From an uncultured Gammaproteobacteria bacterium (GTDB lineage Bacteria; Patescibacteriota; Microgenomatia; UBA8517): a stretch of DNA of 53,342 nucleotides. The notes under the pieces are model-generated. The model saw only the letters and a list, made by a program, of their open reading frames with translations, was not told the DNA's origin and did not search any database. The stretch lies in assembly GCA_964627195.1 (NCBI GenBank), contig CAZVJU010000006.1, forward strand, positions 6,200-59,541. The letters run 5' to 3'. A program made the position numbers and the translations under genes. Positions 1 to 53,342 of this stretch are shown in pieces (the first letter of the stretch is position 1; each line of letters starts with the position of its first letter).

Positions 1-75
1 GGCTTGAAGAGGCGGGGCGAGGAAGGGCATAGAAAGATTACCGCCGAGAAACAGAACCTGGCTTACTAGCCTCCA
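1..75 (+). ncRNA. rnpB: RNase P RNA, 3' portion (truncated by window edge)
   Basis: Contains AAACAGAACCTGGCTTAC, matching the universally conserved 3' P4 motif (ACAGAACCCGGCTTA), preceded by a TAGAAAGATTACC segment; a terminator follows. Confidence 0.85.
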
Positions 76-87
76 GAGTACGAAACG

Positions 88-112
88 ACCCCGATTCAAT
101 CGGGGTTTTTTC
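88..112 (+). terminator. Rho-independent terminator of rnpB
   Basis: ACCCCGAT-TCA-ATCGGGGT hairpin followed by a T run. Confidence 0.8.
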
Positions 113-199
113 GTTTCGGGCGATGGCGAATGAAATACGACTTATAGTCTTGAATTAATGTGAAAAATAAGCGAAAATAATGTTTGCGATAGCTTAACT

Positions 200-469
200 A
201 TGTATTATGTTTATGTCTTACAGAGTTTGAAAGACAAGGAACTTTACACGGGTTTTGCTGTAGATCTAGAAAAAAGATTGTATAAACATAACAACGGATC
301 GGTTAGTGCAACAAAAAGTAGAAAGCCTTTGAAGTTAATTTATTATGAGGTTTGTGTTGACAAAAGAGATGCAACACACAGAGAAAGATATTTAAAAACC
401 TCATGGGGGAAAAGATATGTCAAAAATAGACTTAAGAATTATTTTAGAAGTATGGCCACAGTTAGATAA
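200..469 (+). CDS. Stand-alone GIY-YIG nuclease family protein
   Basis: YYVYVL...LYTG...RL..HN.G..T..RKP..LIYYE...A..RE..LK motifs. Confidence 0.9.
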   Translation: MYYVYVLQSLKDKELYTGFAVDLEKRLYKHNNGSVSATKSRKPLKLIYYEVCVDKRDATHRERYLKTSWGKRYVKNRLKNYFRSMATVR

Positions 470-521
470 GCTAAAGCTATCTAACGTGGCTCCGTTAAGT
501 GCTCTGAAAGAGCTACTTAAC
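455..521 (+). repeat. Two adjacent hairpins between the GIY-YIG gene and the next RBS
   Basis: GCCAC-A-GTTAGAT...ATCTAAC-GTGGC (455-490) and GTTAAGT-GCTCT-GAA-AGAGC-T-ACTTAAC (494-521), directly before GGAGGAGGTGA. Confidence 0.6.
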
Positions 522-539
522 TGGAGGAGGTGAAGATAA

Positions 540-1223
540 ATGAACGGATTAACAGTTTGGCAGGAAGCTTTAATTGCTTCATGGAATCAGGTTTGGATGT
601 CGTTTTTGGAAATACTACCGACTGTTCTCGGTGCGGTTATTGTTTTTGCCATAGGACTTATATTTGCCTTTTGGGCTAAGCGCTTAGTTATAGGGGTACT
701 CAGTGCTTTGAGAGCAGAAAAAGTTGCAGATTCACTTGGCATCGATCAGTTTTTAAAAAAAGCGGAGGTTAAGCTAAATTTCGTTGAGCTTTTGGGACTT
801 TTCCTGGAGTGGCTTATCATTTTAATTTTCTTCTTAGCGGCGGTTGATATACTTGGTTTATCGGTTGTATCAGATGTACTTAACCGTGTTGTTTCTTATA
901 TTCCCAATATTTTAGCTGCAGTACTTATATTTGCGGCAGGACACTATATTGCCAGAGTTACCGAAAATTTGGTCAAAGGTGCCTTGATATCGGTGGATCA
1001 CGAGGCTGCAAAGCCGGTTGCAAAATTTGCCCGGTGGTTAGTACTTGTAATTGCGTTTTTTGCAGGGATAGATCAACTCCAGATTGCTAAGAGTCTTATT
1101 ACGACATTTTTCCAAGGTCTTACCTATACTATAGTTATAGTTATTGGTCTTGGACTAGGATTAGGGTCAAAGGATCTGGTAGCTAAAATACTTACCGATT
1201 GGTATAAAAAAATCAGTAAATAA
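540..1223 (+). CDS. Conserved TM-helix repeat protein (CmpX/MscS-associated type)
   Basis: Two repeated units (F/Y-I/L-P-x-I/V-L-x-A..I), multiple TM segments, strong SD. Confidence 0.75.
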   Translation: MNGLTVWQEALIASWNQVWMSFLEILPTVLGAVIVFAIGLIFAFWAKRLVIGVLSALRAEKVADSLGIDQFLKKAEVKLNFVELLGLFLEWLIILIFFLAAVDILGLSVVSDVLNRVVSYIPNILAAVLIFAAGHYIARVTENLVKGALISVDHEAAKPVAKFARWLVLVIAFFAGIDQLQIAKSLITTFFQGLTYTIVIVIGLGLGLGSKDLVAKILTDWYKKISK

Positions 1224-1312
1224 ATAGTTAACCTTGCGATAAGGATTTGGATTTTGGTCAGAGTTTTTATACGCCTCGTTTTCATATATAATGGATTTAC
1301 TAGGCACTGCCC

Positions 1313-3001
1313 ATGCAAATAACACCAGAATCCCTCAAAAAAATTATTGTCGGCAGCGGTTTTGTTGGTGAAGCTGACTTTGATGGTGCTGCTAAAACAG
1401 CAATTGAGCTTGGAAAAAATATTGTAGACATATTGATTTTCCGGGGTCTTATAAACGAAGAGACCATTGGGAAATTGGTGTCAGAGCACTTCGAAGTCCC
1501 CTTTATCAGTCTTCGTAGACAAAATATTCAGTCTGAAGTTCTTTCTCTCATTCCTGAAAAGATGGCACGGATGTACAGGATTGTCCCTATTGGTAAAGAA
1601 AAAGGCAAATTAAAAATTGCGATGGAAAATCCTGAGGATTTTGAGGCTCTTGAATTTGCCAAAAGACATACAGGTTTTGAGATAGAAGCCTATTATGCCA
1701 CTAAAGATGACTTATCTAAAGCCTTGGGACAATACAAAAAAGGTATTAAAGAGGATTTTGAGAAAATAATATCCGAAAACGTCAAAAGGATTGGACCCGA
1801 AGCGGATGAAGAAGATCTCGCCAAGGCAGCGGAGCAAGTTCCGATTGTAAAAATTTTAGATACAATCATGAGCTATGCAATAACGGAGAAGGCAAGCGAT
1901 ATTCATATTGAAGTTCAGGAAGAAGAGGTAGTTGTTCGTTTCAGAATTGACGGAGTGCTGAGGGATATTGTAAAGTTTCCCCGCGGAATTGAGACGGCTT
2001 TGGTTGCCAGAATAAAAATTCTGTCGAATTTAAAAATTGATGAGCACAGAACTCCCCAAGACGGCCGGCATAAATTTCTATTTGAAGACGAAGTAGTTTC
2101 TTTGAGAATTTCAATAATTCCCGGATTCTATGGGGAAAATGTGGTTATGCGTCTTTTACAGGAAGCAAATAGACCTTTATCGCTTGAGGAGCTTGGTTTA
2201 ACAGGGCATAACTTGGAAATTATCCGCTCGAATATGACCAGACCGCATGGCATGATTCTGGTTACAGGTCCAACAGGTTCAGGAAAGACTACAACTTTAT
2301 ATTCCGTTCTTAATATTCTTAACACGATTGAAGTGAAAATTTGCACTATTGAAGACCCGATCGAATATGCAATTGGCAGGGTTACCCAAATTCAAGTAAA
2401 CCCGAAAACCGGCATCGAGTTTTCAGCCGGCTTGCGGGCGCTCATGCGCCACGATCCGGACATTATCATGGTAGGCGAGATTCGTGACAAGGAAACCGCA
2501 GAAATTGCTATTCACTCAGCTCTCACCGGCCATTTGGTGCTTTCTACTCTGCATACCAATACCGCAGCTGGAGCTATACCACGATTTTTGGATATGGGAG
2601 CTGAAGATTTTCTTCTTGCTTCAACGTTAAATGTAGTTATTGCCCAGAGGTTGGTCCGAAAGATTTGCTCAAATTGTATTATTAAATACGCTCCCAGTGA
2701 TGTGGTTCGAAAAAAACTTTCCAAAGATTTGGGAGTAAACCTCGAAGATCAAAAATTTTATAAAGGCCAGGGGTGTAACCAGTGTAATCGGAAGGGCTAC
2801 ACAGGCAGGATCGGAATATATGAAGCTTTGGCTATCACGGAGGAAATCCGAATTTTGATAACCCAAAAGGCGACAAGTGATGAAATTCAAAAAAAGGCAA
2901 TTGAGGAAGGGATGGTTACGATGCTTCAAGATGGGTTAGACAAAGTTTCTTCCGGTTTAACTACGATAGAGGAAGTGTTAAGAGTGGTAAGGGAGGAGTA
3001 G
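1313..3001 (+). CDS. pilB: Type IV pilus/T2SS assembly ATPase (PilB/GspE)
   Basis: ASDIHIE, Walker A GPTGSGKTTT, TIEDPIE, DPDIIMVGEIRD, TGHLVLSTLHTN, two CxxC. Confidence 0.95.
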   Translation: MQITPESLKKIIVGSGFVGEADFDGAAKTAIELGKNIVDILIFRGLINEETIGKLVSEHFEVPFISLRRQNIQSEVLSLIPEKMARMYRIVPIGKEKGKLKIAMENPEDFEALEFAKRHTGFEIEAYYATKDDLSKALGQYKKGIKEDFEKIISENVKRIGPEADEEDLAKAAEQVPIVKILDTIMSYAITEKASDIHIEVQEEEVVVRFRIDGVLRDIVKFPRGIETALVARIKILSNLKIDEHRTPQDGRHKFLFEDEVVSLRISIIPGFYGENVVMRLLQEANRPLSLEELGLTGHNLEIIRSNMTRPHGMILVTGPTGSGKTTTLYSVLNILNTIEVKICTIEDPIEYAIGRVTQIQVNPKTGIEFSAGLRALMRHDPDIIMVGEIRDKETAEIAIHSALTGHLVLSTLHTNTAAGAIPRFLDMGAEDFLLASTLNVVIAQRLVRKICSNCIIKYAPSDVVRKKLSKDLGVNLEDQKFYKGQGCNQCNRKGYTGRIGIYEALAITEEIRILITQKATSDEIQKKAIEEGMVTMLQDGLDKVSSGLTTIEEVLRVVREE

Positions 3002-3009
3002 TTTTCAGT

Positions 3010-4224
3010 ATGCTTTTATATAAATACAAAGCTAAAGACAAGGAAGGCAAGATAATAGAGGATGTTGTTCAGGCAGTAAATAAAAAGGAAGCTGTAGCTT
3101 TTCTCAAATCTGACGATTATCAGGTTTTAACTATTAAGAACTTAAGTAAAGGGGGGGGATTTGTTATTTTCGGCGGAGGAATATCTGTATCTGAAAAAGC
3201 TGCCTTTTGTCGGTTTATGGCTACGATGCTTAGGGCGGGACTTCCTCTTCCTGAAGCGATTGATATTATTCGTCAGGAGACCCGCAATAAAAAACTCCAG
3301 GAAGTGCTTTTTGATATATCCTTTCATATAAGAAAAGGTGCGCAAATTTCTTCCGTTCTTGCCGGTTATAAATCTGAATTTGATCCTGTTTTTTTAACAA
3401 TGATTAAGGCAGGAGAAGAATCCGGTACTCTGGAGAAATCTTTTGATTATTTGGCAAAACAACTTTTAGCTTCTTATGAACTGTCCCAGAAAGTAAAAAG
3501 TTCAATGATGTATCCGATGGTTATTATAGGAGCGATGATTGCAAATGCAGGTGTTATGTTAGGCTTCGTACTTCCTAAAATGAGTGAGGTTTTTCTTTCT
3601 CTCAATGTTGAATTACCCACCGTTACACGATTTGTTCTGAATTTTGGCAAAGCTGTTGGCCAAAACATGGCTATAACATTCGGAGCGTTTTTTGCAGTCA
3701 TTTTTATAGTTATTATGCTTTTTTTGATCCGGTCTACGAGAACTTTGATTTTTTCATTTTTTGTCAAACTTCCGGTTATATCAAAGGTGATGGATCAACT
3801 AGATACTGCCAGATATGCAAGAACTTTCTCGACACTTCTGAAAAGCGGAGTTCCGATAATGGTTGCACTTGATGTTTCCTCCGATGTCCTCAGGCAGCCG
3901 GGTCTTAAAAGGCAGGCGAAAGAGTTAAGTAGCGGCGTGGCAAAGGGTATGTCCCTGAGTGAAATTTTGACAAAGCAGAAAAGATCTTTTCCGGTTACGA
4001 TGATACAAACCATTCGTGCGGGAGAAAAAACAGGAAGTTTGGAAATTGTCTTAGATGAGCTGGCTGCCTTTTATGAAATGGAGGTTGATTATAGTTTAAA
4101 GCGAGCAACCGCGCTATTGGAACCACTTCTCATGCTCATTATCGGAGTTGCGGTTGGAGCTATGGTGATTCTTCTGATCACACCTATTTATAGTATAGTG
4201 GGAGGATTGGAAAGTGGTTTGTGA
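3010..4224 (+). CDS. pilC: Type IV pilus platform protein (PilC/GspF)
   Basis: Two GspF domains (AGEESG.L, AGEKTG.L), YP motif, LEP..I, TM helices. Confidence 0.95.
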   Translation: MLLYKYKAKDKEGKIIEDVVQAVNKKEAVAFLKSDDYQVLTIKNLSKGGGFVIFGGGISVSEKAAFCRFMATMLRAGLPLPEAIDIIRQETRNKKLQEVLFDISFHIRKGAQISSVLAGYKSEFDPVFLTMIKAGEESGTLEKSFDYLAKQLLASYELSQKVKSSMMYPMVIIGAMIANAGVMLGFVLPKMSEVFLSLNVELPTVTRFVLNFGKAVGQNMAITFGAFFAVIFIVIMLFLIRSTRTLIFSFFVKLPVISKVMDQLDTARYARTFSTLLKSGVPIMVALDVSSDVLRQPGLKRQAKELSSGVAKGMSLSEILTKQKRSFPVTMIQTIRAGEKTGSLEIVLDELAAFYEMEVDYSLKRATALLEPLLMLIIGVAVGAMVILLITPIYSIVGGLESGL

Positions 4225-4553
4225 CGATGAACGAAGAAAAAAGAAGCTCCACTTCACTAATAGTATTTGTAGTTTTACTTTTAGTGATAGTCATCTTGGT
4301 CATATCAGCCTTTAAATTGTTTTCTTTTTCAGACAAAGAATCAGCAGTGTCTGGCGAAGACAACGAGGAAACCACCACCGACAATTCTCAGGAGAATTTT
4401 GTTGGCGATTATTTTACTGAAGAATTTGCTAAAAGCCCTGAAGCTAATGAAGTGGAGTCTGAAGGTATAGGAGAATCCAAAAGTTGCGAACTTTTAGGTC
4501 AGAATGTGCGGGAGGGAACAGTAATTAATGATTCTACATGTGCTTCTCCCTAG
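4221..4553 (+). CDS. Hypothetical membrane-anchored acidic protein
   Basis: Overlaps pilC stop; N-terminal TM helix. Confidence 0.55.
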   Translation: MTMNEEKRSSTSLIVFVVLLLVIVILVISAFKLFSFSDKESAVSGEDNEETTTDNSQENFVGDYFTEEFAKSPEANEVESEGIGESKSCELLGQNVREGTVINDSTCASP

Positions 4554-4575
4554 AATGGGAATTTTTGCGTTAGTT

Positions 4576-6033
4576 TTACTTTTCCTCTCTCCAAGATATA
4601 AATTCATACTCTCCGGAAGTTGGAAAATAAGGCGGAGGAGCGTAGAGAAGATTGGTATCATAGTTCACCGTGCGGGTTGTAAAACCTGAAATAAGAGTTG
4701 AGCCGTACGTATGGTTCCAATACGACTTGTAGTAATTGATGAGAGCTCCGTTTATTGTCAAACTGTTTTTTATAGAGCCAATTAGAGGATTAATCCCGAT
4801 GTTTGTTCGACATTGATCGTTTGTATATCTATGTCTGATAATTTTTCCTTTTTGTGCCATAAGCACAGCATCTACTTGAAAGTTGTTAGGTATATCTCGG
4901 GTGAAAAAGATATTGTCTTGGGAAATAATACCTAATACGTCGCTTCCGTCGTATGCTGTATAGGTAATACTATTAGGGATCCAGACATCTACCTGACTCG
5001 ATTGTATGGGAAATGTGGCAGCGGTTACTGTAATTCGTCCTCGAACAGTACCTTCTAACCAGAGGTTATCTTCTACGAAGACTATTGGATTATCCAATAC
5101 GTTATAAGTTCCTAGAGTGGTTTCTGATGTTATTACTTGATCAAGATTTCTACATCCTCCAACCCCCTCAGCTCCTAAGCCTGAACCCGATGTACTAAAT
5201 CCACGAATCGCGGATGTTGAATCAACTCTCTTTACGGTAAAAGACCCATCGTTTGAAAAAATGACGTGATAACCTCTTTTTCCTGATGAATCAAGATGAA
5301 GTCCGTCTGTTAGAGCGGAGTCTCTTATATTTGTAAGATCGACTGAAATAGCATCAAAATCAACTTGTGTTACAGGGAATTGCCACAGTCCTTGGTCGCC
5401 TCCACTTCCCCAGACTCCTGGTTTTTGTTGAGGAGTGTTATTAGGAGGAGGATAGCCAGGACCGCATCCGGTTTCACTTCCACACATATATGTGTCCTGA
5501 GCGCTTGTAATAAGTGAAGTATTTGTTCCGTCCATGCGAATACCGTTATTAGAGTGGATTAAACCATTAATAGTAATTCCAGCTCCATACCAAGTACTTG
5601 CATTTGTGAGGAATGAGTATCTGGCAAAGGAAGGAATTCCGTATTGTACGGAAACAGTTCTTTTTATTTTTGGATATTGATAAGTCCAACCTGTAGATTT
5701 AATGGTTACTACAGAAGAGCCAAGATTTGGCTCAACTATTTCAAGACTGTATTTTCCAAGGGCTTTCCCTTGAGGATCCGTGAATTCATGTTCATATGGG
5801 CCCGGTTGGCCTGTTCCATCAGTAAAATCATCCGGGTCGTGGGCCAGATGCCAGCGGTAATAGTTTACGCCTGCTTCAGCAATGTGGAGTGCACTCTCCA
5901 AACCTACTTGTCTATTTGAATAGTTAAACTGTAAAGTCAGAACAAAAAGAATTCCGTAAAGAACAACTAAAAGAGCACCGGTTATAATAAGGAGAGCCGG
6001 AGTGATTGTACCCGTGAGTGAAAAACGCTTCAT
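4576..6033 (-). CDS. PilX-like minor pilin with C-terminal beta-rich domain
   Basis: N-terminal hydrophobic helix, A..IAEAGVNYY motif, C-terminal PPPYFP...W.E. Confidence 0.75.
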   Translation of the reverse strand: MKRFSLTGTITPALLIITGALLVVLYGILFVLTLQFNYSNRQVGLESALHIAEAGVNYYRWHLAHDPDDFTDGTGQPGPYEHEFTDPQGKALGKYSLEIVEPNLGSSVVTIKSTGWTYQYPKIKRTVSVQYGIPSFARYSFLTNASTWYGAGITINGLIHSNNGIRMDGTNTSLITSAQDTYMCGSETGCGPGYPPPNNTPQQKPGVWGSGGDQGLWQFPVTQVDFDAISVDLTNIRDSALTDGLHLDSSGKRGYHVIFSNDGSFTVKRVDSTSAIRGFSTSGSGLGAEGVGGCRNLDQVITSETTLGTYNVLDNPIVFVEDNLWLEGTVRGRITVTAATFPIQSSQVDVWIPNSITYTAYDGSDVLGIISQDNIFFTRDIPNNFQVDAVLMAQKGKIIRHRYTNDQCRTNIGINPLIGSIKNSLTINGALINYYKSYWNHTYGSTLISGFTTRTVNYDTNLLYAPPPYFPTSGEYEFISWREEK

Positions 6034-6067
6034 ATATTATTTCATTCTAGATCCTAAAGTTAGTCTT

Positions 6068-6718
6068 TTAAAGATTCTCTTTAAGAATTCTCAGTTGAGT
6101 GTAAGATTCAAGAATGAAATTATTGTCCGCGTCATTATTTTTTGTATTTAATTCAAGAAAAACTTTCATAAGTTTAGTATCAGATAACCGGACAGGTTCG
6201 GCTAGTGGATTATTTGCTGTGTCCGCCGGCCAATCACCATTGTAATAATAAAAGATTGGATTTGCGCCATTTCGGACATTGTCAGAAAGAACTCTTACTT
6301 TTTCATTTGCAGGAGGATAGGTCGCAGGGTAACCTATCGGTTCTATTACCCCCTTGACAAATTGCGTTCCTGTTAATGAATATCGGACCTTTTCAGTTAC
6401 TCCGTCGTAATCGATATCGGAATAAAAAATCATTTCTTGGTCCCGAGCTCGCTCCATGGGATAGGCTGCGTTTTCCCCCGTTTGGATGTTTCTTAGGTCA
6501 CGGACCATTAAACTAACTTGCGAATTTGTTTCCTCGATGTTTAAGAGATTTTTGAAAGTAACAAGCCTGCTTTGTGTAGTGATATAAATCAGCGACAGAA
6601 TACCTCCGCCGAGAATTACTGTAATCACCGCAGTGATAAGGACTTCGATGAGTGTAAAACCCGAATTGGTAGTAAGTGGTAAGTTGTGAGTTGTAAGTGG
6701 TCTGAAATTAGTTTTCAT
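6068..6718 (-). CDS. Prepilin-type minor pilin (PilW/PulJ-like)
   Basis: G|FTLIEVLI class III signal peptide. Confidence 0.85.
   Translation of the reverse strand: MKTNFRPLTTHNLPLTTNSGFTLIEVLITAVITVILGGGILSLIYITTQSRLVTFKNLLNIEETNSQVSLMVRDLRNIQTGENAAYPMERARDQEMIFYSDIDYDGVTEKVRYSLTGTQFVKGVIEPIGYPATYPPANEKVRVLSDNVRNGANPIFYYYNGDWPADTANNPLAEPVRLSDTKLMKVFLELNTKNNDADNNFILESYTQLRILKENL
6672..6701. repeat. Heptamer tandem repeat (GTRAGTK x4) in prepilin leader
   Basis: GTAAGTG GTAAGTT GTGAGTT GTAAGTG; encodes PLTTHNLPLTT. Confidence 0.7.
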
Positions 6719-6753
6719 AGTTATTGATTCATAATTTCCTCTTCTTAACTTCC

Positions 6754-8115
6754 TTATTGTGGAGTTAAAATTATTTGTTCTTGTGTTTGGTTCAGAACGT
6801 CGATATTGTTGCTAAAGTCCAAAAATCCAGATGCTGTTGCACTCATGAGATAGGACTGTGCTTGTAATCCTGGAAAAAAGGTTTGTCCGAAATCAGGATC
6901 GGATGATCCTCCTGAATATTTTGTTTCGGAATATCCGCTTCCTGCATCTGATAATATTGCGGACACCGAAGCGACGGGAGTATTTGATGTGTCCACAAAT
7001 GTAGTAAGAAGACTGTTTGTGGTATGGGGTGAAAGAGAAACTACTAAGGAAGGGTTTGTATTTGGAAGAACAGCAATTGGTAAGTAGGGATTGGCTCCGG
7101 AAATATCGTAAGGGGAGGATGGTTCTAAAATGACTACATAGTTATCCCACTCGAAATCTGTCAAATTTAGAGTTCCTGAAGAATCGGTGGATAAAGCTTC
7201 GTCATATTTGTAGACAGACTGTCCAGATGTATCTACACCTATCGTTTTTTGTCCTCTTAGTTGAAAGTTTACATTTCCCAAGGACGCGAAGCTATTCTCT
7301 CTGGAATCAACTGTTGAAATTACAAGTGTAGAGATTTGGTCAATTGCAAAACTAATTTCAGTGAGAGCACCATCTAAAATAGTCTGATGAGGCTTATTGG
7401 GATTGGCCACTTCACTAGTTGAGTATGTTCGCTCAACGCTATAACCTGGTTTTGTAACTGTTATCTCGTAACAGGAATTACAAATAGGCATACCTGGTCG
7501 GATAACTCTTCCGTTATCGGAAGTTGAGGTAGTTATATTAATTGGCGGAGCGAGAGAATTTGCAATTATTGTTACCGTTGCTTGAGGGATTGGGTCGCCA
7601 TTTGAGTTAAATACAAGAATAGAAAGTGTCCCTCCACCTGCGGTTGTTTCTACTCCTTTAGGGGCGATATCACTCAAAAGCACTACCGGGTTTTTTCTTG
7701 AAGTGGCAACGCCTTCCCATGAAACTTCAACCCTGACTCGTTTGTAGTCTGTAGCTAAAGTATCATCCGGAATTCCTCCTTCTGTACCATCAAAGGGATC
7801 ATCAATATAAATTATTTCTGTTTTAACAGTATAATTAAGTTTATTTCGAGTAATAGTTTCTTCTCGCAGAATAGGACCCCAGGGAACACCACCTAGCGTT
7901 CCTACATTATCAAACGGGAGGTTTCTAAGTAGTTCCAGTTTTTCCTGGGCAAGGTGTTTGGCAGTTATTCTGGCCCGATTAAAAGAAACGAAATTAAAAG
8001 ACGCGCCGACAACCGTAAATATCGCCTGGGCAAGAATCGAAAAGACAGCGAGTGCAACAAGAATGCCAATGAGACTTTGGCCACGGATAAGACCGTTATT
8101 AGTGTTGGACAGCAT
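6754..8115 (-). CDS. PilV-like minor pilin with carboxypeptidase-regulatory-like (Ig-like) domains
   Basis: G|QSLIGILV leader, A..LAQEKLE..R, DYKRV.VEVSW, G.L.I.V....G.PI..ATV. Confidence 0.75.
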   Translation of the reverse strand: MLSNTNNGLIRGQSLIGILVALAVFSILAQAIFTVVGASFNFVSFNRARITAKHLAQEKLELLRNLPFDNVGTLGGVPWGPILREETITRNKLNYTVKTEIIYIDDPFDGTEGGIPDDTLATDYKRVRVEVSWEGVATSRKNPVVLLSDIAPKGVETTAGGGTLSILVFNSNGDPIPQATVTIIANSLAPPINITTSTSDNGRVIRPGMPICNSCYEITVTKPGYSVERTYSTSEVANPNKPHQTILDGALTEISFAIDQISTLVISTVDSRENSFASLGNVNFQLRGQKTIGVDTSGQSVYKYDEALSTDSSGTLNLTDFEWDNYVVILEPSSPYDISGANPYLPIAVLPNTNPSLVVSLSPHTTNSLLTTFVDTSNTPVASVSAILSDAGSGYSETKYSGGSSDPDFGQTFFPGLQAQSYLMSATASGFLDFSNNIDVLNQTQEQIILTPQ

Positions 8116-8129
8116 GAAATTTATATATG

Positions 8130-8158
8130 TCCTTCGACTCCCTTTGGTCGCTCAGGAT
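8130..8158. repeat. REP-like short palindromic element
   Basis: TCCTTCGACTCCCTTTGGTCGCTCAGGAT, resembling the CTTCGAC...GCTCAGG elements often found near small GIY-YIG genes. Confidence 0.55.
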
Positions 8159-8214
8159 GGGAAAGGATAATACCTTTCTCAATTGATATTAAGTATATCA
8201 TCTGCAATAATGAA

Positions 8215-8357
8215 TAATAATGCGAATGCAACGAATTTTTATACGAATGCAACGAATGGCTACGAATGAATTGGATTAATAATTTGTAGTTACCACGCCT
8301 AGCGTGGCAAAGCTTTGCTTATTCGTATCATTCGGATACATTCATAGATTAGCATTA
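8215..8357. repeat. CGAAT/ATTCG direct plus inverted repeat tract in divergent intergenic region
   Basis: CGAATGCAACGAAT at 8223 and 8244; complementary ATTCG copies at 8321-8334; inner hairpins CCACG-CCTAG-CGTGG and GCAAAGCTTTGC. Confidence 0.7.
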
Positions 8358-8364
8358 TTTTTTT

Positions 8365-9804
8365 ATGTTCAAAAAAACGTTCATTTCAATTTATTTTTTG
8401 GCCAGTAGGGTAATTGTAGTTCAACTATCTTCTGATAAAAAGAAAATCGTTAAGGAAGCGACGGTAGAAATTCCTCCAGGAATTATAGAAAACTCTAAGG
8501 TGATTGACGAGAAAGGTCTTTCTCAAATCTTAAAAAACGTTTGGACTAAGTTTCACCTCAAGGAAAAATCAGTAGGTCTTATCCTGCCAGAATTTTCTAC
8601 TTTTACTAAGCTTTTTAAACTGCCGAAACTGAGAGTATCTGAACTTGCAGAGGCAGTTACCTGGCAAGCTCAGGAATTCCTTCCTACGCTCCCGTCAGAA
8701 ATGATTACAGATTGGAAAATAGTAGAAAAGAGCTTAGCCGGTTTTGAAATTTTGTTTATTGCGGTTAATAGAGAGCTTCTTATTGGCTATGTTAAAGCGA
8801 GCGAGATGGCTGGTCTTTTTCCTTTAGTTGTAGAGATACCCTCTGTAGGGTTAGCGAGGCTCACCAGCGAAAAAGGATCAGGAAGTTTTATTGTGTATAC
8901 CAATTTCGGCGAAACCCTTCTAATTATCTCCGAAAAGGAAAAGATTTTCGGGACTTCAGTTTTTTATGGTGCGAGTAGTGAGCAGATAGTTAAAACGTCA
9001 CAGCGCATGCTGGTTCATTACAAAGATGTTAAAGTGGCAAAGCTGCTGGTTGGCGGAAATGAAATGACAGAGGAGTTATCTAAAAAACTAGGTTCCGCTC
9101 TGAAACTCTCGTCAGAATGGTTACAACCTCAACTTGTCAATCTGGAATCAAAGGAAATCCAGCAATTTTTAATTCCTATATCTCAGCAATTTGGGGAAAC
9201 TGCTGAGCCTATGGACCCGACTTCCGTCAATTTACTTCCAGCGGCATTGGTGGATAGATATAGAGTTGCAAAATTAAAACTTCAAATTTGGAGCCTGACG
9301 TTAACTGTTACCTTGTTTGTTTGGATTTCATTTTTAATAACATTGGGCGCGTATCTTTTTATGAGAGAAAGTACTGCCCAACTCAAGTCAAGTATGAAGG
9401 TAAGTGTTAACGCTCAGAAACGGCAGGAGTTTGTGAAAGAGGTAGAAGCAACCAATAGGATATCGGGAAAGATTCTTGCTATCAAAAAAAGTCATGTCTT
9501 GCCGCAGAAAATACTTAATGGTATTTATAGCGCAAAACCTTCCACTATTTCCTTAGTTTCATATTCGCTCGACTTGGATAAAGGGGAGATTGACCTAACA
9601 GGGATATCATCGTCCCGGGAATCTTTACTTGCCTTTAAACAAAATTTAGAGTCGACTGAAAATTTTTCGTCAGTAGCTATACCTATATCGAGTTTCGAGG
9701 AGGAAACAAATTTACTATTCCAGATGAGTTTTAAATATAAACCGATTTATACAGTTATACCATCCCAACCTGTAAAGAAAGAAAGGGTAATAAATGATAA
9801 CTAA
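8365..9804 (+). CDS. pilM: PilM-PilN fusion protein
   Basis: N-terminal actin-like PilM domain, internal VNLLP motif then TM helix and PilN-like domain. Confidence 0.8.
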   Translation: MFKKTFISIYFLASRVIVVQLSSDKKKIVKEATVEIPPGIIENSKVIDEKGLSQILKNVWTKFHLKEKSVGLILPEFSTFTKLFKLPKLRVSELAEAVTWQAQEFLPTLPSEMITDWKIVEKSLAGFEILFIAVNRELLIGYVKASEMAGLFPLVVEIPSVGLARLTSEKGSGSFIVYTNFGETLLIISEKEKIFGTSVFYGASSEQIVKTSQRMLVHYKDVKVAKLLVGGNEMTEELSKKLGSALKLSSEWLQPQLVNLESKEIQQFLIPISQQFGETAEPMDPTSVNLLPAALVDRYRVAKLKLQIWSLTLTVTLFVWISFLITLGAYLFMRESTAQLKSSMKVSVNAQKRQEFVKEVEATNRISGKILAIKKSHVLPQKILNGIYSAKPSTISLVSYSLDLDKGEIDLTGISSSRESLLAFKQNLESTENFSSVAIPISSFEEETNLLFQMSFKYKPIYTVIPSQPVKKERVINDN

Positions 9805-10597
9805 GACTACTTTAGACAAGGTAGACAAAAAAGAGACAAACAAGGATACGCAAAATCAGCCGGTGGGAGGTTATCTTACTCAAATGAAGGAGCTTCCGCC
9901 GCAGGAGGAGGCTATTGCGACAAAAGTAAAAACCGAGTCAGAAAAACCACCTCTTCAGGAGACAAAAGAGGTCGGTAAGGTGACTAAAGGTGAGCCACAG
10001 AAAGAAGATAGAAAGGATATGGCTGAAGATCCATTGGAGCAAGAACTTTTTGGGGAAGAGAAATCTTTTCGGATTCCTTTATCATCAAAAGATGTAATTT
10101 TAGGAATAATTAACATTGTTTCCGTGATTTTTTTGATTATTATTCTTTTTCAGTTTCCTAAAAAAGCACAGGAGCTGAAGAGTTTGAGAGTGGAGGAGTA
10201 TCTGAATGAAGCTACGGAAACCTTTGAATTTGAGGAAATGGAGCTAAATAGACAGAAGTCCGAAAAGCTGCAGACATTTTTTACCGACGAGTCGGGAATA
10301 GTTGAGTTTGTGAATGAACTTGAAAAAATCGGGTCTGCCAGCGGGGTTCTTAAAAACGTTACTTTTGCCAACCAAGTGCCTGTAAAGGATAAGGCCGGAA
10401 GTTTTGGAATTCCAATCGTAATCGATCTCGAAGGCAGTTGGGAAGGTATCGATCAAGATTTACAAAAAATTGATAAATTAAGTTTCCTCATAAGACCTGT
10501 CAAGGTGGATGTAGAACCTTCCGAAGATGAGCCGGGAGTGATACTATTTAAGTACGGAGTTATTTTGTATGTTAACGATACAAAATTCGCACAATAG
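9794..10597 (+). CDS. PilO-like protein
   Basis: Follows pilMN; single TM helix and ferredoxin-like C-terminus (I.LEGSW..I...L..I..L). Confidence 0.6.
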   Translation: MITKTTLDKVDKKETNKDTQNQPVGGYLTQMKELPPQEEAIATKVKTESEKPPLQETKEVGKVTKGEPQKEDRKDMAEDPLEQELFGEEKSFRIPLSSKDVILGIINIVSVIFLIIILFQFPKKAQELKSLRVEEYLNEATETFEFEEMELNRQKSEKLQTFFTDESGIVEFVNELEKIGSASGVLKNVTFANQVPVKDKAGSFGIPIVIDLEGSWEGIDQDLQKIDKLSFLIRPVKVDVEPSEDEPGVILFKYGVILYVNDTKFAQ

Positions 10598-10713
10598 TGC
10601 GACTTTTGTAAGCAGAGCTTGGCACCACTTTGTGTTGTGGCATATGATATCTGTAAACTGGGAGAAAATAAGTAAATAATATTATTTACTTGGCATATTC
10701 TTGATATATATAT

Positions 10714-10953
10714 ATGAATTTAAGTGAAACATTAGAATCTGTAGATAAATTTTATATCGTCTTTGCAGCAATTCTTATCCTTTTGGCTGTAATGGTTATA
10801 TTCTCTTTTCGTGGGCTCTTTTCAGCTTATCTGACGGCATATGAAATCGGTCAGAAAGACTTGGGAAATAGCGTAAGAATAGATAAAGGTAACATGGAAG
10901 AAGCTGATAAATGGGTGTCAAATAAAGAAACCTTACCATTAGAAATTAGATGA
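10714..10953 (+). CDS. Small membrane protein upstream of pilin
   Basis: One TM helix; ATGA overlap with pilin gene. Confidence 0.55.
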   Translation: MNLSETLESVDKFYIVFAAILILLAVMVIFSFRGLFSAYLTAYEIGQKDLGNSVRIDKGNMEEADKWVSNKETLPLEIR

Positions 10954-11435
10954 TGAAAAATAATAAGATTGTTCTTGCTGTTAAACGGGGTTTTACATTG
11001 ATCGAGCTTCTGGTTGTTATAGCCATTTTGGGAATTTTGTCGACTGTTGTGGTTGTAGCAGTTAATCCGGCACGACAGCTTGCCAAAGCTCGAGATGTCC
11101 AAAGGGAAACCGATCTGATAGGGATTATGTCGGCAATCCTGCAATATTCTTCGGAACATAGCGGATCTTTGCCTGATACAGACGGTGATCCGGATATTAG
11201 TAATTTCCCCGGCGCAGCTACCTGTATGGGTTCGGATGCGGGTTGTTTTGACCTCGCGAATTCAGGCGATGTAGGAGATGAAATTGTTCCTGTTTATTTG
11301 GTTGAAATACCGGCCGATCCGCAAGCGGATGATCCAGTGGGAAACACAGAGTATACGATATATGTAGATGTAAATGGTCGACTCCATGCCGCAGCCATAG
11401 GCGAAATTAACAATCCGATTACGGTAGATAGATAG
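10950..11435 (+). CDS. Type IV major pilin-like protein
   Basis: RG|FTLIELLVVIAILGIL, NP..QL.KARD..R, cysteine pair, IP.DP. Confidence 0.92.
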   Translation: MMKNNKIVLAVKRGFTLIELLVVIAILGILSTVVVVAVNPARQLAKARDVQRETDLIGIMSAILQYSSEHSGSLPDTDGDPDISNFPGAATCMGSDAGCFDLANSGDVGDEIVPVYLVEIPADPQADDPVGNTEYTIYVDVNGRLHAAAIGEINNPITVDR

Positions 11436-11492
11436 TTTTAAAAAGTTTGTCTTCAAATTAGCCCTATTATGAAATCATGGTAAAATCGGATT

Positions 11493-11831
11493 ATGGATTT
11501 TATTGACAAAAAATTAACACTAAAAGAAATTTTACATCTGCGCAATAAATATGGCGTTTATATGAAGCTTACAATTGACGTTGAAAACAGATGGGTTATT
11601 GTCGGAGGAGAATTGCATGCTGACGGCGAAAAGTTGTTGCTTGAGAAAGGAAGTAAACAAAAAGATATTTGGGGCGGGGGGATTAATTTTTTGGATAAGG
11701 AAGTAGATACAACAGCAGTTCTCAATATTCGACCACGATTGGATAACGACAATCTAGAAATATTGGATTCAGAAATCCGCAAAAAATTTTATGATATTAT
11801 AAAAAAGTTTTTTGAAAAATTATGGCACTAG
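11493..11831 (+). CDS. DUF5674-like protein
   Basis: K..IDVE....VGGELHAD.E..LL..GS.Q..IWGG, NIRPR..N. Confidence 0.75.
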   Translation: MDFIDKKLTLKEILHLRNKYGVYMKLTIDVENRWVIVGGELHADGEKLLLEKGSKQKDIWGGGINFLDKEVDTTAVLNIRPRLDNDNLEILDSEIRKKFYDIIKKFFEKLWH

Positions 11832-12082
11832 ATAAATACGATAATGTTTCTGATGCCGTTGCCGATCTTTATCGTGCGTCCTACTATTTGGCTAAAAAAT
11901 CAAAAGATGTTGGGATATTGTTTTTATTAAAATCAAAGAAAAGGTTAGGGGAAAAGTTAACTTTGGACATAAATAAAATAGTAAAAGGAAATGTCCTTAA
12001 CCGTTCTTATGACTATTATTATTGGGCTGAAAAGGTTCTTGATGAGTACAAAAGGTTAAAAATGATTTTGTCTTCGAATTAG
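11822..12082 (+). CDS. Hypothetical helical protein, partner of DUF5674 gene
   Basis: Overlaps upstream gene; its last codons LSSN* are supplied by repeat A copy 2. Confidence 0.65.
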   Translation: MALDKYDNVSDAVADLYRASYYLAKKSKDVGILFLLKSKKRLGEKLTLDINKIVKGNVLNRSYDYYYWAEKVLDEYKRLKMILSSN

Positions 12083-12126
12083 CCTTAGAGTAAAATTGGT
12101 CACTATTCACCAGAAGAAATGTAATT

Positions 12127-12774
12127 ATGGTAAAGAAATCATTTACTGAACTTACGAAAATAGAGCGGAGCGTTTTAGACAAACTTGATACCCCTACAAA
12201 AATTCAAAAGTTTATTGACGAAAAAATTACCTATGATCCGGTGAAAGAAGATAGAAGTGTCAGGGAAGTAATTAGGGATAAAAAAGCCGAGTGTTACAAC
12301 GGAGCGATTTTCGCGGTAGCGTGTTTATTCCATAACGGCTATAAAGCATCGATCATTGAACTTCTCGCCCGGGATGACGAGGAGCACATTTTATGTGCCT
12401 ATCAAGTCAATGGAAGATATGGGTCAATTGCCCAAAGTAAATTCTTAGGCCTTAAAGGGCGAAACCCCATTTATAAAACTCTGCATGATTTGGTAGTGAG
12501 CTACATGGAATTTTATTTTGCGTTTGACGGTAGGTATACTCTCTTATCACATACCAAACTTCTTCCCCTTTCTAAATATCACAACAAATGGTTTTCCGAC
12601 AGCGGCGTAGTTAGGAAAATGGCAAAAGATTTGCGTGAGTCAAAACATGTAAACCTAATCGGTCCGGAAGACTCATTTTCTTACGTGTCTTACGAGCGGT
12701 TTTGGAAAGAGATTTTGGTTTTGCCGAAGGGAATAACACTTTCCAAAGATTATCTTCCCCGACCGAAGAAATAA
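12127..12774 (+). CDS. Transglutaminase-like hypothetical protein
   Basis: L.TP.KIQ.F, C..GA.FA, D..H, YG.I..S.F.GL..R.P pattern. Confidence 0.6.
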   Translation: MVKKSFTELTKIERSVLDKLDTPTKIQKFIDEKITYDPVKEDRSVREVIRDKKAECYNGAIFAVACLFHNGYKASIIELLARDDEEHILCAYQVNGRYGSIAQSKFLGLKGRNPIYKTLHDLVVSYMEFYFAFDGRYTLLSHTKLLPLSKYHNKWFSDSGVVRKMAKDLRESKHVNLIGPEDSFSYVSYERFWKEILVLPKGITLSKDYLPRPKK

Positions 12775-12845
12775 AAAGTACAGCAATTAAGTAGTGGGTT
12801 TCCGAATTTGTCCGCAAATTATATCTGGAGTAGAATATTGAAAGA

Positions 12846-13391
12846 ATGTCTGTAAGTATCACATATTTTGTTCATGGAACAACAATTGATAATGAAAAAG
12901 GGATTTCCTCGGGTTGGTCGGATACTGAACTTTCAGAGTTGGGTAAAAAACAGTCGAGAGATTTAGGAGAAAAAACTAAGGATAAAAAATTTGATGCTGT
13001 GTTTTGTTCTGATTTAAAAAGAGCAGTGGATTCTGCAAATATTACTTTCGGCGGAAGTTTTAAAGTTATTCAGGACCAAAGACTTCGCGAGTGTAACTAT
13101 GGAGATTTGAATGGTAACCCTTCGGAAATTGTTGATCCGCTGCAGGAAAAAAATATTATAAATAAATTTCCCAATGGCGAAAGTTATGAAAACGTAAAGG
13201 AAAGAATTCAAGATTTTTTGACTTTCCTGAAAAAGAATTATGACGGGAAATCTGTCGGAATTGTTGCCCATAAAGCACCTCAACTAGCACTGGATGTTTT
13301 AGTAAAAGGCAAAACTTGGGAGGAAGCTTTTGCCGAGGACTGGCGGAAGAAAAAAGCCTGGCAACCTGGGTGGGACTATGTTCTCGAATAA
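12846..13391 (+). CDS. Histidine phosphatase (phosphoglycerate mutase) family protein
   Basis: HG.T..N, SDLKRA, RLRECNYG, PNGES, VAH motifs. Confidence 0.9.
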   Translation: MSVSITYFVHGTTIDNEKGISSGWSDTELSELGKKQSRDLGEKTKDKKFDAVFCSDLKRAVDSANITFGGSFKVIQDQRLRECNYGDLNGNPSEIVDPLQEKNIINKFPNGESYENVKERIQDFLTFLKKNYDGKSVGIVAHKAPQLALDVLVKGKTWEEAFAEDWRKKKAWQPGWDYVLE

Positions 13392-13425
13392 TTTGCCTTC
13401 AAATTTACTCCGGAGTGATTATAGC

Positions 13426-13462
13426 TTGACAATATCTACATGAAGTATATACTGAGTATATA
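13426..13462 (+). promoter_or_regulatory. Own promoter and operator of the TA cassette
   Basis: TTGACA (13426)-16 nt-TATACT (13448), overlapped by palindrome TATATACT-G-AGTATATA. Confidence 0.7.
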
Positions 13463-13758
13463 TGAGTACAGCTGTTATAAATATCAAAACTGATGTGAAG
13501 ATAAAAAGCCAGGCACAGAAAATTGCTTCAGATTTAGGTTTTAGCCTTAGTGCTTTAATCAATGGTTATCTTAACCAGCTAATTAAAACCAAGACGGTTC
13601 ATTTTTCCGCTACGGAAGAAATTCCCAGCGAATTTATGATACAAGCTCTTAGAGAGTCGGAAGAAGATAGAAAGAAGAAAAGATTTAAGTCTTTTGATTC
13701 CGCTGATAAGGCCTTAGGATATTTAGATAAAATAATTAATGAAGGTAAAAAGAATTGA
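13462..13758 (+). CDS. RelB/DinJ family antitoxin
   Basis: INIKTD..IK..A..IA..LG.SLS..IN RHH-like N-terminus; overlaps toxin gene. Confidence 0.85.
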   Translation: MSTAVINIKTDVKIKSQAQKIASDLGFSLSALINGYLNQLIKTKTVHFSATEEIPSEFMIQALRESEEDRKKKRFKSFDSADKALGYLDKIINEGKKN

Positions 13759-14011
13759 TTTTTCGAAGAGGTTTGAAAAAGATTTAAAGAAGGCCCCGGT
13801 AAAAATTAGAAAAGCTTTCAGAGGAAGAATCGAAATATATCTTACGGATAAATTTAATCCCATTTTGAATAATCACGCGTTGACTGGCAGGCTTGAGGGT
13901 TATAGGAGCATTAATGTAACAGGCGATTGGAGAGCTATTTTTAGAGAGTTAGAGAGCGGAGAAATTGTTTATTTTGACTTTTTGGGTACACACAGCCAAC
14001 TTTATAGATAG
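13739..14011 (+). CDS. RelE/YafQ family mRNA interferase toxin
   Basis: F.KDLKK, NHAL.G...GYRSI.VTGD.R, GTHSQLY C-terminus. Confidence 0.9.
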   Translation: MKVKRIDFSKRFEKDLKKAPVKIRKAFRGRIEIYLTDKFNPILNNHALTGRLEGYRSINVTGDWRAIFRELESGEIVYFDFLGTHSQLYR

Positions 14012-14144
14012 TTCTATTAAAGAATAATTTATCTTCAAACCGAATCGGAAATTAATGATAGAAATCATAGTAGAATAACGTAAAGGCACGAGATTCTGAT
14101 ACACAGTCTTGAGAGTAAAAAACGGTGATTTGTAGATTTAAGAT

Positions 14145-14421
14145 ATGGCAAAAGTAGCAGGCAAATATTGGTTTAAGGCCAAGAATTATGGCTGGGGATG
14201 GTATCCGGCAACTTGGCAAGGATGGTTAATTTTGGCAGGATTTATTTATCTTAATTATTGGTAATTATCAAGAAATTGATTCTCAGTCCCATTCCATAAG
14301 TGACACTTTACTAAACTTCATACCCCGGGTGTTGGTGTTGACTCTTCTTTTAATCGCAGTTTACTTCCTGACCGGCGAGAAACCGGAATGGCGATGGGGT
14401 GGGAAGAAAATTAAAATGTAA
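14145..14421 (+). pseudogene. Frameshifted small membrane protein (WFKAK.YGWGW.P...GEKP.WRWG type)
   Basis: MAKVAGKYWFKAKNYGWGWYPATWQGW...YW* continues in the +1 frame as NYQEIDSQSHS...TGEKPEWRWGGKKIKM*; 277 nt, one extra base near 14261. Confidence 0.8.
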
Positions 14422-14471
14422 AACCATAGGATTGTCTTCGAATTAGCTCCGGAGTAGAATTATTTTAAGCT

Positions 14472-14578
14472 AATTCAAGAAGTCCACCGCTTTAGACGTG
14501 GATGAATTGAATCATTGAAAATTCATTCGCCGAAGGCGAATGTAGCTCGAAGGACCACGGCATAAGAGGTGGACTTCT
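14472..14578. mobile_element. ~100-bp MITE/PATE-like palindromic element
   Basis: 11-bp inverted repeats AGAAGTCCACC (14478) and GGTGGACTTCT (14568); inner hairpin CATTCGCC-GAA-GGCGAATG; CCAC...GTGG hairpins at both ends. Confidence 0.55.
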
Positions 14579-15519
14579 ATCTGAGGTTGTTAACCTCGCT
14601 GCGGTATAGAACTTACACTATTTTGAAAAAGAGAAAAAAATCAATACCAACTTTAGTGGGAATTCTACTGCTGATGATTGGAATTTTATCGGGTCTCCTT
14701 CTTATTTCAAGAAGACAAATTTTTGTGCAAAAGGCAGCGCCAAATACAACACTTAATCTTATTCCCAGCACGAATAATCTTAAAGTGGGTGATAGTTTTA
14801 GTGTGTTTGTGAACATAGATACGGGCAGTAATACTTTCATTGGGGCAGAACTTTATTTAGATATCGAGCCGGTGTCACTACTGGAAATTACTGACATAAC
14901 AAGCGGTGATTTCCTTCCAGTTACCGGCGAAGAAGTTAAATCGATAGACAATTCCGTAGGTAAAATAGAGTATTTGGTTTACCTCATACCCGGGAGTGAG
15001 ATTACTCCGTTAAAAGGCAAAGGAACTTTGGCGGTGATTTGGGCAAAAGTCTTGAAAGAAGGGTCGGTAACTATCAGTTTTAACCCAAAAAGCCAGACTG
15101 CTACAAGTGATGAGGATGCGGGTCAGAATTTGTTGGCAAGTGCAGAATCTCTACAGATTTTGATAAATAGCGATAGAGAGTTAACTGAAACCTCGGCTCC
15201 TATTTCTTTAACACCAACCGGGATTTCAGAAAAGAAAATTTCGCCGACACTAACTCCCGGAAAAAGTGAGTTACCAAAGGTTAAAAAGTCGCCTACTACT
15301 GTACCGACTGACTTTCCATCGCCGGTCGTTTTTGACGAACCGGGCCGCGAGGATGAAGAAAACAGTAGCTGCGTGGATTTCGGCTATTTGTTTTTAGTGA
15401 TTAGAAGATTGGGAAGAGATGTGAATCCCGGTACTGATGGAGATTTTACAAACGACGGACAAGTAAGTTTCACTGACTTATTTGCAGTTTTAGGCGAGAT
15501 TAAACTTAGGTGTAACTAG
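14569..15519 (+). CDS. Membrane-anchored cohesin-domain protein with Pro/Thr linker and dockerin-like C-terminus (true start probably TTG near 14623)
   Basis: TM helix, VGD.FSV.V.IDT..GAEL, G.GTLA.I, GDFTNDGQVSFTDL EF-hand-like loop. Confidence 0.7.
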   Translation: MDFYLRLLTSLRYRTYTILKKRKKSIPTLVGILLLMIGILSGLLLISRRQIFVQKAAPNTTLNLIPSTNNLKVGDSFSVFVNIDTGSNTFIGAELYLDIEPVSLLEITDITSGDFLPVTGEEVKSIDNSVGKIEYLVYLIPGSEITPLKGKGTLAVIWAKVLKEGSVTISFNPKSQTATSDEDAGQNLLASAESLQILINSDRELTETSAPISLTPTGISEKKISPTLTPGKSELPKVKKSPTTVPTDFPSPVVFDEPGREDEENSSCVDFGYLFLVIRRLGRDVNPGTDGDFTNDGQVSFTDLFAVLGEIKLRCN

Positions 15520-15566
15520 CCGCTCGGTTTTCTTGTCTTCAAATTATCTCCGGAGTAGAATGTGAT

Positions 15567-16349
15567 TTGATGAAAGTTAAAGTTGCTGTTTTGCAGTACG
15601 ATGTTCCCGAGGAGTCTGATACTTCTTTTAAAAAATTAAACGAGATGATTTTGCAGGCTGGGTGGGCTGGAGCGAGACTAATAGTTGCTCCTGAAACTGC
15701 TGTCGGAGAAGTTGGGGAATTGAAAGAAAAAGACATAGATTATTTTTCAAGACTCGCAGAAATTGCAAAGAAACACAGCGTTTTTCTAGCTACAAGTTTT
15801 TACACAAAAAAAGACGGTAAATTTTATAACCAAGGCCATATTATTTCCCCTGAGGGTAAATCTGTTGTATCGCACAGAAAAATGTATCCGGCAAAACCGG
15901 AGATAGAAAATATCGGTGTAGTTGCTGGAAGTTCTTTAGAAGTCAAGAAAACAGAAATCGGTAAACTTGGTATGCTTATTTGTAAAGATGGATTTAATAA
16001 ATATTCCCACTTTTTGTACGACAAATTTAATTCGTTGGGGATAGAAATAATTTGTATTCCGACCTGGTCTATTGGTTGGAAGGAGATGAACACTGAAGAA
16101 TATGTAAAAGCACTGTATGTGTACGGAGCTTTTACAAGTCGATCATTTATTCTTATGTCGGGTAATTTGAATATGTCTTTTAACTCATACGGGAGGTCCC
16201 TAATAGTTAGTCCGATAAAGGGTATTTTGAAAGAGGGAAGTAGTAATCACAAAGAAATTCTTTATGAAGAATTGGATTTAGATGAAGTTGCTAAAGCCCG
16301 AAAGTTTGATTCCTGGTGGCAGCCGAAAAAGAAAATTGACATCGAATAA
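15567..16349 (+). CDS. Carbon-nitrogen hydrolase (nitrilase superfamily); start probably ATG 15570
   Basis: E-K-C triad motifs: VAPE, HRKM, GMLICKD; G.S.IVSP. Confidence 0.9.
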   Translation: MMKVKVAVLQYDVPEESDTSFKKLNEMILQAGWAGARLIVAPETAVGEVGELKEKDIDYFSRLAEIAKKHSVFLATSFYTKKDGKFYNQGHIISPEGKSVVSHRKMYPAKPEIENIGVVAGSSLEVKKTEIGKLGMLICKDGFNKYSHFLYDKFNSLGIEIICIPTWSIGWKEMNTEEYVKALYVYGAFTSRSFILMSGNLNMSFNSYGRSLIVSPIKGILKEGSSNHKEILYEELDLDEVAKARKFDSWWQPKKKIDIE

Positions 16350-16386
16350 TTTGTCTTCAAATTAGCTTCAGAGTAAAATTGTTACA

Positions 16387-16848
16387 ATGAAATATCAAGT
16401 CCCGGAGGTGGGTGAGATTGAAATTAAGACAATTATACTCGACCTTAATGGCACACTTTCTGTCAATGGAAAAATTCCTGACGGGGTAAAAGAGAGATTA
16501 AAAAAACTAAAGGACTTGGGTATAAAGGTTATTTTACTTACGGGTGATCAACGAGGAACTGCTGCAGATTTATGCAAAGAATATGGAATAGACTTTGTTC
16601 GTACAAAGAATGGCAAAGAAAAAGAAGCAGCAATGAAATCTTTTGATTCAGAAACAACCGCCGCAATTGGGAATGCAAGGATCGATATCGGAACTTTTAA
16701 ACACGCGAAAGTGTCTCTTGCTACATTGCAATCTGAAGGTGTTCACATGGGGATTATTTGTAACGTAGATGTGGTTGTTCCATCCATAAATGACGCGTTG
16801 GATTTCTTTATAGACTCCGATATTTTTTGCGTAACTTTGCGAAAATAA
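16387..16848 (+). CDS. HAD-family soluble P-type ATPase-like protein
   Basis: LDLNGTL, LTGD..GT, AIGN..ID motifs. Confidence 0.85.
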   Translation: MKYQVPEVGEIEIKTIILDLNGTLSVNGKIPDGVKERLKKLKDLGIKVILLTGDQRGTAADLCKEYGIDFVRTKNGKEKEAAMKSFDSETTAAIGNARIDIGTFKHAKVSLATLQSEGVHMGIICNVDVVVPSINDALDFFIDSDIFCVTLRK

Positions 16849-16893
16849 TTCTCTTCAGATTAGTACTTCTAAAGAGTGTAAAATTTAAAAAAT

Positions 16894-17250
16894 ATGAGTG
16901 AACAGACATCACCTGTTGATGATTATTTGTTGCCGTTAGTTCAAAGAGTTTTAAGAGTTTTTCCTGCATGGAAAGTATTTGCTTTTCAAGGAGCTCTAAC
17001 TGCCGTTCTCGTTGGGTGGGGTATTGACTATACTTTGGCAGATGGTTTGGTGTATCTATCCTTTAACTTTTTATTCTTGTGGTTACTTTACAGGAAATTC
17101 GGAAGGGTCAGGGATACGAAGATTTTTGTTTACGGATTTGCTGGGATAAGTGTTTTGCTACAGCTTCTGATATTCTTTCCGGGAATTGAGAGTGCAATAG
17201 GAGAAGTTTATTTTAGGATTTATTGTTTGATAACAAAAGTGTATTGTTAG
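16894..17250 (+). CDS. Hypothetical membrane protein
   Basis: Three hydrophobic segments; fills one repeat-delimited cassette. Confidence 0.65.
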   Translation: MSEQTSPVDDYLLPLVQRVLRVFPAWKVFAFQGALTAVLVGWGIDYTLADGLVYLSFNFLFLWLLYRKFGRVRDTKIFVYGFAGISVLLQLLIFFPGIESAIGEVYFRIYCLITKVYC

Positions 17251-17309
17251 TATAATCGAAAAATATAAATTTGTCTTCAAATCAGCTCAAAGTTTTAATA
17301 TGTTTGGCG

Positions 17310-18005
17310 CTATCGATACAATTTGGTTTGCAACATTTTAATCTCTCGTATGAGTTTCTTGGAAATTACTTTAGGATAGTTTTTGAGCGGTTTTAGCTCG
17401 CTTCCAATCCCTTGTGTTTCAGGGATATCTTTTTTACCACCTTTATTTTGCTTGAGAATACCTTGCCGGCTCTGCCGCGAGGATGAACGAGCATAAGTAC
17501 TGCTATCTGAAAGATACTTCGCTGCTCTGCCGCGATGCAGTTCATTTTGAAACTTTTGCCATGTGTTGTATCCGTCTTCAGTTAGGTGCATTGACCCTGT
17601 ACAGCTATCACTTTTGCACAAACAGTTATGACTGCAGGGGTTGCAAGTCATTTTGGGAGGAAGTAAATATGAAATAGTTAATTCAGATCCTTTCCTAATG
17701 TTTTTTAATGCAAAAACAATAGTGTGGTTTCTAAATTTAGTTATCCAGCAATTCGGAGAGCAGGAATGATTAAGGAGATAAATGCCGGGCTTTTTTAAAT
17801 CGGGGTAAATACCGGTCTCGTCGTCGTAATACATTAAGTATAAGTTTTTCTTTTCCTTCTCAAAATCGACATCTTTTAACTGAACCACTTTGCCCACGTA
17901 ATCACCAATCACTACTCCTTGCCTAATTGGTTTATTGGCAAAAACCCCTCTTCCTTTATTCTTTGTTTTTTTAATTTCCCAATAAACTTCGGGCAATAAA
18001 AACAT
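17310..18005 (-). CDS. SET-domain protein with post-SET cysteines
   Basis: KGRGVFA, NHSCSPN, ELTISY, CLC....C.G motifs. Confidence 0.9.
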   Translation of the reverse strand: MFLLPEVYWEIKKTKNKGRGVFANKPIRQGVVIGDYVGKVVQLKDVDFEKEKKNLYLMYYDDETGIYPDLKKPGIYLLNHSCSPNCWITKFRNHTIVFALKNIRKGSELTISYLLPPKMTCNPCSHNCLCKSDSCTGSMHLTEDGYNTWQKFQNELHRGRAAKYLSDSSTYARSSSRQSRQGILKQNKGGKKDIPETQGIGSELKPLKNYPKVISKKLIREIKMLQTKLYR

Positions 18006-18141
18006 ATGCTAATTTACCATACATTTTCAATTATAGTTCTGATTTGTCTTCAAATTAGCTCTGGTGGGAATACTCTATTTCCATTTATATGTAAGGCTTG
18101 TATAGTAGTGAGAAGTTTGGATCTTTAACACACTTATTTTA

Positions 18142-18948
18142 ATGGATCAATTTATTCTGCATTACCCTGTGCTATCTGCTCTTATAGCTGGCATATTTGC
18201 CTGGGGATTAACGGCGCTTGGTGCGGCAGGCGTATTTATTTTTCGGACAGTTAGCCAAAAGTTATTGGATTCAATGCTTGGGTTTGCTGCGGGCGTTATG
18301 ATTGCAGCGAGCTTTTGGTCATTGCTTGCTCCGTCAATAGAGCTTAGTGAGCAGATCGGTGTGGTAAAGTGGATTCCGCCAGTCATTGGGTTTTTAGTTG
18401 GAGGGTTTTTTTTGTGGCTTGTTGACAAGATTTTACCCCATTTGAATATCGGACAATCAAAATCTCATCCCGAAGGGATACCTACCAATTGGCATACAAC
18501 TGTTCTGCTTTTTTTAGCCATAACATTTCATAATTTTCCTGAAGGATTAGCAGTCGGTGTTGCTTTTGGAGCAGCTGCGGCTGGTATACCGGGGGCCAGT
18601 GCTGCCGCTGCAATGGCCTTAGCGATAGGTATCGGAATACAGAATTTTCCCGAGGGGTTTGCTGTCTCAATGCCATTTAGACGGGTAGGAGTAACGAAGC
18701 TTAAAAGTTTCCTCTTTGGACAGGGTTCAGCGCTTATTGAACCGATTGCAGCGGTAGTAGGCGCGGTAGGGGTATTGGCTATGCGTCCGCTTTTACCTTA
18801 TGCACTGGCATTTGCAGCAGGAGCGATGATTTATGTTTCGGTTGAAGAAATAATTCCTGAGTCGCAGAAAAATGCGACTGATGTTGCAACGATTGGCGCA
18901 ATGCTGGGATTTGCAATAATGATGGTTCTGGATGTTGCTCTCGGGTAG
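18142..18948 (+). CDS. ZIP family metal transporter (GufA/ZupT type)
   Basis: GFAAGVM, HNFPEG, QNFPEG, AFAAGAMIYV..EEIIPE. Confidence 0.93.
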   Translation: MDQFILHYPVLSALIAGIFAWGLTALGAAGVFIFRTVSQKLLDSMLGFAAGVMIAASFWSLLAPSIELSEQIGVVKWIPPVIGFLVGGFFLWLVDKILPHLNIGQSKSHPEGIPTNWHTTVLLFLAITFHNFPEGLAVGVAFGAAAAGIPGASAAAAMALAIGIGIQNFPEGFAVSMPFRRVGVTKLKSFLFGQGSALIEPIAAVVGAVGVLAMRPLLPYALAFAAGAMIYVSVEEIIPESQKNATDVATIGAMLGFAIMMVLDVALG

Positions 18949-18988
18949 TCTTAATCTTCAATTGATTCTTCCGAAGTTTTTCCAGATG

Positions 18989-20419
18989 TCAGCTTCCCGA
19001 CTGCGGTTCAATCCAAGAATTTCCGTCCGCCTCGAGAAGTTCATCTGCCTCTTTTGGTCCCCAGGAATCCGGTTGATAAAGAGAAACCTTCCTTTTCATT
19101 TCCAAAAGTGCATCCACGAATCTCCAGCCCTCTTGCACTTCTTGCGCGTCGGTGAAAAAAGTCTGATCTCCTGAGAATGCGTCATAGAAAAGCCTCTCAT
19201 ATGCATCGGGTATTTCCAAATTAGAGGCGGGGTAAGAAAAATACATTGGATACGAATTTAAAAGCATTTTATGTCCAGGTCTTTTAATAAGAACATCAAG
19301 ACCAATGCCTTCATCCGGCTGAACTCTATAAGTTAGTACATTAGGTTTATCTCCCAAATCAAATTTTGAAAAAAGTCTATCTTCTGCAACTTTAAAAACT
19401 ATTTTTATTTCGGTTACCCATCTAACCAATTTTTTGCCGGCACGAATATAAATTGGAACCCCTCTCCAACGACTGTTTCGAACTTCTGTTTTTAATGCAA
19501 AAAAAGTTTCTGTTTGGGAATTTTTGTCTATATTCTCTTCGTAAAGATAGCCGTTGTATTGGCCAAAGACAACTTTGTCAGGGAACGGTTTTAGAACTTT
19601 TAGGATTTTTACTCTTTCTGCCGTTACCGCCTCGTTTGAAAACTGTCTCGGCGGATCCATTGTCGATAGGGCAAGCATTTGCAATAAGTGATTTTGGCCG
19701 ACATCTCTTAATGCTCCGATTGAATCGTAATATCTACCCCGCTCTCCGATGCCGAAATCCTCAGATGCCGTTATTTGGATTTGGCTGACGTGTTTTCTAT
19801 TCATCAAATGCTCGAAAATGCCATTATTAAAACGAAAAATTAATAGGTTTTGCAGAGTTTCCTTTCCCAAATAGTGATCGAGGCGAAAAATCTGGTCTTC
19901 CGAAAAATATTTTCGAAGTAAAGAGTCTAGGACATTAGCGCTGGGTAAATCTCGGCCGATTGGTTTTTCAATGATAAGCCGAGTCCAGCCGTTTTTCCTG
20001 GCATTTAGTTTAGAGTGGGCAATTGATTTAAAAATCTTGTCGTAAAGGTCAGGGTAAGTTGCCAGATAAAAGATGATGTTAGAAAAAGTGTTGGTTTCAA
20101 TAATCTTTTTCAGCGACGAATATACTTTTTTGGCGCTTTTTTTATCGTTAACATCACCTTGTAAGTAGAGCATATTTCTAAGGAGCTTGTCAGCAGTTTC
20201 AGGATCAATTGCGCGGTGGTGGTGTCGGTTTTTTCTGGCTAAGACTTCGAGGATGAAGTTTCTGAATTCACTTTTTGAATAAGGTTTCCTGCCGATTCCG
20301 GCAACTATGAACTTTGCCGGAAGAAGGTTTTTGTCAAAAAGATCATAAAGCACGGGGATAAGCTTTATTTGCGACAGGTTCCCTGTAATTCCAAAAACAA
20401 CCAATGCAAAAGAATCCAT
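18989..20419 (-). CDS. zwf: Glucose-6-phosphate 1-dehydrogenase
   Basis: FG.TGNL, IIEKP.G.D, RLDHYLGKE, DVGQNHLLQ, RWRGVP...RAGK. Confidence 0.95.
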   Translation of the reverse strand: MDSFALVVFGITGNLSQIKLIPVLYDLFDKNLLPAKFIVAGIGRKPYSKSEFRNFILEVLARKNRHHHRAIDPETADKLLRNMLYLQGDVNDKKSAKKVYSSLKKIIETNTFSNIIFYLATYPDLYDKIFKSIAHSKLNARKNGWTRLIIEKPIGRDLPSANVLDSLLRKYFSEDQIFRLDHYLGKETLQNLLIFRFNNGIFEHLMNRKHVSQIQITASEDFGIGERGRYYDSIGALRDVGQNHLLQMLALSTMDPPRQFSNEAVTAERVKILKVLKPFPDKVVFGQYNGYLYEENIDKNSQTETFFALKTEVRNSRWRGVPIYIRAGKKLVRWVTEIKIVFKVAEDRLFSKFDLGDKPNVLTYRVQPDEGIGLDVLIKRPGHKMLLNSYPMYFSYPASNLEIPDAYERLFYDAFSGDQTFFTDAQEVQEGWRFVDALLEMKRKVSLYQPDSWGPKEADELLEADGNSWIEPQSGS

Positions 20420-20529
20420 GTAGCTTAAAAAGTATCATACTCTTTGACCGCTATATTTCAATGCCGTATTTTTTAAACTCTGAGTCAATTCGTTAGCAAA
20501 AATAGAAGAGAATTTATTATAATAATGCT

Positions 20530-21054
20530 ATGAGTGAATCTAAACATCTCGATGAATTGGGGGAAATTAATTTAGCATCGGAATGTTATGTGCTTAAAGA
20601 CGGGAAAGTCTTGATGTTTAAAAGAAGCGGTACGGCAAGTAAGTTTCCCGGCTTTTGGATTGGGCCGGGAGGACATATAGATCATGACGAAGACGCTCTT
20701 CTTGCAGCCGTGCGGGAGATTGAAGAGGAAGCAGGAATAAAGGTTGATCTTGATGATATTAAATTAAAAGCAATTGCACTTCATCACCATCTTGATAGGA
20801 GAGAGGTGTGGGTCTCTTTTGTTTTCCTTGCGACCATTAAAGAAAATCAGGTTGAGAAAAAAGAGGACGTAGAGGGAAAGGCAAAGTGGATTCCGTTAGA
20901 GGAACTTCTGGTAATGGACAACGTGTTTCCTCCATCAAAGTATTATTTTGACCATGTTTTGAATGATAAAAAGGGAATACTTTATACTAATATTCAATGG
21001 GATAACGCCCAACTAGTTAAAGTCCTCAATCAACGAGTAGATAAAAACGGTTAA
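20530..21054 (+). CDS. NUDIX hydrolase
   Basis: PGG.....E....AA.REIEEEAG Nudix box. Confidence 0.9.
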   Translation: MSESKHLDELGEINLASECYVLKDGKVLMFKRSGTASKFPGFWIGPGGHIDHDEDALLAAVREIEEEAGIKVDLDDIKLKAIALHHHLDRREVWVSFVFLATIKENQVEKKEDVEGKAKWIPLEELLVMDNVFPPSKYYFDHVLNDKKGILYTNIQWDNAQLVKVLNQRVDKNG

Positions 21055-21123
21055 GACCTCATTTCCTCCACTCCAGTCATTTTTTAACCAATTAAGTAAT
21101 TAAGATGTACAATTAATTAATTC

Positions 21124-21798
21124 ATGCACAATATATCTAAGATACTAAAATTCTTAATTTTTATTATTCTTTACCTATCATCTTTGGTTAGTATAGGCTA
21201 TATTTTCAGTATATTTTTCCATGATTTAGGAGTGTTTATAAGTTTTATACTTGTATTTTTAGCAATTTTTTGGAGTAGCAGGTATCTTAGAAAAAGAAAT
21301 CCGGATAAGTTCATACAAAAATCATCCAAATTTTCAATAGCATATTTTTTTCTAACCGTTTCTTTAAGTTTCTTTTTACTTAGTCTGGTCTTTGATTCCG
21401 TTAAAATTGACTGGACTCGTTTTGTAAACGAAAACACTGCTTATAAAGGTATCTTGGATGCAACAGTTCTCCCTATATTTATTTTGTTTCCGGCATTCGC
21501 TACTATCTATCCTGTCTGGAGGCTTTATAGCCGTAAAAAGGGGTTATTGGTAAATACTGTTATTGCGTTTTTATATGTTTCGTTTTGGATATTGATGCTT
21601 TATTTATTTGCCAGGAATATTTTCGGTCTAGAAAGTCTTTTACATACTGTTGGGGATACTATTAACTATTATTACGAAATTATTGCTGCGATTCTGATAG
21701 TGCCTTTGCTAAAGTTTACTGTCGGATTCCTTCCGCTAGGGTGGTTTTATGAACTTTTTGTTGGAACAGTTGCACCTCAAAGTTTATCGAAGGGATAG
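21124..21798 (+). CDS. Hypothetical polytopic membrane protein
   Basis: About 6 TM segments; very AT-rich. Confidence 0.7.
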   Translation: MHNISKILKFLIFIILYLSSLVSIGYIFSIFFHDLGVFISFILVFLAIFWSSRYLRKRNPDKFIQKSSKFSIAYFFLTVSLSFFLLSLVFDSVKIDWTRFVNENTAYKGILDATVLPIFILFPAFATIYPVWRLYSRKKGLLVNTVIAFLYVSFWILMLYLFARNIFGLESLLHTVGDTINYYYEIIAAILIVPLLKFTVGFLPLGWFYELFVGTVAPQSLSKG

Positions 21799-21896
21799 AA
21801 AGTACTCTTTAGCAAGCAGAGTTAGATTGCAATTCAAGACCCCATTTCTTCCCTTCTTTCGCAGACAGGCACGGCTTCTGTTAAAATATTAAAGTT

Positions 21897-22337
21897 ATGA
21901 AGATTATTAAATATTCCGATTCATACCGGAAGAAAGTTAAAGATTTTGTAATTTCGGTTCATGAAGAATTTGGTTTTCCTTACAATTATGAGTTGGATTA
22001 CGATTTAGACGACCCTGACAAATACTACAAAGATCAGAGAGGAGTCTTTTATCTTCTTCTGGATGACAGAAATCCTGTAGGGGACAGTAGCAGTTAAGAA
22101 TTTAGGAAATAAAAAAGCAGAGCTAAAAAGGTTATATCTTATGAAAGAGTATAGGGGAAAAGGATTGGGACGTAGACTTTTGACTAAGGCCTTGGATTTT
22201 TGTAGAGAAAAAGGATTTAAACAAGTGGTATTTGATACAAACAAAAAACAAATAACAGCCCGAAGTTATATAAGAAAAATGGATTTAAAATCGATCGAGT
22301 TATTAAAAACACACTTTTTATGTTGAAGGATTTCTAA
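21897..22337 (+). pseudogene. GNAT acetyltransferase with two frameshifts
   Basis: Extra G in GTAGGGGACA (~22081) and a missing base near 22261; joined product reads ...PVGTVAVK...AELKRLYL..EYRGKGLG...KLYKKNGF. Confidence 0.85.
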
Positions 22338-22373
22338 ACCTATTTCCTCCCTGCTGGCGCAGGCAAGCGCGCC

Positions 22374-22790
22374 TTATTTTCCTTTCAGCTTTTTGAGCCA
22401 GAGGTTTTTGAAGAAAGGGAGAGTGAGAGTAGAAAGTAAAAAGCCGACTGAGGGAACGATTGCGTTTAGCCAAGGATTTTTAATTTTTATGGCGTTTAAA
22501 TAAAGTCCAATCGAAATGTAAGTAAAAAGAATTAATAAAAGTCTTCTGGTGTAGCTTATCTCCCAGGCTTTATCCGCCTCAACCCTTTTATCCCCCTTCG
22601 CGAAATACAACAAGCGTAAGCTTATCAATGAAAGCGAAGAATATTTCGCTTCGGAGGGATTTTGCTCCCGACGAAGCGAGGGGAGAAGCTACCGCGAGCG
22701 CCTGCCTGCGCAGGCAGGTAAGCTCGAGGGAGATTCATTTCTCGACTCAATTTCTTTAATTCTTTTTTCCAGTTCCGGCAACTTTTCCAT
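22374..22790 (-). pseudogene. Small membrane protein (IE.RNKRVEADKAWE type) interrupted by a 147-bp insertion
   Basis: MEKLPELEKRIKEIESRN joins KRVEADKAWEIS once 22590-22736 is removed, giving 89 aa. Confidence 0.8.
22590..22736. mobile_element. 147-bp structured GC-rich insertion (MITE-like)
   Basis: Pairing ends (ATCTCCCTCG and CGAAGGGGGAT on minus strand), palindrome CCTGCCTGCGCAGGCAGG, hairpin TCGCTTCG..GGGA/TCCC..CGAAGCGA, possible AT duplication. Confidence 0.7.
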
Positions 22791-22876
22791 GTTTCAATTT
22801 TACCACTTAGTATACCCAATTCGAAACCATTTCCTCTGGATATTGAATTTTTTTAAAAGCTTGCTAGCATTTAGTT

Positions 22877-23113
22877 ATGGTACTCTACGAAATTATTGGT
22901 TGGACTGGGACTTTGGCAATTCTTTTGGCATATTTTCTTGTTTCCTCAAAAAAGATTTCTCCCGACGACAAGAACTACCAATTATTAAATCTGATTGGAA
23001 CAATTGGTATCATTATAAATTCGGCAGTTCATGGAGCAATTCCTTCTGTTGGACTCAATGTTGTCTGGCTTCTTATTGCTATCTATGGATTACTAAAAGT
23101 GGTGAAGAAGTAG
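22877..23113 (+). CDS. Small 3-TM protein (CBU_0592-like)
   Basis: IGW.G...IL.AY, YQLLNL.G, LN.VW..I motifs. Confidence 0.8.
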   Translation: MVLYEIIGWTGTLAILLAYFLVSSKKISPDDKNYQLLNLIGTIGIIINSAVHGAIPSVGLNVVWLLIAIYGLLKVVKK

Positions 23114-23171
23114 ATTCCTTAAAATCCTCTTCTGAACTTGAACAAGTTTATATAAGTCCTATAATTACGGT

Positions 23172-23603
23172 ATGGTAACTGTCGAACTTTCCAAAGCATC
23201 TGTAATAAGTTCGCAAGAAATTTCGCTCACGAATTATCAAACTTATAGAAGTGAGGGAGGGATTTTGAATTCTGAATCCTACGGGATGCTGGAAAGTTTT
23301 ACCGGGTTGAAGAATCGTTCCTTAAGAGTAAGTACATTTAATATCCCAAGAAGCCAAGCTATTTCTATGGCAACTTTTGCAAAAATAGAACTGGTTGAAG
23401 AGGAAATCGGGATGTACGTTCTTCTCAGAACGCTTCCACCAAGTAAAGAGAGTACCTCTGAAGAATTAACTTTAAACCCAGAACAGTTATCAGACCAAGT
23501 TCTTTTGGCTGAGATTCTTCGTTTTACTAAGTCTACTCAACGGGAAGAATTTATAAAAAAGTATCCAAATATTTTTTCTCCGGTAGGGCAGGTACACGAC
23601 TAG
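23172..23603 (+). CDS. Hypothetical protein
   Basis: 143-aa ORF preceded by TATAAT. Confidence 0.6.
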   Translation: MVTVELSKASVISSQEISLTNYQTYRSEGGILNSESYGMLESFTGLKNRSLRVSTFNIPRSQAISMATFAKIELVEEEIGMYVLLRTLPPSKESTSEELTLNPEQLSDQVLLAEILRFTKSTQREEFIKKYPNIFSPVGQVHD

Positions 23604-23673
23604 TAAAATAGGCTTTACAGAAATAGTTTTAGGAGATATCTCAGTTTAAATTTTCTAAATGATAGAATTGGCT

Positions 23674-24327
23674 ATGGCAACTAAAGATAAGTTTATTAGA
23701 CTAAACATAGCAATTGTTACTCCCAAAAATATTGCAGAAGAAGTAATCAGGATTAGTCAGAAATTTTAAGAGCTTGGCGACACAAGCTTTATACTTAATG
23801 GAGAGGATTTTCACCCTCATATTACTTGTTATTCTCCAGAATTTCCTACTAAGAATATAAACAAGATTATTGAGGAAGTAAGTTTGATTGCTAAAGGATA
23901 CAAAAGCTTTGAAGTCAAAATGAATAAGTTGCAGATTATTAAGGAGGGTGATTCCTATGGTGTGATAGTATCTTTCAGGAAAAGTAAAGAGATTGATAAA
24001 TTACATAGATTAATAATAAAAAAACTTAATCCTTTGAGAGAAGGTCATATACGTGAGATATACAAAGATCCGGATTACATCAAAAGGTTTTCAAAAGGCA
24101 AACGTAGTTTAATAAAAAAAATACTGTTTGAAGTAGGGTATCCTAGAGCTCTAGATGCATACGACCCACATATTTCAATAACAAGATTCGGATCTCCTAT
24201 TTGGAGAAAGGATATAGAATTGCCGCGATTTAATTTTAGAAGAATGTGGATAAAGGAAATTGGAATTTTTACTATGGGTGAGTATGGTACTTGCAGAAAA
24301 CTGATCCATAAATTTACATTGAAATAG
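23674..24327 (+). pseudogene. 2H-phosphoesterase (2'-5' RNA ligase-like) gene with internal nonsense codon
   Basis: ATG 23674 is in frame with ORF 23884; single TAA at 23767-23769; both HxT/S motifs present (PHITC, PHISI). Confidence 0.8.
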
Positions 24328-24371
24328 AATTTCTCGCTGTACCCACTTCCTCCGCAACTTCGCAATTTTTT

Positions 24372-24656
24372 CTAGGGCAATAACAGAGTAAATAGCCATA
24401 AGGGTAGAGAAAGGAGAGTGAGAACACTCAATTTCCCCACACTCTTTCTTTTTAAGACGATGAAAGATCCTATTATTCCAAATAAATCTAAGGGATAGGT
24501 TACATAATTACAAACAGGTTGACACCATAGATGGGATCGGTGGAATAAATTTGTAAACAAGTTATCAATTCTGAAAGTTTGTAATACATCCCGTATTAAA
24601 TGATAGGTTGAGAAAATTAAAATGAGAATAAACAGATATCGTAAATACTTAGTCAC
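24372..24656 (-). CDS. Small membrane protein (probable start GTG near 24656)
   Basis: YHLIRDVLQ...H.WC...C hydrophobic ORF; the longer called N-terminus runs through repeat B and the next intergenic region. Confidence 0.6.
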   Translation of the reverse strand: MTKYLRYLFILILIFSTYHLIRDVLQTFRIDNLFTNLFHRSHLWCQPVCNYVTYPLDLFGIIGSFIVLKRKSVGKLSVLTLLSLPLWLFTLLLP

Positions 24657-24779
24657 TAGTTTAGTATATAAGAAAACGAGCCCATCTCCTCTGGGACTAA
24701 CAGAGATTTTTTTAAAAAGATTTTGTATAATCGCACTAGATTTTAATTTAAAAATGAAGGAGGTGAATTTACAAAAAAA

Positions 24780-24977
24780 ATGACAGGAATTGAGCGAACA
24801 GATCAAACTGATGCAATCCAGAGAGCAGAAGCATCTATAGCCGAATTAAGAGAGGATCTTCAAGTACCAGACGCTCACTTAGAGATATCTGTTGGTAGGG
24901 ATAGTGTTACGGCTGATATCGTAAGTGACTTACCGGATGCTGGAAATCTGGCAAAGGGTGTTACGAGGCCGATATAA
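24780..24977 (+). CDS. Hypothetical 65-aa protein
   Basis: Strong SD AAGGAGGTGA upstream. Confidence 0.55.
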   Translation: MTGIERTDQTDAIQRAEASIAELREDLQVPDAHLEISVGRDSVTADIVSDLPDAGNLAKGVTRPI

Positions 24978-25021
24978 ATCATTAGTTAGTTCTCGAGATT
25001 TTCGATTACGCTAAAGTAAAT

Positions 25022-25516
25022 ATGGAAAGTGAAAGAAACTTTGAAGAGTCTTTTTATAAGGCACCTTATTCTGAAGGTTGTCCCGGCTGCAATAGGATAG
25101 AACCGCAACCCGAAGGATTAATAATTGTTTATGAAGACGATAAATTTAGAGTTCATCAAGACTATGCATTACCAATTCCGGGAATGATGGTAGTTGAATC
25201 TAAAAGGCATATAAAAAGTATTTCTGATTTTACACCTGAGGAATTAAATAGGTACTCTTTAGTGCTAAGGAAAGTAAGAGACGCCTTGGGTAGCATAGGA
25301 GTAGAGAATGCGACCCTGATACAAGAAGAAAAAAGTTCACATTTTCATGCCTGGTTTTTACCGATATATCCGTGGATGGCGAATGTGACTAGCGGAAAAT
25401 TAAGGAACATTCAGGAAATATTTGATTACGCTAAAGGGAACATGGTTACCGATCAACATATTTCTGAAGTGGAAAAAGCAACTAAGGCTATAAAAGAGTA
25501 TATGGAATCGGAGTGA
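25022..25516 (+). CDS. HIT-family hydrolase
   Basis: CPGC, PIPG..VV..KRH, HFHAW motifs. Confidence 0.85.
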   Translation: MESERNFEESFYKAPYSEGCPGCNRIEPQPEGLIIVYEDDKFRVHQDYALPIPGMMVVESKRHIKSISDFTPEELNRYSLVLRKVRDALGSIGVENATLIQEEKSSHFHAWFLPIYPWMANVTSGKLRNIQEIFDYAKGNMVTDQHISEVEKATKAIKEYMESE

Positions 25517-25567
25517 AAGTAATTTTCTCGCAAGTAAATCTGAAGCAAAGTTTTACCAATATAACTC

Positions 25568-25620
25568 CGGTTCTCGCTCTTCCCGAAAAACCCGTCCCTC
25601 CCGGCTCCCGAGCAGGCTAA
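25568..25620 (+). repeat. Orphan gene-tail repeat C, copy 1 (VLALPEKPVPPGSRAG*)
   Basis: 49/53 identical to 26808-26860. Confidence 0.9.
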
Positions 25621-25697
25621 GACAATCAATGGATATCTTCTGCATCAAAAAGTACGGTTACAGGTCCTAACCAGTTTTTGCTGGTAGCAGCCAGCAG

Positions 25698-25731
25698 TCC
25701 TTGTCTACAAGGGTATACATTGTTAATCTAA
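25698..25731 (-). repeat. Repeat D, copy 1 (upstream leader plus MYTLVDK start)
   Basis: 29/34 identical to 26663-26696. Confidence 0.7.
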
Positions 25732-25870
25732 TGTACTGAGTAATATTTTGAAATATTAGTAATAATTAAAAAGAAGGATTATTATTAAAAAGTAATATAA
25801 GAAAGTAATTTCAATTTGTTACTGCTATTGAAAACGAAGTTATATATAAAATAATACAGTAGTTAAGGGG

Positions 25871-26569
25871 GTGAGAAGTTTGAAAAAAATACTAATTCTT
25901 ACAATTAGCTTGTTTTTTCTGTTCCAGTTCTTTTTTGTAGTTGAAGCGAAAACACAGAATGACAAAGGAAGTGGTAATAAATCTGAGGATTATGTATCAC
26001 CGAGTGAAGCAGCAAAAGCAAAAACCGCATCTGCAAAACTAAATAGAATTTTGGATGTTACTGAAGATCCTGAGGTTGAAGAAGAAGTTGGTGATCTGGT
26101 TGAAGAACAAGAGCAAGTTGAGGAAAGATCTCAAGAGGTTTTAGACGAAACGGAAGACCGTCCAGCAGCCGTTAAATTCTTAATTGGACCTGATTACAAA
26201 AATTTAGGTCAATTAAGAAAAGAGGTTGTTCAGACACGCAATAATATTAAGAAACTTGAAAAAATTCAGGAAAAAGTCGGCGAAGAGGAACAACCCGCAA
26301 TTGAAGAAGCCCTTTTGGAATTGAAAGAATCAGCAAGCAGTTTGCAGGCAAATATTTATACAAAACTGTCCGATTTTTCTCTTTTTGGATGGCTTTTTAA
26401 GTGGTTAAATGGTTTTACACCTCCGGAAGATGAAGTTACACCAACGACAACGGTAACACCGACGATTACGGGAGAGTTAACTGCGACACCTACAGTGGTA
26501 GAGGCAACTTTGACTCCTACCGGAACACTTAGTCCGACGGAAACACCTACACTAACTCCAACGATATAG
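25871..26569 (+). CDS. Secreted coiled-coil protein with Thr/Pro tail
   Basis: Signal peptide, F.IGPDYK.L..L motif, FSLFGWL, TPT repeats. Confidence 0.75.
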   Translation: MRSLKKILILTISLFFLFQFFFVVEAKTQNDKGSGNKSEDYVSPSEAAKAKTASAKLNRILDVTEDPEVEEEVGDLVEEQEQVEERSQEVLDETEDRPAAVKFLIGPDYKNLGQLRKEVVQTRNNIKKLEKIQEKVGEEEQPAIEEALLELKESASSLQANIYTKLSDFSLFGWLFKWLNGFTPPEDEVTPTTTVTPTITGELTATPTVVEATLTPTGTLSPTETPTLTPTI

Positions 26570-26662
26570 TTTTTGAACAAAGTCGTTGTGAAATATTGGA
26601 GTGTTTGTTGTAGTTTTTTATTGGTATTTTTTTGTTATTACTAACAGCATTTTACTATTTTT

Positions 26663-26696
26663 TCCTTTTCCACAGGGATATACATTGTTAAACTAA
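26663..26696 (-). repeat. Repeat D, copy 2 (upstream leader plus MYIPVEK start)
   Basis: 29/34 identical to 25698-25731. Confidence 0.7.
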
Positions 26697-26807
26697 AAAT
26701 TGCAGGAGCTGGTGGACTTTCTAGGAAACTGGTCAATCAAAAATCTTCATATAAATAAAAAATATTTTCTCTGATAAATTTAAAGTAAGCATTTCCAAAT
26801 AAAAGTG

Positions 26808-26860
26808 CGGTTCTTGCTCTTCCCGAAAAACCCATCCCTCCCGGCTCCCGTGCAGGGTAA
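26808..26860 (+). repeat. Orphan gene-tail repeat C, copy 2 (VLALPEKPIPPGSRAG*)
   Basis: 49/53 identical to 25568-25620; followed by hairpin AGAAATCACAT...ATGTGATTTCT (26861-26900). Confidence 0.9.
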
Positions 26861-27023
26861 AGAAATCACATTTTGAAATTGAACTAAAGATGTGATTTCT
26901 ATGGCATATGTCACGTTATTTATAGTTCTAAATCAAAGTGTGACATCTGTAAGTAATTAGGTTTGGGGAAAATTTGGGTATTGCATTTTTAAAAATCTGG
27001 CCTTTAAATAAACTTATGGGGTT

Positions 27024-29768
27024 ATGAAACACAAACACAACCTCCTGTATCTTTTTGGGTCCTTACTACTGGCATTTTTTTGCTTAGTTTTCTTTTTTCC
27101 AAAAACCATAAAAGCCCAAAGTTCGTCAATTCGGGTATCTGGTTTTACAAATCCACGGAATATTGCCCCGCTACAAGGTTTTGTTCCAAGCTGGTATTTT
27201 GAAGAAGACCCTGAGCTTGGGTTACGAAACGCTCTTACAAACCCCTCTAATTTTGGTCCGGGCGGAACTGTTAGCTGTTCTGTTGAATTTAAGCCTTTTG
27301 TTACAACGATTACTCCTGGGTCTCTTATCGGAAATGGACAAAAAAAGTTCGAAGTGTTTTTTGCAGGTTTAACACATACGGATTTGACTAATGAAGAGGC
27401 TAATGAACTCGCGGCATTTATCAGATCGGGAGGAATAGTTTTTGTCTCAGGAGGTGGGTACTCTACATACCAAAACTTAGGACTACCGGGGTACGATGGA
27501 TCTAGGTTTAACTCTCTTTTTGGAAGTCTCGGAATTTCTGACACCTTTCCGCAAGGCGAAGTAGTTGATTTTTATCCTTGCGGGGCATCTACTGAACCTA
27601 TTGCAACTCCAGTTACTACAGGGCCCTTTGGGGCTATTGGAGTATTGTGGCACGACACCTATAATCCGATTAACACTTCGACTTTGCAAAGTGTTGCTAC
27701 AGGATTTAATGAACTTTGTTTTATTGGAATGTCGTTAGATCCCGAAGGCGTTTCTCCTCTTTCTGTAAATGGTGGACAGTATTATCGAACAATTTTAGCA
27801 GAGGGGAAATTTGATAAAGGGTATCTGTCTGTCTCAGGAATACCTCAATATTCGCTCTCCGCTAACTACTTTCTTAATTTATTCTCATTAGCATGCCCCG
27901 GAGGAACGACACGGCCACCTTTTGCTTTTTTGGATTTGCCGTGGGATTACGAGGGAAAGGGATTGAGTTTCAGCGAAGCTGCGACTGCGATTGGCTCATA
28001 CTTTGATCACGAATATCCGTTTGGGGATGTAGGGAGTGTTTTGGGTGAACCAGTTGAAGCACAAGGTACGCTTACAAACTATGAAGGAAAATTCAGAGAT
28101 TCAATTATGAGATATTCCAGCCATGATGGGTATGATTGGCTTTCAAAAGCAAAAGTATACAATGGTGATTCTGTTTTAGCTGCTGGATCGGGTACTGCAA
28201 CTTTCTTTAAAGCAGATAAGAATAATGGAGCTTGCGGGACTTCTGCTTGCGGTAATGTAATTGTGATTGACCATGGTAATGGGTACCAAACAAGGTATTA
28301 TCATCTCCAAGATAACGATCCAATTTCTCAAAGTTTTACTACTCCAAGGTTTGTAAATAAAGGAGAAGTAATTGGTAAAGTCGGATCAACCGGCACTAAG
28401 TCCAGTGCTCCTCATATCCATTTTTCAGTTATCCAGGATAAAAATGGAGACGGGAATTTTAATGATAATAGACCTGATGGCTTAACAGACCCATTTGGTT
28501 GGCAAAGCAAAGAAGTAGATCCCTGGCAGAATTATTCTTTTTCCTATAATGGAGAAAGGGTTGGTAACAAAAGTTATTATCTCTGGACAAAACCAATTGC
28601 AAATCTCTCAAAGGAATTAACTAGTAATGGAGGATTTTATAAACTAGAAAGGTACGAAGTTAACTTTCCCCAAGATTCCACTTCCGATCCACTTAATGTT
28701 AGTATGCAATATTCTACTAAAGTTACTGTCTCGGACTCTTTCGAGTCCGTTGGTTCTGCCCTTCAATTTAATGTAATTGATGCTTCTGGGAATCCGATAA
28801 ACACTTTTCCGAAAGATTTTACATTGACCATTGATTTTAAGGATTTTGATATAAATAAGTACAAGTTAAGTTCATTATCCATTTACTCGAGCAATGATGG
28901 TATGAACTGGATTAAGGAGGATACGAATATTGATTTTGCGAGTGGTATTGCTACTTCAACATTAAATCATGCCAGTTATTTTGCACTGATGGGAGAAAAG
29001 TCAGACATAATTCCTCCTAATACTGAGGCTTTACTTACCGGAAATGAGGGACAAACTGGTTGGTATAGGTCAGATGTGGAGGTAACTCTTAATGCAGAAG
29101 ACGGCAATGAAGGTTCGGGGATTTACTATGTTGGATATAAAGTTGATGATGATTATTTCAAGGAATATAAGGAACCGTTTACTATTTCTGACGAGGGGGA
29201 ACATGTAGTTGAATTTTATTCTGTTGATAATGATGAAAATATCGAGGAAGTAAAATTAGTCACTTTCCATATAGACAAAACCCTTCCTGAAGCAAGAATA
29301 GAGTTTAGTCCTGAAAAGAAGGACGCCGAAATTTTAGGAGTAGATGAAAATGAAACAGAAGTTACTTTCGAAGAAGGGAAAGGAAGATTTAAGTCGGACT
29401 TGATAATCATTAAAGATAAGTCAGGAAATACGCTTCAACTTGAAGGAAAATTTAGACGTATGGATAAACTTGACACTTATTCTATAGAAAGTATGCAGTA
29501 TAACGAAAGTGAAGAATTCAAATTTGACAAAAACTTCTACTCAGCAGGTTTCGCGTTAGGTAAAAAGTCAGGAGAGTTTAACCAAGTTCTTCAAAGCTGG
29601 TTTGACAAAGGAGAGACGCTGATGGCAATAATTTACAACGGTAAAAAAGATGAGAGTGAGATTTTTAAGAAAGATAAAGGTGAAAAAGTTCAGTGGGAAA
29701 CAAAACCGGGACTTTCTTTATTGTACATAAAAACAAATAATGGTAATCTGGAATTTGGATACGAATGA
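27024..29768 (+). CDS. Large secreted M23 family peptidase with Ig-like C-terminal domains
   Basis: Signal peptide; HDGYD, GN...IDH.NGY.T.YYHL, G..IG.VGSTG...PHIHF; D..PP.T...GWY.SDV...EGEH.V..YSVD. Confidence 0.88.
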   Translation: MKHKHNLLYLFGSLLLAFFCLVFFFPKTIKAQSSSIRVSGFTNPRNIAPLQGFVPSWYFEEDPELGLRNALTNPSNFGPGGTVSCSVEFKPFVTTITPGSLIGNGQKKFEVFFAGLTHTDLTNEEANELAAFIRSGGIVFVSGGGYSTYQNLGLPGYDGSRFNSLFGSLGISDTFPQGEVVDFYPCGASTEPIATPVTTGPFGAIGVLWHDTYNPINTSTLQSVATGFNELCFIGMSLDPEGVSPLSVNGGQYYRTILAEGKFDKGYLSVSGIPQYSLSANYFLNLFSLACPGGTTRPPFAFLDLPWDYEGKGLSFSEAATAIGSYFDHEYPFGDVGSVLGEPVEAQGTLTNYEGKFRDSIMRYSSHDGYDWLSKAKVYNGDSVLAAGSGTATFFKADKNNGACGTSACGNVIVIDHGNGYQTRYYHLQDNDPISQSFTTPRFVNKGEVIGKVGSTGTKSSAPHIHFSVIQDKNGDGNFNDNRPDGLTDPFGWQSKEVDPWQNYSFSYNGERVGNKSYYLWTKPIANLSKELTSNGGFYKLERYEVNFPQDSTSDPLNVSMQYSTKVTVSDSFESVGSALQFNVIDASGNPINTFPKDFTLTIDFKDFDINKYKLSSLSIYSSNDGMNWIKEDTNIDFASGIATSTLNHASYFALMGEKSDIIPPNTEALLTGNEGQTGWYRSDVEVTLNAEDGNEGSGIYYVGYKVDDDYFKEYKEPFTISDEGEHVVEFYSVDNDENIEEVKLVTFHIDKTLPEARIEFSPEKKDAEILGVDENETEVTFEEGKGRFKSDLIIIKDKSGNTLQLEGKFRRMDKLDTYSIESMQYNESEEFKFDKNFYSAGFALGKKSGEFNQVLQSWFDKGETLMAIIYNGKKDESEIFKKDKGEKVQWETKPGLSLLYIKTNNGNLEFGYE

Positions 29769-30286
29769 AAAAGAAAAACATTCTATTTATTGCCTTAGCT
29801 TCAACTTTAGTTGTATCAATTTTTGTTTATTGGAAATATTTATTTAAGGCAAGGGAGACTAGTATAAAAACACAAAATGTTGCAACGCCTGAATTTGGAC
29901 TAAATTCCTTTAGATCTGATAATTTAGACTTTACAGTTTATATAATTCCGCAAAGGTTTGAAATTAAAGAAGGATTATCGTATGTAGAATTCAGAAGTGG
30001 AGAGGGGGTTGTTGATTCCGGTAGAAATGACGCAACTGGTTTTGAAGACTTGAATGGATATCTTACCGACCTTGATGAAATAAATAAAACAAAAGATATT
30101 TCGGAAATTAGAGAGTTAGAAATAAACGGTTATCCCACAAGAGTCAGAGACGAAGTGAGAGGCTTGGTGAAATTTAGAATGTATTACATCTATGTCGATG
30201 ATTGGGTTTATGTGTTTTCGACTAAATCGGAATCCCTTTACTCCGATCTTGATCAAATTGCCCAGTCGTTCCGCTACACTCCGTAA
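29765..30286 (+). CDS. PsbP-like membrane-anchored protein
   Basis: TM anchor, ING.P, DQI..SFRY C-terminus. Confidence 0.6.
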   Translation: MKKKNILFIALASTLVVSIFVYWKYLFKARETSIKTQNVATPEFGLNSFRSDNLDFTVYIIPQRFEIKEGLSYVEFRSGEGVVDSGRNDATGFEDLNGYLTDLDEINKTKDISEIRELEINGYPTRVRDEVRGLVKFRMYYIYVDDWVYVFSTKSESLYSDLDQIAQSFRYTP

Positions 30287-30376
30287 CTCTTCCTTAATCC
30301 CACTTCATCGGTAAATAGTTATACATACAATGTATGAATTGAAGGTTATTGTTACCTCTATTATCCTTCTGAGAAA

Positions 30377-30994
30377 GTGATATTTAACAAATTATATAGT
30401 TATCGGAAAGTTATTGTCCCACTCTTCGGTGTTATTGCATTTTTGACTTTATTAACTCCATCAGTGAGAGCAGTAAACAGTAATGACATTCTTGACCAGG
30501 TAAAAGGCGTTTTCAAGAAAGAAACTCCGAAGGAATTAGTTATTAATTCGAATATTAGTTTAGCACCAAGCGGCGATGCCAATAACAATAATGCGATTGA
30601 TGCAGGCGATATAGTTAGGTTTACTTACACTATTACGAATACCACGGATAAAAATTATTCCTACGTTACTTTAAATACGAATATCAACAGGAATGATTTA
30701 AATTTTATTCATAGTCTTCGGGGAGCCACAGGACTTTCGGATACCGACGGGAAAATCAAACTAAGGAACATAAGAATTAATTCTAACGAGCAAAGAGTTT
30801 TGAGTTTTGATGCGCGGATAAATTATTCCCGTGAGGATAAAGATATTTCAACAGAACCCGAGTTTATAACTGAAGACCAAAAGTTAATTCTTAAGTCCGA
30901 TAAAAAATCTGTATCTGCAAAGAAATTAAGCGACGAAGAAGTTAAAAAACGTCTCGAAAACCGTGGAGTTGTTTTAAAAGAGATTAAAAAGTAA
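30377..30994 (+). CDS. Secreted protein with DUF11-like beta domain
   Basis: Signal peptide; D.NNN..IDAGD.V.FTYTITN. Confidence 0.6.
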   Translation: MIFNKLYSYRKVIVPLFGVIAFLTLLTPSVRAVNSNDILDQVKGVFKKETPKELVINSNISLAPSGDANNNNAIDAGDIVRFTYTITNTTDKNYSYVTLNTNINRNDLNFIHSLRGATGLSDTDGKIKLRNIRINSNEQRVLSFDARINYSREDKDISTEPEFITEDQKLILKSDKKSVSAKKLSDEEVKKRLENRGVVLKEIKK

Positions 30995-31002
30995 GTGAAA
31001 TT

Positions 31003-34000
31003 ATGAGGAAACTTTTTCTAAATCAAAAAATTTGTAAAAAGATAGCAACACTACTTTTGTCTTTTTTAATGTTGCTTTCTTCAGCTCTACCCTATCTCCA
31101 AATGCCTTTTAGTCCTAAACCGGCGTTTGCAGCCTGTAGTGCGAGTTCAACATCAACCTCCGGAACTAACTCTCCAAGAAGGACTTCAGCAAAACTGAGT
31201 GGCAGAGTTGGTGGAGTGGCACTGGATCAAGCAGCCAAATTTCTTGCCGACATGTCCGAAGTGACCGGTGCTTACTACGATCAGGATTTAGACCGCATTG
31301 TCTTTGTTGGGAGAAAGAGTGCAACCTTGCCGAAGTTTGATAGGGATGATCTGGCAGTCGCTATAAAAGCGATTATGTTTCATGGTGAAATTCCTTGGGT
31401 GAGTTTGGAGGGAACAAACCCTGATCCAAATTATGTGGATGCGGTATTTAGTCCTGGAATAGAGAACACAAGGTTTGGAGAGATATTAATTCAGGCGGAT
31501 TATAAATTAAAACAGTATGCTCATGGATATGACACTAATGATCAACTGCTGGTATCAAGCGTACCAGGCTATAAGTCGTTTCATGACCGTTATTATGAAA
31601 AAATACAATCACATGATCCAACCGGTTATGACGATCTCTCTAGGTTTTGGATTACGCCGCAATTAATTTCCCTTAAAAAAGATGATGTTGCGAGTGCATT
31701 TGTTTTTGAGACCGTTAAGATGCAGGTCCAGACAGAAGCGATGGGTAATAACAGTCCTTACTGGACCGCGGCAGCAGATGAGTTTGCAGACCACTTTACA
31801 CAGTACTATGATTCTTTTGGACAGGAAAGCCCGATAATTAATGATACTAAAAGACTTGGCCAAATAGCTGCGGTAGTCAAGTGGATTAATGATAGCGGAA
31901 TAACAACAGACTTTTATTGGGCACGGGATTATGCACCCAAAAAAGTAACCACGGCTAAATCTTTTAAGAAAATTTATTCTAAGAGATATGAATATCAATA
32001 TGAGGAGAATGGTCAGATTTTTGATGCCAGCTTTAGAATTGAAGGCGGAGCTGATCTATTTACCGACAATACATATAGTCAGGATAGTACGGGTACTTCT
32101 TCTGGTTTGAAAGACTCCTCACAGCAGGTTCAAACAACCAAGGAAGATGTTCACTGGACATTTAATAAAGATGGTCAGAGTTACGAAGCTGTGGCAGTCG
32201 CGGCAGACGCATTCAGAACTCTGGGTTCATACACAATGACCGCGACAGATATGGCTTTTCCCACTGCTGGAGACCTAAGTTTGGCTTTCCAAAGGACTTA
32301 CTCCTCTTTCTCGGGCGGTCAATACGGAGTTGGGCGGGGATGGAACATTTATCCCGCACTTCTTTTTGATAATAAACCTGCTTATCCCGCAATCACTCTC
32401 CCTTGTGCGAACGGAAATCATCCCAAATCCTTAGCCTTTGTTTCTCAAACAGGGGGGTTTGAATCATTCACAATTAACGACTGCTCGATTGGCTATGTTG
32501 CAGATGATCCTGCCTATCATTCACAAGTATTTCATAATACTGACGGAACATTCACTGTTCGACTTAAAAATCAAACAGAATTCATATTTTCTTCTGAATT
32601 CAAACTCACAAAGGTTAAAGATAAAGTTGGGAATGTGATGACCTACGCTTATGACGGGTCGGGAAAGATCGCTAACATTGCAGACGGCAAGGGTCATCAA
32701 TTAACGGTTAATTACGGCAGTAATGACCTCATTTCCTCAATTTCTGATTGGTCGGGGCGTGCGGTAAGTTATACGTATGATGCAGAAGGAAACTTGCTTA
32801 CAGTCAAGGATCCGAATAATAACACTACCTCCTATGCCTATGATACTAACTTCAAACTTACAAAGGTCACAGATCGCAATAGTCAGGCGATTGTTACTAA
32901 TACTTACACTGACGAGGCTAAATTAACCACACAAAAAGATACCACTAATACTACTAATACTTACACCTACGACAAGGTAAATAGAAAAATAACATCTACC
33001 GATAATAATGGGAGAACACAAGTTACGACTTATGATAATAAAGCCCGAGTGCTCGAGGTAAAAGATCCTCTCAATTTTACACTTAAGTATACCTACGGGT
33101 CTGAATATTCACCGCTTACAGCGACAGATAAGAATGGGAACAAGATAACTAATACTTATGATGCAAAGGGCAATCTGGCCTCGATTATTTATCCTGATAA
33201 TAAAAAGGTGACCTTTACCTATGATTCGAAAAACAGGTTAACTAAAGAAGTCGATGAACGATACACAACTCCGAAGACAACAAATTACACTTACGATGCA
33301 TTAGGTAATCTCACCCAAGTAGACGAAGCGGGAAGAATTACCAGGTTTACTTATGACACAACAGGGGAAATGCTTTCTTCAACAGATCCCTTGAGTAGAT
33401 TAATTAAATGGACACGAGACAATTTTGGTAACAAGTTAACTGAGATAGACCCATTAAATAATACGACCACGTTTGCTTATGACACTATTGCACAACTAAC
33501 TACGCTAAAAGATGCAGAGTTAAAGCAAATTACTTATACCTATGATGCGAATGGAAATGTCTTAACAACTAAGGATGCAATTGGTATTACGACTAACACT
33601 TATGACAAAGAAAATCGTTTGACAAAAATTACTTACCCCAATTTATCAGTTACCAACTTTAGCTATAACACTTCTGGATCGTTAACTAACGTTACTGATG
33701 CTTCGACCAATGTCACAACTTACGGTTATGATTCTTACCAAAACCTGACTACTCAGCAGGATGCGTTGAATCGACAAACTATTAATACGTATGACAATAT
33801 AAACCGTCTTAAACAATCATCCACTCCTCTAGCGAAAGTTTATAAATGGGAATATGACGCAAACGGCAATATCACAAAACGAATCGATGCGAATAATAAT
33901 GCAACTACTTATACCTATGATGTTTTGAATCGATTAACCAAGATAGCGTATCCGGATACGAAAACAGTTTCGTATGAGTACGACGCCCGTGGAAATATGA

Positions 34001-35667
34001 CGAAAATGATTGACCCTGTGGGTACTTCAATCTATGAATACGACCAGTTCAATCGGATGACAAAAGCAACAAATGCTTACGGAAAAGTCATCAGCTACCA
34101 ATATGATTCAGTTGGAAATCTAACAAAGCTTATTTATCCGGACAATAACTCTGTCAGTTATATATATGATGTGAATAACAATTTAAAGACAGTCACGGAT
34201 TTGGGAGGGAAACAGACACAATATACATATTATAAGAATGGTTTAGTAGCAACTCGGCAATACCCTAATGGGATCAAAACAACCTATACTTATGATGCTG
34301 CAAACCGCTTAAGTCAAATTACTCATACCCAGTCCTACTACACACGAGCTAAATTTGTTTACACACGCGATTTATTGGGGAATATTACCAAAGTTGATGA
34401 ATCAGGTAGTTGGATTTCTTCAACTGTCCAACCAACAACATTTACCTATGATGCGATAGGGAGACTTACGAAAGCGGTATATCCTGGTAGTAAGACATAC
34501 ACGTATACGTACGACAAAGTAGGTAATCGGTTAACTGAAGTCGATCCAAGTGACTCTTTTGCCTTTACATACGATTCAGATGATAAACTTACTCTGAAAG
34601 ATAGGTCCTATAACGATATTTCTTATCAGTATGACTCAAATGGCAACCTTGTTTGGAAAACTTCGACAAACGCAAATCCGCCTCATCCTGAATATAACTA
34701 TGATTTTGAAAATAGACTTACTCGACATTTGACCCAAGCAGGGAATGAGCACCTTTATACCTATGATGGTAATGGGAACAGATTAAAACATTACTTCTCA
34801 ACGGCAGTAACAGAATACACCTATGACACATCTGGATCGATGTCAAGACTTCTGGAAGATGGAGTCGATTACTATCTTTATGGTAACGGCGTTTTAGGAT
34901 CAGGTGACCCATCATTCGGTACTTCACATTATTATATTGAAGATGGTATCGGAAATGTGAGATTTTCAACAAGTTCTTCAGGAGGGACATGGTCGAAAAT
35001 GAAATACGATCCATTTGGCAACGATCGCTCATCTTTCGGTTCCGAGTTATTCCAATTCCACGGACAGCAATATGATTCTGCCAGCAATCTCTACTACATG
35101 CGTGCCAGATATTATGACCCCGAACTCGGTCGTTTCATCTCAAGAGATCCGGTAAAGGGGGACTTAAACAATCCTCAATCGCTACACCCTTATGTATACT
35201 CGTTTAACAATCCTGTCAATTTCAGCGACCCATCAGGGGAGTACATTGATACTGCAATAGACGTGGCATTCTTAGCGTATGACCTTTGCCAAGGTAACTG
35301 GGGCTGGGCTGCAGTTGATGTTGGAATGATGCTATTGCCTGTTGCTAACACAGCAATTGTACGTGGAGGAGCAAAAGCAGTCCAGACAGCAAAACAGGCT
35401 AGCCGTATGGAGAAATTGCAAGAGGCGGCAAAAGTAGGACGCGAAGTCCATCAAGCGATGGAATATCCTGCAGGATTTGTTAAGGAAAAAAGACTCGAGA
35501 GTGGACTGAGGCCCGACGCTCTAAATTATGCCACAAAGCAAATAATAGAGCTCAAACCGAATAATCCGGCGGCAATTAAAAGAGGTGAACGTCAACTAGA
35601 AAAGTATATTAATGAGCTAAATCTGACAGATGGTCCTGGTTGGACTGGTAATATATGGACTTATTAA
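31003..35667 (+). CDS. RHS/YD-repeat polymorphic toxin with C-terminal restriction-endonuclease-fold (Tox-REase-9-like) domain
   Basis: Many YD repeats, RYYDPELGRFISRDP, NPVNFSDPSG; C-terminus GREVH...KE.RL.SG.RPDA...IELKPNN..AI.RG..QL..Y. Confidence 0.9.
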   Translation: MRKLFLNQKICKKIATLLLSFLMLLSSALPYLQMPFSPKPAFAACSASSTSTSGTNSPRRTSAKLSGRVGGVALDQAAKFLADMSEVTGAYYDQDLDRIVFVGRKSATLPKFDRDDLAVAIKAIMFHGEIPWVSLEGTNPDPNYVDAVFSPGIENTRFGEILIQADYKLKQYAHGYDTNDQLLVSSVPGYKSFHDRYYEKIQSHDPTGYDDLSRFWITPQLISLKKDDVASAFVFETVKMQVQTEAMGNNSPYWTAAADEFADHFTQYYDSFGQESPIINDTKRLGQIAAVVKWINDSGITTDFYWARDYAPKKVTTAKSFKKIYSKRYEYQYEENGQIFDASFRIEGGADLFTDNTYSQDSTGTSSGLKDSSQQVQTTKEDVHWTFNKDGQSYEAVAVAADAFRTLGSYTMTATDMAFPTAGDLSLAFQRTYSSFSGGQYGVGRGWNIYPALLFDNKPAYPAITLPCANGNHPKSLAFVSQTGGFESFTINDCSIGYVADDPAYHSQVFHNTDGTFTVRLKNQTEFIFSSEFKLTKVKDKVGNVMTYAYDGSGKIANIADGKGHQLTVNYGSNDLISSISDWSGRAVSYTYDAEGNLLTVKDPNNNTTSYAYDTNFKLTKVTDRNSQAIVTNTYTDEAKLTTQKDTTNTTNTYTYDKVNRKITSTDNNGRTQVTTYDNKARVLEVKDPLNFTLKYTYGSEYSPLTATDKNGNKITNTYDAKGNLASIIYPDNKKVTFTYDSKNRLTKEVDERYTTPKTTNYTYDALGNLTQVDEAGRITRFTYDTTGEMLSSTDPLSRLIKWTRDNFGNKLTEIDPLNNTTTFAYDTIAQLTTLKDAELKQITYTYDANGNVLTTKDAIGITTNTYDKENRLTKITYPNLSVTNFSYNTSGSLTNVTDASTNVTTYGYDSYQNLTTQQDALNRQTINTYDNINRLKQSSTPLAKVYKWEYDANGNITKRIDANNNATTYTYDVLNRLTKIAYPDTKTVSYEYDARGNMTKMIDPVGTSIYEYDQFNRMTKATNAYGKVISYQYDSVGNLTKLIYPDNNSVSYIYDVNNNLKTVTDLGGKQTQYTYYKNGLVATRQYPNGIKTTYTYDAANRLSQITHTQSYYTRAKFVYTRDLLGNITKVDESGSWISSTVQPTTFTYDAIGRLTKAVYPGSKTYTYTYDKVGNRLTEVDPSDSFAFTYDSDDKLTLKDRSYNDISYQYDSNGNLVWKTSTNANPPHPEYNYDFENRLTRHLTQAGNEHLYTYDGNGNRLKHYFSTAVTEYTYDTSGSMSRLLEDGVDYYLYGNGVLGSGDPSFGTSHYYIEDGIGNVRFSTSSSGGTWSKMKYDPFGNDRSSFGSELFQFHGQQYDSASNLYYMRARYYDPELGRFISRDPVKGDLNNPQSLHPYVYSFNNPVNFSDPSGEYIDTAIDVAFLAYDLCQGNWGWAAVDVGMMLLPVANTAIVRGGAKAVQTAKQASRMEKLQEAAKVGREVHQAMEYPAGFVKEKRLESGLRPDALNYATKQIIELKPNNPAAIKRGERQLEKYINELNLTDGPGWTGNIWTY

Positions 35668-35714
35668 ACTTCGTGTACTGCAAAGTTACTACTTTATTCT
35701 ATAATTAATACTAT

Positions 35715-36167
35715 ATGACAAAAGAGGAGTTAGTTCGCTTTGTTGATGATTATCTAAAAAAACTTGGGTATATTAGAAAGGGTAAATCGTGGTATAAGGA
35801 AAATTCTGAAACGATAACTATATTCACATTAGATAAGTCTCAGTATAGTTTGCTTTATTATGCTTCGTTACACTTTTCTTTAAGAGGGATAAATAAGGAG
35901 AAGTTTCCTAAGTTTTATAAGACTCATGCTTACTTCAGAGCGGAATATTTTATGGATGAAGACCCGAAACATTATTTGTATCTCGAAAATGAATTAGATG
36001 ATAATTTAAGAAAACAGGAGATAAAGAAATTATTACAAAGAGCAGCAAGTATACTTAAGTTATTTGAAACTACTAAAGGTATAAAAAAAACTCTGAAATT
36101 ATATAATCCCCGTGTTCTAGGAATAAAATTAAACGCACAGAATTATTTGAGAATTAAAATTAAGTAA
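35715..36167 (+). CDS. Probable cognate immunity protein (DUF4304-like)
   Basis: Directly downstream of toxin, AT-rich, LK..GY.RKG..WY. Confidence 0.7.
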   Translation: MTKEELVRFVDDYLKKLGYIRKGKSWYKENSETITIFTLDKSQYSLLYYASLHFSLRGINKEKFPKFYKTHAYFRAEYFMDEDPKHYLYLENELDDNLRKQEIKKLLQRAASILKLFETTKGIKKTLKLYNPRVLGIKLNAQNYLRIKIK

Positions 36168-36171
36168 ATTT

Positions 36172-36738
36172 ATGAATTATAAACATCTTATTAAACAAAG
36201 TATTGTCGCTAGACTGGTTTTGTGTTTTGCTATTATAATAGCAATTTCGCAACTGACAATCGTTATTGTTAGAGCGCAGGAAACAGACCCTGGATTTACC
36301 CAAACACTCTCATCGACAATAAATGTAGTTTCTGTAACCCCTATTCCCTCCCCAACAGGAGAAGTTCCAAGTTCGAAACCTTATGATTGGTGTAATGAGA
36401 ATGGGTGTGGATACAACAATGAAGATTTAAAGATCCCGGATATGAAATGCGGCGCTTGTGTAGAGGCAGTAGTCAAAAAGATTGATGAACAACCGATTAC
36501 TCAGAATTCGACCCAGCAGCCTTCAGTACAGGGGGTAACAGCTCCAACGAATACTCCTACTCCGACTAAAATTTATAGAAAAATACAACCTACACTTTCT
36601 CCAACTCCGACAATTGCCGAACCGCCAACTGCAACTCCAAGTGTTGAGATTATACCTCCACCAGTAATAGAATATCCTCAACCATTAGTAACAAGAATAT
36701 GGAACTGGGTTCTTAAACTTTTTATTTGGGGTAGGTAG
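36172..36738 (+). CDS. Hypothetical secreted Pro/Thr-rich protein
   Basis: Signal-like N-terminus, four Cys, PT-rich linker. Confidence 0.6.
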   Translation: MNYKHLIKQSIVARLVLCFAIIIAISQLTIVIVRAQETDPGFTQTLSSTINVVSVTPIPSPTGEVPSSKPYDWCNENGCGYNNEDLKIPDMKCGACVEAVVKKIDEQPITQNSTQQPSVQGVTAPTNTPTPTKIYRKIQPTLSPTPTIAEPPTATPSVEIIPPPVIEYPQPLVTRIWNWVLKLFIWGR

Positions 36739-36746
36739 GAAGTAAC

Positions 36747-37277
36747 TTATCGGCTTTTGAACATCTCATTTTCGATTAGTCCCCTTATAAATTCAGATCT
36801 TGTAGTTCCCCTTTGATCAGCAACTTCATCTAAAAAGTTTTCGATTTCAGGACTAATGAAGAAAGTAAATCTTCGGTTTTGTAATTCTTTTATCTCTTCA
36901 AGACACCAATCCAACACTTCCTCCAGATTTGTCTCATCATATTCCGATTTTATCAGTCTCGGTGAGTGGAGACTGTTTATAAAAACAGGATCATGAGCTT
37001 TCTTATATAAAAGAATAACCGGTTTACCCCGCATCAGTATCATCCCTGTTTCAAACCCTATATGAATTGTTGAAGGATAAGAGCCCTCGACAATAACGAA
37101 GTCGCATTGGCTGATATAATTCGACCACTCAGCATACCAATTTTTACTTGGTTGATAGTCCGAAGTTATTTTTTCGTAAAGTTCGTACCGATATTTTTTT
37201 AAGTGCTCGTTTACCCGTACGGATGTGTCATCAAAATTTTTGTTTTCCCTTAACGAAGTTAAGAAATAAACTTTCAT
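36747..37277 (-). CDS. Nucleoside 2-deoxyribosyltransferase-like domain fused to RHH/CopG domain
   Basis: MKVYF..S, CD.VIVE.S.PS...G.E.G....GKPV; C-terminal RF.FFI...L...A...G.TRSEFIR.LI. Confidence 0.7.
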   Translation of the reverse strand: MKVYFLTSLRENKNFDDTSVRVNEHLKKYRYELYEKITSDYQPSKNWYAEWSNYISQCDFVIVEGSYPSTIHIGFETGMILMRGKPVILLYKKAHDPVFINSLHSPRLIKSEYDETNLEEVLDWCLEEIKELQNRRFTFFISPEIENFLDEVADQRGTTRSEFIRGLIENEMFKSR

Positions 37278-37423
37278 TTTTTGTAGAGTAAAAGATTTTT
37301 ACTAAATGAAGGTTTCTTAACGTGAGGTCTTTCCTTCTTTCCGCACCAGATGCACATGTCTTTATCTAGAATATGATATCCAGATAATGTTTCCGGACAG
37401 GTTTTTGTTCCTTGTCGTAACAT
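37274..37423 (-). CDS. Uncalled 49-aa Cys/His-rich small protein
   Basis: MLRQGTKTCPETLSGYHILDKDMCIWCGKK...; GGAG upstream; ATGA overlap with next gene. Confidence 0.55.
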   Translation of the reverse strand: MLRQGTKTCPETLSGYHILDKDMCIWCGKKERPHVKKPSFSKNLLLYKK

Positions 37424-37463
37424 ACACTCCGCAGACTATTAAAATATGAATATCATAATCAAA

Positions 37464-37491
37464 TACAGTTGTCAACTACTTGACATCTGTA
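37464..37491. promoter_or_regulatory. Inverted repeat with back-to-back TTGACA in divergent region
   Basis: TACAGTTGTCAA-CTAC-TTGACATCTGTA (one mismatch). Confidence 0.55.
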
Positions 37492-37577
37492 ATAGTAACT
37501 AAAGGTTGTATATTTGAAAATTATTTGATAGAATAATTTGACTGTTAAATTTGTAACTTATAGGGTATATTACGCAT

Positions 37578-38378
37578 ATGTCGGCGACACTCGGTGGTTT
37601 AATTAAAGATTTACGTCTTCAGAAAAATATATCTCAGTTGGAGATTGCATTTGCATTAGGATGGAAGGAACCATCCCGTTTATCTCGTATCGAACAGGGA
37701 AAAGTTGGTAATCCTCCCCGTGAACTAATTGATAAATTAATAGATGCGATGCACCTAACAGAGGAAGAAAAGAATCAGCTTTTAGCTGTCGGGAACTACT
37801 TACCGACTAAAGAAGAGATCGATGGGGCTCGCAAAAAAATTAGACAAGTTGTTGATAACTGGCCATATCCAGCTACTTGTATCGATTACACTTGGAGAAT
37901 TATCTATACTAATCGTGAAATGTTCCAGATTCATGAAACAACCAAAAGACAGCAAGAATATATTGGAAAGACCTTACCAAGGGTTATAGAACTAGCTTTT
38001 GATACAAACTTACCGATTAATAAACCTCAAACTCCAGAGGTAGATGAAAAAAGAAAAATATTTCTTTTAAGAACGTTGAAACATTTTCAACATGCTCTAA
38101 AAGATAAAACACACGAAAAATGGTACCGTGATCTAATTCGTCGAATGATGGCTAATAAACTTTTCCGAGATTTATGGATAGAATCTCAGACAACTGTGTT
38201 TGAAAACGACATTATGAATTTCAGCTCGCAGACCTTTGTTAAAGAGGAGTCGAAAAGTATAAAATACCTGAATTTTTATTTCTTTTTAGTGCCTGTATTT
38301 GGTGATCCTCGTTTTATCATCGAATTTTTTGTACCTTCAGACCTGCAGACTTTCGAGTATTTCCAAAAAAGAAAATAA
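37578..38378 (+). CDS. XRE-family HTH regulator with MmyB-like PAS ligand-binding domain
   Basis: LG..IK..R....ISQ..IA...LSRIEQG; YPA...D..W.I...N; F..LW. Confidence 0.8.
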   Translation: MSATLGGLIKDLRLQKNISQLEIAFALGWKEPSRLSRIEQGKVGNPPRELIDKLIDAMHLTEEEKNQLLAVGNYLPTKEEIDGARKKIRQVVDNWPYPATCIDYTWRIIYTNREMFQIHETTKRQQEYIGKTLPRVIELAFDTNLPINKPQTPEVDEKRKIFLLRTLKHFQHALKDKTHEKWYRDLIRRMMANKLFRDLWIESQTTVFENDIMNFSSQTFVKEESKSIKYLNFYFFLVPVFGDPRFIIEFFVPSDLQTFEYFQKRK

Positions 38379-38561
38379 TAGACAACTTTTATACGTAAGT
38401 TCTAGAAACGATTGTACACTTAGAGTAGTATATCCCACTTCCAGTAAAGGTTAGTTCGTGGGGGAGAAAAGTGAAACATACAGAAATAACACTACCTGAG
38501 AGGAAACTAATAATACGGGGGACGGTTTTAAATTTTATCCGATAGTATATAATATGGGGTA

Positions 38562-40475
38562 ATGAAATCGGGATCTGAATTCTTTTACTTATCTTCAAGT
38601 CCAGGAATGATAACGAGGCAGTTGTCTGGTGAAGAGTTTGATAGTACGGCATCTTTGAATCTAGCACAAAATGTTTCTACGGATGCAATATTTCCAACCA
38701 GAGGAGCAACTGCTAACTTTAATAGTCTGGGATTATATGCTCTTAGTAACTTCGAACCAATTAAAGAAGGAGACCTGAATAGCGTAAGACCTAAAGTCTT
38801 GGTTGTTGGAAACGGATTTGGTACTGGCTCGAGTAGAGAACATGCTCCTATTGCTCTAAAACAAGCCGGAATTAGAAAGATTTTATGTATAGGGGGGAGG
38901 GTGGAGAGAATTTTTCTTGAAAATTGCTTAATGTCCGGTATTGAAGTATATGAGTATCCTCGCACTATAGATTTAGCCCAAGGAATTGAAGAGGCTTTTG
39001 AGAACGATAGATTTGAGCAGACATTTCAGGATAGACTAAGACCTGATATTGCTCGTGTTGGAGGAATATCTGCCTATAATAGAATGCGCTTGGAGGGTAA
39101 AGTTGAACCTATGTTAATAAGACATAATGAAGTTGGTGAGAATCACCCGATGACAGCTGCAGAAAAAATCTTAGCGGCCAATATGGTAAATGTTGCGGGA
39201 AATGAGTATGATCAAAAGGTGGTCAGACCTGGAGATACAGGTTTTGTACATTTAGATTATCGCATGAGTTACGAACTTCATTCACCGATTACAGCAACAG
39301 TATTAGAAAACGAGCTTGGTGATTTTGAAGTTAGACAACCGTCTACTGTTCACCTTTTTCAAGATCACTCTGCATTATTTGCAATCGTGGATCCCAGATT
39401 TACAAAGCTTATAAAACTTCAAAAACAGATTGCTGATAAATATGGACTGAGAGTTTACTCCCCAGATTTTTCTGACGAATTAACTGAGGGGATATGTCAT
39501 ACCTTGTCCATAGAAAAATCCCTTATTGGCCCAGGTGAAGTTGGAATTGGCACAGATTCTCATATGTGTAGTTTGGGGGTTTTGAATGCGCTTTCATGGG
39601 GAATTGGTGCTACCCATTTTGCAAATACCCTTGTTACGAATGAAGCTTTAGTGGAAGTGCCACAGTCTGTAAAAATAACGTTAAATGGGAATTTACATGA
39701 AGGTACTACCCCTAAAGATTTAATGCTTTACATTCTTTCTCAAGAGTTTGTAAAAGATGGTTCATCAACAAACACTGTGTTTGAGTATGACGGTGAGGGT
39801 TTGGATACAATGACTCTCGGTGAACAAATGGTTCTTACTAATATGTCTGTAGAGGGACGTGCAATGACGGGAATAGTCACCCGACTAACCTCAGCATTAA
39901 AGGAACATTTAAAATTAACACGCGAGACGAGTGATCAAGAAATAGAGGAAAGCTTTGTTACTTCGGATGAAGGGGCCCAATATTATAAAACTTTACAAGT
40001 AAATTTAAGTGATATAGAACCGATGGTGGCTCTTCCTGGAGATCCCAGGAATGGAATTCCGTTATCTCAATTACAACCACAACCTGTAGCTAATGTCTAT
40101 ATAGGGTCATGCACGGGTGGAAATTTAGAAGATCTGGAGGCAGTTGCAAGAGTTTTGGTGGATAATAAAATTGCCACTGGAGTCCGGATGCATGTTCAAG
40201 CCGCGTCTGCAAAAATTCTACAAGAAGCAAGAGAGTTAGGTTATTTAGAAATATTTAGAGAAGCTGGCGCAGAAGTCGTTGGACTAGGTTGCGGAGCTTG
40301 TATTGGATTAGGGCCTGGAAGAGTTGAAAGCGAAGATGAAAACAGTATAACCGTATCTGCTACGAATAGAAACTTTCCTGGCAGAATGGGTGGAAAAGGA
40401 CCTGTATATTTGACCTCTCCAGTAACAGCAGCAAAATCAGCATTAGAAGGTTATATTGGGAACAAAACCCTCTAA
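38562..40475 (+). CDS. Fused LeuD-LeuC type (isopropylmalate/homoaconitase-like) dehydratase
   Basis: N-terminal swivel domain (NVSTD.I.P, GFGTGSSREHA); C-terminal DH, GICH, GTDSH, GSCTGG, GCGACIG, NRNFPGRMG. Confidence 0.9.
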   Translation: MKSGSEFFYLSSSPGMITRQLSGEEFDSTASLNLAQNVSTDAIFPTRGATANFNSLGLYALSNFEPIKEGDLNSVRPKVLVVGNGFGTGSSREHAPIALKQAGIRKILCIGGRVERIFLENCLMSGIEVYEYPRTIDLAQGIEEAFENDRFEQTFQDRLRPDIARVGGISAYNRMRLEGKVEPMLIRHNEVGENHPMTAAEKILAANMVNVAGNEYDQKVVRPGDTGFVHLDYRMSYELHSPITATVLENELGDFEVRQPSTVHLFQDHSALFAIVDPRFTKLIKLQKQIADKYGLRVYSPDFSDELTEGICHTLSIEKSLIGPGEVGIGTDSHMCSLGVLNALSWGIGATHFANTLVTNEALVEVPQSVKITLNGNLHEGTTPKDLMLYILSQEFVKDGSSTNTVFEYDGEGLDTMTLGEQMVLTNMSVEGRAMTGIVTRLTSALKEHLKLTRETSDQEIEESFVTSDEGAQYYKTLQVNLSDIEPMVALPGDPRNGIPLSQLQPQPVANVYIGSCTGGNLEDLEAVARVLVDNKIATGVRMHVQAASAKILQEARELGYLEIFREAGAEVVGLGCGACIGLGPGRVESEDENSITVSATNRNFPGRMGGKGPVYLTSPVTAAKSALEGYIGNKTL

Positions 40476-40532
40476 ATTCTATTTTAATTTATTAAATTAA
40501 AAGGCGAAATTAAAACTCTAAACTCAACTTAT

Positions 40533-40823
40533 TTAGTCTTTGTGCCAAGGTAGTCTGGCGTTCGGTTTGCTGAAAAGTTGTGCATCAGCCATTGATATTA
40601 AAAAACCTCCAGCAAGGAAAACCCACATGGCAACTCCCGTCAATGGTCTTACTAACAGAAGTGAAGCCATGATAATATTTATGAATGCCCAAAAAAGATT
40701 AAGGTAGGCCGATGAAACTCTTTTAAATGGGGTCATGTGGGTCTGACCGGTTATTCCTTTAAACAGATGCGGTAAGCTATTAAATAAAAATAGCCCTGCG
40801 AAGAAGGATTTAAGTAGTAACAT
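40533..40823 (-). CDS. Small membrane protein
   Basis: FN..PH...GI.G....TPF...SS...N..W; SD upstream. Confidence 0.7.
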   Translation of the reverse strand: MLLLKSFFAGLFLFNSLPHLFKGITGQTHMTPFKRVSSAYLNLFWAFINIIMASLLLVRPLTGVAMWVFLAGGFLISMADAQLFSKPNARLPWHKD

Positions 40824-40914
40824 AATCTCACCCCCTTTTGTTTAATATTACATCTATCACGTTAGAAATGTAAAATATAACGATCTAGTCTATAATATTG
40901 CCAATATATTAGTT

Positions 40915-41685
40915 ATGAGTATTAATACAGAGAATCTTAAAGGTGCTAGTTTACCTGGCGTTTTTGCGGAAGGGTGGGAATTTAAGGAGTTACTTCCTGA
41001 ACTAAATGAAGCCCTAATCAATAGGGGAGTGTTGGCGTTGAGGATAGCTGGACAACCCCCATATGGTTATGTATTCCGCGTGGACGATGTGGAACTTGTA
41101 AGAAGAGTATGGAGAGCTAAGGGTAGGTTAAAAGGAGAATCTGAAATAGATTTGTCTAAGAAGCCAGTTACTTCTTTAAGCCAAGACCACCTTGAGAGAT
41201 TTATAGATTGGGAAAAGCTTTGTCAATTTGGTTTTAAGAAAGAAATTGTTATGCAACTACTTGATCTTCACGTTCATACAGTTCTGTCAGTGAATGAAAA
41301 TATACCTGCCCATCTCACTTTGCCCACCAATTATGGTCCAACTGTTTCTACAATGAGGTTTCCAGAAGGGGATCTTATGCGGATGTTAGTAGATTCAGTT
41401 GCTGAAGTAGATTCAACAGTTATCGTAGGGGGAACCTCGCTAAATCCAACTGGCTATGAGCCGTTTGTTGATACTGAGGATCTCGTAAAAAAGATGTCAG
41501 TTTTAGACACAGTTGATTTATTTGTTCTTAGTAAAGATCCCAGAAAATCCAATATGAATTTGGGTGCATTCCATCCAATGATTGCTTTGCAGAGTCAAGG
41601 AATAAAAGTACTTAGACAAGGTATAGACTTTGAAGAGATAGTACATCAAATAGAAAAGATGGAGTTGCGAATGATAGAGAGCTAA
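40915..41685 (+). CDS. Divergent YrdC/Sua5 (TsaC)-like domain protein
   Basis: YG....D....V.RV..AKGR, KP, R.P, TS.N.TG motifs in YrdC order. Confidence 0.65.
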   Translation: MSINTENLKGASLPGVFAEGWEFKELLPELNEALINRGVLALRIAGQPPYGYVFRVDDVELVRRVWRAKGRLKGESEIDLSKKPVTSLSQDHLERFIDWEKLCQFGFKKEIVMQLLDLHVHTVLSVNENIPAHLTLPTNYGPTVSTMRFPEGDLMRMLVDSVAEVDSTVIVGGTSLNPTGYEPFVDTEDLVKKMSVLDTVDLFVLSKDPRKSNMNLGAFHPMIALQSQGIKVLRQGIDFEEIVHQIEKMELRMIES

Positions 41686-41687
41686 AC

Positions 41688-42902
41688 ATGAGGAGAAGAA
41701 CTATAATAGTGCGAGATGAGACTTTGCGGGATGGATCCCAACAAGTAGGGATAGACCTTTCAAATAAAGATAGATTAGAACTTTCTTACTTAATCGCTCA
41801 AGTGCTAAATTCCCCTCAATCTGTGCCAAATAATCAGATAGATTTGGGAATGCCCGAGGTAAGTAAGAGTCTTTTTACTTCAGTAAGAGAAATATCTGAG
41901 GCGCTTTCTGCTCTTAAAGGGATAGATTTTTTTGTAACAGGAAGGTCAACGAAGGCATCAATAGATATTATGTGTGATGCCTTAAGTAAGGTATCGGCCG
42001 GGCGTAAGGTAGTTGCGCCATTCATAGGGATTTCAAAGCTTCACAGAAGAAAACTCGGTATGAGCGAAAAGGATGTTCTAAAAAGAATTATCGATGTAGT
42101 AAGTTACTCTAAAAAATATATTAAAAGGATTCATTTTCCTTTGGAGGGAGGTTATTATGCTTATTTAAAAGAGAGAGATTTCGTCTACAAGATATTTTCG
42201 GTTTTAAGTGATCTTGGGGTGGAGGCTGTACCCTTTTGTGATACCACTGGCGTTGCATTACCCTTTATTAAAAAAGGATATATATCTTACGGTCAGGCAG
42301 TCAGAGATTTAAGAAAAAGATTCCCTAGAATCTCTATTTCAATACATTGCCACGATGATTTGAGTTTGGCGATAGCAAACTCTATTGATGGTTTACTAAA
42401 TGGAGCTGCTATAGCGGATGGTACTTTTTTTGGAATTGGCGAGAGAGCAGGTAATACTTCCTTGCAGACACTTTTAACAGTTTTAGAAATAAAAGGCAAT
42501 CAATTGGGTTTAAAGGTTAATGCAAACCTAGATAACCTATATCGGATTTCTCGCCACATAGGCAGGAAGTTGGGTATCAGGGTTGCGGATAATACCCCGA
42601 TTATTGGGAAAAATGTATTTTCTCATGCATCGGGGATTCACCAGGACGGCATATTGAAAGATAAAAGAATTTATCGTCCCTATATTGCCAAAAGGGTGGG
42701 GGTGCCGGGGTATAAGATCGTCTTAGGTAAACTTTCTGGTAGAAAAGGGATAGATTATATACTAAAAAATAAATACAAAATTAAACTATCAGATTACCAG
42801 CTTTTAAAAGTAGCAAGAGAATTTAAAGAGCTTTCTAAGCTTGGCAAAAGTCCTGAAAAACGACTTCTTAAAATTGTTTATAGAGTTTTGAAATTGAAGT
42901 AG
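41688..42902 (+). CDS. LeuA/homocitrate synthase family (DRE-TIM) enzyme lacking the regulatory domain
   Basis: DETLRDGSQ, CDTTG, HCHDD, GIGERAGN, HASGIHQDG, LGKLSG. Confidence 0.9.
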   Translation: MRRRTIIVRDETLRDGSQQVGIDLSNKDRLELSYLIAQVLNSPQSVPNNQIDLGMPEVSKSLFTSVREISEALSALKGIDFFVTGRSTKASIDIMCDALSKVSAGRKVVAPFIGISKLHRRKLGMSEKDVLKRIIDVVSYSKKYIKRIHFPLEGGYYAYLKERDFVYKIFSVLSDLGVEAVPFCDTTGVALPFIKKGYISYGQAVRDLRKRFPRISISIHCHDDLSLAIANSIDGLLNGAAIADGTFFGIGERAGNTSLQTLLTVLEIKGNQLGLKVNANLDNLYRISRHIGRKLGIRVADNTPIIGKNVFSHASGIHQDGILKDKRIYRPYIAKRVGVPGYKIVLGKLSGRKGIDYILKNKYKIKLSDYQLLKVAREFKELSKLGKSPEKRLLKIVYRVLKLK

Positions 42903-42904
42903 AC

Positions 42905-44053
42905 ATGGATTTTGTACCATCGGAATCTTATTTTAGAATGACTCAAACCCCTGGAGGATTCACAGATATGCAGCGTGTTATGGATATAATCTTAGCAATT
43001 AAGAGGAAAGGCGGTAATTTTATTGATTGTGGTTTGGGTGAATCCTCTCATGGTCTTTTAGAGAATTGTGTAAAAGAGGGAATAAAGGCTCTAAAGAAGG
43101 ATGAATGTGATTATATAAAACCGACTCAGGGTATGGATGAGTTGAGGATTGCTATATCAAAATACATTTCAAAGGATTTAAACATTAAGGTTGATGAGGG
43201 AAATGTGATAGTTACCCCTGGGTCTGAATTAGCATTAGATTTGGTATTAAAAACAATATTAAATCCTGGCGACGAAGTAATTATATTCGATCCATTTTTT
43301 ATCCCTTTTGCGTCATTGTCATCCTCCTATTTTGCCAAGCCGGTATTTGTGACTACTTACAATTCTGATTTCCTTCCTGATATTAAGAAGTTGGAAAAAG
43401 TCATTAATAAAAGAACCAAATTAATAATAATCAATTCTCCTAACAACCCCACCGGTAGAATTATACCTCGGGAATTAATTCAAAAGATTGTTAAACTTGC
43501 TAAAAAAAGAAAGATTTTATTATTATCAGATGAAGCTTACAGATTTTTTGATTATGAGAAAAAGTTTGTAAGCCCTTTCACTTACTATCCAGAAGGTACA
43601 ATAGTACTCCGTACATTTTCTAAAGAATATTGTATGATGGGTTTCAAGATTGGTTACATAGTTGCTGATAAAAAAATTGTAAATTACGTAACAAAAATAC
43701 AATATCCAGGTTGGGGGGCGCCACAGATATCAAGCATTATGGCCTTGGCCGGTCTAAGAACTGGGATTCCTGGTCATACTTTAGAAAGATATAAGTCAAT
43801 TAGGGATTCTTTATATAATAACCTTAAAGATTTGGGATTGATATCATATCTCCCTGAGGGGGCATTTTATTTTTATATTAAAAGTCCAGTGGGAAAAGCT
43901 ATCGATTTTGCTATAGCATTGGCTAAAAAAGGATTATTTGTTATCCCAGCTTTTTCTTTGCAAAGTTCTCATGTAAGATTATCGTATGGAAAGTTAGGAT
44001 TAAATCATATTCCAGAAATTGTTAATATACTAAAGAAATTTTCAAATGTCTAA
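42905..44053 (+). CDS. Class I/II PLP-dependent aminotransferase
   Basis: NSPNNPTG, SDEAY, TFSK...M.G.KIGY, PEGAFY. Confidence 0.9.
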   Translation: MDFVPSESYFRMTQTPGGFTDMQRVMDIILAIKRKGGNFIDCGLGESSHGLLENCVKEGIKALKKDECDYIKPTQGMDELRIAISKYISKDLNIKVDEGNVIVTPGSELALDLVLKTILNPGDEVIIFDPFFIPFASLSSSYFAKPVFVTTYNSDFLPDIKKLEKVINKRTKLIIINSPNNPTGRIIPRELIQKIVKLAKKRKILLLSDEAYRFFDYEKKFVSPFTYYPEGTIVLRTFSKEYCMMGFKIGYIVADKKIVNYVTKIQYPGWGAPQISSIMALAGLRTGIPGHTLERYKSIRDSLYNNLKDLGLISYLPEGAFYFYIKSPVGKAIDFAIALAKKGLFVIPAFSLQSSHVRLSYGKLGLNHIPEIVNILKKFSNV

Positions 44054-45401
44054 AATATTTTCTGCAGAACTAAAGAAATTTGAATCTCCTACGACTCTAG
44101 AGCAAGCAGTGTCAGGTCTTTGGCGAATAGACGAGATTATATTAAGTACAACAGATATAAAAACGCTTTCTGAAAAAATAGCAAACGTGATGCTTGAAGA
44201 GTTGGATTATCTTAAGTTTGGTTACATTATAATAGTATTGTCTTTATTAGATAGAAGTAAAAAAAAGCTGAAAAGAGTTTCAATCTCGAAGACTGAATTT
44301 GCAGAGAAAGCTTTAATAAATTCTCCACTTCCCTTTGAAAAGATTACTTTTGATATGAATGATAAAGAGAATCTTCCAGTAAAAGCATTATTGGAGAATG
44401 TTCCTTATGTTACAGATGATTTATCAGATATGCTTTATCCAGCTATAGAGAGAGATCTTGTGCGTAATGTTCAAAAAAAATTGGGAGTTCTTACCAGTGT
44501 TACATTTCCCATTTACTCCAAATCCTCTCCGCTGGGAACTTTGATTTTTAGTATGAATAAGAAAGAAGAATTAATTACAGACTTTGAAAAACAGATATTG
44601 ATAGGGTTTACGAATGCTGCAGGTATTGCCATCGAGCACGCAGTTCTATTTAAAAAACTGAACGAGGCTAATGATAAACTGAAATCTTTAGATAAGCAAA
44701 AGGATGAATTTTTGTCGATGGCGGCGCATGAGCTGCGGGCGCCGATGACCGCCATAAAGGGCTATGTTTCGATGGTTTTGGAGGGGGATACCGGAGACAT
44801 TCCGGAAAAAACCCGGGGATTTTTGGCAGATACGAGTAATATAACCGACAGATTAATCCGTCTTGTAAATAACATGCTTAACGTTTCCCGAATAGAGGAA
44901 GGACGAATGGTTTATCAGATGGAAGAGGAAAATTTATCAAGTGTAGTCAGGACTATTTTCAATCAGTTTACCCCTGAGGTGGAGAGAAAAGGTCTAAAGT
45001 ATGACCTCGAGATTCCAAACGAAATCAAAGATAAAGTGATGGTTGATCCTGACAGAATCCAAGAGGTTGTCGGTAATTTGCTATCCAATGCCGCAAAATA
45101 TACGGACACTGGTTTTGTGAAGGTTAAACTTTCCCAACCGGAGAAAGAAACAGTTAGAGTTGAGGTTATAGATTCCGGTCCCGGGATTTCGGAAGTTGAA
45201 CAGAAAAAACTATTTCAGAAGTTCCATCGAGTCGAATCGAATGTCGGCAAAACTACCGGAACTGGCTTGGGACTTTATATCTGTAAACTTCTTGTTGAGA
45301 AATTCAACGGCAAAATCGGCATAAACTCCGTTGTGGGTAAGGGAAGCATATTTTGGTTTGAGCTACCTCTTGTAACTGATGCTTCTTCCAATTCTAATTA
45401 A
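44046..45401 (+). CDS. Cytoplasmic GAF-domain sensor histidine kinase
   Basis: GAF then HELRAP, NLLSNA.KY, D.GPGI, GTGLGL, G.GS.F boxes. Confidence 0.92.
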   Translation: MSKIFSAELKKFESPTTLEQAVSGLWRIDEIILSTTDIKTLSEKIANVMLEELDYLKFGYIIIVLSLLDRSKKKLKRVSISKTEFAEKALINSPLPFEKITFDMNDKENLPVKALLENVPYVTDDLSDMLYPAIERDLVRNVQKKLGVLTSVTFPIYSKSSPLGTLIFSMNKKEELITDFEKQILIGFTNAAGIAIEHAVLFKKLNEANDKLKSLDKQKDEFLSMAAHELRAPMTAIKGYVSMVLEGDTGDIPEKTRGFLADTSNITDRLIRLVNNMLNVSRIEEGRMVYQMEEENLSSVVRTIFNQFTPEVERKGLKYDLEIPNEIKDKVMVDPDRIQEVVGNLLSNAAKYTDTGFVKVKLSQPEKETVRVEVIDSGPGISEVEQKKLFQKFHRVESNVGKTTGTGLGLYICKLLVEKFNGKIGINSVVGKGSIFWFELPLVTDASSNSN

Positions 45402-46390
45402 TAGTTGGTATAAATCGGTTTATCGAAGGATCCTTGAATAAGTGGTTTAGTTTTCGGAGTTACATCACAAATGACTAAAGAGCTGGCGCTGCCGATGCTT
45501 TCTGCCCCGGAATATCTATTAAATTTATCAAAAATCCATCTTACAAAGAGACCCGATTTTGTCAAAACTTCGTAGATCGGCAAAAAACGCTCTTTTGCCC
45601 TGTCGCTTCCTCCGTAACAAAGATACAGTCTTGCTCCTAGGTTTCTATGGTCCAAGAGTTCGATCGCTCGGGATATAAAAAGCTCTGCCCCTTCTAGGGT
45701 GTACGGCGGGTCGGTAAAGACAACATCAAATTTGCCAATCAAACCTGCCGGCAGACTTTTTCTCGCATCGTATTCTAGTACTTTTAGTCTAAATTTATTT
45801 TTCTGTGACAGATTTGAAATTTCTCGTAAAATACTTGTATCTATATCAAGAACAGTGATATTTTCAGCACTTCCCAGAGAAGCGGTAGCTATGGAAGTAA
45901 AATCATCATCACCTAAAAAGAGAAGTCTTTTCCCCTTAACGTCGCCAAAAAAGTCTAAAAGCGAAGCGCGTCTAGCCGTAGTTTCGGCAGTTGCGGAAAA
46001 TTGGTCATACCGCCTTTTCGGGTGAGGTCTTTTTAGTAAAGTGTTTTCTAAGAATGCGAGGACCTTTTTATAATTAGCATTTTCTATAGCTCCAAGGAGC
46101 TTCTCTTCAACCATATATTCTTTATTATATAGGCTTTTAACATCAGGGATTTTTTTAGCCATTAGTGCAGTTTCTTTGCTGGAGGGTTTCAGATAACCGG
46201 ACAGTTCTTTTTTAACCTGGTTTAAGGCGTTTTTGGAAACTCCGACCATTTGTAGTAGTTTAGCATTTTCGACGGGTTTGCTGCTTGTAAGGTAATAAAA
46301 AACATCCAGTATTTTTTTGATGGGCACACCTGACTTCTTTGAAACCTCCAAGATGTCCGAATAGATTGTTAAATTAGGGGGACTAATCAT
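45398..46390 (-). CDS. Branched-chain polyamine synthase (BpsA/DUF43)-like SAM-fold transferase
   Basis: YDQ...T.ET..RR, GD..GK..LFLGDDD.TS, FD...TDPPYT. Confidence 0.8.
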   Translation of the reverse strand: MISPPNLTIYSDILEVSKKSGVPIKKILDVFYYLTSSKPVENAKLLQMVGVSKNALNQVKKELSGYLKPSSKETALMAKKIPDVKSLYNKEYMVEEKLLGAIENANYKKVLAFLENTLLKRPHPKRRYDQFSATAETTARRASLLDFFGDVKGKRLLFLGDDDFTSIATASLGSAENITVLDIDTSILREISNLSQKNKFRLKVLEYDARKSLPAGLIGKFDVVFTDPPYTLEGAELFISRAIELLDHRNLGARLYLCYGGSDRAKERFLPIYEVLTKSGLFVRWIFDKFNRYSGAESIGSASSLVICDVTPKTKPLIQGSFDKPIYTNY

Positions 46391-46397
46391 GAAGTCT

Positions 46398-47018
46398 CTA
46401 ACCTCTTGATCTTGTAATCACAAAAACTAGACCAATCAGAGCTACAAGCGCGACCAAAGCCGCTATCCCTGCTCTTCTTAACGCTAGCGAAAACTTCTCT
46501 CTCGTCGTAAGCGACTCCAGCGGTTTTTCCTCCGGAGCTTGAGAAATCTGTTCTTCTCCGGAGGTGGGCGCCGGAGTGAGACTTGTTTCTTCCTCTGCTT
46601 CTTCCAGAAACTCTATCGGAGTGATGTTGCCCCGCATAACAACTCTGCCCTGGGGAGTTTTTGTATCCTTCGATTTTTCAGTTGTTATAAAAAGCTGGGA
46701 AAAAGGAGTCCTGGTTTTGAATTCTCCTCTCCCCAGTCCGATTAGCCCGAGTTTAAGTGCTGCTTTGCCGCCGATCGGCGTTGCCCACATTACATAGTTA
46801 AAGAGATTTTCATCAGCGGGATATATCAGATTTAAACAATTAAAAAGAATCCTGTATTCCCCGTTTTGCATAATATAAGAAGACGCATGACAGCGGAAAG
46901 ATTCGTTATTAGTAGGTCGCATTTCCACAAAGCCTACTGAGGCATGTAGCGTTTCTTTGGGAAATAAGAAAAAAATACCTGCAGCAAGGACAATTGCCGA
47001 TATATACATCTTTGCCAT
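46398..47018 (-). CDS. Hypothetical protein with signal peptide and C-terminal TM anchor
   Basis: Hydrophobic termini. Confidence 0.65.
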   Translation of the reverse strand: MAKMYISAIVLAAGIFFLFPKETLHASVGFVEMRPTNNESFRCHASSYIMQNGEYRILFNCLNLIYPADENLFNYVMWATPIGGKAALKLGLIGLGRGEFKTRTPFSQLFITTEKSKDTKTPQGRVVMRGNITPIEFLEEAEEETSLTPAPTSGEEQISQAPEEKPLESLTTREKFSLALRRAGIAALVALVALIGLVFVITRSRG

Positions 47019-47261
47019 GTTATACTACAGAAACCACATTTTATTCCAATTTCAAAATGCGATTTCTTTATTTAATCAATTGTATAGTAAACAAATCATA
47101 TTTGTAAATTGGAATAAGATTCTGATTTGTTTGGCATACATCACTTGATTACTAGTCCAATTTTGGTATGTGATGTCTGTAGATTCTGGTTATTTAACAA
47201 GTGTTTAGCTAATTTCCATTTGAAAATATAGTGGATAAACCTTAGAATTAAGATTATATAA

Positions 47262-47678
47262 ATGACAGACCAACCCTTACCCACCGCTAGTGAGATGGAT
47301 ACTAAACCCCAGAAGATTATCCTTATCGTCGAGGATGACCCGGTTCTTCTCAAAATGTACACAGAGAAATTTAATTTTGAGGGTTTTACTGTTTTGAACG
47401 CGAAAGATGGGGTAGAAGCATTAAAAGTAGCACTTTCAGAAAAAATTGACATAATTTTACTTGATATCATGCTGCCCAAAATGTCCGGGACGGATTTCCT
47501 GGAAGCATTTAGACGAGACCCGAAAGGCAAAAACGTGCCTGTAGTTGCCTTAACAAATCTTGCCGAGGAAGAAGAAAAGCAAAGAACCATTAAACTCGGC
47601 GTTTCGGACTACCTGGTAAAAGCTATGCAGACGCCTGAACAGGTTGTTGAGACAATCAAGCAGTATATCAGGCCTTAG
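47262..47678 (+). CDS. Single-domain response regulator
   Basis: VEDD, LLDIMLP, LTN, VK receiver motifs. Confidence 0.92.
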   Translation: MTDQPLPTASEMDTKPQKIILIVEDDPVLLKMYTEKFNFEGFTVLNAKDGVEALKVALSEKIDIILLDIMLPKMSGTDFLEAFRRDPKGKNVPVVALTNLAEEEEKQRTIKLGVSDYLVKAMQTPEQVVETIKQYIRP

Positions 47679-49312
47679 GTATACAAATACTTTTTATAGT
47701 CTTCAAGCATCCTTTCAGCGCCGAATTTTTTAGCAATAGTGATTGATTCTCGCATTCGGCCAATCCATTTATCGGGCAAACCATCTGCGTTTCGGGTATA
47801 AAAAAGCGGTGTAATTTCTTTTTCCAGAAGGTCGTAAAGATTCTCCGCTACATTTTTGGGGTCAAGAACCCAGCCCGCACCCTCCCAGTCAACTTCGTAG
47901 GTCCAGCCATCAAGCACTGTGCAATTTAAAACCCCGTTACTTATTGCTTTCATTCCGCTGGTTCCGCAAGCTTCGAGATTTCCCTGAGGGGTATTGAGCC
48001 AGATATCACTGCCTGAGGTCAGGTGGTTCGCCAAGGAAACATTGTAGTTCGGAACAAAAATGGCGTGGCCCGATAGCTCTGTCGAGAATATTTTGATAAT
48101 TTCTTCAATTATCGATTTTGCATTGGGATCTGCCGAGTGAGTATTGCCTGCAAAGAGAAGTTGAACCGGCATTGTCGAATTTTCCACTATTTTTTTCAGT
48201 CGTTCCAAATCCGTAAAGATAATTTTCGGCTGTTTATATTCTGCCAGCCGCCGTGCCCAAGTGATAACCAGTCTCTCAGGGTCATAGCCAAAACCGGTTC
48301 TTTGGATAACTGTTTCCACCAGCTCTTTCTTTTTCGTCATGTGGAGATCCCATATTTGCCTATCGCTAATAATTTCTTTTCTGAAATCACTATCCTGCCA
48401 TCTCGGGAGATGAACTCCGTTTGTAATTGCTATCCACTTGTAGTTGGGATACTCTTTTTTGCAGTAATCTCCATGGACCCTGCTGACGGCTGTTTGCTTA
48501 GCTGAGATATTAAGGGCAAAGCGGGAAATACTAAAAGTTCCCGGATCCGTAACTCCATCTTTAATTAAGAGGTTAGTGTCAATTCCCAGTGATTCGGCTA
48601 AAGGGTTTGCGTAGCGCTCGATAAGATCGGTCGGATATGTTGGATTTCCCGCTGCCACAAGGGTGTGATTCGTATAAATAATTTTTTCTTTCGCCTCCTT
48701 CCAGCTGTCTTCGAAAGACATTGCTTTACCTTCCATCTTTTGTTTGGTAATTTCCCATATACAAAATGCCGCTCTGCCCTCATTGATGTGGTAGTAGTTT
48801 GGTGCGATGTCGAGAGCTTTAAGAAGTTTTATTCCTCCTATCCCAAGCAAAATTTGCTGTCTAATTTGGCTTTCTTTATCACCTTTATACAAAGCATCCA
48901 TGTCGCTGACCCACTCGGCCGGGTTGCCGTCCACATCTGTAGAGAGAAAGAAAAGAATAGCAGTGTCGGAGAGTCGTATGTGGTAGGCTTTAAATTTAGC
49001 TTCACTCTTTCCCCAAGGTAAGCTTAATTCTAGGGTTACTCCATTTTTGGTCGTTGGCCGCAGGAATGAAGTGTCGTGGTCAAATTCAGAATCCCTTTTC
49101 TCCTCACGGCCCTCTCCTGTGATGTGTTGCATAAATTCCTTTCCTTTATACAAAATTCCGATGCCAACCATTGGGAAATGTTCGAGGGCAGCCTGGTGAA
49201 TTACATCTGCCGCTAATATTCCTAACCCTCCGGAGTATGTAGGAAGTTCATTATCTATCGCAAATTCACTGCAAAAATAGATAACCGGTTTTTTGACCTC
49301 GGGTAACTTCAT
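47675..49312 (-). CDS. glgP: Alpha-glucan (glycogen) phosphorylase
   Basis: YSGGLGILA.D, TNHT, ITNGVH, EACGTSGMK. Confidence 0.92.
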   Translation of the reverse strand: MKLPEVKKPVIYFCSEFAIDNELPTYSGGLGILAADVIHQAALEHFPMVGIGILYKGKEFMQHITGEGREEKRDSEFDHDTSFLRPTTKNGVTLELSLPWGKSEAKFKAYHIRLSDTAILFFLSTDVDGNPAEWVSDMDALYKGDKESQIRQQILLGIGGIKLLKALDIAPNYYHINEGRAAFCIWEITKQKMEGKAMSFEDSWKEAKEKIIYTNHTLVAAGNPTYPTDLIERYANPLAESLGIDTNLLIKDGVTDPGTFSISRFALNISAKQTAVSRVHGDYCKKEYPNYKWIAITNGVHLPRWQDSDFRKEIISDRQIWDLHMTKKKELVETVIQRTGFGYDPERLVITWARRLAEYKQPKIIFTDLERLKKIVENSTMPVQLLFAGNTHSADPNAKSIIEEIIKIFSTELSGHAIFVPNYNVSLANHLTSGSDIWLNTPQGNLEACGTSGMKAISNGVLNCTVLDGWTYEVDWEGAGWVLDPKNVAENLYDLLEKEITPLFYTRNADGLPDKWIGRMRESITIAKKFGAERMLEDYKKYLYT

Positions 49313-49399
49313 TATTTAAGCATACAAAGCTTTGATCATAATTTCCATAGGAGCAGGAGAATATTGTTAGAAGTTGAAAGATATGAGAAAATATCTAAT

Positions 49400-49690
49400 A
49401 TGGGAGTTATTGACAAGTTCCCTGCAGAATTATTACTGTTTTTCCGTTATAGCGCAATTGCCGGATTTCTGGCTACAGTTACTCTTATTATTAACTTCAA
49501 CCACACAAAGTTTGCCAACATCTTCGGAGATCGGTCAAAATCTTTATGGTGGTTATTTCTGATCTTTTCCGTCATCCCGCTTTTACTTTTTTTATTTATT
49601 TTTAATTTTGTTTTTGGAAGGTTTGAGCTGAGGCAGTATGGAGATACGGTTCTTGCGGTATTCGGGATGAAAGGTTTAAATGCAAACTAG
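49400..49690 (+). CDS. Small membrane protein
   Basis: Probable ATG at 49400; P.E......AIAG..A motif shared with next gene. Confidence 0.6.
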   Translation: MGVIDKFPAELLLFFRYSAIAGFLATVTLIINFNHTKFANIFGDRSKSLWWLFLIFSVIPLLLFLFIFNFVFGRFELRQYGDTVLAVFGMKGLNAN

Positions 49691-49901
49691 CGATATTCTT
49701 CCTCCGGAAGTTTATGCGATTGTGAAGCTGGCTGCGATTGCCGGATTATTTGCGGCCGGGGCAATGATTATTGGTGTGGCCTATAAACTGTATAAGTTTA
49801 TACTCGGTGAAGAGAAAGCTAAAAAGTATCGGATGTATTTTCTCTTCGGAACTTTACCGCTCGCATTTATCTTAGTCTATATATATTTCTTGTTATTTTA
49901 G
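49680..49901 (+). CDS. Small membrane protein, paralogue of upstream gene
   Basis: LPPEVYAIVKLAAIAGLFA. Confidence 0.6.
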   Translation: MQTSDILPPEVYAIVKLAAIAGLFAAGAMIIGVAYKLYKFILGEEKAKKYRMYFLFGTLPLAFILVYIYFLLF

Positions 49902-50671
49902 GGAGTAGGAGTTAACTGAGATTCCAGTTTTTGTTCGGCTAAATCCAGAAGTTGTCCGAAGATGCGACCGACTTGTTTAATTCTGGGATAGATTTTTTCG
50001 AGCTGTGGTTTTAGGATTTCAAATATTTCCCTAATGGATCTTTTGCCTTCTTCATCTAAAGTACTTACATTACAGTCATAAACTTTTCCATTATGTGTTA
50101 TCTTGTCCAAATCGACAAACGGAGTTTTTATCCCCAAAGGTTCAAATAGGTTTCCCAAGACATCTTTGGGGTATTTTACTCTGCCTGTCATAAAATCTAT
50201 CGAAGTTTCAGGTTCCCAAATACCGTCGGAAGTTTGTTCTCCTAAATATCTGCTATCCTCCAGAGCTGTCTTTACACAATCGGATTGGAAAGCTGTGAAA
50301 CCTTTTTTTCCTGGTATGTTTACTTCCACCCAGTAGTACTTTCCGCCTCGAACAATCCGTGTTATGGTAGGGTTAGATAATTGGAAAGCGTCTCCCCACT
50401 CAGCGTTTTCTATATCTCTCCATTGAAATTGTTGTGTTGCAAAAATGTCGGGAGTCGGTGTCGGGGTGAGAGTGGGGGTTGCGGTCAATGTGGAGGTGGG
50501 TGTGAATCCCAGAGTTGGAAAAGCATCTGGTGGGGGAGAAGATAAAGGAGTCGGTTCCCTAATAAGACTGGGTGAAGGTGCAGCAGCTCCATTGCAGCCG
50601 GTAATTCCAAGAGAAATAGCAGCTGCTGCCATCCCCAATTTATAAAAAGGATGTAATCGTTCACCTTGCAT
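49898..50671 (-). CDS. Putative lipoprotein with Pro/Thr linker
   Basis: Lipobox-like ITGC, TPTPTP. Confidence 0.65.
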   Translation of the reverse strand: MQGERLHPFYKLGMAAAAISLGITGCNGAAAPSPSLIREPTPLSSPPPDAFPTLGFTPTSTLTATPTLTPTPTPDIFATQQFQWRDIENAEWGDAFQLSNPTITRIVRGGKYYWVEVNIPGKKGFTAFQSDCVKTALEDSRYLGEQTSDGIWEPETSIDFMTGRVKYPKDVLGNLFEPLGIKTPFVDLDKITHNGKVYDCNVSTLDEEGKRSIREIFEILKPQLEKIYPRIKQVGRIFGQLLDLAEQKLESQLTPTP

Positions 50672-50710
50672 AAGATACTTTAGATTGATTATTAAATTTC
50701 GGTCGGTTGT

Positions 50711-50929
50711 TTATCTTTGTATTTTCCTGTAAGGTAGATTTGTATCTTTTAGAATTTTTGCAAGCAGACCTTTTCCTATCTTTTCGCCTGAATGGATAGG
50801 AACAGACGTTTTTCTTCCATCGTGGTGTTCTAATCTAAGGTGGCTACCCTTTTGTCTTACTTCTAAAAAACCTCCCCTTTTTAGTATTTGTAACAACTTT
50901 CGTGAGCTAATTGGAGAAAGTTTAGACAT
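50711..50929 (-). CDS. hicA: HicA family toxin
   Basis: L...GF...RQKGSH..L.H......VP.H....G.GLL..IL. Confidence 0.92.
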   Translation of the reverse strand: MSKLSPISSRKLLQILKRGGFLEVRQKGSHLRLEHHDGRKTSVPIHSGEKIGKGLLAKILKDTNLPYRKIQR

Positions 50930-51185
50930 AAGTGATAGTTATGTCTTCAATGCCAAAAAAGCGAGGAGAAGGAGTTTTTTGCTCGGTTTTTTCTTTGATA
51001 AGCGTTTTATCTGTTTCGAGCACAAGTTCAATTACTTCCTTTATTCTATCTCGTACTTGTTCTAAAGTCTTACCTTGGGTGTAACATCCAGGGAGTTCAG
51101 GAACAGACGCTACATAAATCCCATCCTCATCTTGTTCGATTAGGACTTTAAATTGTAATACCCTTTCTTTTTTCTTTGTCGTCAT
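50922..51185 (-). CDS. hicB: HicB family antitoxin (short, no DNA-binding domain)
   Basis: E.DEDG.YVA.VP.LPGC.TQG.T.E. Confidence 0.92.
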   Translation of the reverse strand: MTTKKKERVLQFKVLIEQDEDGIYVASVPELPGCYTQGKTLEQVRDRIKEVIELVLETDKTLIKEKTEQKTPSPRFFGIEDITITYV

Positions 51186-51224
51186 AGATATATTATATCA
51201 TGAGCGATTTTGGTATATAGTTAA

Positions 51225-52757
51225 TTGATGCTAGCCAAAATTACTTCCGGGGCGACTGTCGGATTAAACGCAACTTTAATTGATGTCGAAGTTGACATAG
51301 CAGACGGACTTCCTTCCTTTACAATCGTTGGGCTTCCCGACAAGGCGGTTGAAGAGAGTAAAGAAAGAGTAAGAGCCGCATTAAAAAATTCCGGAGCGGA
51401 TTTTCCGAGTACCCGGATTACTGTTAACTTGGCGCCTGCGGATTTGCCCAAGGCGGGTCCTTCCTACGATTTACCGATGGCTTTGGGGATTCTTATTGCA
51501 TCGGGTCAAATTGCACCTGAGGTTGCCGACTCTTTGTTTTTTGGCGAACTTTCGTTGGACGGCAATTTAAGACACACAAACGGCATTCTTCCGATGGCCT
51601 ATCTTGCAAAAGAAAAACATTTTAAGAAAGTCTATGTACCAAAATCCAACGAAAAAGAGGCGGCTGTTGTCTCAGATATTGCAGTTTATTCTATTGAATC
51701 GCTTTTAGAATTGGTGAGATTTTTCAATAAGACTATCGAGTTAGAACCTGCCAAAAGGATACACTTAACTTCGCTATTGAAAACAGCCGAAGCGGAATTC
51801 GATTTTTCCGAAATTATCGGCCAGGAGCATGCAAAACGTGCAATGGAAATCGCAGCCAGTGGAAGCCATAACATTTTTATGAAAGGTACTCCCGGATCCG
51901 GTAAAACCATGCTTGCACGGGCTTTGCCCGGGATACTTCCAAGTCTTACAGAAGATGAGGCGCTTGAGGTTACAAAAATTTATTCGATAACCGGTAATTT
52001 GCGAGCCGGTGAAGCGGTAGTAACAGCCAGACCTTTCAGAAGTCCGCATCATACAACCAGTAGAATTGGTCTTATTGGTGGGGGATCAAATCCCTCCCCT
52101 GGGGAAATTTCTCTGGCACATAGAGGAGTATTATTTCTGGATGAGTTTCCTGAATTTCCCAGAAATGTGCTGGAATCACTAAGACAGCCGATGGAGGATG
52201 GAGTCGTTACAATTTCCCGCGCCAAAGGGACTGTTACATATCCTGCCCAGTTTTTGCTTGTAGCAGCCAGTAATCCCTGTCCGTGTGGCTATTTTGGAGA
52301 TTCTAAAAGGGCTTGCAAATGCATGCCGGGAGTTATTCAAAGGTACCAAAGAAGAGTTTCCGGCCCGATTCTAGATCGAATTGATCTGCACATATCATTG
52401 CGTTTGTTGGAAACTGATAAATTGGTAGGGAACAAAGAAAAAGCGGAAAGTTCTAAGCCTATTCAGGCAAGAGTTCAAAAAGCCAGAGATATGCAAATTA
52501 AACGCTTTAAGGGTTCTAAGTTCAAATCAAATAGCGAAATGAGTTCCAAGGCAGTTAAAGAATTCTGTCCGTTATCTCCTGAGTGTTATGCCATTCTAAG
52601 AAGTGCAGTAGCAAGTATGAATCTGACAGCTCGCTCATACCATAAAGTTATTAAAATTGCTCGAACAATAGCGGATTTGGAAGGAGTGAAAGATATTACT
52701 ACTAATCACATAGCGGAGGCACTTCAATACCGGCCCCAGGATAATGATGAAATTTAA
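51225..52757 (+). CDS. comM: ComM/YifB Mg-chelatase-like AAA+ ATPase
   Basis: VGLPD.AV.ES.ERV, NLAPADL.K, G.PGSGKTM, PFRSPHH, GEISLAHRGVLFLDE, NPCPCG. Confidence 0.95.
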   Translation: MMLAKITSGATVGLNATLIDVEVDIADGLPSFTIVGLPDKAVEESKERVRAALKNSGADFPSTRITVNLAPADLPKAGPSYDLPMALGILIASGQIAPEVADSLFFGELSLDGNLRHTNGILPMAYLAKEKHFKKVYVPKSNEKEAAVVSDIAVYSIESLLELVRFFNKTIELEPAKRIHLTSLLKTAEAEFDFSEIIGQEHAKRAMEIAASGSHNIFMKGTPGSGKTMLARALPGILPSLTEDEALEVTKIYSITGNLRAGEAVVTARPFRSPHHTTSRIGLIGGGSNPSPGEISLAHRGVLFLDEFPEFPRNVLESLRQPMEDGVVTISRAKGTVTYPAQFLLVAASNPCPCGYFGDSKRACKCMPGVIQRYQRRVSGPILDRIDLHISLRLLETDKLVGNKEKAESSKPIQARVQKARDMQIKRFKGSKFKSNSEMSSKAVKEFCPLSPECYAILRSAVASMNLTARSYHKVIKIARTIADLEGVKDITTNHIAEALQYRPQDNDEI

Positions 52758-52782
52758 TGATTGTCTTTTATAATATTTTCTC

Positions 52783-52795
52783 CTACAATTTGTAG
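52783..52795. promoter_or_regulatory. BlaI/CopY-type operator palindrome
   Basis: CTACA-ATT-TGTAG just upstream of the repressor ATG. Confidence 0.65.
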
Positions 52796-52798
52796 TAT

Positions 52799-53125
52799 AT
52801 GACTAGTTATAACTTAGGACCTCTTGAGCAGGAAGTTATGGACTGTCTATGGAAAGAAAAAAGTGTTTCTGTTTCAGATATTCATCATTGTCTTCAAAAG
52901 AAACGCAAAATTGCCTACACAACAGTAATGACTATTATGATGCGTTTGACAGAAAAAGGCTTTTTAACAAGAAAGATGGAAGGAAAAGCATACCTCTATT
53001 CTCCTAAAAAATCCAAGGAGCAAACTGCTAAGAATGTCATCAAGAAAATTGTTAACTCATTGGTTGACCAGTATGGACACGAGGCGGTAACTGCATTTAC
53101 AGATGAACTTAAACGACACAAGTAG
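52799..53125 (+). CDS. BlaI/MecI/CopY family repressor
   Basis: LG.LE..VM..LW, AYTTVMT...RL..KG.L.R...G.AY.Y. Confidence 0.93.
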   Translation: MTSYNLGPLEQEVMDCLWKEKSVSVSDIHHCLQKKRKIAYTTVMTIMMRLTEKGFLTRKMEGKAYLYSPKKSKEQTAKNVIKKIVNSLVDQYGHEAVTAFTDELKRHK

Positions 53126-53130
53126 GACAT

Positions 53131-53342
53131 ATGAAGAAAGAAATAAATTACTTCCTAAGTATCTTGTTAATTTTTACTTTCTCAGTTGTTTCTCTTTTTA
53201 CTCTCTTTAAAAAATACTCCGGACTAACCTTCGAGCATTTTCGAGAAACCTGCAAAGTTATTGCTTCGAGTTTTTTCTCAACCGGAGCTCATTATGTAGG
53301 GTTTATTCTCACAGCCATTGTCTTAGTTATTACATTAGGATT
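53131..53342 (+). CDS. Partial membrane protein, likely BlaR1/M56 sensor N-terminus
   Basis: Open hydrophobic frame to window end, directly after blaI; identity inferred from context only. Confidence 0.5.
   Translation, partial: MKKEINYFLSILLIFTFSVVSLFTLFKKYSGLTFEHFRETCKVIASSFFSTGAHYVGFILTAIVLVITLG

What the first reader, a model, noticed from the sequence alone, without database searches (positions are those of the whole stretch)
11447..18980. Integrase-less, integron-like cassette array delimited by a ~30-bp repeat, anchored at the major pilin gene
Seen: every cassette boundary from 11 bp after the pilin stop to the 3' end of zwf carries one same-orientation copy of (TAAT)TTGTCTTCAAATTAGCTCCGGAGTAGAAT, at 11447, 12068, 12808, 13393, 14029, 14432, 15533, 16351, 16849, 17271, 18044 and a degenerate copy at 18952. 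Copies lie 0-33 bp after the upstream stop and never inside the two-gene units (DUF5674 pair, relB-yafQ). They also flank the inverted SET gene on both sides. The cargo is unrelated: phosphatase, TA pair, cohesin, nitrilase, HAD, SET, ZIP. Established: single-gene cassettes, occasional inverted cassettes, self-promoted TA cassettes and decaying members are hallmarks of integron arrays. However, this repeat has no RYYYAAC/GTTRRRY attC ends and the window has no recombinase. Inference: an undescribed gene-capture and shuffling platform.
Basis: partly seen in the sequence, partly recalled or inferred. Interest (0 to 1): 0.92.

Follow-up and report, generated by a model that had tools for sequence, protein, structure and literature searches.

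The report
Repeat-bounded gene cassette array in Woesebacteria
Between the pilin gene and zwf lies a row of small unrelated genes, each separated by the same 20-30 base repeat, and related genomes carry the same kind of row with the genes swapped, reordered or exchanged exactly at that repeat, which looks like an undescribed way of shuffling genes in these tiny-genome bacteria.

Summary
Ten clear copies and one degenerate copy (14029) of one co-oriented repeat bound every cassette from the pilin stop to ZIP; the 18952 copy is doubtful. In this genome the repeat occurs only here and in a second array on contig C13. It is not a genome-wide promoter. Its conserved part is about 20 bp, AAT-TTGTCTTCAAATTAGCT, containing the palindrome TAATTTG-TCTT-CAAATTA. 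The variable right part carries a -10 box 6-8 nt before the ATG, so each cassette has its own leaderless promoter. The same motif forms co-oriented arrays in at least 11 of 125 genomes of the family (Candidatus Woesebacteria), at different chromosomal anchors. Cassettes recur in different order. Two genomes share cassette DNA at 85-100% identity while their flanks are 67-71% identical. Blocks of similarity stop or start inside the repeat (44 of 90 block ends, against 3.75% of positions). The core is equally conserved before inverted genes, where it cannot act as a promoter. No recombinase lies nearby and none tracks the arrays. A second boundary motif (M2) behaves the same way. Best reading: a repeat-bounded array of exchangeable cassettes. 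The enzyme, and whether recombination is site-specific or homology-driven, remain unresolved. No description was found in print.

The parts
10950..11435 (+). Type IV pilin-like gene (N_methyl motif); left neighbour of the array in this genome only
   Evidence: Pfam; other genomes have other left neighbours
11447..11475 (+). Repeat copy 1 (core 0 mismatches in the 16-mer; left palindrome arm poor; right part is a variant leader with -10 TAAAAT)
11493..12082 (+). Cassette 1: DUF5674 gene (11493-11831) and an overlapping 86-aa partner (11822-12082) whose stop TAG lies inside repeat 2
   Evidence: the pair recurs in L003, L004, L123, L129, L130
12068..12096 (+). Repeat copy 2 (TTGTCT-17 nt-TAAAAT)
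12127..12774 (+). Cassette 2: transglutaminase-like protein
12808..12836 (+). Repeat copy 3 (core 4 mismatches in the 18-mer; canonical right half TGGAGTAGAAT)
12846..13391 (+). Cassette 3: histidine phosphatase (His_Phos_1); recurs in L003, L004, L128, L130, L133
13393..13421 (+). Repeat copy 4 (3 mismatches); its TAA-T left arm overlaps the His_Phos stop
13426..14011 (+). Cassette 4: RelB/YafQ toxin-antitoxin pair with its own TTGACA-16 nt-TATACT promoter (13426-13453)
   Evidence: same pair and promoter in L003
14029..14046 (+). Repeat copy 5, degenerate remnant
   Evidence: read directly
14145..14421 (+). Cassette 5: small membrane-protein gene split into two frames (39 aa + 30 aa); probably decayed
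   Evidence: two stops when read through
14432..14460 (+). Repeat copy 6, canonical 29-mer (1 mismatch)
14461..14580 (+). About 118-nt strongly folding multicopy element (MITE-like) inserted between repeat 6 and the cohesin gene; not part of the repeat family
14569..15519 (+). Cassette 6: cohesin-domain protein (true start probably near 14623, after the inserted element)
15533..15561 (+). Repeat copy 7, canonical
15567..16349 (+). Cassette 7: CN_hydrolase (nitrilase family); recurs in L003 and L123 at 79-85% aa identity
16351..16379 (+). Repeat copy 8; the -10 box TAAAAT ends 7 nt before the ATG (leaderless geometry)
16387..16848 (+). Cassette 8: HAD-like hydrolase
16849..16884 (+). Repeat copy 9, degenerate (4 mismatches in the 18-mer; -10 box displaced)
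16894..17250 (+). Cassette 9: 118-aa membrane protein with no Pfam family
17271..17288 (+). Repeat copy 10: core only, no canonical right half; precedes an inverted gene
17310..18005 (-). Cassette 10: SET-domain gene, inverted, with its own promoter. An 87% identical partial copy starts contig C13, and the similarity ends in the repeat
18044..18071 (+). Repeat copy 11 (18-mer core, 0 mismatches)
18142..18948 (+). Cassette 11: ZIP metal transporter (in L125 and L133 the same gene is bounded by the M2 motif instead)
18952..18980 (+). Doubtful, very degenerate last copy between the ZIP and zwf stops
   Evidence: read directly
18989..20419 (-). zwf (G6PD), right neighbour; itself patchy (found in 1 of 5 relatives searched)
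21058..24695 (+). Adjacent stretch with four co-oriented copies of a second boundary motif, M2 (CCCATTTCCTCCGCG-like, 2-3 mismatches), at about 21058, 22339, 24342 and 24681
   Evidence: contig coordinates minus 6199

Best explanation
The interval is an array of small, self-expressed gene cassettes. The cassette boundaries are copies of one co-oriented repeat, and the cassettes are reordered, lost, gained and passed between Woesebacteria lineages by recombination within that repeat.

Shown. The conserved unit is about 20 bp, AAT-TTGTCTTCAAATTAGCT(C), with an interrupted palindrome TAATTTG-TCTT-CAAATTA. Its TAA often serves as the stop codon of the gene on its left. The DNA to its right is cassette-specific and usually carries a -10 box 6-8 nt before the ATG. 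In the canonical form the TTGTCT of the core sits 17 nt from TAGAAT and can serve as the -35 box. Blocks of similarity between genomes begin or end in the core. The core is kept in the same orientation and with the same fidelity where the next gene is inverted.

Inferred. The palindromic core with an asymmetric centre is the crossover site. It is bound by a protein acting in trans. The only recombinase found in nearly all genomes of the family is a 287-aa Xer-like tyrosine recombinase, and nothing links it to the repeat. Whether exchange is site-specific or runs through the 20-30 bp of shared sequence (for example after DNA uptake) is not resolved. A second motif family, M2, plays the same boundary role in neighbouring arrays.
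For: Restricted and clustered:
- The genome holds 13 hits (up to 2 mismatches), all forward: 7 on the window's contig, 5 on C13 and 1 weak hit on C31. The reversed control gave 0.
- In the family, 22 of 125 genomes have a hit with at most 1 mismatch. Eleven genomes in 10 genera have 2 or more clustered copies, each cluster on one strand.
- In the species-representative collection, loci with several hits all carry Candidatus Woesebacteria titles.

Anatomy:
- 94 boundary copies in 22 sources give 72 intervals, median 731 bp. Forty hold one ORF.
- The gap from the upstream stop to the core is most often 1 nt (15 of 56).
- Information content falls sharply after position +16/17 and before -3.

Own promoters: 38 of 61 first cassette genes have a -10-like hexamer just before the start codon and 4 of 61 an SD-like motif. 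Genome-wide the figures are 217 and 110 of 1118.

Not only a promoter: 25 of 85 copies precede an inverted gene. Their 16-mer core is as conserved (mean 0.73-0.80 mismatches) as in the 59 copies before + strand genes (0.86). The canonical right half is present in 3 of 25 against 18 of 59.

Shuffling:
- His_Phos and RelB/YafQ stand in opposite order in the window and in L003.
- L150 and L155 have two adjacent cassettes in the orders X-Y and Y-X.
- Two genomes of one genus (L126, L132) keep their flanks at 87-92% identity but hold different cassettes between them.

Exchange:
- L127 and G034 share cassette DNA at 97% (1458 bp), 100% (228 bp), 94% and 85%, in permuted order. Their flanking genes are 67-71% identical.
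- Near-identical blocks run through TTGTCTTCAAATTAGCT and then lose all similarity, or begin at -3.

Breakpoint count: of 90 internal ends of blastn blocks (at least 80% identity, at least 200 bp; 59 blocks), 44 lie within 25 bp of a boundary motif in both partners (32 at the repeat, 10 at M2). Only 3.75% of positions lie that close.

Within this genome: the SET cassette is duplicated at 87% identity on C13, similarity ends in the repeat, and different cargo follows. A 4-mismatch relic copy sits on C2 behind the gene that precedes arrays in other genomes.

Cargo is of many unrelated families, with several toxin-antitoxin pairs and decayed members.
Against: - No excision, circle or deletion junction was observed. 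Only Logan contigs were available, and every joint they showed had 20-35 matching letters on its shorter side (all but two at most 25), which is the length of the repeat itself.
- No recombinase is adjacent to any array examined, and none tracks the arrays. The Xer-like protein is in 118 of 125 genomes. Resolvase is absent from G148, which has the longest array. Y1_Tnp-like proteins are in 62 of 125 genomes, absent from array-bearing G064, and present in many genomes without arrays.
- An unrelated motif (M2) also marks block ends. That is what one expects if any conserved intergenic sequence can serve as short homology.
- The canonical copy is a plausible sigma-70 promoter, so a regulatory role is real for some copies.
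- Block ends fall in intergenic DNA anyway, so the 3.75% background overstates the enrichment. Several of the compared contigs are kin and therefore not independent.
- Apart from the G034/G098 pair, cassette proteins are about as similar between genera as a conserved ATPase (70-87% against 69-85%). Part of the order is also shared. Much of the array may therefore be inherited vertically with slow turnover.
Confidence: 0.68

Rival explanations
1. The repeat (and M2) is first of all a cis-regulatory element: a promoter with an operator for a dimeric regulator that co-regulates an island of accessory genes. Rearrangements at it are by-products of short-homology recombination between these conserved sequences, for instance after uptake of DNA from relatives.
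For: The canonical form has TTGTCT, 17 nt, TAGAAT, followed by an ATG 6-8 nt later. The core is a 7-4-7 palindrome, as operators often are. Two unrelated motifs both mark block ends. No dedicated recombinase was found. All copies of one genome share a variant (AAAGTAGC in 4 of the 5 L003 copies listed), which fits a co-evolving binding protein.
Against: Of 85 copies, 25 precede inverted genes. These keep the core but mostly lack the -10 part. The distance from the core to the start codon ranges from 30 to 147 nt, and only 14 of 61 lie at 34-36 nt, so the core is not a fixed -35 box. The motif is confined to one or a few arrays per genome and the cargo has no common function. Spacer positions are as conserved as the -35 hexamer.
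Confidence: 0.22
2. The repeats are selfish REP- or MITE-like hairpin elements that inserted between static genes, spread by the RAYT-like Y1 (HUH) transposases of which this genome has seven paralogues.
For: The core can form a 7-bp hairpin (-3 to -4 kcal/mol as DNA, z about -2.3 to -2.7 in 2 of 4 window copies folded). Seven Y1_Tnp-like ORFs, six of 221-238 aa and one of 443 aa, carry HUH and Tyr motifs. The genome does hold a true multicopy hairpin element.
Against: The genes between the repeats change, not the repeats: near-identical cassettes have different neighbours. Copies occur only in arrays, always on one strand. Y1_Tnp-like genes do not track the arrays: they are absent from G064 and present in many genomes without arrays. 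The TAA of the repeat often serves as the stop codon.
Confidence: 0.05
3. The apparent shuffling is an artefact of metagenome assembly or binning at a repeat.
For: All genomes are metagenome-assembled. Contig C13 starts at a repeat-induced break.
Against: The repeat (20-30 bp) is shorter than the overlaps seen at contig ends (52-55 bp). Logan contigs of four other runs bridge the junctions in the window's order (table 8). Arrays are embedded between distinct housekeeping flanks. Independent metagenome contigs reproduce several arrays at 99.7-100% identity.
Confidence: 0.03

Closest known systems
Sedentary chromosomal integron cassette arrays, and CALINs (clusters of attC sites lacking an integrase)
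   Same: Co-oriented arrays of mostly single-gene cassettes of 0.3-1.5 kb. The site starts at or overlaps the stop codon. There are occasional inverted cassettes, toxin-antitoxin cassettes with their own promoter, decayed members, cargo rich in GNAT, NUDIX, HAD and unknown families, differing order between relatives, and no integrase in cis (as in CALINs).
   Different: There is no attC. The site is about 20 bp of conserved sequence rather than a 57-141 bp structure-conserved element, and it lacks GTTRRRY. There is no IntI and no attI/Pc. Most cassettes carry their own -10 box and are leaderless. A second site family (M2) exists. The integron features listed here are recalled, not taken from a call.
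pdif modules of Acinetobacter plasmids and other Xer-dependent elements
   Same: Short sites of 28-30 bp, with inverted arms around an asymmetric centre, bound discrete gene modules including toxin-antitoxin pairs. The recombinase is a housekeeping enzyme encoded elsewhere.
   Different: pdif sites alternate in orientation and resemble the host's dif (recalled). Here all copies are direct, and the inner palindrome was not found as a dif-like site in 4 of 5 complete genomes without arrays; one had a single match with another centre, and its reversed-pattern control also hit. Action of Xer on the repeat is untested.
REP/BIME elements with RAYT transposases
   Same: A short palindromic extragenic repeat just after stop codons. 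RAYT-like Y1 genes are present in the genome.
   Different: REPs are spread over the genome in both orientations (recalled). This repeat is confined to arrays on one strand, and the Y1 genes do not track it.
Tandem accretion of integrase-less elements at an att site
   Same: Direct repeats of a core separate successive inserted units.
   Different: Those units are kilobases to tens of kilobases long, use tRNA or other att sites, and depend on an integrase of a neighbouring element (recalled). Here the units are single genes and no integrase is nearby.

Membership tests
Integron | intI tyrosine recombinase gene next to the array | tested here: not met
   PF00589 matches in this genome lie on contigs C11, C23 and C1, none on the window's contig or on C13. 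In 4 other array-bearing genomes none is adjacent; the nearest is about 11 kb away in G097:C14. Genes flanking the arrays have other Pfam families.
Integron / CALIN | attC sites: imperfect inverted repeats with R''-L''...L'-R' boxes, GTTRRRY at the crossover, 57-141 bp (definition recalled) | tested here: not met
   The conserved unit is about 20 bp. Neither strand of the 29-mer contains GTTRRRY (read directly). Most spaces between genes are 30-100 bp. Folding gives only a 7-bp A/T hairpin. IntegronFinder's attC model could not be run.
Integron | Promoterless cassettes expressed from a common Pc (recalled) | tested here: not met
   38 of 61 first cassette genes have a -10-like hexamer immediately upstream of the start codon.
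Xer/dif-type site (pdif-like) | Two inverted arms of about 11 bp around a 6-bp centre, related to the host's chromosomal dif (recalled) | tested here: inconclusive
   The architecture is compatible: inner arms TAATTT / AAATTA around GTCTTC, with differing outer arms. But AATTTG-N4-CAAATT is absent from 4 of 5 complete genomes without arrays, and the fifth has one hit with another centre. The host's dif is unknown.
REP/RAYT | Genome-wide extragenic palindromes that co-occur with a RAYT gene (recalled) | tested here: not met
   The repeat is confined to two arrays plus one relic. Y1_Tnp-like genes are in 62 of 125 genomes without relation to the arrays.
Shufflon | Inverted repeats with an adjacent Rci-type recombinase, inverting segments of a pilus adhesin gene (recalled) | tested here: not met
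   All copies are direct. The cargo is not pilin. No recombinase is adjacent.
Sigma-70 promoter | -35 and -10 hexamers 16-18 nt apart upstream of a gene on the same strand | tested here: inconclusive
   Met by 5 window copies. Not met by copies before inverted genes (25 of 85) nor by most others, where the -10 box lies further away. No transcript data were available: 0 RNA runs hold the stretch.

The most novel reading that the evidence does not exclude
Woesebacteria carry a cassette system unrelated to integrons. Short sequence-defined sites of at least two families (the palindromic repeat and M2) are recombined by a trans-acting enzyme not yet recognised as such. Single-gene units that carry their own promoter are captured, reordered and passed between genera, and this is a main route of gene flux in these reduced genomes.
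Probability: 0.4. Interest if true: 0.92.

Novelty: new variant of a known kind. Interest (0 to 1): 0.85.

Why it matters
Bacteria of the Candidate Phyla Radiation have genomes of about 1 Mb and few recognisable mobile elements, and how they acquire accessory genes is poorly understood. These arrays show a modular, repeat-bounded organisation of accessory genes. There is direct comparative evidence for reordering, and for exchange between genera: cassettes are 85-100% identical where the flanks are 67-71% identical. The boundary site shares none of the defining features of integrons. If a dedicated enzyme acts on this 20-bp site, it would be a second, independent invention of cassette genetics, and a compact site/recombinase pair of possible use as a tool. 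If recombination is merely homology-driven at conserved regulatory motifs, the arrays still show that 20-30 bp of shared sequence is enough to structure gene flux in nature. In either case the site gives a simple marker (a 16-mer) for finding variable gene pools in metagenomes.

Tried and rejected
Reads. The look-up of sequencing runs found 20 runs in 17 studies that hold the stretch, all kept as Logan contigs and none as RNA. I laid four of them, X1, X5, X9 and X13. All 14 listed joints have only 20-35 matching letters on the shorter side (12 of them at most 25), which is the length of the repeat, so they are cross-matches of other arrays in the community. Many loose ends sit at repeat positions for the same reason. 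I draw nothing from this about excision or strain variants.

Metagenome scan with the zwf protein: 99 pattern matches, none confirmed.

Recombinase hunt.
- Phage_integrase and Resolvase in 5 array-bearing genomes: none adjacent to an array.
- The 287-aa Xer-like protein across the family: 118 of 125 genomes, so it says nothing either way.
- Y1_Tnp: no relation to the arrays.
- Cas12f1-like_TNB: found only in G097.

dif idea: the palindrome pattern is absent from 4 of 5 complete genomes without arrays.

Rfam: 0 matches at E up to 1 in window 10000-26000.

No terminator-like sites beyond chance: 8 found, 6.7 expected.

M2 as a hairpin with a covarying stem: pair counts reached 39 of 54 at only one position and no more than two adjacent positions exceeded 30 on any axis, so no stem; rejected.

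DUF5674 as a possible enzyme of the system: no solved relative, and the Atlas returned only DUF5674 clusters; left open.

The SET gene of L128, in + orientation between M2 copies, is a distant paralogue and not an inverted copy of the cassette.

Literature. Searches for 'Woesebacteria' + 'integron' found 0 papers. 'Patescibacteria' + 'integron' + 'gene cassettes' found 10 papers, and from the listing all are resistome surveys. 'Candidate Phyla Radiation' + 'integron' found 19 papers, 12 listed, none on such arrays by title or abstract start. The 16-mer as text found 0 papers. I saw listings only, read no paper, and supplements are closed.

Full report
THE OBSERVATION. The sequence between the pilin-like gene (10950-11435) and zwf (18989-20419, minus strand) was read directly. 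It carries + strand copies of TTGTCTTCAAATTAGCTCCGGAGTAGAAT at 11447, 12068, 12808, 13393, 14432, 15533, 16351, 16849, 17271 and 18044. There is a remnant at 14029 and a very doubtful one at 18952. With up to 3 mismatches the 16-mer hits 9 places in the window, all + strand and all in this interval. Shuffles gave 1.04 expected, and none of 100 reached 9. Pfam confirms unrelated cargo: DUF5674 with a small partner, a transglutaminase-like protein, His_Phos_1, RelB/YafQ, cohesin, CN_hydrolase, HAD, an unknown membrane protein, an inverted SET gene and ZIP. A small gene at 14145-14421 is split over two frames. Neither strand of the repeat contains an attC-type GTTRRRY box.

WHERE ELSE IT OCCURS. 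In the window's genome (1.22 Mb, 52 contigs) the 16-mer with up to 2 mismatches occurs 13 times, always forward: 7 on the window's contig, 5 at the start of contig C13 and one weak hit on C31. The reversed pattern gave 0 (for the 12-mer).

C13 begins inside an 87% identical copy of the inverted SET gene. The similarity stops in the repeat, and different cargo follows: a SWIM-like protein, a HIT-like protein, an inverted 260-aa gene, PNPOx and a DUF5678 pair. Each of these is bounded by the repeat.

Among 125 genomes of the same family, 22 have a hit with at most 1 mismatch. Eleven genomes in 10 genera have two or more clustered copies, and each cluster lies on a single strand. In a scan of one genome per species, the loci with several hits all carry titles of Candidatus Woesebacteria. 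A scan of metagenome contigs with the canonical 29-mer found 22 contigs.

ANATOMY. I oriented 22 sources and collected 94 boundary copies and 72 intervals between successive copies. The median interval is 731 bp. Forty intervals hold one ORF and 23 hold two. Sixteen contain only minus-strand genes. The gap from the upstream stop codon to TTGTC is most often 1 nt (15 of 56), because the TAA of the consensus AATAAT-TTGTC serves as the stop.

Information content is high from -3 to +16/17 and falls sharply on both sides. Positions 0-17 were used to select the copies, so their conservation is inflated; the flanking positions are not. The conserved block contains the interrupted palindrome TAATTTG-TCTT-CAAATTA followed by GCT(C). 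As single-stranded DNA it forms only a weak 7-bp hairpin. A variant in other genomes carries a 17-18 bp GC-rich hairpin inserted in the centre.

The sequence to the right of the core is cassette-specific. In the canonical form it supplies TAGAAT 17 nt after TTGTCT, with the ATG 6-8 nt later. Overall, 38 of 61 first cassette genes have a -10-like hexamer just before the start codon and only 4 have an SD-like motif. In a genome that hardly uses SD (110 of 1118 genes), this points to leaderless, individually promoted cassettes.

IS THE REPEAT JUST A PROMOTER? Of 85 plain copies, 25 are followed by an inverted gene. Their 16-mer core is as well conserved (mean 0.73-0.80 mismatches) as in the 59 copies before + strand genes (0.86). 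The canonical right half is present in only 3 of these 25, against 18 of 59. The distance from the core to the start codon ranges from 30 to 147 nt. So the core is maintained for something other than driving the next gene, while the right half behaves as the cassette's own promoter.

COMPARISON OF ARRAYS. The same cassettes recur in different genera in different order. The DUF5674 pair, His_Phos, RelB/YafQ, nitrilase, HIT, SET and NUDIX are examples. His_Phos and RelB/YafQ stand in opposite order in the window and in L003, and each junction has a repeat.

The strongest case is L004 (G034) against L127 (G098). Their flanking genes are 67-71% identical in DNA. Four cassette blocks are 97% (1458 bp), 100%, 94% and 85% identical, and they stand in permuted order. 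Every block end lies in a repeat. Identity runs through TTGTCTTCAAATTAGCT and is lost at the next base, or it starts 2-3 bases before TTGTC.

Further cases come from metagenome contigs:
- L150 and L155 hold two neighbouring cassettes in opposite order.
- L158 and L161, and L147, L153 and L161, share cassettes at 99-100% identity with unrelated DNA on the other side of the repeat.
- Two species of one genus keep the flanks (87-92% identity) but differ in the cassettes between them.

Counting all 59 blastn blocks (at least 80% identity, at least 200 bp) among non-duplicate sources, 44 of 90 internal block ends lie within 25 bp of a boundary motif in both partners. Only 3.75% of positions lie that close. 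This background is generous to my reading, because block ends tend to fall between genes in any case and some of the contigs are kin.

The second refutation criterion, fixed order with breakpoints unrelated to the repeat, is thus not met either.

ANCHORS. The pilin gene is the left neighbour only here. Elsewhere arrays follow a conserved pair of small proteins behind a glycosyltransferase-like gene, or follow a pair of alpha/beta hydrolases. In this genome the first of those anchors lies on contig C2 and is followed by a single relic copy with 4 mismatches. Several genomes have two or three arrays.

A SECOND MOTIF. Next to the repeat arrays lie arrays of another co-oriented motif, CCCATTTCCTCCGCG (M2). 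All 26 copies with up to 2 mismatches lie on the same strand as the repeat. In this genome M2 clusters on C13 right after the repeat array, and in the window after zwf. Block ends fall at M2 as well (10 of the 90). The ZIP gene is bounded by the repeat here and by M2 in two other genomes. I found no convincing stem for M2.

THE ENZYME. None was found. No tyrosine or serine recombinase lies near any array examined. A 287-aa Xer-like recombinase is present in 118 of 125 genomes, so its distribution is uninformative. Resolvase is missing from G148, which has the longest array. Seven RAYT-like Y1 proteins are encoded in this genome, but the family occurs in 62 of 125 genomes without relation to the arrays. 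The inner palindrome is not a single-copy dif-like site in 4 of 5 complete genomes without arrays.

MECHANISM, AND HOW SURE I AM. It is shown that cassettes are modular units bounded by the repeat, that they differ in order and content between relatives, and that at least one pair of genera has recently shared them. That recombination happens within the core follows from the block ends. The crossover cannot be placed more precisely, because the core is identical on both sides.

That a protein recognises the palindromic core is inferred from three things: its conservation across genera, its fixed orientation, and the genome-specific variants (AAAGTAGC in 4 of the 5 L003 copies listed). I put about 0.68 on the reading 'cassette array recombined at the repeat'. 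Within that, I weight a dedicated trans-acting recombinase and short-homology exchange roughly equally. The main rival, a regulatory element with incidental recombination, gets about 0.22.

COMPARISON WITH KNOWN SYSTEMS. In function the arrays resemble chromosomal integron arrays and CALINs. In components they are not integrons: no attC, no IntI, and the cassettes have their own promoters. The site architecture (inverted inner arms, asymmetric centre, enzyme encoded elsewhere) recalls Xer sites and pdif modules, but the copies are all direct and no link to dif was found. The features of these known families are recalled, not taken from a call. Four literature searches (listings only) found no description of these arrays or of the motif.

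LIMITS. All genomes are metagenome-assembled. Only assembled contigs of public runs could be laid, so rare variants and circles are invisible. Supplements of papers were not available.

Noticed in passing
window 14461-14580: A strongly folding element of about 118 nt (RNA MFE -42.5 kcal/mol, z -6.2) with GAAGTCCACC...GGTGGACTTC ends. It sits between repeat 6 and the cohesin gene, and matches of at least 65 nt at 89-98% identity lie at 7 other places on contigs C3 (3), C1, C11, C27 and C5. It looks like a MITE- or REP-like mobile hairpin and explains the depth spike there in the laid contigs.
   Followed up: partly
G000 contigs C12, C3, C25, C8, C30 (ORFs listed): Seven paralogous Y1 (HUH) transposase-like ORFs: six of 221-238 aa and one of 443 aa with a long C-terminal extension, carrying an HUH-type motif (NHxHL; NDFHL in the longest) and, in six, RYIHLNP. 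They are RAYT-like. The family is found in 62 of 125 genomes of the family, and one genome (G113) has 32 IS200-type copies.
   Followed up: partly
L001 (C13) 1-53; also the start of C17 and the end of C32: Three contigs begin with the same 52-55 bases, which contain a 7-bp stem hairpin (TACGGGT...ACCCGTA) 10 nt from the junction. This is the end of a multicopy element whose body is not in the bin. On C13 it interrupts the second copy of the SET gene.
   Followed up: partly
window about 21058-24695; L001 4385-8189 and further along C13: A second co-oriented intergenic motif (M2, CCCATTTCCTCCGCG) forms its own cassette-like arrays next to the repeat arrays. A sub-variant is followed by CCAGAGGCGGGCAAGCG.
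   Followed up: partly
L004 8955, L127 7093 and 10404, L132 2222, L126 7376 and 8920, and others: A variant of the repeat with a conserved 17-18 bp insert (GGGACGTTYGACGTCC) in the centre of the palindrome. It folds into a longer bulged hairpin and usually stands next to an inverted cassette. It is absent from the window's genome.
   Followed up: partly
window 18989-20419: zwf was found in only 1 of 5 related genomes searched with this protein (55% identity), so the right-hand neighbour of the array is itself an accessory gene.
   Followed up: no
whole genome: Only 110 of 1118 ORFs of at least 100 aa have an SD-like motif, while 217 have a -10-like hexamer directly before the ATG. Leaderless translation seems common in this organism.
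   Followed up: no
L004 7953-8341 against L127 8574-9098: The NUDIX cassette of G034 has lost 136 bp relative to its 94-100% identical copy in G098 and is split into two ORFs: a freshly decayed cassette.
   Followed up: partly

Follow-up and report, generated by a model that had tools for sequence, protein, structure and literature searches.

Introduction

Integrons and integrase-less clusters of attC sites (CALINs) consist of mostly one-gene units that run in one direction, have the stop codon at the site and carry TA, GNAT and NUDIX genes as cargo. Their attC sites span 55–141 nt, with R and L boxes and hairpins. In the SCC and ECC islands the repeats are gene ends. To our knowledge, nearly all Patescibacteria are competent by gene content and hold few classical mobile elements, and the arrays described here bear on how these bacteria renew their accessory genes. 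Like integrons and CALINs, the arrays have mobile, mostly single-gene units with a stop at the site, but they lack IntI and attI, their sites measure 20–36 nt and are of two types (A and B), and the site itself would supply a promoter.

The PeSL cassettes of T4-type phages (PMC2839356, PMC4122927) likewise have promoter-bearing short repeats between non-essential genes and are shuffled by recombination between repeats, with no integrase identified; the arrays, in contrast, lie on a bacterial chromosome and combine two kinds of repeat, one of them tRNA-like, whose order is fixed; A has no strong terminator hairpin. In the islands of Ccr serine recombinases (PMC6222049) direct repeats bound stacked cargo, and a third repeat of our locus, C, shares with them the use of a real gene tail, though without an anchor gene. 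The arrays differ from these islands: they have neither recombinase nor anchor gene, neither A nor B is a gene tail, and they occupy several loci. Tycheposons, which are seeded by tRNA genes (10.1101/2020.12.28.424599), also combine repeats resembling tRNA 3' ends, as B does, with accreted cargo, yet the arrays contain no tRNA gene or integrase and A has no counterpart there. Finally, integrase-free hotspots of horizontal transfer, whose renewal runs through recombination in the core genes beside them (PMC5635113), resemble the arrays in their fixed loci with variable genes, the lack of a mobile element and a competent host, whereas the breakpoints here are marked by internal conserved repeats. 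Our literature search found no system with A-then-B polarity and gene-free junctions, a combination that is outside the predictions of integrons, PeSLs and tandem att scars. Reshuffling through crossovers in repeats, without a dedicated enzyme, would be an unusual way of collecting genes.

Anatomy of the array

Positions 11436–25000 of the window (the whole stretch of DNA analysed, 53,342 nt, from a tiny bacterium of groundwater) form a polar array of gene cassettes, in which A delimits the first units and B the later ones, most units holding one or two genes (Table 1). The three repeats named in the preliminary description are real: nine clear copies of A, six of B and two of C lie in the window, all on the + strand. 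A is 36 nt long with a 7-bp dyad and B about 24 nt. Across the arrays, a single ORF was found in 107 of 182 intervals (median 709 nt), 17 of 91 upstream stops fall at A-1, and the cargo includes TA, GNAT and NUDIX genes. Flanks other than the pilin gene border other arrays. No tRNA or Rfam RNA was found in the window.

Table 1. Features of the array and its surroundings, in window positions.
Feature	Position	Strand	Core start	Remark
Type IV pilin gene	10950..11435	+		Left flank of array
Repeat A copy 1	11440..11475	+	11447	
Cassette ORF	11822..12082	+		Reads through into A, ends LSSN*
Repeat A copy 2	12061..12096	+	12068	-35 TTGTCT, 17 nt, -10 TAAAAT
Repeat A copy 3	12801..12836	+	12808	Core diverged, promoter geometry retained
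Repeat A copy 4	13386..13421	+	13393	Upstream gene's stop in left arm (13391)
Decayed A copy	14022..14057	+	near 14029	9 bits
Repeat A copy 5	14425..14460	+	14432	Followed by dispersed multi-copy insertion
Repeat A copy 6	15526..15561	+	15533	Start codon few bases past -10 box
Repeat A copy 7	16344..16379	+	16351	Nearest consensus; upstream gene's stop in left arm (16349)
Decayed A copy	16843..16885	+	near 16850	Small insertions; upstream gene's stop in left arm (16848)
Repeat A copy 8	17264..17299	+	17271	
Repeat A copy 9	18037..18072	+	18044	Last A
Central unit	18142..21054			Last A to first B: ZIP transporter, G6PD (minus strand), NUDIX
Repeat B copy 1	21051..21074	+	21058	tRNA-Ser 3'-end-like
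Repeat B copy 2	21834..21857	+	21841	Sole window B reading EEMGS* (minus strand)
Repeat B copy 3	22332..22355	+	22339	
Repeat B copy 4	22819..22842	+	22826	
Repeat B copy 5	24335..24358	+	24342	
Repeat B copy 6	24674..24697	+	24681	
Repeat C copy 1	25521..25620	+	begins at about 25521	~40 non-coding bases, then last 19 codons (25561–25620) of a PF01588 tRNA-binding-protein gene
comM-family internal gene fragment	25648..25705	+		81% to 52224–52281
34-nt direct repeat	25698..25731	+		Begins in end of comM fragment
Partner of 34-nt repeat	26663..26696	+		85%
Repeat C copy 2	26761..26860	+	begins at about 26761	
comM/YifB gene	51225..52757	+		Intact, outside array and 24 kb from it

The repeats are not a product of chance. 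Scored with a weight matrix, A reached at least 15 bits at 15 sites within this genome's two arrays and at no site on either strand of the other 2.4 Mb, A being absent outside the arrays, and a matrix for B gave 14 sites of at least 17 bits within the arrays and four elsewhere; the matrices were trained on copies from the window and from relatives, so the counts inside the arrays are partly circular. Several A sites are spanned by contigs that match the window in four public runs, one of them possibly the source sample, and the array is therefore no assembly artefact.

Repeats A and B as one system

The comparison set from relatives, 120 copies of A and 72 of B, had been de-duplicated at 60-nt identity, and duplicates that overlapped on one contig were excluded before counting, as were three loci with in-gene matches. 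Among the loci holding both repeats, which are kin and not independent, the A-before-B order was complete in 19 of 22 (399 of 414 pairs) and no A copy lay on the opposite strand. Clustered B occurred only on contigs that also carry A arrays, and in six loci A and B met in gene-free junctions with linkers of 18–22 nt. A and B, which the preliminary description took to be unrelated, thus form one system, on the same strand, in fixed order and sometimes directly adjacent. Nor, contrary to the earlier proposal, are they specific to one locus: the same A and B were found at pilin, pilB, nrdR-like and glycosyltransferase/metG sites, and twice in the window's own genome. The arrays are confined to this family (Woesebacteria). 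Among 400 other genomes of the class, the B 14-mer occurred in three and the right half of A in two, in 3-kb loci without any array. Searches of viral contigs returned 0 and 1 matches to A, none to its long form, 3, 4 and 0 to B and 21 to the right half of A; as candidate carriers these were rejected, all those inspected lying within ORFs or unrelated tRNAs.

Repeat A carries a sigma-70-like promoter geometry, as judged from its sequence. Of 120 copies, 43 have a -10 box at offset 23–28, while other offsets have no more than five, and an ATG follows at offset 33–39 in 20 of the 33 copies that have such a box and a downstream plus-strand gene; no terminator-like site was found at any A copy. 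Across many genera each position of the core is 88–100% conserved, against a likeness of only 70–85% between shared cassette genes, and together with the dyad this points to a binding protein. At 14 array sites, behind many different genes, a 19-nt hairpin sits within the middle of the core. The long form so produced was considered as an ancestral attC and set aside, as it equals short A plus the hairpin, which also occurs in two tRNA-like T-arms. A as an upstream promoter of tRNA-Ser was likewise rejected, with a single weak match among 20 tRNA loci.

A hotspot-type reading could be built on this promoter geometry and on variable loci that lack mobile elements. Of 18 relatives read, five indeed have nothing at the main locus and others have variable genes there with neither A nor B, the glycosyltransferase/metG site of relatives has variable genes between fixed core genes without a mobile element, and hotspots of this kind are well known (PMC5635113). 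Such a reading nonetheless seems quite improbable: breakpoints fall inside A itself, A also precedes an opposite-strand gene in 25 of 113 cases and is missing from the rest of the genome, and the strict order and gene-free junctions are unpredicted by it.

Repeat B matches tRNA-Ser 3' ends at 12–13 of 14 bases and other tRNAs at 10 or fewer. With the right half of A it forms an inverted repeat, though an imperfect one (11 of 14; p about 0.006 by shuffling), whose spacing in three of the six A-B junctions, with the crossover position taken from assemblies only, fits the hybrid attL/attR geometry in which the ZD motif lies at 11–19 and 16–24 (PMC3783163). No tRNA was found inside arrays in 38 sequences scanned, no B cluster lay near tRNA-Ser, and the distal edges of 10 recombinase islands showed no convincing displaced tRNA end.

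Breakpoints and the exchange of cassettes

Cassettes are shuffled between loci. Those that are 96–99.8% identical between arrays diverge exactly at A+16 (three comparisons) or at A+11 to +19, and shared near-identical cassettes start at A-3 to -20. The left flank of A tracks the upstream gene family and the spacer the downstream family. Repeat alleles are common to copies within a genome beyond permutation expectation (p 0.001–0.05); one B allele, for example, accounts for seven of eight copies in genome G148 and all three in G014. The short-homology exchange proposed in the preliminary description is consistent with these breakpoints and with the homogenisation of alleles, although the latter could alternatively arise if every insertion copies the site already present. 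Age of sites showed no gradient along the arrays that would mark a growth point. PeSL cassettes form mini-circles between their repeats; here, no well-supported excision joint or circle at A was found in same-strain contigs of the four runs, which drop rare variants; the joints seen there had sides of 20–36 bases and were excluded.

The explanation that we tentatively prefer, at somewhat under even confidence, is that A and B survive as relics of attachment arms, at which the host machinery now reshuffles units by crossovers over short homologies. The existence of gene-free A-B junctions suggests that both derive from a single attachment-type site, which a serine-recombinase element probably left behind. 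Transformation would bring in linear DNA, and the recombination machinery of the host would make the crossovers inside A and B through which units change places; by double crossovers of such DNA with the chromosome, units would be gained, lost or swapped. Because A would pair only with A, and B only with B, the AAA...BBB order would be retained, and transcription from the -10 box of A may give the gene that follows a leaderless transcript. The PeSL promoter repeats (PMC2839356) offer a precedent for repeat-based shuffling. The hairpin within the A core counts for host crossovers, since a fixed-geometry recombinase site should tolerate such an insertion badly. Counting against them, the invariant A core (16–23 nt) and B (~20 nt) fall short of the minimal segment for RecA-mediated transformation, quoted as 25–35 bp (PMC6382021), which only the full 36-nt A reaches; moreover, the glycosyltransferase/metG hotspot gains genes in genomes without A or B. 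The strong conservation of the core with its dyad, the flat age profile of the arrays and the failure to find comEC in this genome also speak against them, and no element bearing A or B together with a recombinase was found that would show the proposed origin.

It may even be that the host runs an integrase-free cassette-exchange platform on its chromosome, with two landing sites that do not cross-react, double crossovers by competence and RecA, polarity kept, genes swapped across genera and a promoter supplied. We consider this unlikely, but if true, host competence and RecA would operate a natural cassette-exchange system that gives each incoming gene a ready promoter.

Recombinases and competence genes

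No recombinase, and no PF00589 domain, was found in the window or on C13, in keeping with the earlier suggestion that no dedicated integrase accompanies the arrays. The C11 enzyme scores under integron-integrase cut-offs. PF00239 is absent from 3 of 10 other array genomes, G148, G127 and G097 have only the usual Xer-like pair, and among five array genomes Cas1 and IS110 occur in none and RT in one.

Could a recombinase act in trans, such as a passing tRNA-targeting large serine recombinase or a housekeeping Xer-type enzyme, inserting and excising the cassettes with A and B as live half-sites? Sharp boundaries with stops a few bases from the sites, the tRNA-Ser likeness of B and the inverted repeat with its attL/attR spacing would all fit, and the family commonly has serine recombinases that end in tRNA 3' ends; on contig L063 a recombinase lies at a distance of 2.8 kb from a pair of A copies. 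Yet neither A nor B was found among 24 recombinase loci examined, where the single B match was tRNA-Ser itself, and the arrays are free of tRNAs. Hybrids of A core with B right half, or the reverse, numbered zero among the 120 and 72 sites, and the TT required by serine-recombinase att geometry is not conserved across A sites. The spread of alleles and the 19-nt insertion are a poor fit to a fixed crossover, and the AAA...BBB order is not easily given by the logic of a single integrase. A recombinase in trans is a credible rival, a little less probable than host crossovers; defined sites of 20–36 bases and sharp breakpoints make host and trans recombination directly testable on small substrates.

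Transformation is a possible route of DNA entry. RecA and DprA occur in five of five array genomes and comEC in 116 of 124 genomes of the family; comEC was not found in this genome, whose assembly is 85% complete. The pil genes and comM noted previously are indeed in the window, but as comEC is nearly universal in the family and comM lies well away from the array, gene association cannot show a link to transformation.

Gene tails, repeat C and the comM fragment

The preliminary description had read each repeat as a gene tail, a scar of transforming DNA recombining through locus-specific end homology. It was correct that one ORF ends LSSN* inside A and that three upstream stops lie in its left arm (Table 1). 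However, LSSN* occurs in five of the nine clear A copies only, window copies also reading LSANY, LPSNL, LSSNY and LSSNQ, and variation in A is not preferentially synonymous (21 of 73 codon changes, against 22–40% expected). Eleven upstream ORFs of nine gene families read through to the TAG position of A, and in three other arrays the orthologues of ORF 11822 have other ends, stopping before A; LSSN* is thus explained by unrelated genes reading through into the repeat. The EEMGS* tail proposed for B is read in one of six window copies, on the opposite strand, and in relatives the stop is kept in 13 of 72 copies and EEMG read in 20 of 72. No donor gene for A or B was found in this genome or its relatives; single A-like matches in three relatives were rejected as donors, lying within or across ordinary genes. 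The findings named beforehand as speaking against the proposal, no donor and no codon signal, are what we observed for A and B.

C is, by its coding sequence, a true gene tail (of a tRNA-binding protein), the only one among the three repeats. It reads VLALPEKP(V/I)PPGSRAG*, and its two copies differ in the coding tail by three synonymous changes and one conservative change, V/I. The last 17–19 codons match a PF01588 subfamily, with 14 of 17 residues shared with the best of 120 homologues, while residues upstream of the tail show no match. In a gapped alignment to inverted A, the non-coding arm of C outscored all 6308 background windows in copy 1 but not in copy 2, and nhmmer did not rank it.

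C and the comM fragment look like separate attachment scars in real genes, a likeness that favours a recombinase in trans; 12.4% of site-specific LSRs target the gene annotated as Mg-chelatase (PMC10083194). As a general account, gene-tail scars are highly improbable, given the findings on A and B, their presence at many loci and their linkage; apart from a single 21-nt match, C itself was found in none of 60 relatives, and this assembly lacks its full gene. The gene-end model is worth keeping for C only, with the PF01588 match and the changes between copies in its favour. In G148 the glycosyltransferase gene beside the array likewise has its 3' end duplicated, which lends the model some further support.

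Architecture and distribution of the arrays

Repeats A and B are one linked system, in which cassettes of mostly one or two genes are delimited by A in the first part of an array and by B in the second. All A precede all B in 19 of the 22 loci holding both (399 of 414 pairs), clustered B copies occur exclusively on contigs that have A arrays, and six loci show a gene-free A-B junction with a linker of 18-22 nt. The right half of A and B are imperfect inverted repeats (11/14, shuffle p ~0.006). A single ORF occupies 107 of 182 intervals, and five gene families are common to the A and B parts.

In the window (contig C6 of genome G000, 1.22 Mb, 85% complete), the genes between the pilin gene and position 26900 are small and accessory (DUF5674, transglutaminase-like, histidine phosphatase, RelB/YafQ, cohesin, CN hydrolase, HAD, SET, ZIP, G6PD, NUDIX, GNAT and HIT). 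The window carries nine clear and two decayed A copies, six B and two C, all on the plus strand, and contains no tRNA, Rfam family or recombinase. Several A sites are bridged by contigs from four public runs matching the window. A second array, also A then B, lies on contig C13, and a weight-matrix scan (2.4 Mb, both strands) found no A site of ≥15 bits outside these two arrays of G000.

Among named genomes, the long A pattern was confined to Candidatus Woesebacteria, the lineage to which the window therefore probably belongs. With at most one mismatch allowed, A was detected in 21 of the family's 124 other genomes, part of these being chance singles, and in none of 14 genomes from the order's two other families. 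With neighbouring genes named by sequence likeness, arrays lie downstream of pilin, upstream of pilB, upstream of an nrdR-like gene, and in the space separating a membrane glycosyltransferase pair from a GT/metG block; A and B thus stand at several chromosomal places and are not the locus-specific end homologies proposed in the preliminary description. The glycosyltransferase/metG site was empty in 5 of the 18 relatives read, and others held variable genes there without A or B. In one relative (G148:C4), the glycosyltransferase gene flanking metG is preceded, at a distance of ~110 nt, by a duplicate of its own last 30 nt, a true gene-end scar at this hotspot.

Titles and abstract beginnings in the open-access literature contained nothing on such arrays in Patescibacteria; the new feature is the linked A-then-B design. 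The arrays act like integron-type and PeSL-type cassette arrays (PeSL, promoter-stem-loop repeats of T4-type phages), yet by membership tests they belong to neither. SCC (PMC6222049) and tycheposons (10.1101/2020.12.28.424599) serve as serine-recombinase/tRNA-type comparison systems.

Features of the window and of related sequences (G, genomes; C, contigs; L, sequences carrying examined loci)
Feature	Location	Remark
Pilin gene	window 10950-11435	Left flank of array
Four different dispersed repeats, MITE/REP-like	window 14463-14580, 17441-17557, 22587-22700, 26858-26950	Multi-copy, inserted in array; each with copies across many contigs
Apparent broken cassette genes, B part	window 21897-22326, 23665-24327	GNAT and 2'-5' ligase-like, in our reading
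C non-coding arm	window 25519-25552	Copy 1 only; resembles inverted A
C coding tail	window 25590, 26830	Weakly resembles B (9 bits)
RHS protein with Tox-REase-9 tip, then DUF4304 gene	window 31003-36167	Resembles inter-bacterial toxin-immunity pair
Second array	G000:C13:440-13340	Six A, at least ten B; first cassette ~85% identical paralogue of window's SET-domain cassette
Extra partial comM copies	G000:C7:31071-31469, C43:902-1048	C-terminal parts; C7 copy beside serine-recombinase island
recA, 810-aa frame	G000:C9:4956-7388	Insertion starts with C after Walker A GK, ends HN before TTL
Inverted repeat, ~45 nt	L063:3345-3400, 4870-4920	Serine recombinase upstream leader versus own 3' coding region
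19-nt hairpin before T-loop	L217 ~12390, L218 ~10170 (G022:C37, G022:C8)	Directly before T-loop of two tRNA-like 3' ends
Possible variant sites	L045:10514, L047:4286, L026:10033	A's flanks, different C-rich core

Nature of the repeats

All three repeats had been read as the last codons of genes. Among 120 distinct A copies from 36 loci, LSSN plus stop is kept in 82, but variation in A is not that of a coding tail: the synonymous share of codon changes is 21/73, where the absence of selection would give 22% (counting all changes) to 40% (counting transitions), and the third-position excess (17/24/40 substitutions at positions 1/2/3) is due largely to the stop codon and a single non-synonymous allele. 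Eleven upstream ORFs from nine families terminate at the TAG position of A, eight of these ORFs in LSSN. In three other arrays the orthologues of ORF 11822 stop earlier, so that its supposed genuine end is read-through into A. The left-arm TAA, formerly assigned to the upstream gene, belongs to the site, since 9 of the 25 copies that are preceded by a gene in the opposite orientation have it too. In 72 copies of B, read as EEMGS plus stop, there is no third-position excess, the stop is kept in 13 and EEMG is read in 20. A search for donor genes of A or B found none, and we consider it highly improbable that each repeat is the scar of a gene end.

For C the gene-tail reading was borne out: its final 17-19 codons correspond to the C-terminal end of a tRNA-binding protein (PF01588, an accessory subfamily; 14/17 residues, no match further upstream), the differences between its two copies are three synonymous changes and V/I, and relatives have complete genes of this subfamily. 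C itself was not found in 60 relatives. Downstream lie a fragment from the interior of comM and a direct repeat of 34 nt. We take the Mg-chelatase-annotated target gene of large serine recombinases (LSRs) to be comM. Of the site-specific LSRs, 12.4% target the gene so annotated (PMC10083194), and comM, described as helping heterologous DNA to integrate, is a frequent mobile-element target (PMC12378983). With a true gene tail, a comM fragment, the direct repeat and this role as integration target, the C region reads best as stacked attachment scars.

The 16-nt core of A contains a 7-bp dyad, and after it come a spacer and a -10-like box, in the arrangement TTGTCT-17-TARAAT. Of 120 copies, 43 have the box at offset 23-28, against at most five at any other offset, and in 20 of 33 cases with the box there the next ATG follows at offset 33-39, as expected of leaderless transcripts. 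A general promoter scan of the region gave no excess (52 versus 45 ± 7 in shuffles), so that support comes from the fixed box position; A is a predicted promoter for the next gene. The repeats might be regulatory modules in an ordinary hotspot (PMC5635113), which we think unlikely.

B agrees with the 3' ends of tRNA-Ser in 12-13 of 14 bases and with those of other tRNAs in ≤10 of 14 (81 ends, of which 46 Ser were chosen by a B-like pattern). In the 38 sequences scanned, no array contains a tRNA gene. On G000:C2, short exact copies of tRNA 3' ends lie 74 and 88 nt downstream of tRNA-Ser(GGA) and tRNA-Ser(CGA).

Exchange of cassettes

Comparisons of cassettes 96-99.8% identical across arrays place the divergence at A+16 in three instances and at either +11 or +19 in two more, and these near-identical cassettes begin at A-3, -13 or -20. 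The left flank of A tracks the upstream gene family and the spacer the downstream family; alleles of core and spacer are shared within genomes beyond permutation expectation. In some A copies a 19-nt hairpin interrupts the core. Of 18 hits to it (7/139 genomes), 14 fall inside or next to arrays and follow many different genes; two others were in tRNA-like T-arms. Hybrids of A core with B right flank, or the reverse, were not seen.

We tentatively favour a homology-type crossover within the repeats, by which units would be exchanged, because it explains the polarity, the allele spread, the tolerance of insertion and the absence of an enzyme; PeSLs provide precedent (PMC2839356; PMC4122927). However, the cores do not reach the 25-35 bp given for transformation mediated by RecA, although anchored illegitimate recombination needs less homology (PMC6382021), and both the conservation of the cores and their dyad point to a putative binding protein. 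In two species examined, transformation brought in few novel genes (PMC12359135), which tempers the proposed entry of DNA by transformation. None of the readings accounts for the first joining of a new gene to a repeat.

A recombinase acting in trans, which we hold possible without thinking it probable, would account for the sharp ends and the tRNA likeness, and LSR hybrid-site geometry fits three junctions (PMC3783163). G000 encodes two Xer-like, one broken tyrosine and three serine recombinases, none on the array contigs C6 or C13. Three of ten other array genomes gave no PF00239 match, three array genomes carry only the usual two tyrosine recombinases, and A and B were absent at 24 serine-recombinase loci examined. 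On a short contig (L063), a distance of 2.8 kb separates an A pair from one further recombinase; inverted-repeat pairs like its own occur in other recombinases of the family.

In five array genomes, Cas1 and IS110 were found in none, a reverse transcriptase (RT) in one, and RecA and DprA in all. comEC is present in 116 of the family's 124 genomes, whether or not they have arrays, so that the association test called for in the preliminary description carries no information on a link to transformation; it was not found in the G000 assembly. The insertion in the G000 recA looks like an intein.

Follow-up and report, generated by a model that had tools for sequence, protein, structure and literature searches.

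Repeat A, a short sequence recurring in the chromosome of an uncultured ultra-small bacterium of Candidatus Woesebacteria (CPR), is probably a two-part junction element of a gene-cassette array. It marks points of whole-gene exchange between related genomes and resembles both integrons and the cassettes of T4-type phages, without the known machinery of either; judged by analogy, it is an integron- and PeSL-like (promoter-early stem-loop-like) junction element that is a member of neither family. In the window, i.e. the whole 53,342-nt stretch of DNA that was analysed, Repeat A occurs in 11 same-strand copies, two of them decayed, which span 11444–18059 and bound 10 heterogeneous accessory-gene units (Table 1). 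The cassette array with a repeat at every junction that had been predicted is present, although the range originally given for it, 12068 to 16387, was too narrow. Core matches with no or one mismatch are found in the host genome only on contigs C6 (seven), C13 (five) and C31 (one); C13 carries a second Repeat A array, and a degenerate solo copy lies on C2. The repeat exceeds chance expectation, with the 29-nt consensus matching 3 times when up to three mismatches are allowed (0 in 100 shuffles) and the 19-nt core matching 6 times (mean of 0.10 expected).

Table 1. Repeat A copies, gene units and neighbouring features in the window; gene calls are our own crude ORF picks.
Feature	Position	Strand	Details
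Repeat A copy 1	11444..11486	+	Core AGTTTGTCTTCAAATTAGC 11444-11462; no -10 at 17 nt
Extended -10 of copy 1	11478-11486	+	TGGTAAAAT; 6 nt before ATG 11493
Unit 1	11493..12082	+	DUF5674 protein 11493-11831; 86-aa ORF 11822-12082, its TAG stop inside the core of copy 2
Repeat A copy 2	12065..12096	+	TTGTCT 12068-12073, 17 nt, TAAAAT 12091-12096; predicted transcript not leaderless, as ATG 12127 lies 30 nt past the -10
Unit 2	12127..12774	+	Transglutaminase-like protein
Repeat A copy 3	12805..12836	+	TTGTCC 12808-12813, 17 nt, TAGAAT 12831-12836; ATG 12846 9 nt past the -10
Unit 3	12846..13391	+	Histidine phosphatase; TAA stop forms the first three bases of copy 4
Repeat A copy 4	13390..13421	+	Core AATTTGCCTTCAAATTTAC plus CTCCGGAG; -10 decayed to TGATTA; downstream, the TA pair's own promoter (TTGACA, then TATACT 13448-13453, ATG 13462)
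Unit 4	13462..14011	+	RelB-like antitoxin 13462-13758; YafQ/ParE-like toxin 13739-14011
Repeat A copy 5 (decayed)	14026..14074	+	AATTTATCTTCAAACCGAA; 13/19 core positions matched; E 4.4
Small membrane ORF	14146-14420		After copy 5; apparently frameshifted
Repeat A copy 6	14429..14460	+	TTGTCT 14432-14437, 17 nt, TAGAAT 14455-14460; left arm degenerate, without hairpin
Palindromic (MITE-like) element	14470..14580	+	Dispersed, 89-111 nt; inserted in the leader that separates copy 6 from the cohesin-domain gene
Unit 6	14569..15519	+	Cohesin-domain protein; start likely TTG 14623 (MKKRKK, then a transmembrane stretch)
Repeat A copy 7	15530..15561	+	TTGTCT 15533-15538, 17 nt, TAGAAT 15556-15561; ATG 15570 8 nt past the -10
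Unit 7	15570..16349	+	Carbon-nitrogen hydrolase; TAA stop forms the first three bases of copy 8
Repeat A copy 8	16347..16379	+	Only perfect copy: TAATTTG-TCTT-CAAATTA
Promoter-like part of copy 8	16351-16379	+	TTGTCT 16351-16356, 17 nt, TAAAAT 16374-16379; ATG 16387 7 nt past the -10
Unit 8	16387..16848	+	HAD-family hydrolase; TAA stop in copy 9
Repeat A copy 9 (decayed)	16846..16884	+	TAATTCTCTTCAGATTAG; TAAAAT 16879-16884, 9 nt before ATG 16894
Unit 9	16894..17250	+	118-aa protein, no Pfam match
Repeat A copy 10	17268..17286	+	Core AATTTGTCTTCAAATCAGC, without -10; cannot be the next gene's promoter, because that gene points towards it
Unit 10	17310..18005	-	SET-domain protein; both flanking cores keep the array orientation; paralogue (87% identity) at the start of contig C13
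Repeat A copy 11 (last in array)	18041..18059	+	Core GATTTGTCTTCAAATTAGC; weak -10-like GGGAAT only
ZIP transporter gene	18142-18948		After copy 11

The left part of the repeat is a core of the form (TAA)TTTGTCTTCAAATTAGC(TC), ~17–21 nt long, asymmetric and nearly invariant. Core positions 3–18, including the central TCTT, are identical in at least 68 of 78 copies, a degree of apparent conservation that is inflated because the copies, which are related sequences, were ascertained by their match to the core. The -10 columns carry only 0.1–0.3 bit, and their weak conservation was replicated in metagenome loci. It had been proposed to compare the conservation of the dyad with that of the -10 box; the left, core-bearing part is indeed far better kept, also where the next gene is self-promoted or oppositely directed, and before the self-promoted TA pair (copy 4) the -10 has decayed while the left part is retained, just as described. 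The palindromes, however, are not what is conserved. Exact examples of the postulated double palindrome exist, with the perfect TAATTTG-N4-CAAATTA located where it was said to be (16347–16364) and CTCCGGAG exact at 13408–13415, 14447–14454 and 15548–15555, but it is weak overall: the perfect 7-bp dyad is found in 17 of 78 copies (1 of 11 in the window) and CTCCGGAG in 8 of 78, while no fold at all is predicted for the copies at 14430 and 15531. Both CTCCGGAG and the outer left arm are freely variable, with a compensatory change in only two copies, and the centre, although not palindromic, equals the dyad arms in invariance.

In a long form of the repeat, represented by ~12 copies from genome loci and 5 copies from metagenome loci, a 19-nt hairpin sits exactly at the dyad centre and the element reaches ~45 nt, compared with 19–35 nt otherwise. 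The inner palindrome of this form is almost confined to arrays; it folds on the top strand (-8.2 kcal/mol, z -3.3), with double compensatory changes at two pairs and a G.U at another pair in 12 of 12 copies. Such folding would suit an element acting at the RNA level, namely a terminator, attenuator or 3'-end stabiliser of the upstream mRNA placed before the next promoter, with recombination as a by-product of repetition. In keeping with this, upstream genes have their stop codon within or at the repeat in 18 of 87 copies from genome loci and 19 of 89 from metagenome loci, one-sided changes in the short dyad yield top-strand G.T more commonly than A.C by our tally, and PeSL stem-loops are described as terminators (PMC2839356). 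We nevertheless consider an RNA-level function unlikely: the hairpin of the short form is weak (-5.5 kcal/mol in the perfect copy) and missing from many copies, no U-tract follows it, the core persists behind reversed genes, from which no sense transcript arrives (copy 11), and it is sequence and not pairing that is conserved.

Within the family, the core was detected in 26 of 125 genomes and 23 of 81 genera, other Woesebacteria genera included, and about 10 genomes have arrays of 3–10 copies; the reversed pattern, used as a control, gave at most one match per genome, and none of 16 genomes outside the family contained the core. A further 40 metagenome loci yielded 89 copies, and no locus had copies on both strands. 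At 20 of 81 junctions in genome loci and 13 of 82 in metagenome loci, the gene that follows is read from the opposite strand; no inverted core was found in either set. Two array genomes, G084 and G140, have three blocks in common (97.1% identical over 1458 nt, 94–100% and 85%) in differing order, and G140 lacks one cassette of G084; all block ends are at a core. Their housekeeping DNA is 71% identical, as opposed to 94–100% for shared cassettes. When free ends of homology blocks (at least 90% identity) were compared, 13 of 25 fell on a core in both partners, while core windows account for only 1.7% of bases. As read from these alignments, the comparative evidence shows the core to be a site of cassette gain, loss, re-ordering and exchange between genomes.

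The piling-up of block ends on the core and the high identity of cassettes between otherwise divergent genomes are difficult to reconcile with a pure regulon, in which Repeat A would serve as promoter and operator of one transcription factor for clustered accessory genes and the rearrangements would be incidental. The same applies to the constant core orientation despite reversed genes, to the survival of the core at junctions that have lost the -10 and use another promoter, and to the poor conservation of the outer dyad positions. A regulon would accommodate the 7-4-7 dyad overlapping the -35, which is typical of repressor operators, and the recurrence of the repeat with CN hydrolase, His phosphatase, DUF5674 and HAD families in several genera. 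It would also accommodate a single variant, T14G, common to four of five cores in one genome (G011), a sharing that suggests co-evolution with a trans-acting reader. On balance we regard the regulon as improbable.

Integrons, including sedentary chromosomal ones and CALINs, have co-oriented recombination-associated repeats bounding single-gene cassettes with accessory, TA-rich cargo; relatives differ in cassette order, cassettes may be reversed, and the outer boxes of the repeats are conserved while the apical part is variable. Repeat A arrays are alike in their co-oriented repeats, mostly single-gene cassettes, shuffled order and tolerance of reversed genes, in cargo typical of sedentary integrons (TA pairs, GNAT, glyoxalase, NUDIX, cupin) and in a conserved outer part with a variable apical part, i.e. 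the short and long forms. That they are true integrons or CALINs, with the repeats as attC sites recombined by IntI, is nonetheless extremely unlikely, as this reading is failed by the defining features. The site measures 19–45 nt, as against roughly 57–141 nt for attC, and lacks the R/L boxes (RYYYAAC/GTTRRRY); the arrays have neither attI nor Pc, the predicted promoters being carried by the cassettes at the junctions; and no integron integrase was found, the Xer-like proteins reaching 112.9 bits with the integron-integrase model against a cut-off of 265.

It had been suggested that the dyad could bind a recombinase or repressor. The search for other recombinases gave a similar picture. None was found in the window; the 59 array stretches hold a single recombinase-like ORF and have no integrase beside them, and neither linkage to the arrays nor correlation with them was found for any recombinase. 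Three array genomes (G139, G118 and G067) have no serine recombinases, and IS110 transposases are absent from all five genomes tested. The only tyrosine recombinases are universal Xer-like genes, present in 125 of 125 genomes with usually two matches each, and these are the only recombinases shared by all array genomes. In Xer/dif-dependent modules, such as the pdif modules of Acinetobacter plasmids and IMEX elements, a host-encoded recombinase acts in trans. The core may be read accordingly as two inverted inner arms of 6 bp, TAATTT/AAATTA, which flank an asymmetric 6-bp centre, GTCTTC; conservation of the right arm extends over ~11 nt. Unlike in those modules, all Repeat A sites are in direct orientation and there are several arrays per genome; moreover, no resemblance of the core to known dif consensus sequences was found, an arms-only search of array-less relatives found nothing above background, and a classical core site would be disrupted by the 19 nt inserted in the long form.

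Short imperfect intergenic palindromes are also the hallmark of REP/BIME elements with their RAYT transposases. Repeat A is such a palindrome, with hairpin potential and strand-specific orientation. Y1/HUH proteins are encoded in 66 of 125 genomes, and Y1_Tnp-like ORFs of ~225 aa occur in 11 of 13 checked genomes with arrays or paired cores, G000 having seven such ORFs. However, a selfish REP- or MITE-like palindrome mobilised by Y1 (HUH, RAYT-like) proteins and merely accumulating between genes would be dispersed, whereas Repeat A is clustered in 1–3 arrays per genome, strictly co-oriented, and marks cassette boundaries. Its arrays correlate only loosely with Y1-like genes, which are present in about half of the array-less genomes, absent from the array genomes G043 and G044 (the latter 98% complete) and never located beside an array, and we judge this origin to be highly improbable.

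For the junction element that we favour, PeSLs, mobile regulatory cassettes of T4-type phages (Arbiol et al. 2010, PMC2839356; Comeau et al. 2014, PMC4122927), provide another point of comparison. As portrayed in these reports, PeSLs are short, conserved motifs located between the non-essential genes of a hyperplastic region. The upstream stop codon falls in AT-rich sequence immediately ahead of the -35, a stem-loop may overlap the -35, and ORFs are inserted, deleted, replaced and re-ordered at the motifs. Repeat A is similar in all these respects, and may also be likened to PeSLs in its promoter, which is of sigma-70 type in every PeSL motif, though the -10 is kept in only ~30–45% of Repeat A copies. 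It differs from the PeSLs of these reports in residing in a bacterial (CPR) chromosome and not in a phage, in being common to many genera, in its predicted leaderless start where PeSLs use Shine-Dalgarno sequences, in having a weak hairpin or none in the majority of copies, in a 17–21-nt block conserved far beyond promoter need, and in preceding a reversed gene at about a quarter of junctions. PeSL exchange is ascribed there to homologous recombination, and short-homology exchange between cores could, by analogy, move the cassettes here, a possibility that we hold tentatively. With a likelihood approaching even, the core would instead be read by a sequence- or structure-specific enzyme encoded elsewhere, which would explain its invariance, non-palindromic centre included, its strict orientation and the hairpin of the long form.

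The right half of the repeat, YCGGAG-TARAAT, is less conserved and, together with the core TTGTCT 17 nt upstream, would form a sigma-70-type promoter whose transcripts are predicted to start at the ATG or within a few nucleotides of it. In good agreement with the original observation, TTGTCY is exactly 17 nt from TARAAT in the copies at 12068, 12808, 14432, 15533 and 16351, and three of the ATGs (12846, 15570 and 16387) closely follow the -10 with no GGAGG-like motif; the full repeat has the geometry of a sigma-70 promoter, positioned such that transcripts would be leaderless or nearly so. The further proposal that each junction supplies a promoter did not hold, with a -10 at 16–18 nt kept in only 5 of 11 window copies, 23 of 79 copies from genome loci and 39 of 89 from metagenome loci. 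Cassettes without the right half would rely on a promoter of their own, mostly of the extended -10 type, or be read from the opposite strand.

The promoter reading is supported only indirectly, by geometry, a genome-wide norm and complementarity with the extended -10. In the 16–18-nt class, 21 of 22 junctions have the exact 17-nt spacing. Among 70 junctions, the extended -10 TG occurs in 1 of 22 of the 17-nt class against 35 of 48 others, a comparison of related sequences whose p-value does not come from independent samples; its rarity in the former is what promoter logic would predict if TTGTCT acts as a -35. The five sites listed above score only 9/12 as promoters, a level common in this AT-rich DNA (31 such sites versus 20.1 ± 3.9 in shuffles). 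Genome-wide, TAnAAT precedes an ATG by 6 or 7 nt in 161 and 152 cases, compared to ~95–115 at other spacings, and 43% and 39% of these ATGs open long ORFs, as against ~17% elsewhere.

Repeat A, the junction element of the gene-cassette array, carries the five promoter-like sites named in the original prediction exactly as described, both on direct reading and in a consensus scan: TTGTCY stands 17 nt from TARAAT at 12068, 12808, 14432, 15533 and 16351, and the ATGs at 12846, 15570 and 16387 follow the −10 box by 9, 8 and 7 nt, without a Shine-Dalgarno-like motif. While the repeat itself was confirmed, its extent had been put too short, as we count 11 copies (Table). With up to three mismatches its 19-nt core matches six times against a shuffle mean of 0.10 and is therefore not a chance recurrence. 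The promoter score of the five sites is ordinary (9/12), and a promoter-consensus scan of 7 kb returns 31 such sites against 20.1 ± 3.9 in shuffles.

Judged by Pfam, the units between the copies are DUF5674 with a small ORF, a transglutaminase-like protein, a histidine phosphatase, a RelB/YafQ toxin-antitoxin pair, which has a promoter of its own (TTGACA/TATACT), and a frameshifted small membrane ORF, followed by a cohesin-domain protein, a C-N hydrolase, a HAD hydrolase, an unknown 118-aa protein and an opposite-strand SET-domain gene. At four junctions the stop codon of the upstream gene falls within the repeat (TAA at 13389, 16347 and 16846; TAG at 12080). The setting is chromosomal (type IV pilus operon, G6PD, aconitase), with the pilus operon flanking the array on one side and ZIP/G6PD genes on the other. 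An Rfam search of 10500–19000 (E up to 1) gave a single chance lncRNA match. In metagenome contigs from four DNA runs the repeat bin has about nine times the depth of the flanks, and loose ends bound the repeat unit at about 16341–16380; the apparent joints in these contigs have sides of only 20–35 nt, or are due to the paralogue on C13 (the second array contig of the genome under study, G000) or to copies from other organisms.

Positions of Repeat A copies and associated or separate features (C-numbers are contigs of G000; all other positions are those of the window)
Feature	Position	Strand	Remarks
Repeat A, 11 copies (starts)	11444, 12065, 12805, 13390, 14026, 14429, 15530, 16347, 16846, 17268, 18041	+	2/11 decayed
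Degenerate solo copy of Repeat A	C2:20429-20448	−	TAATTTACCTTCAAATTATC; about 100 nt downstream of a homologue of F16, a family adjoining several arrays
Lone partial core	C31:5025-5065		TTTGTCTTCAAATTT, running into a longer imperfect palindrome, GAATTGTACAAATTCAAATTGTCC; unlike the array copies
Unit 5, small membrane-protein gene	14146-14420		Start MAKVAGKYWFKAKNYGWGWYP; apparently frameshift-split
Palindromic element, window copy	14470-14580		Lies within the leader that runs from a putative Repeat A promoter to the cohesin-domain gene
Palindromic element, other copies	C3:39377-39487, C1:103536-103624, C11:17428-17538, C27:11583-11671, C5:12287-12375
108-nt direct repeat	25521-25628 and 26761-26868		78% identity; among a run of ORFs without Pfam match
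RHS-repeat protein, 1554 aa	31003-36167		C-terminal Tox-REase-9 nuclease domain; followed by a DUF4304 ORF
HicA/HicB toxin-antitoxin pair	50711-51185	−

ORF clustering of 19 array stretches from 16 genomes finds the same families in differing orders and combinations, the recurring ones being DUF5674, His phosphatase, C-N hydrolase, SET, NUDIX, GNAT, glyoxalase, AHSA1, peptidase S51 and several TA pairs. The clearest example comes from two genomes of the same GTDB family, G084 and G140. They have three blocks in common (97.1% identity over 1458 nt, 93.8–100% and 84.8%), arranged A-B-x-C in one and B-C-A in the other; G140 lacks cassette x. Block starts all fall at −1 to +1 relative to a core, and block ends at +18 to +34 relative to one. 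Identity in the MetRS/glycosyltransferase region of this pair is only 71%, so the shared cassettes have separate and recent histories. Over all 59 stretches, 13 of the 25 free ends of blocks with at least 90% identity lie on a core in both partners, whereas core windows make up 1.7% of bases. Within G000, C13 opens with a paralogue of the SET cassette (87% identity), their homology stopping at +18 of the core. Cassettes are thus gained, lost and re-ordered at the repeats, as in integrons, and indels, replacements and shuffling fall at the motif in hyperplastic regions, as in the promoter-early stem-loop (PeSL) cassettes of T4-type phages. As far as sequence comparison can tell, these data show that mobile single-gene cassettes are bounded by the core and exchanged at it, and that the core is oriented and common to several genera. 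In the CPR, whose tiny genomes acquire accessory genes in little-known ways, it is a definite stretch of about 20 nt, with an orientation, for the exchange of single genes; some of the exchanges link genera only 71% identical in housekeeping DNA, and the core offers a sequence handle for mining metagenome cassette pools.

The original prediction also proposed testing whether the dyad is more conserved than the −10 box. In 78 unique copies, positions 3–18 (TTGTCTTCAAATTAGC) are identical in at least 68, the non-palindromic centre TCTT included, the outer left arm in 59–68, YCGGAG is intermediate and the −10 columns carry 0.1–0.3 bit, a contrast between core and −10 that is inflated because both copy sets were picked by core match (up to three mismatches anywhere); the metagenome copies give the same profile. 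The answer is thus positive for the core, but the conserved part is one asymmetric block rather than two palindromes: the dyad is perfect over 7 bp in 17/78 copies and reaches at least 6 bp in 31/78, compensatory changes occur in two copies only (G1:C14), and CTCCGGAG is exact in 8/78. On folding of the short form in the window, only the perfect copy gave a structure (−5.5 kcal/mol, z −2.7), the copies at 14430 and 15531 staying unfolded.

At some junctions of G083, G084, G140, G067, G022 and metagenome loci, and at none in G000, the core takes a long form, ATTTGTC-[CTAGGGACGTTYGACGTCC]-TTCAAATTAGC, in which a 19-nt insert, itself a hairpin, sits exactly at the dyad centre. Its top strand folds at −8.2 kcal/mol (z −3.3); among 12 copies, double changes affect two of the seven pairs, and at one pair 12/12 have G·U, which fits top-strand folding. 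The inner palindrome of the long form is almost confined to arrays, shared blocks end at long forms too, and one cassette is followed by the long form in one array stretch (L177) and by the short form in another (L206). From the invariant centre, the common T14G variant in 4/5 cores of G011 and the long form, we infer that the core is probably read sequence-specifically by something.

The prediction that each junction supplies a promoter was too broad. Sigma-70 geometry is present in 5/11 copies of the window, but elsewhere the −10 is kept at 16–18 nt in only 23/79 (genome set) and 39/89 (metagenome set) copies. Across 70 unique junctions with a −10-like box at leaderless spacing before the start codon, this −10 lies 16–18 nt from TTGTCT in 22 (exactly 17 in 21), with an extended −10 TG in 1/22; in the other 48 it lies at 21–70 nt, with the TG in 35/48. 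This contrast (Fisher p = 4e-8, on related and hence not independent copies) is expected if TTGTCT serves as −35 in the 17-nt class only, and we infer that the full repeat probably acts as a leaderless sigma-70 promoter with the core's TTGTCT as its putative −35. Genome-wide, a TAnAAT/TATAHT box occurs 6 or 7 nt before ATG 161 and 152 times, against about 95–115 at other spacings, and ATGs at these two spacings open ORFs of at least 100 codons in 43% and 39% of cases, against ~17% elsewhere; of 172 long-ORF starts at 6–8-nt spacing, 86 have T at −3 and 78 have G at −2 before the box. The excess indicates that leaderless design is common in the organism and not special to the array, and the promoter that the array core seems to provide suits this mode of expression. 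Promoter-like −10 boxes lie 5–9 nt before the start codon at 39/87 and 37/89 junctions, and the following gene runs on the opposite strand at 20/81 and 13/82. Given these reversed genes and the retention of the −10 in a minority of copies, the presence of the core is not explained by promoter function alone.

By its distribution, Repeat A belongs to arrays and is no general promoter. Throughout G000 (1.22 Mb, 85% complete) the 14-nt core at 0–1 mismatch is found on C6 (seven), C13 (five, all within the first 3.8 kb) and C31 (one) and nowhere else. The 18-nt core with up to two mismatches occurs in 26/125 genomes and 23/81 genera of the GTDB family (reversed-pattern control, at most one match per genome) and in 0/16 genomes of other families; about ten family genomes have arrays of 3–10 copies, G083 having three such arrays. 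A metagenome scan returned 118 stretches, which after removal of overlaps and of records already in the set gave 40 new loci with 89 copies and no opposite-strand copies within a locus. A wider scan of genome contigs gave mostly chance single matches in unrelated phyla, and multiple copies in Woesebacteria records only. The solo copy on C2 possibly marks an array site that is empty or has decayed; the G084 array starts directly after an F16 gene. A second motif, GAGTCCTTCGrTAAAACTCAGGAT(CGTGATAAAAT), follows some cores in L001, L130, L133 and L137 (G011, G083b, G118, G067), is tandemly duplicated in G083b and may be another promoter or leader module.

How do these arrays compare with known systems? 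The hallmark of integrons is a tyrosine-recombinase integrase with IntI-specific insertion, usually encoded beside the array; their attC sites carry R''-L''...L'-R' boxes (RYYYAAC...GTTRRRY) in an imperfect hairpin of about 57–141 nt, and their cassettes lack promoters and depend for expression on one Pc adjoining attI. In contrast, no IntI was found in the window, G000 or the 59 stretches, Repeat A measures 19–35 nt (the long form ~45 nt), no GTTRRRY box was seen on inspection of two alignments (78 and 85 copies), promoter-like boxes stand at the junctions and no attI- or Pc-like end structure was recognised. With no IntI, no attC boxes and no Pc, assignment to the integrons fails. A Xer/dif site is 28 nt long, with two ~11-bp arms around a 6–8-bp centre, and is related to the dif of its own chromosome; the core architecture is compatible with this, but the long form breaks the spacing, no dif was identified, and an arms-only pattern, TAATTT-N6-AAATTAGC, was no commoner than its control across 125 genomes and had random centres. 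REP/RAYT systems combine palindromes dispersed genome-wide with a cognate Y1 transposase, whereas Repeat A is clustered and Y1-like genes are also present in many array-less genomes.

A close parallel is PeSL. As described for these cassettes (PMC2839356, PMC4122927), an upstream stop codon in an AT-rich stretch is followed by a sigma-70 promoter, the stem-loop may overlap the −35 and shuffling occurs at the motifs. Against that description the anatomy of Repeat A matches closely, with the sigma-70 geometry in the 5/11, 23/79 and 39/89 copies. The PeSL stem-loop is stable and acts as terminator or attenuator; Repeat A has a perfect 7-bp A/T stem in a minority of copies and a stronger hairpin, with some covariation, in the long form. 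Unlike PeSL, Repeat A is chromosomal rather than carried by T4-type phages, its predicted starts are leaderless instead of having a Shine-Dalgarno at the 3' end of the motif, and hairpin strength and cross-genus conservation differ.

No recombinase is encoded anywhere in the window. Two intact tyrosine recombinases of G000 (C11, C23) are Xer-like and score 112.9 and 50.3 bits against the integron-integrase model (cut-off 265), and a third is broken (C1: two PF00589 fragments, 2 TAA stops); array contigs carry none of the three. PF00589 matches occur in 125/125 family genomes, usually two per genome, and the array-rich G139, G083 and G118 have just two. Large serine recombinases (91/125 family genomes) are absent from array genomes G139, G118 and G067, and IS110 transposases were found in 0/5 genomes tested. 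Y1/HUH-like ORFs of ~225 aa occur in 66/125 genomes, including 11 of 13 checked with arrays or paired cores and about half of the others; they are absent from array genomes G044 and G043. A phmmer search with the four G000 recombinases against all ORFs of the 59 array stretches recovered only one serine-recombinase fragment, about 500 nt upstream of the first G044 core. With no recombinase linked to the arrays in these searches, no enzyme can be named.

Other candidates fared no better. The small protein F16 is present in 10/125 genomes from five genera; it is lacking in array genomes G011, G022, G118, G138, G140 and G067 but occurs in G077, G079 and G080, which have no arrays, a mismatch that identifies it as a clade marker, not a partner. 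F8 and F9, families upstream of several arrays, are syntenic neighbours without Pfam match and, by their sequences, probably PMT-like membrane proteins, not recombinases. A CodY-like operator was dropped, no CodY HTH being found in G000 (85% complete); GTCTTC as a type IIS restriction site is unremarkable (observed/expected 0.89, both strands); and for tRNA anchoring or tRNA-end mimicry, the window has no tRNA gene and T-arm-like pairing could not be drawn for either form of the repeat.

It is possible, though we hold this with less than even confidence, that the core is the dedicated recombination site of a gene-capture system undescribed in the CPR, doubling as the −35 of a leaderless promoter. 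Such a site would be folded (a hairpin) or asymmetric, with a conserved foot, TAATTTG...CAAATTAGC, recognised by an enzyme whose gene lies at another place in the genome, and its apical part, either 4 nt or a 23-nt hairpin, would be analogous to the variable part of attC. As the core would also be the −35, every captured gene would arrive expressed, and cassettes would circulate between Woesebacteria genera through it. If a specific enzyme reads the site, the arrays would be a gene-capture platform that resembles integrons but is assembled from unrelated parts; if homology drives the exchange, the phage PeSL principle extends to cellular chromosomes. We found no description of such arrays in the literature outside subscription journals on CPR integrons, Woesebacteria cassettes, leaderless promoters of Patescibacteria or Microgenomates repeats.

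Separately, the highly structured palindromic element of 89–111 nt, in six dispersed copies of 88–96% identity on both strands of G000, is MITE-like. Folded as RNA it reaches −51.6 kcal/mol (z −3.6); it has no Rfam match, and weak partial matches only were found in six other family genomes. G000 has seven Y1_Tnp (HUH, RAYT-like) matches in ORFs of ~225–250 aa (C12, C3, C25, C8, C30), for which the 111-nt element is one candidate substrate. Outside the array, the RHS/Tox-REase-9 protein looks like a polymorphic toxin with the DUF4304 ORF as candidate immunity gene, and the direct repeats D1, D3 and D7 of the window are RHS repeats inside this protein.
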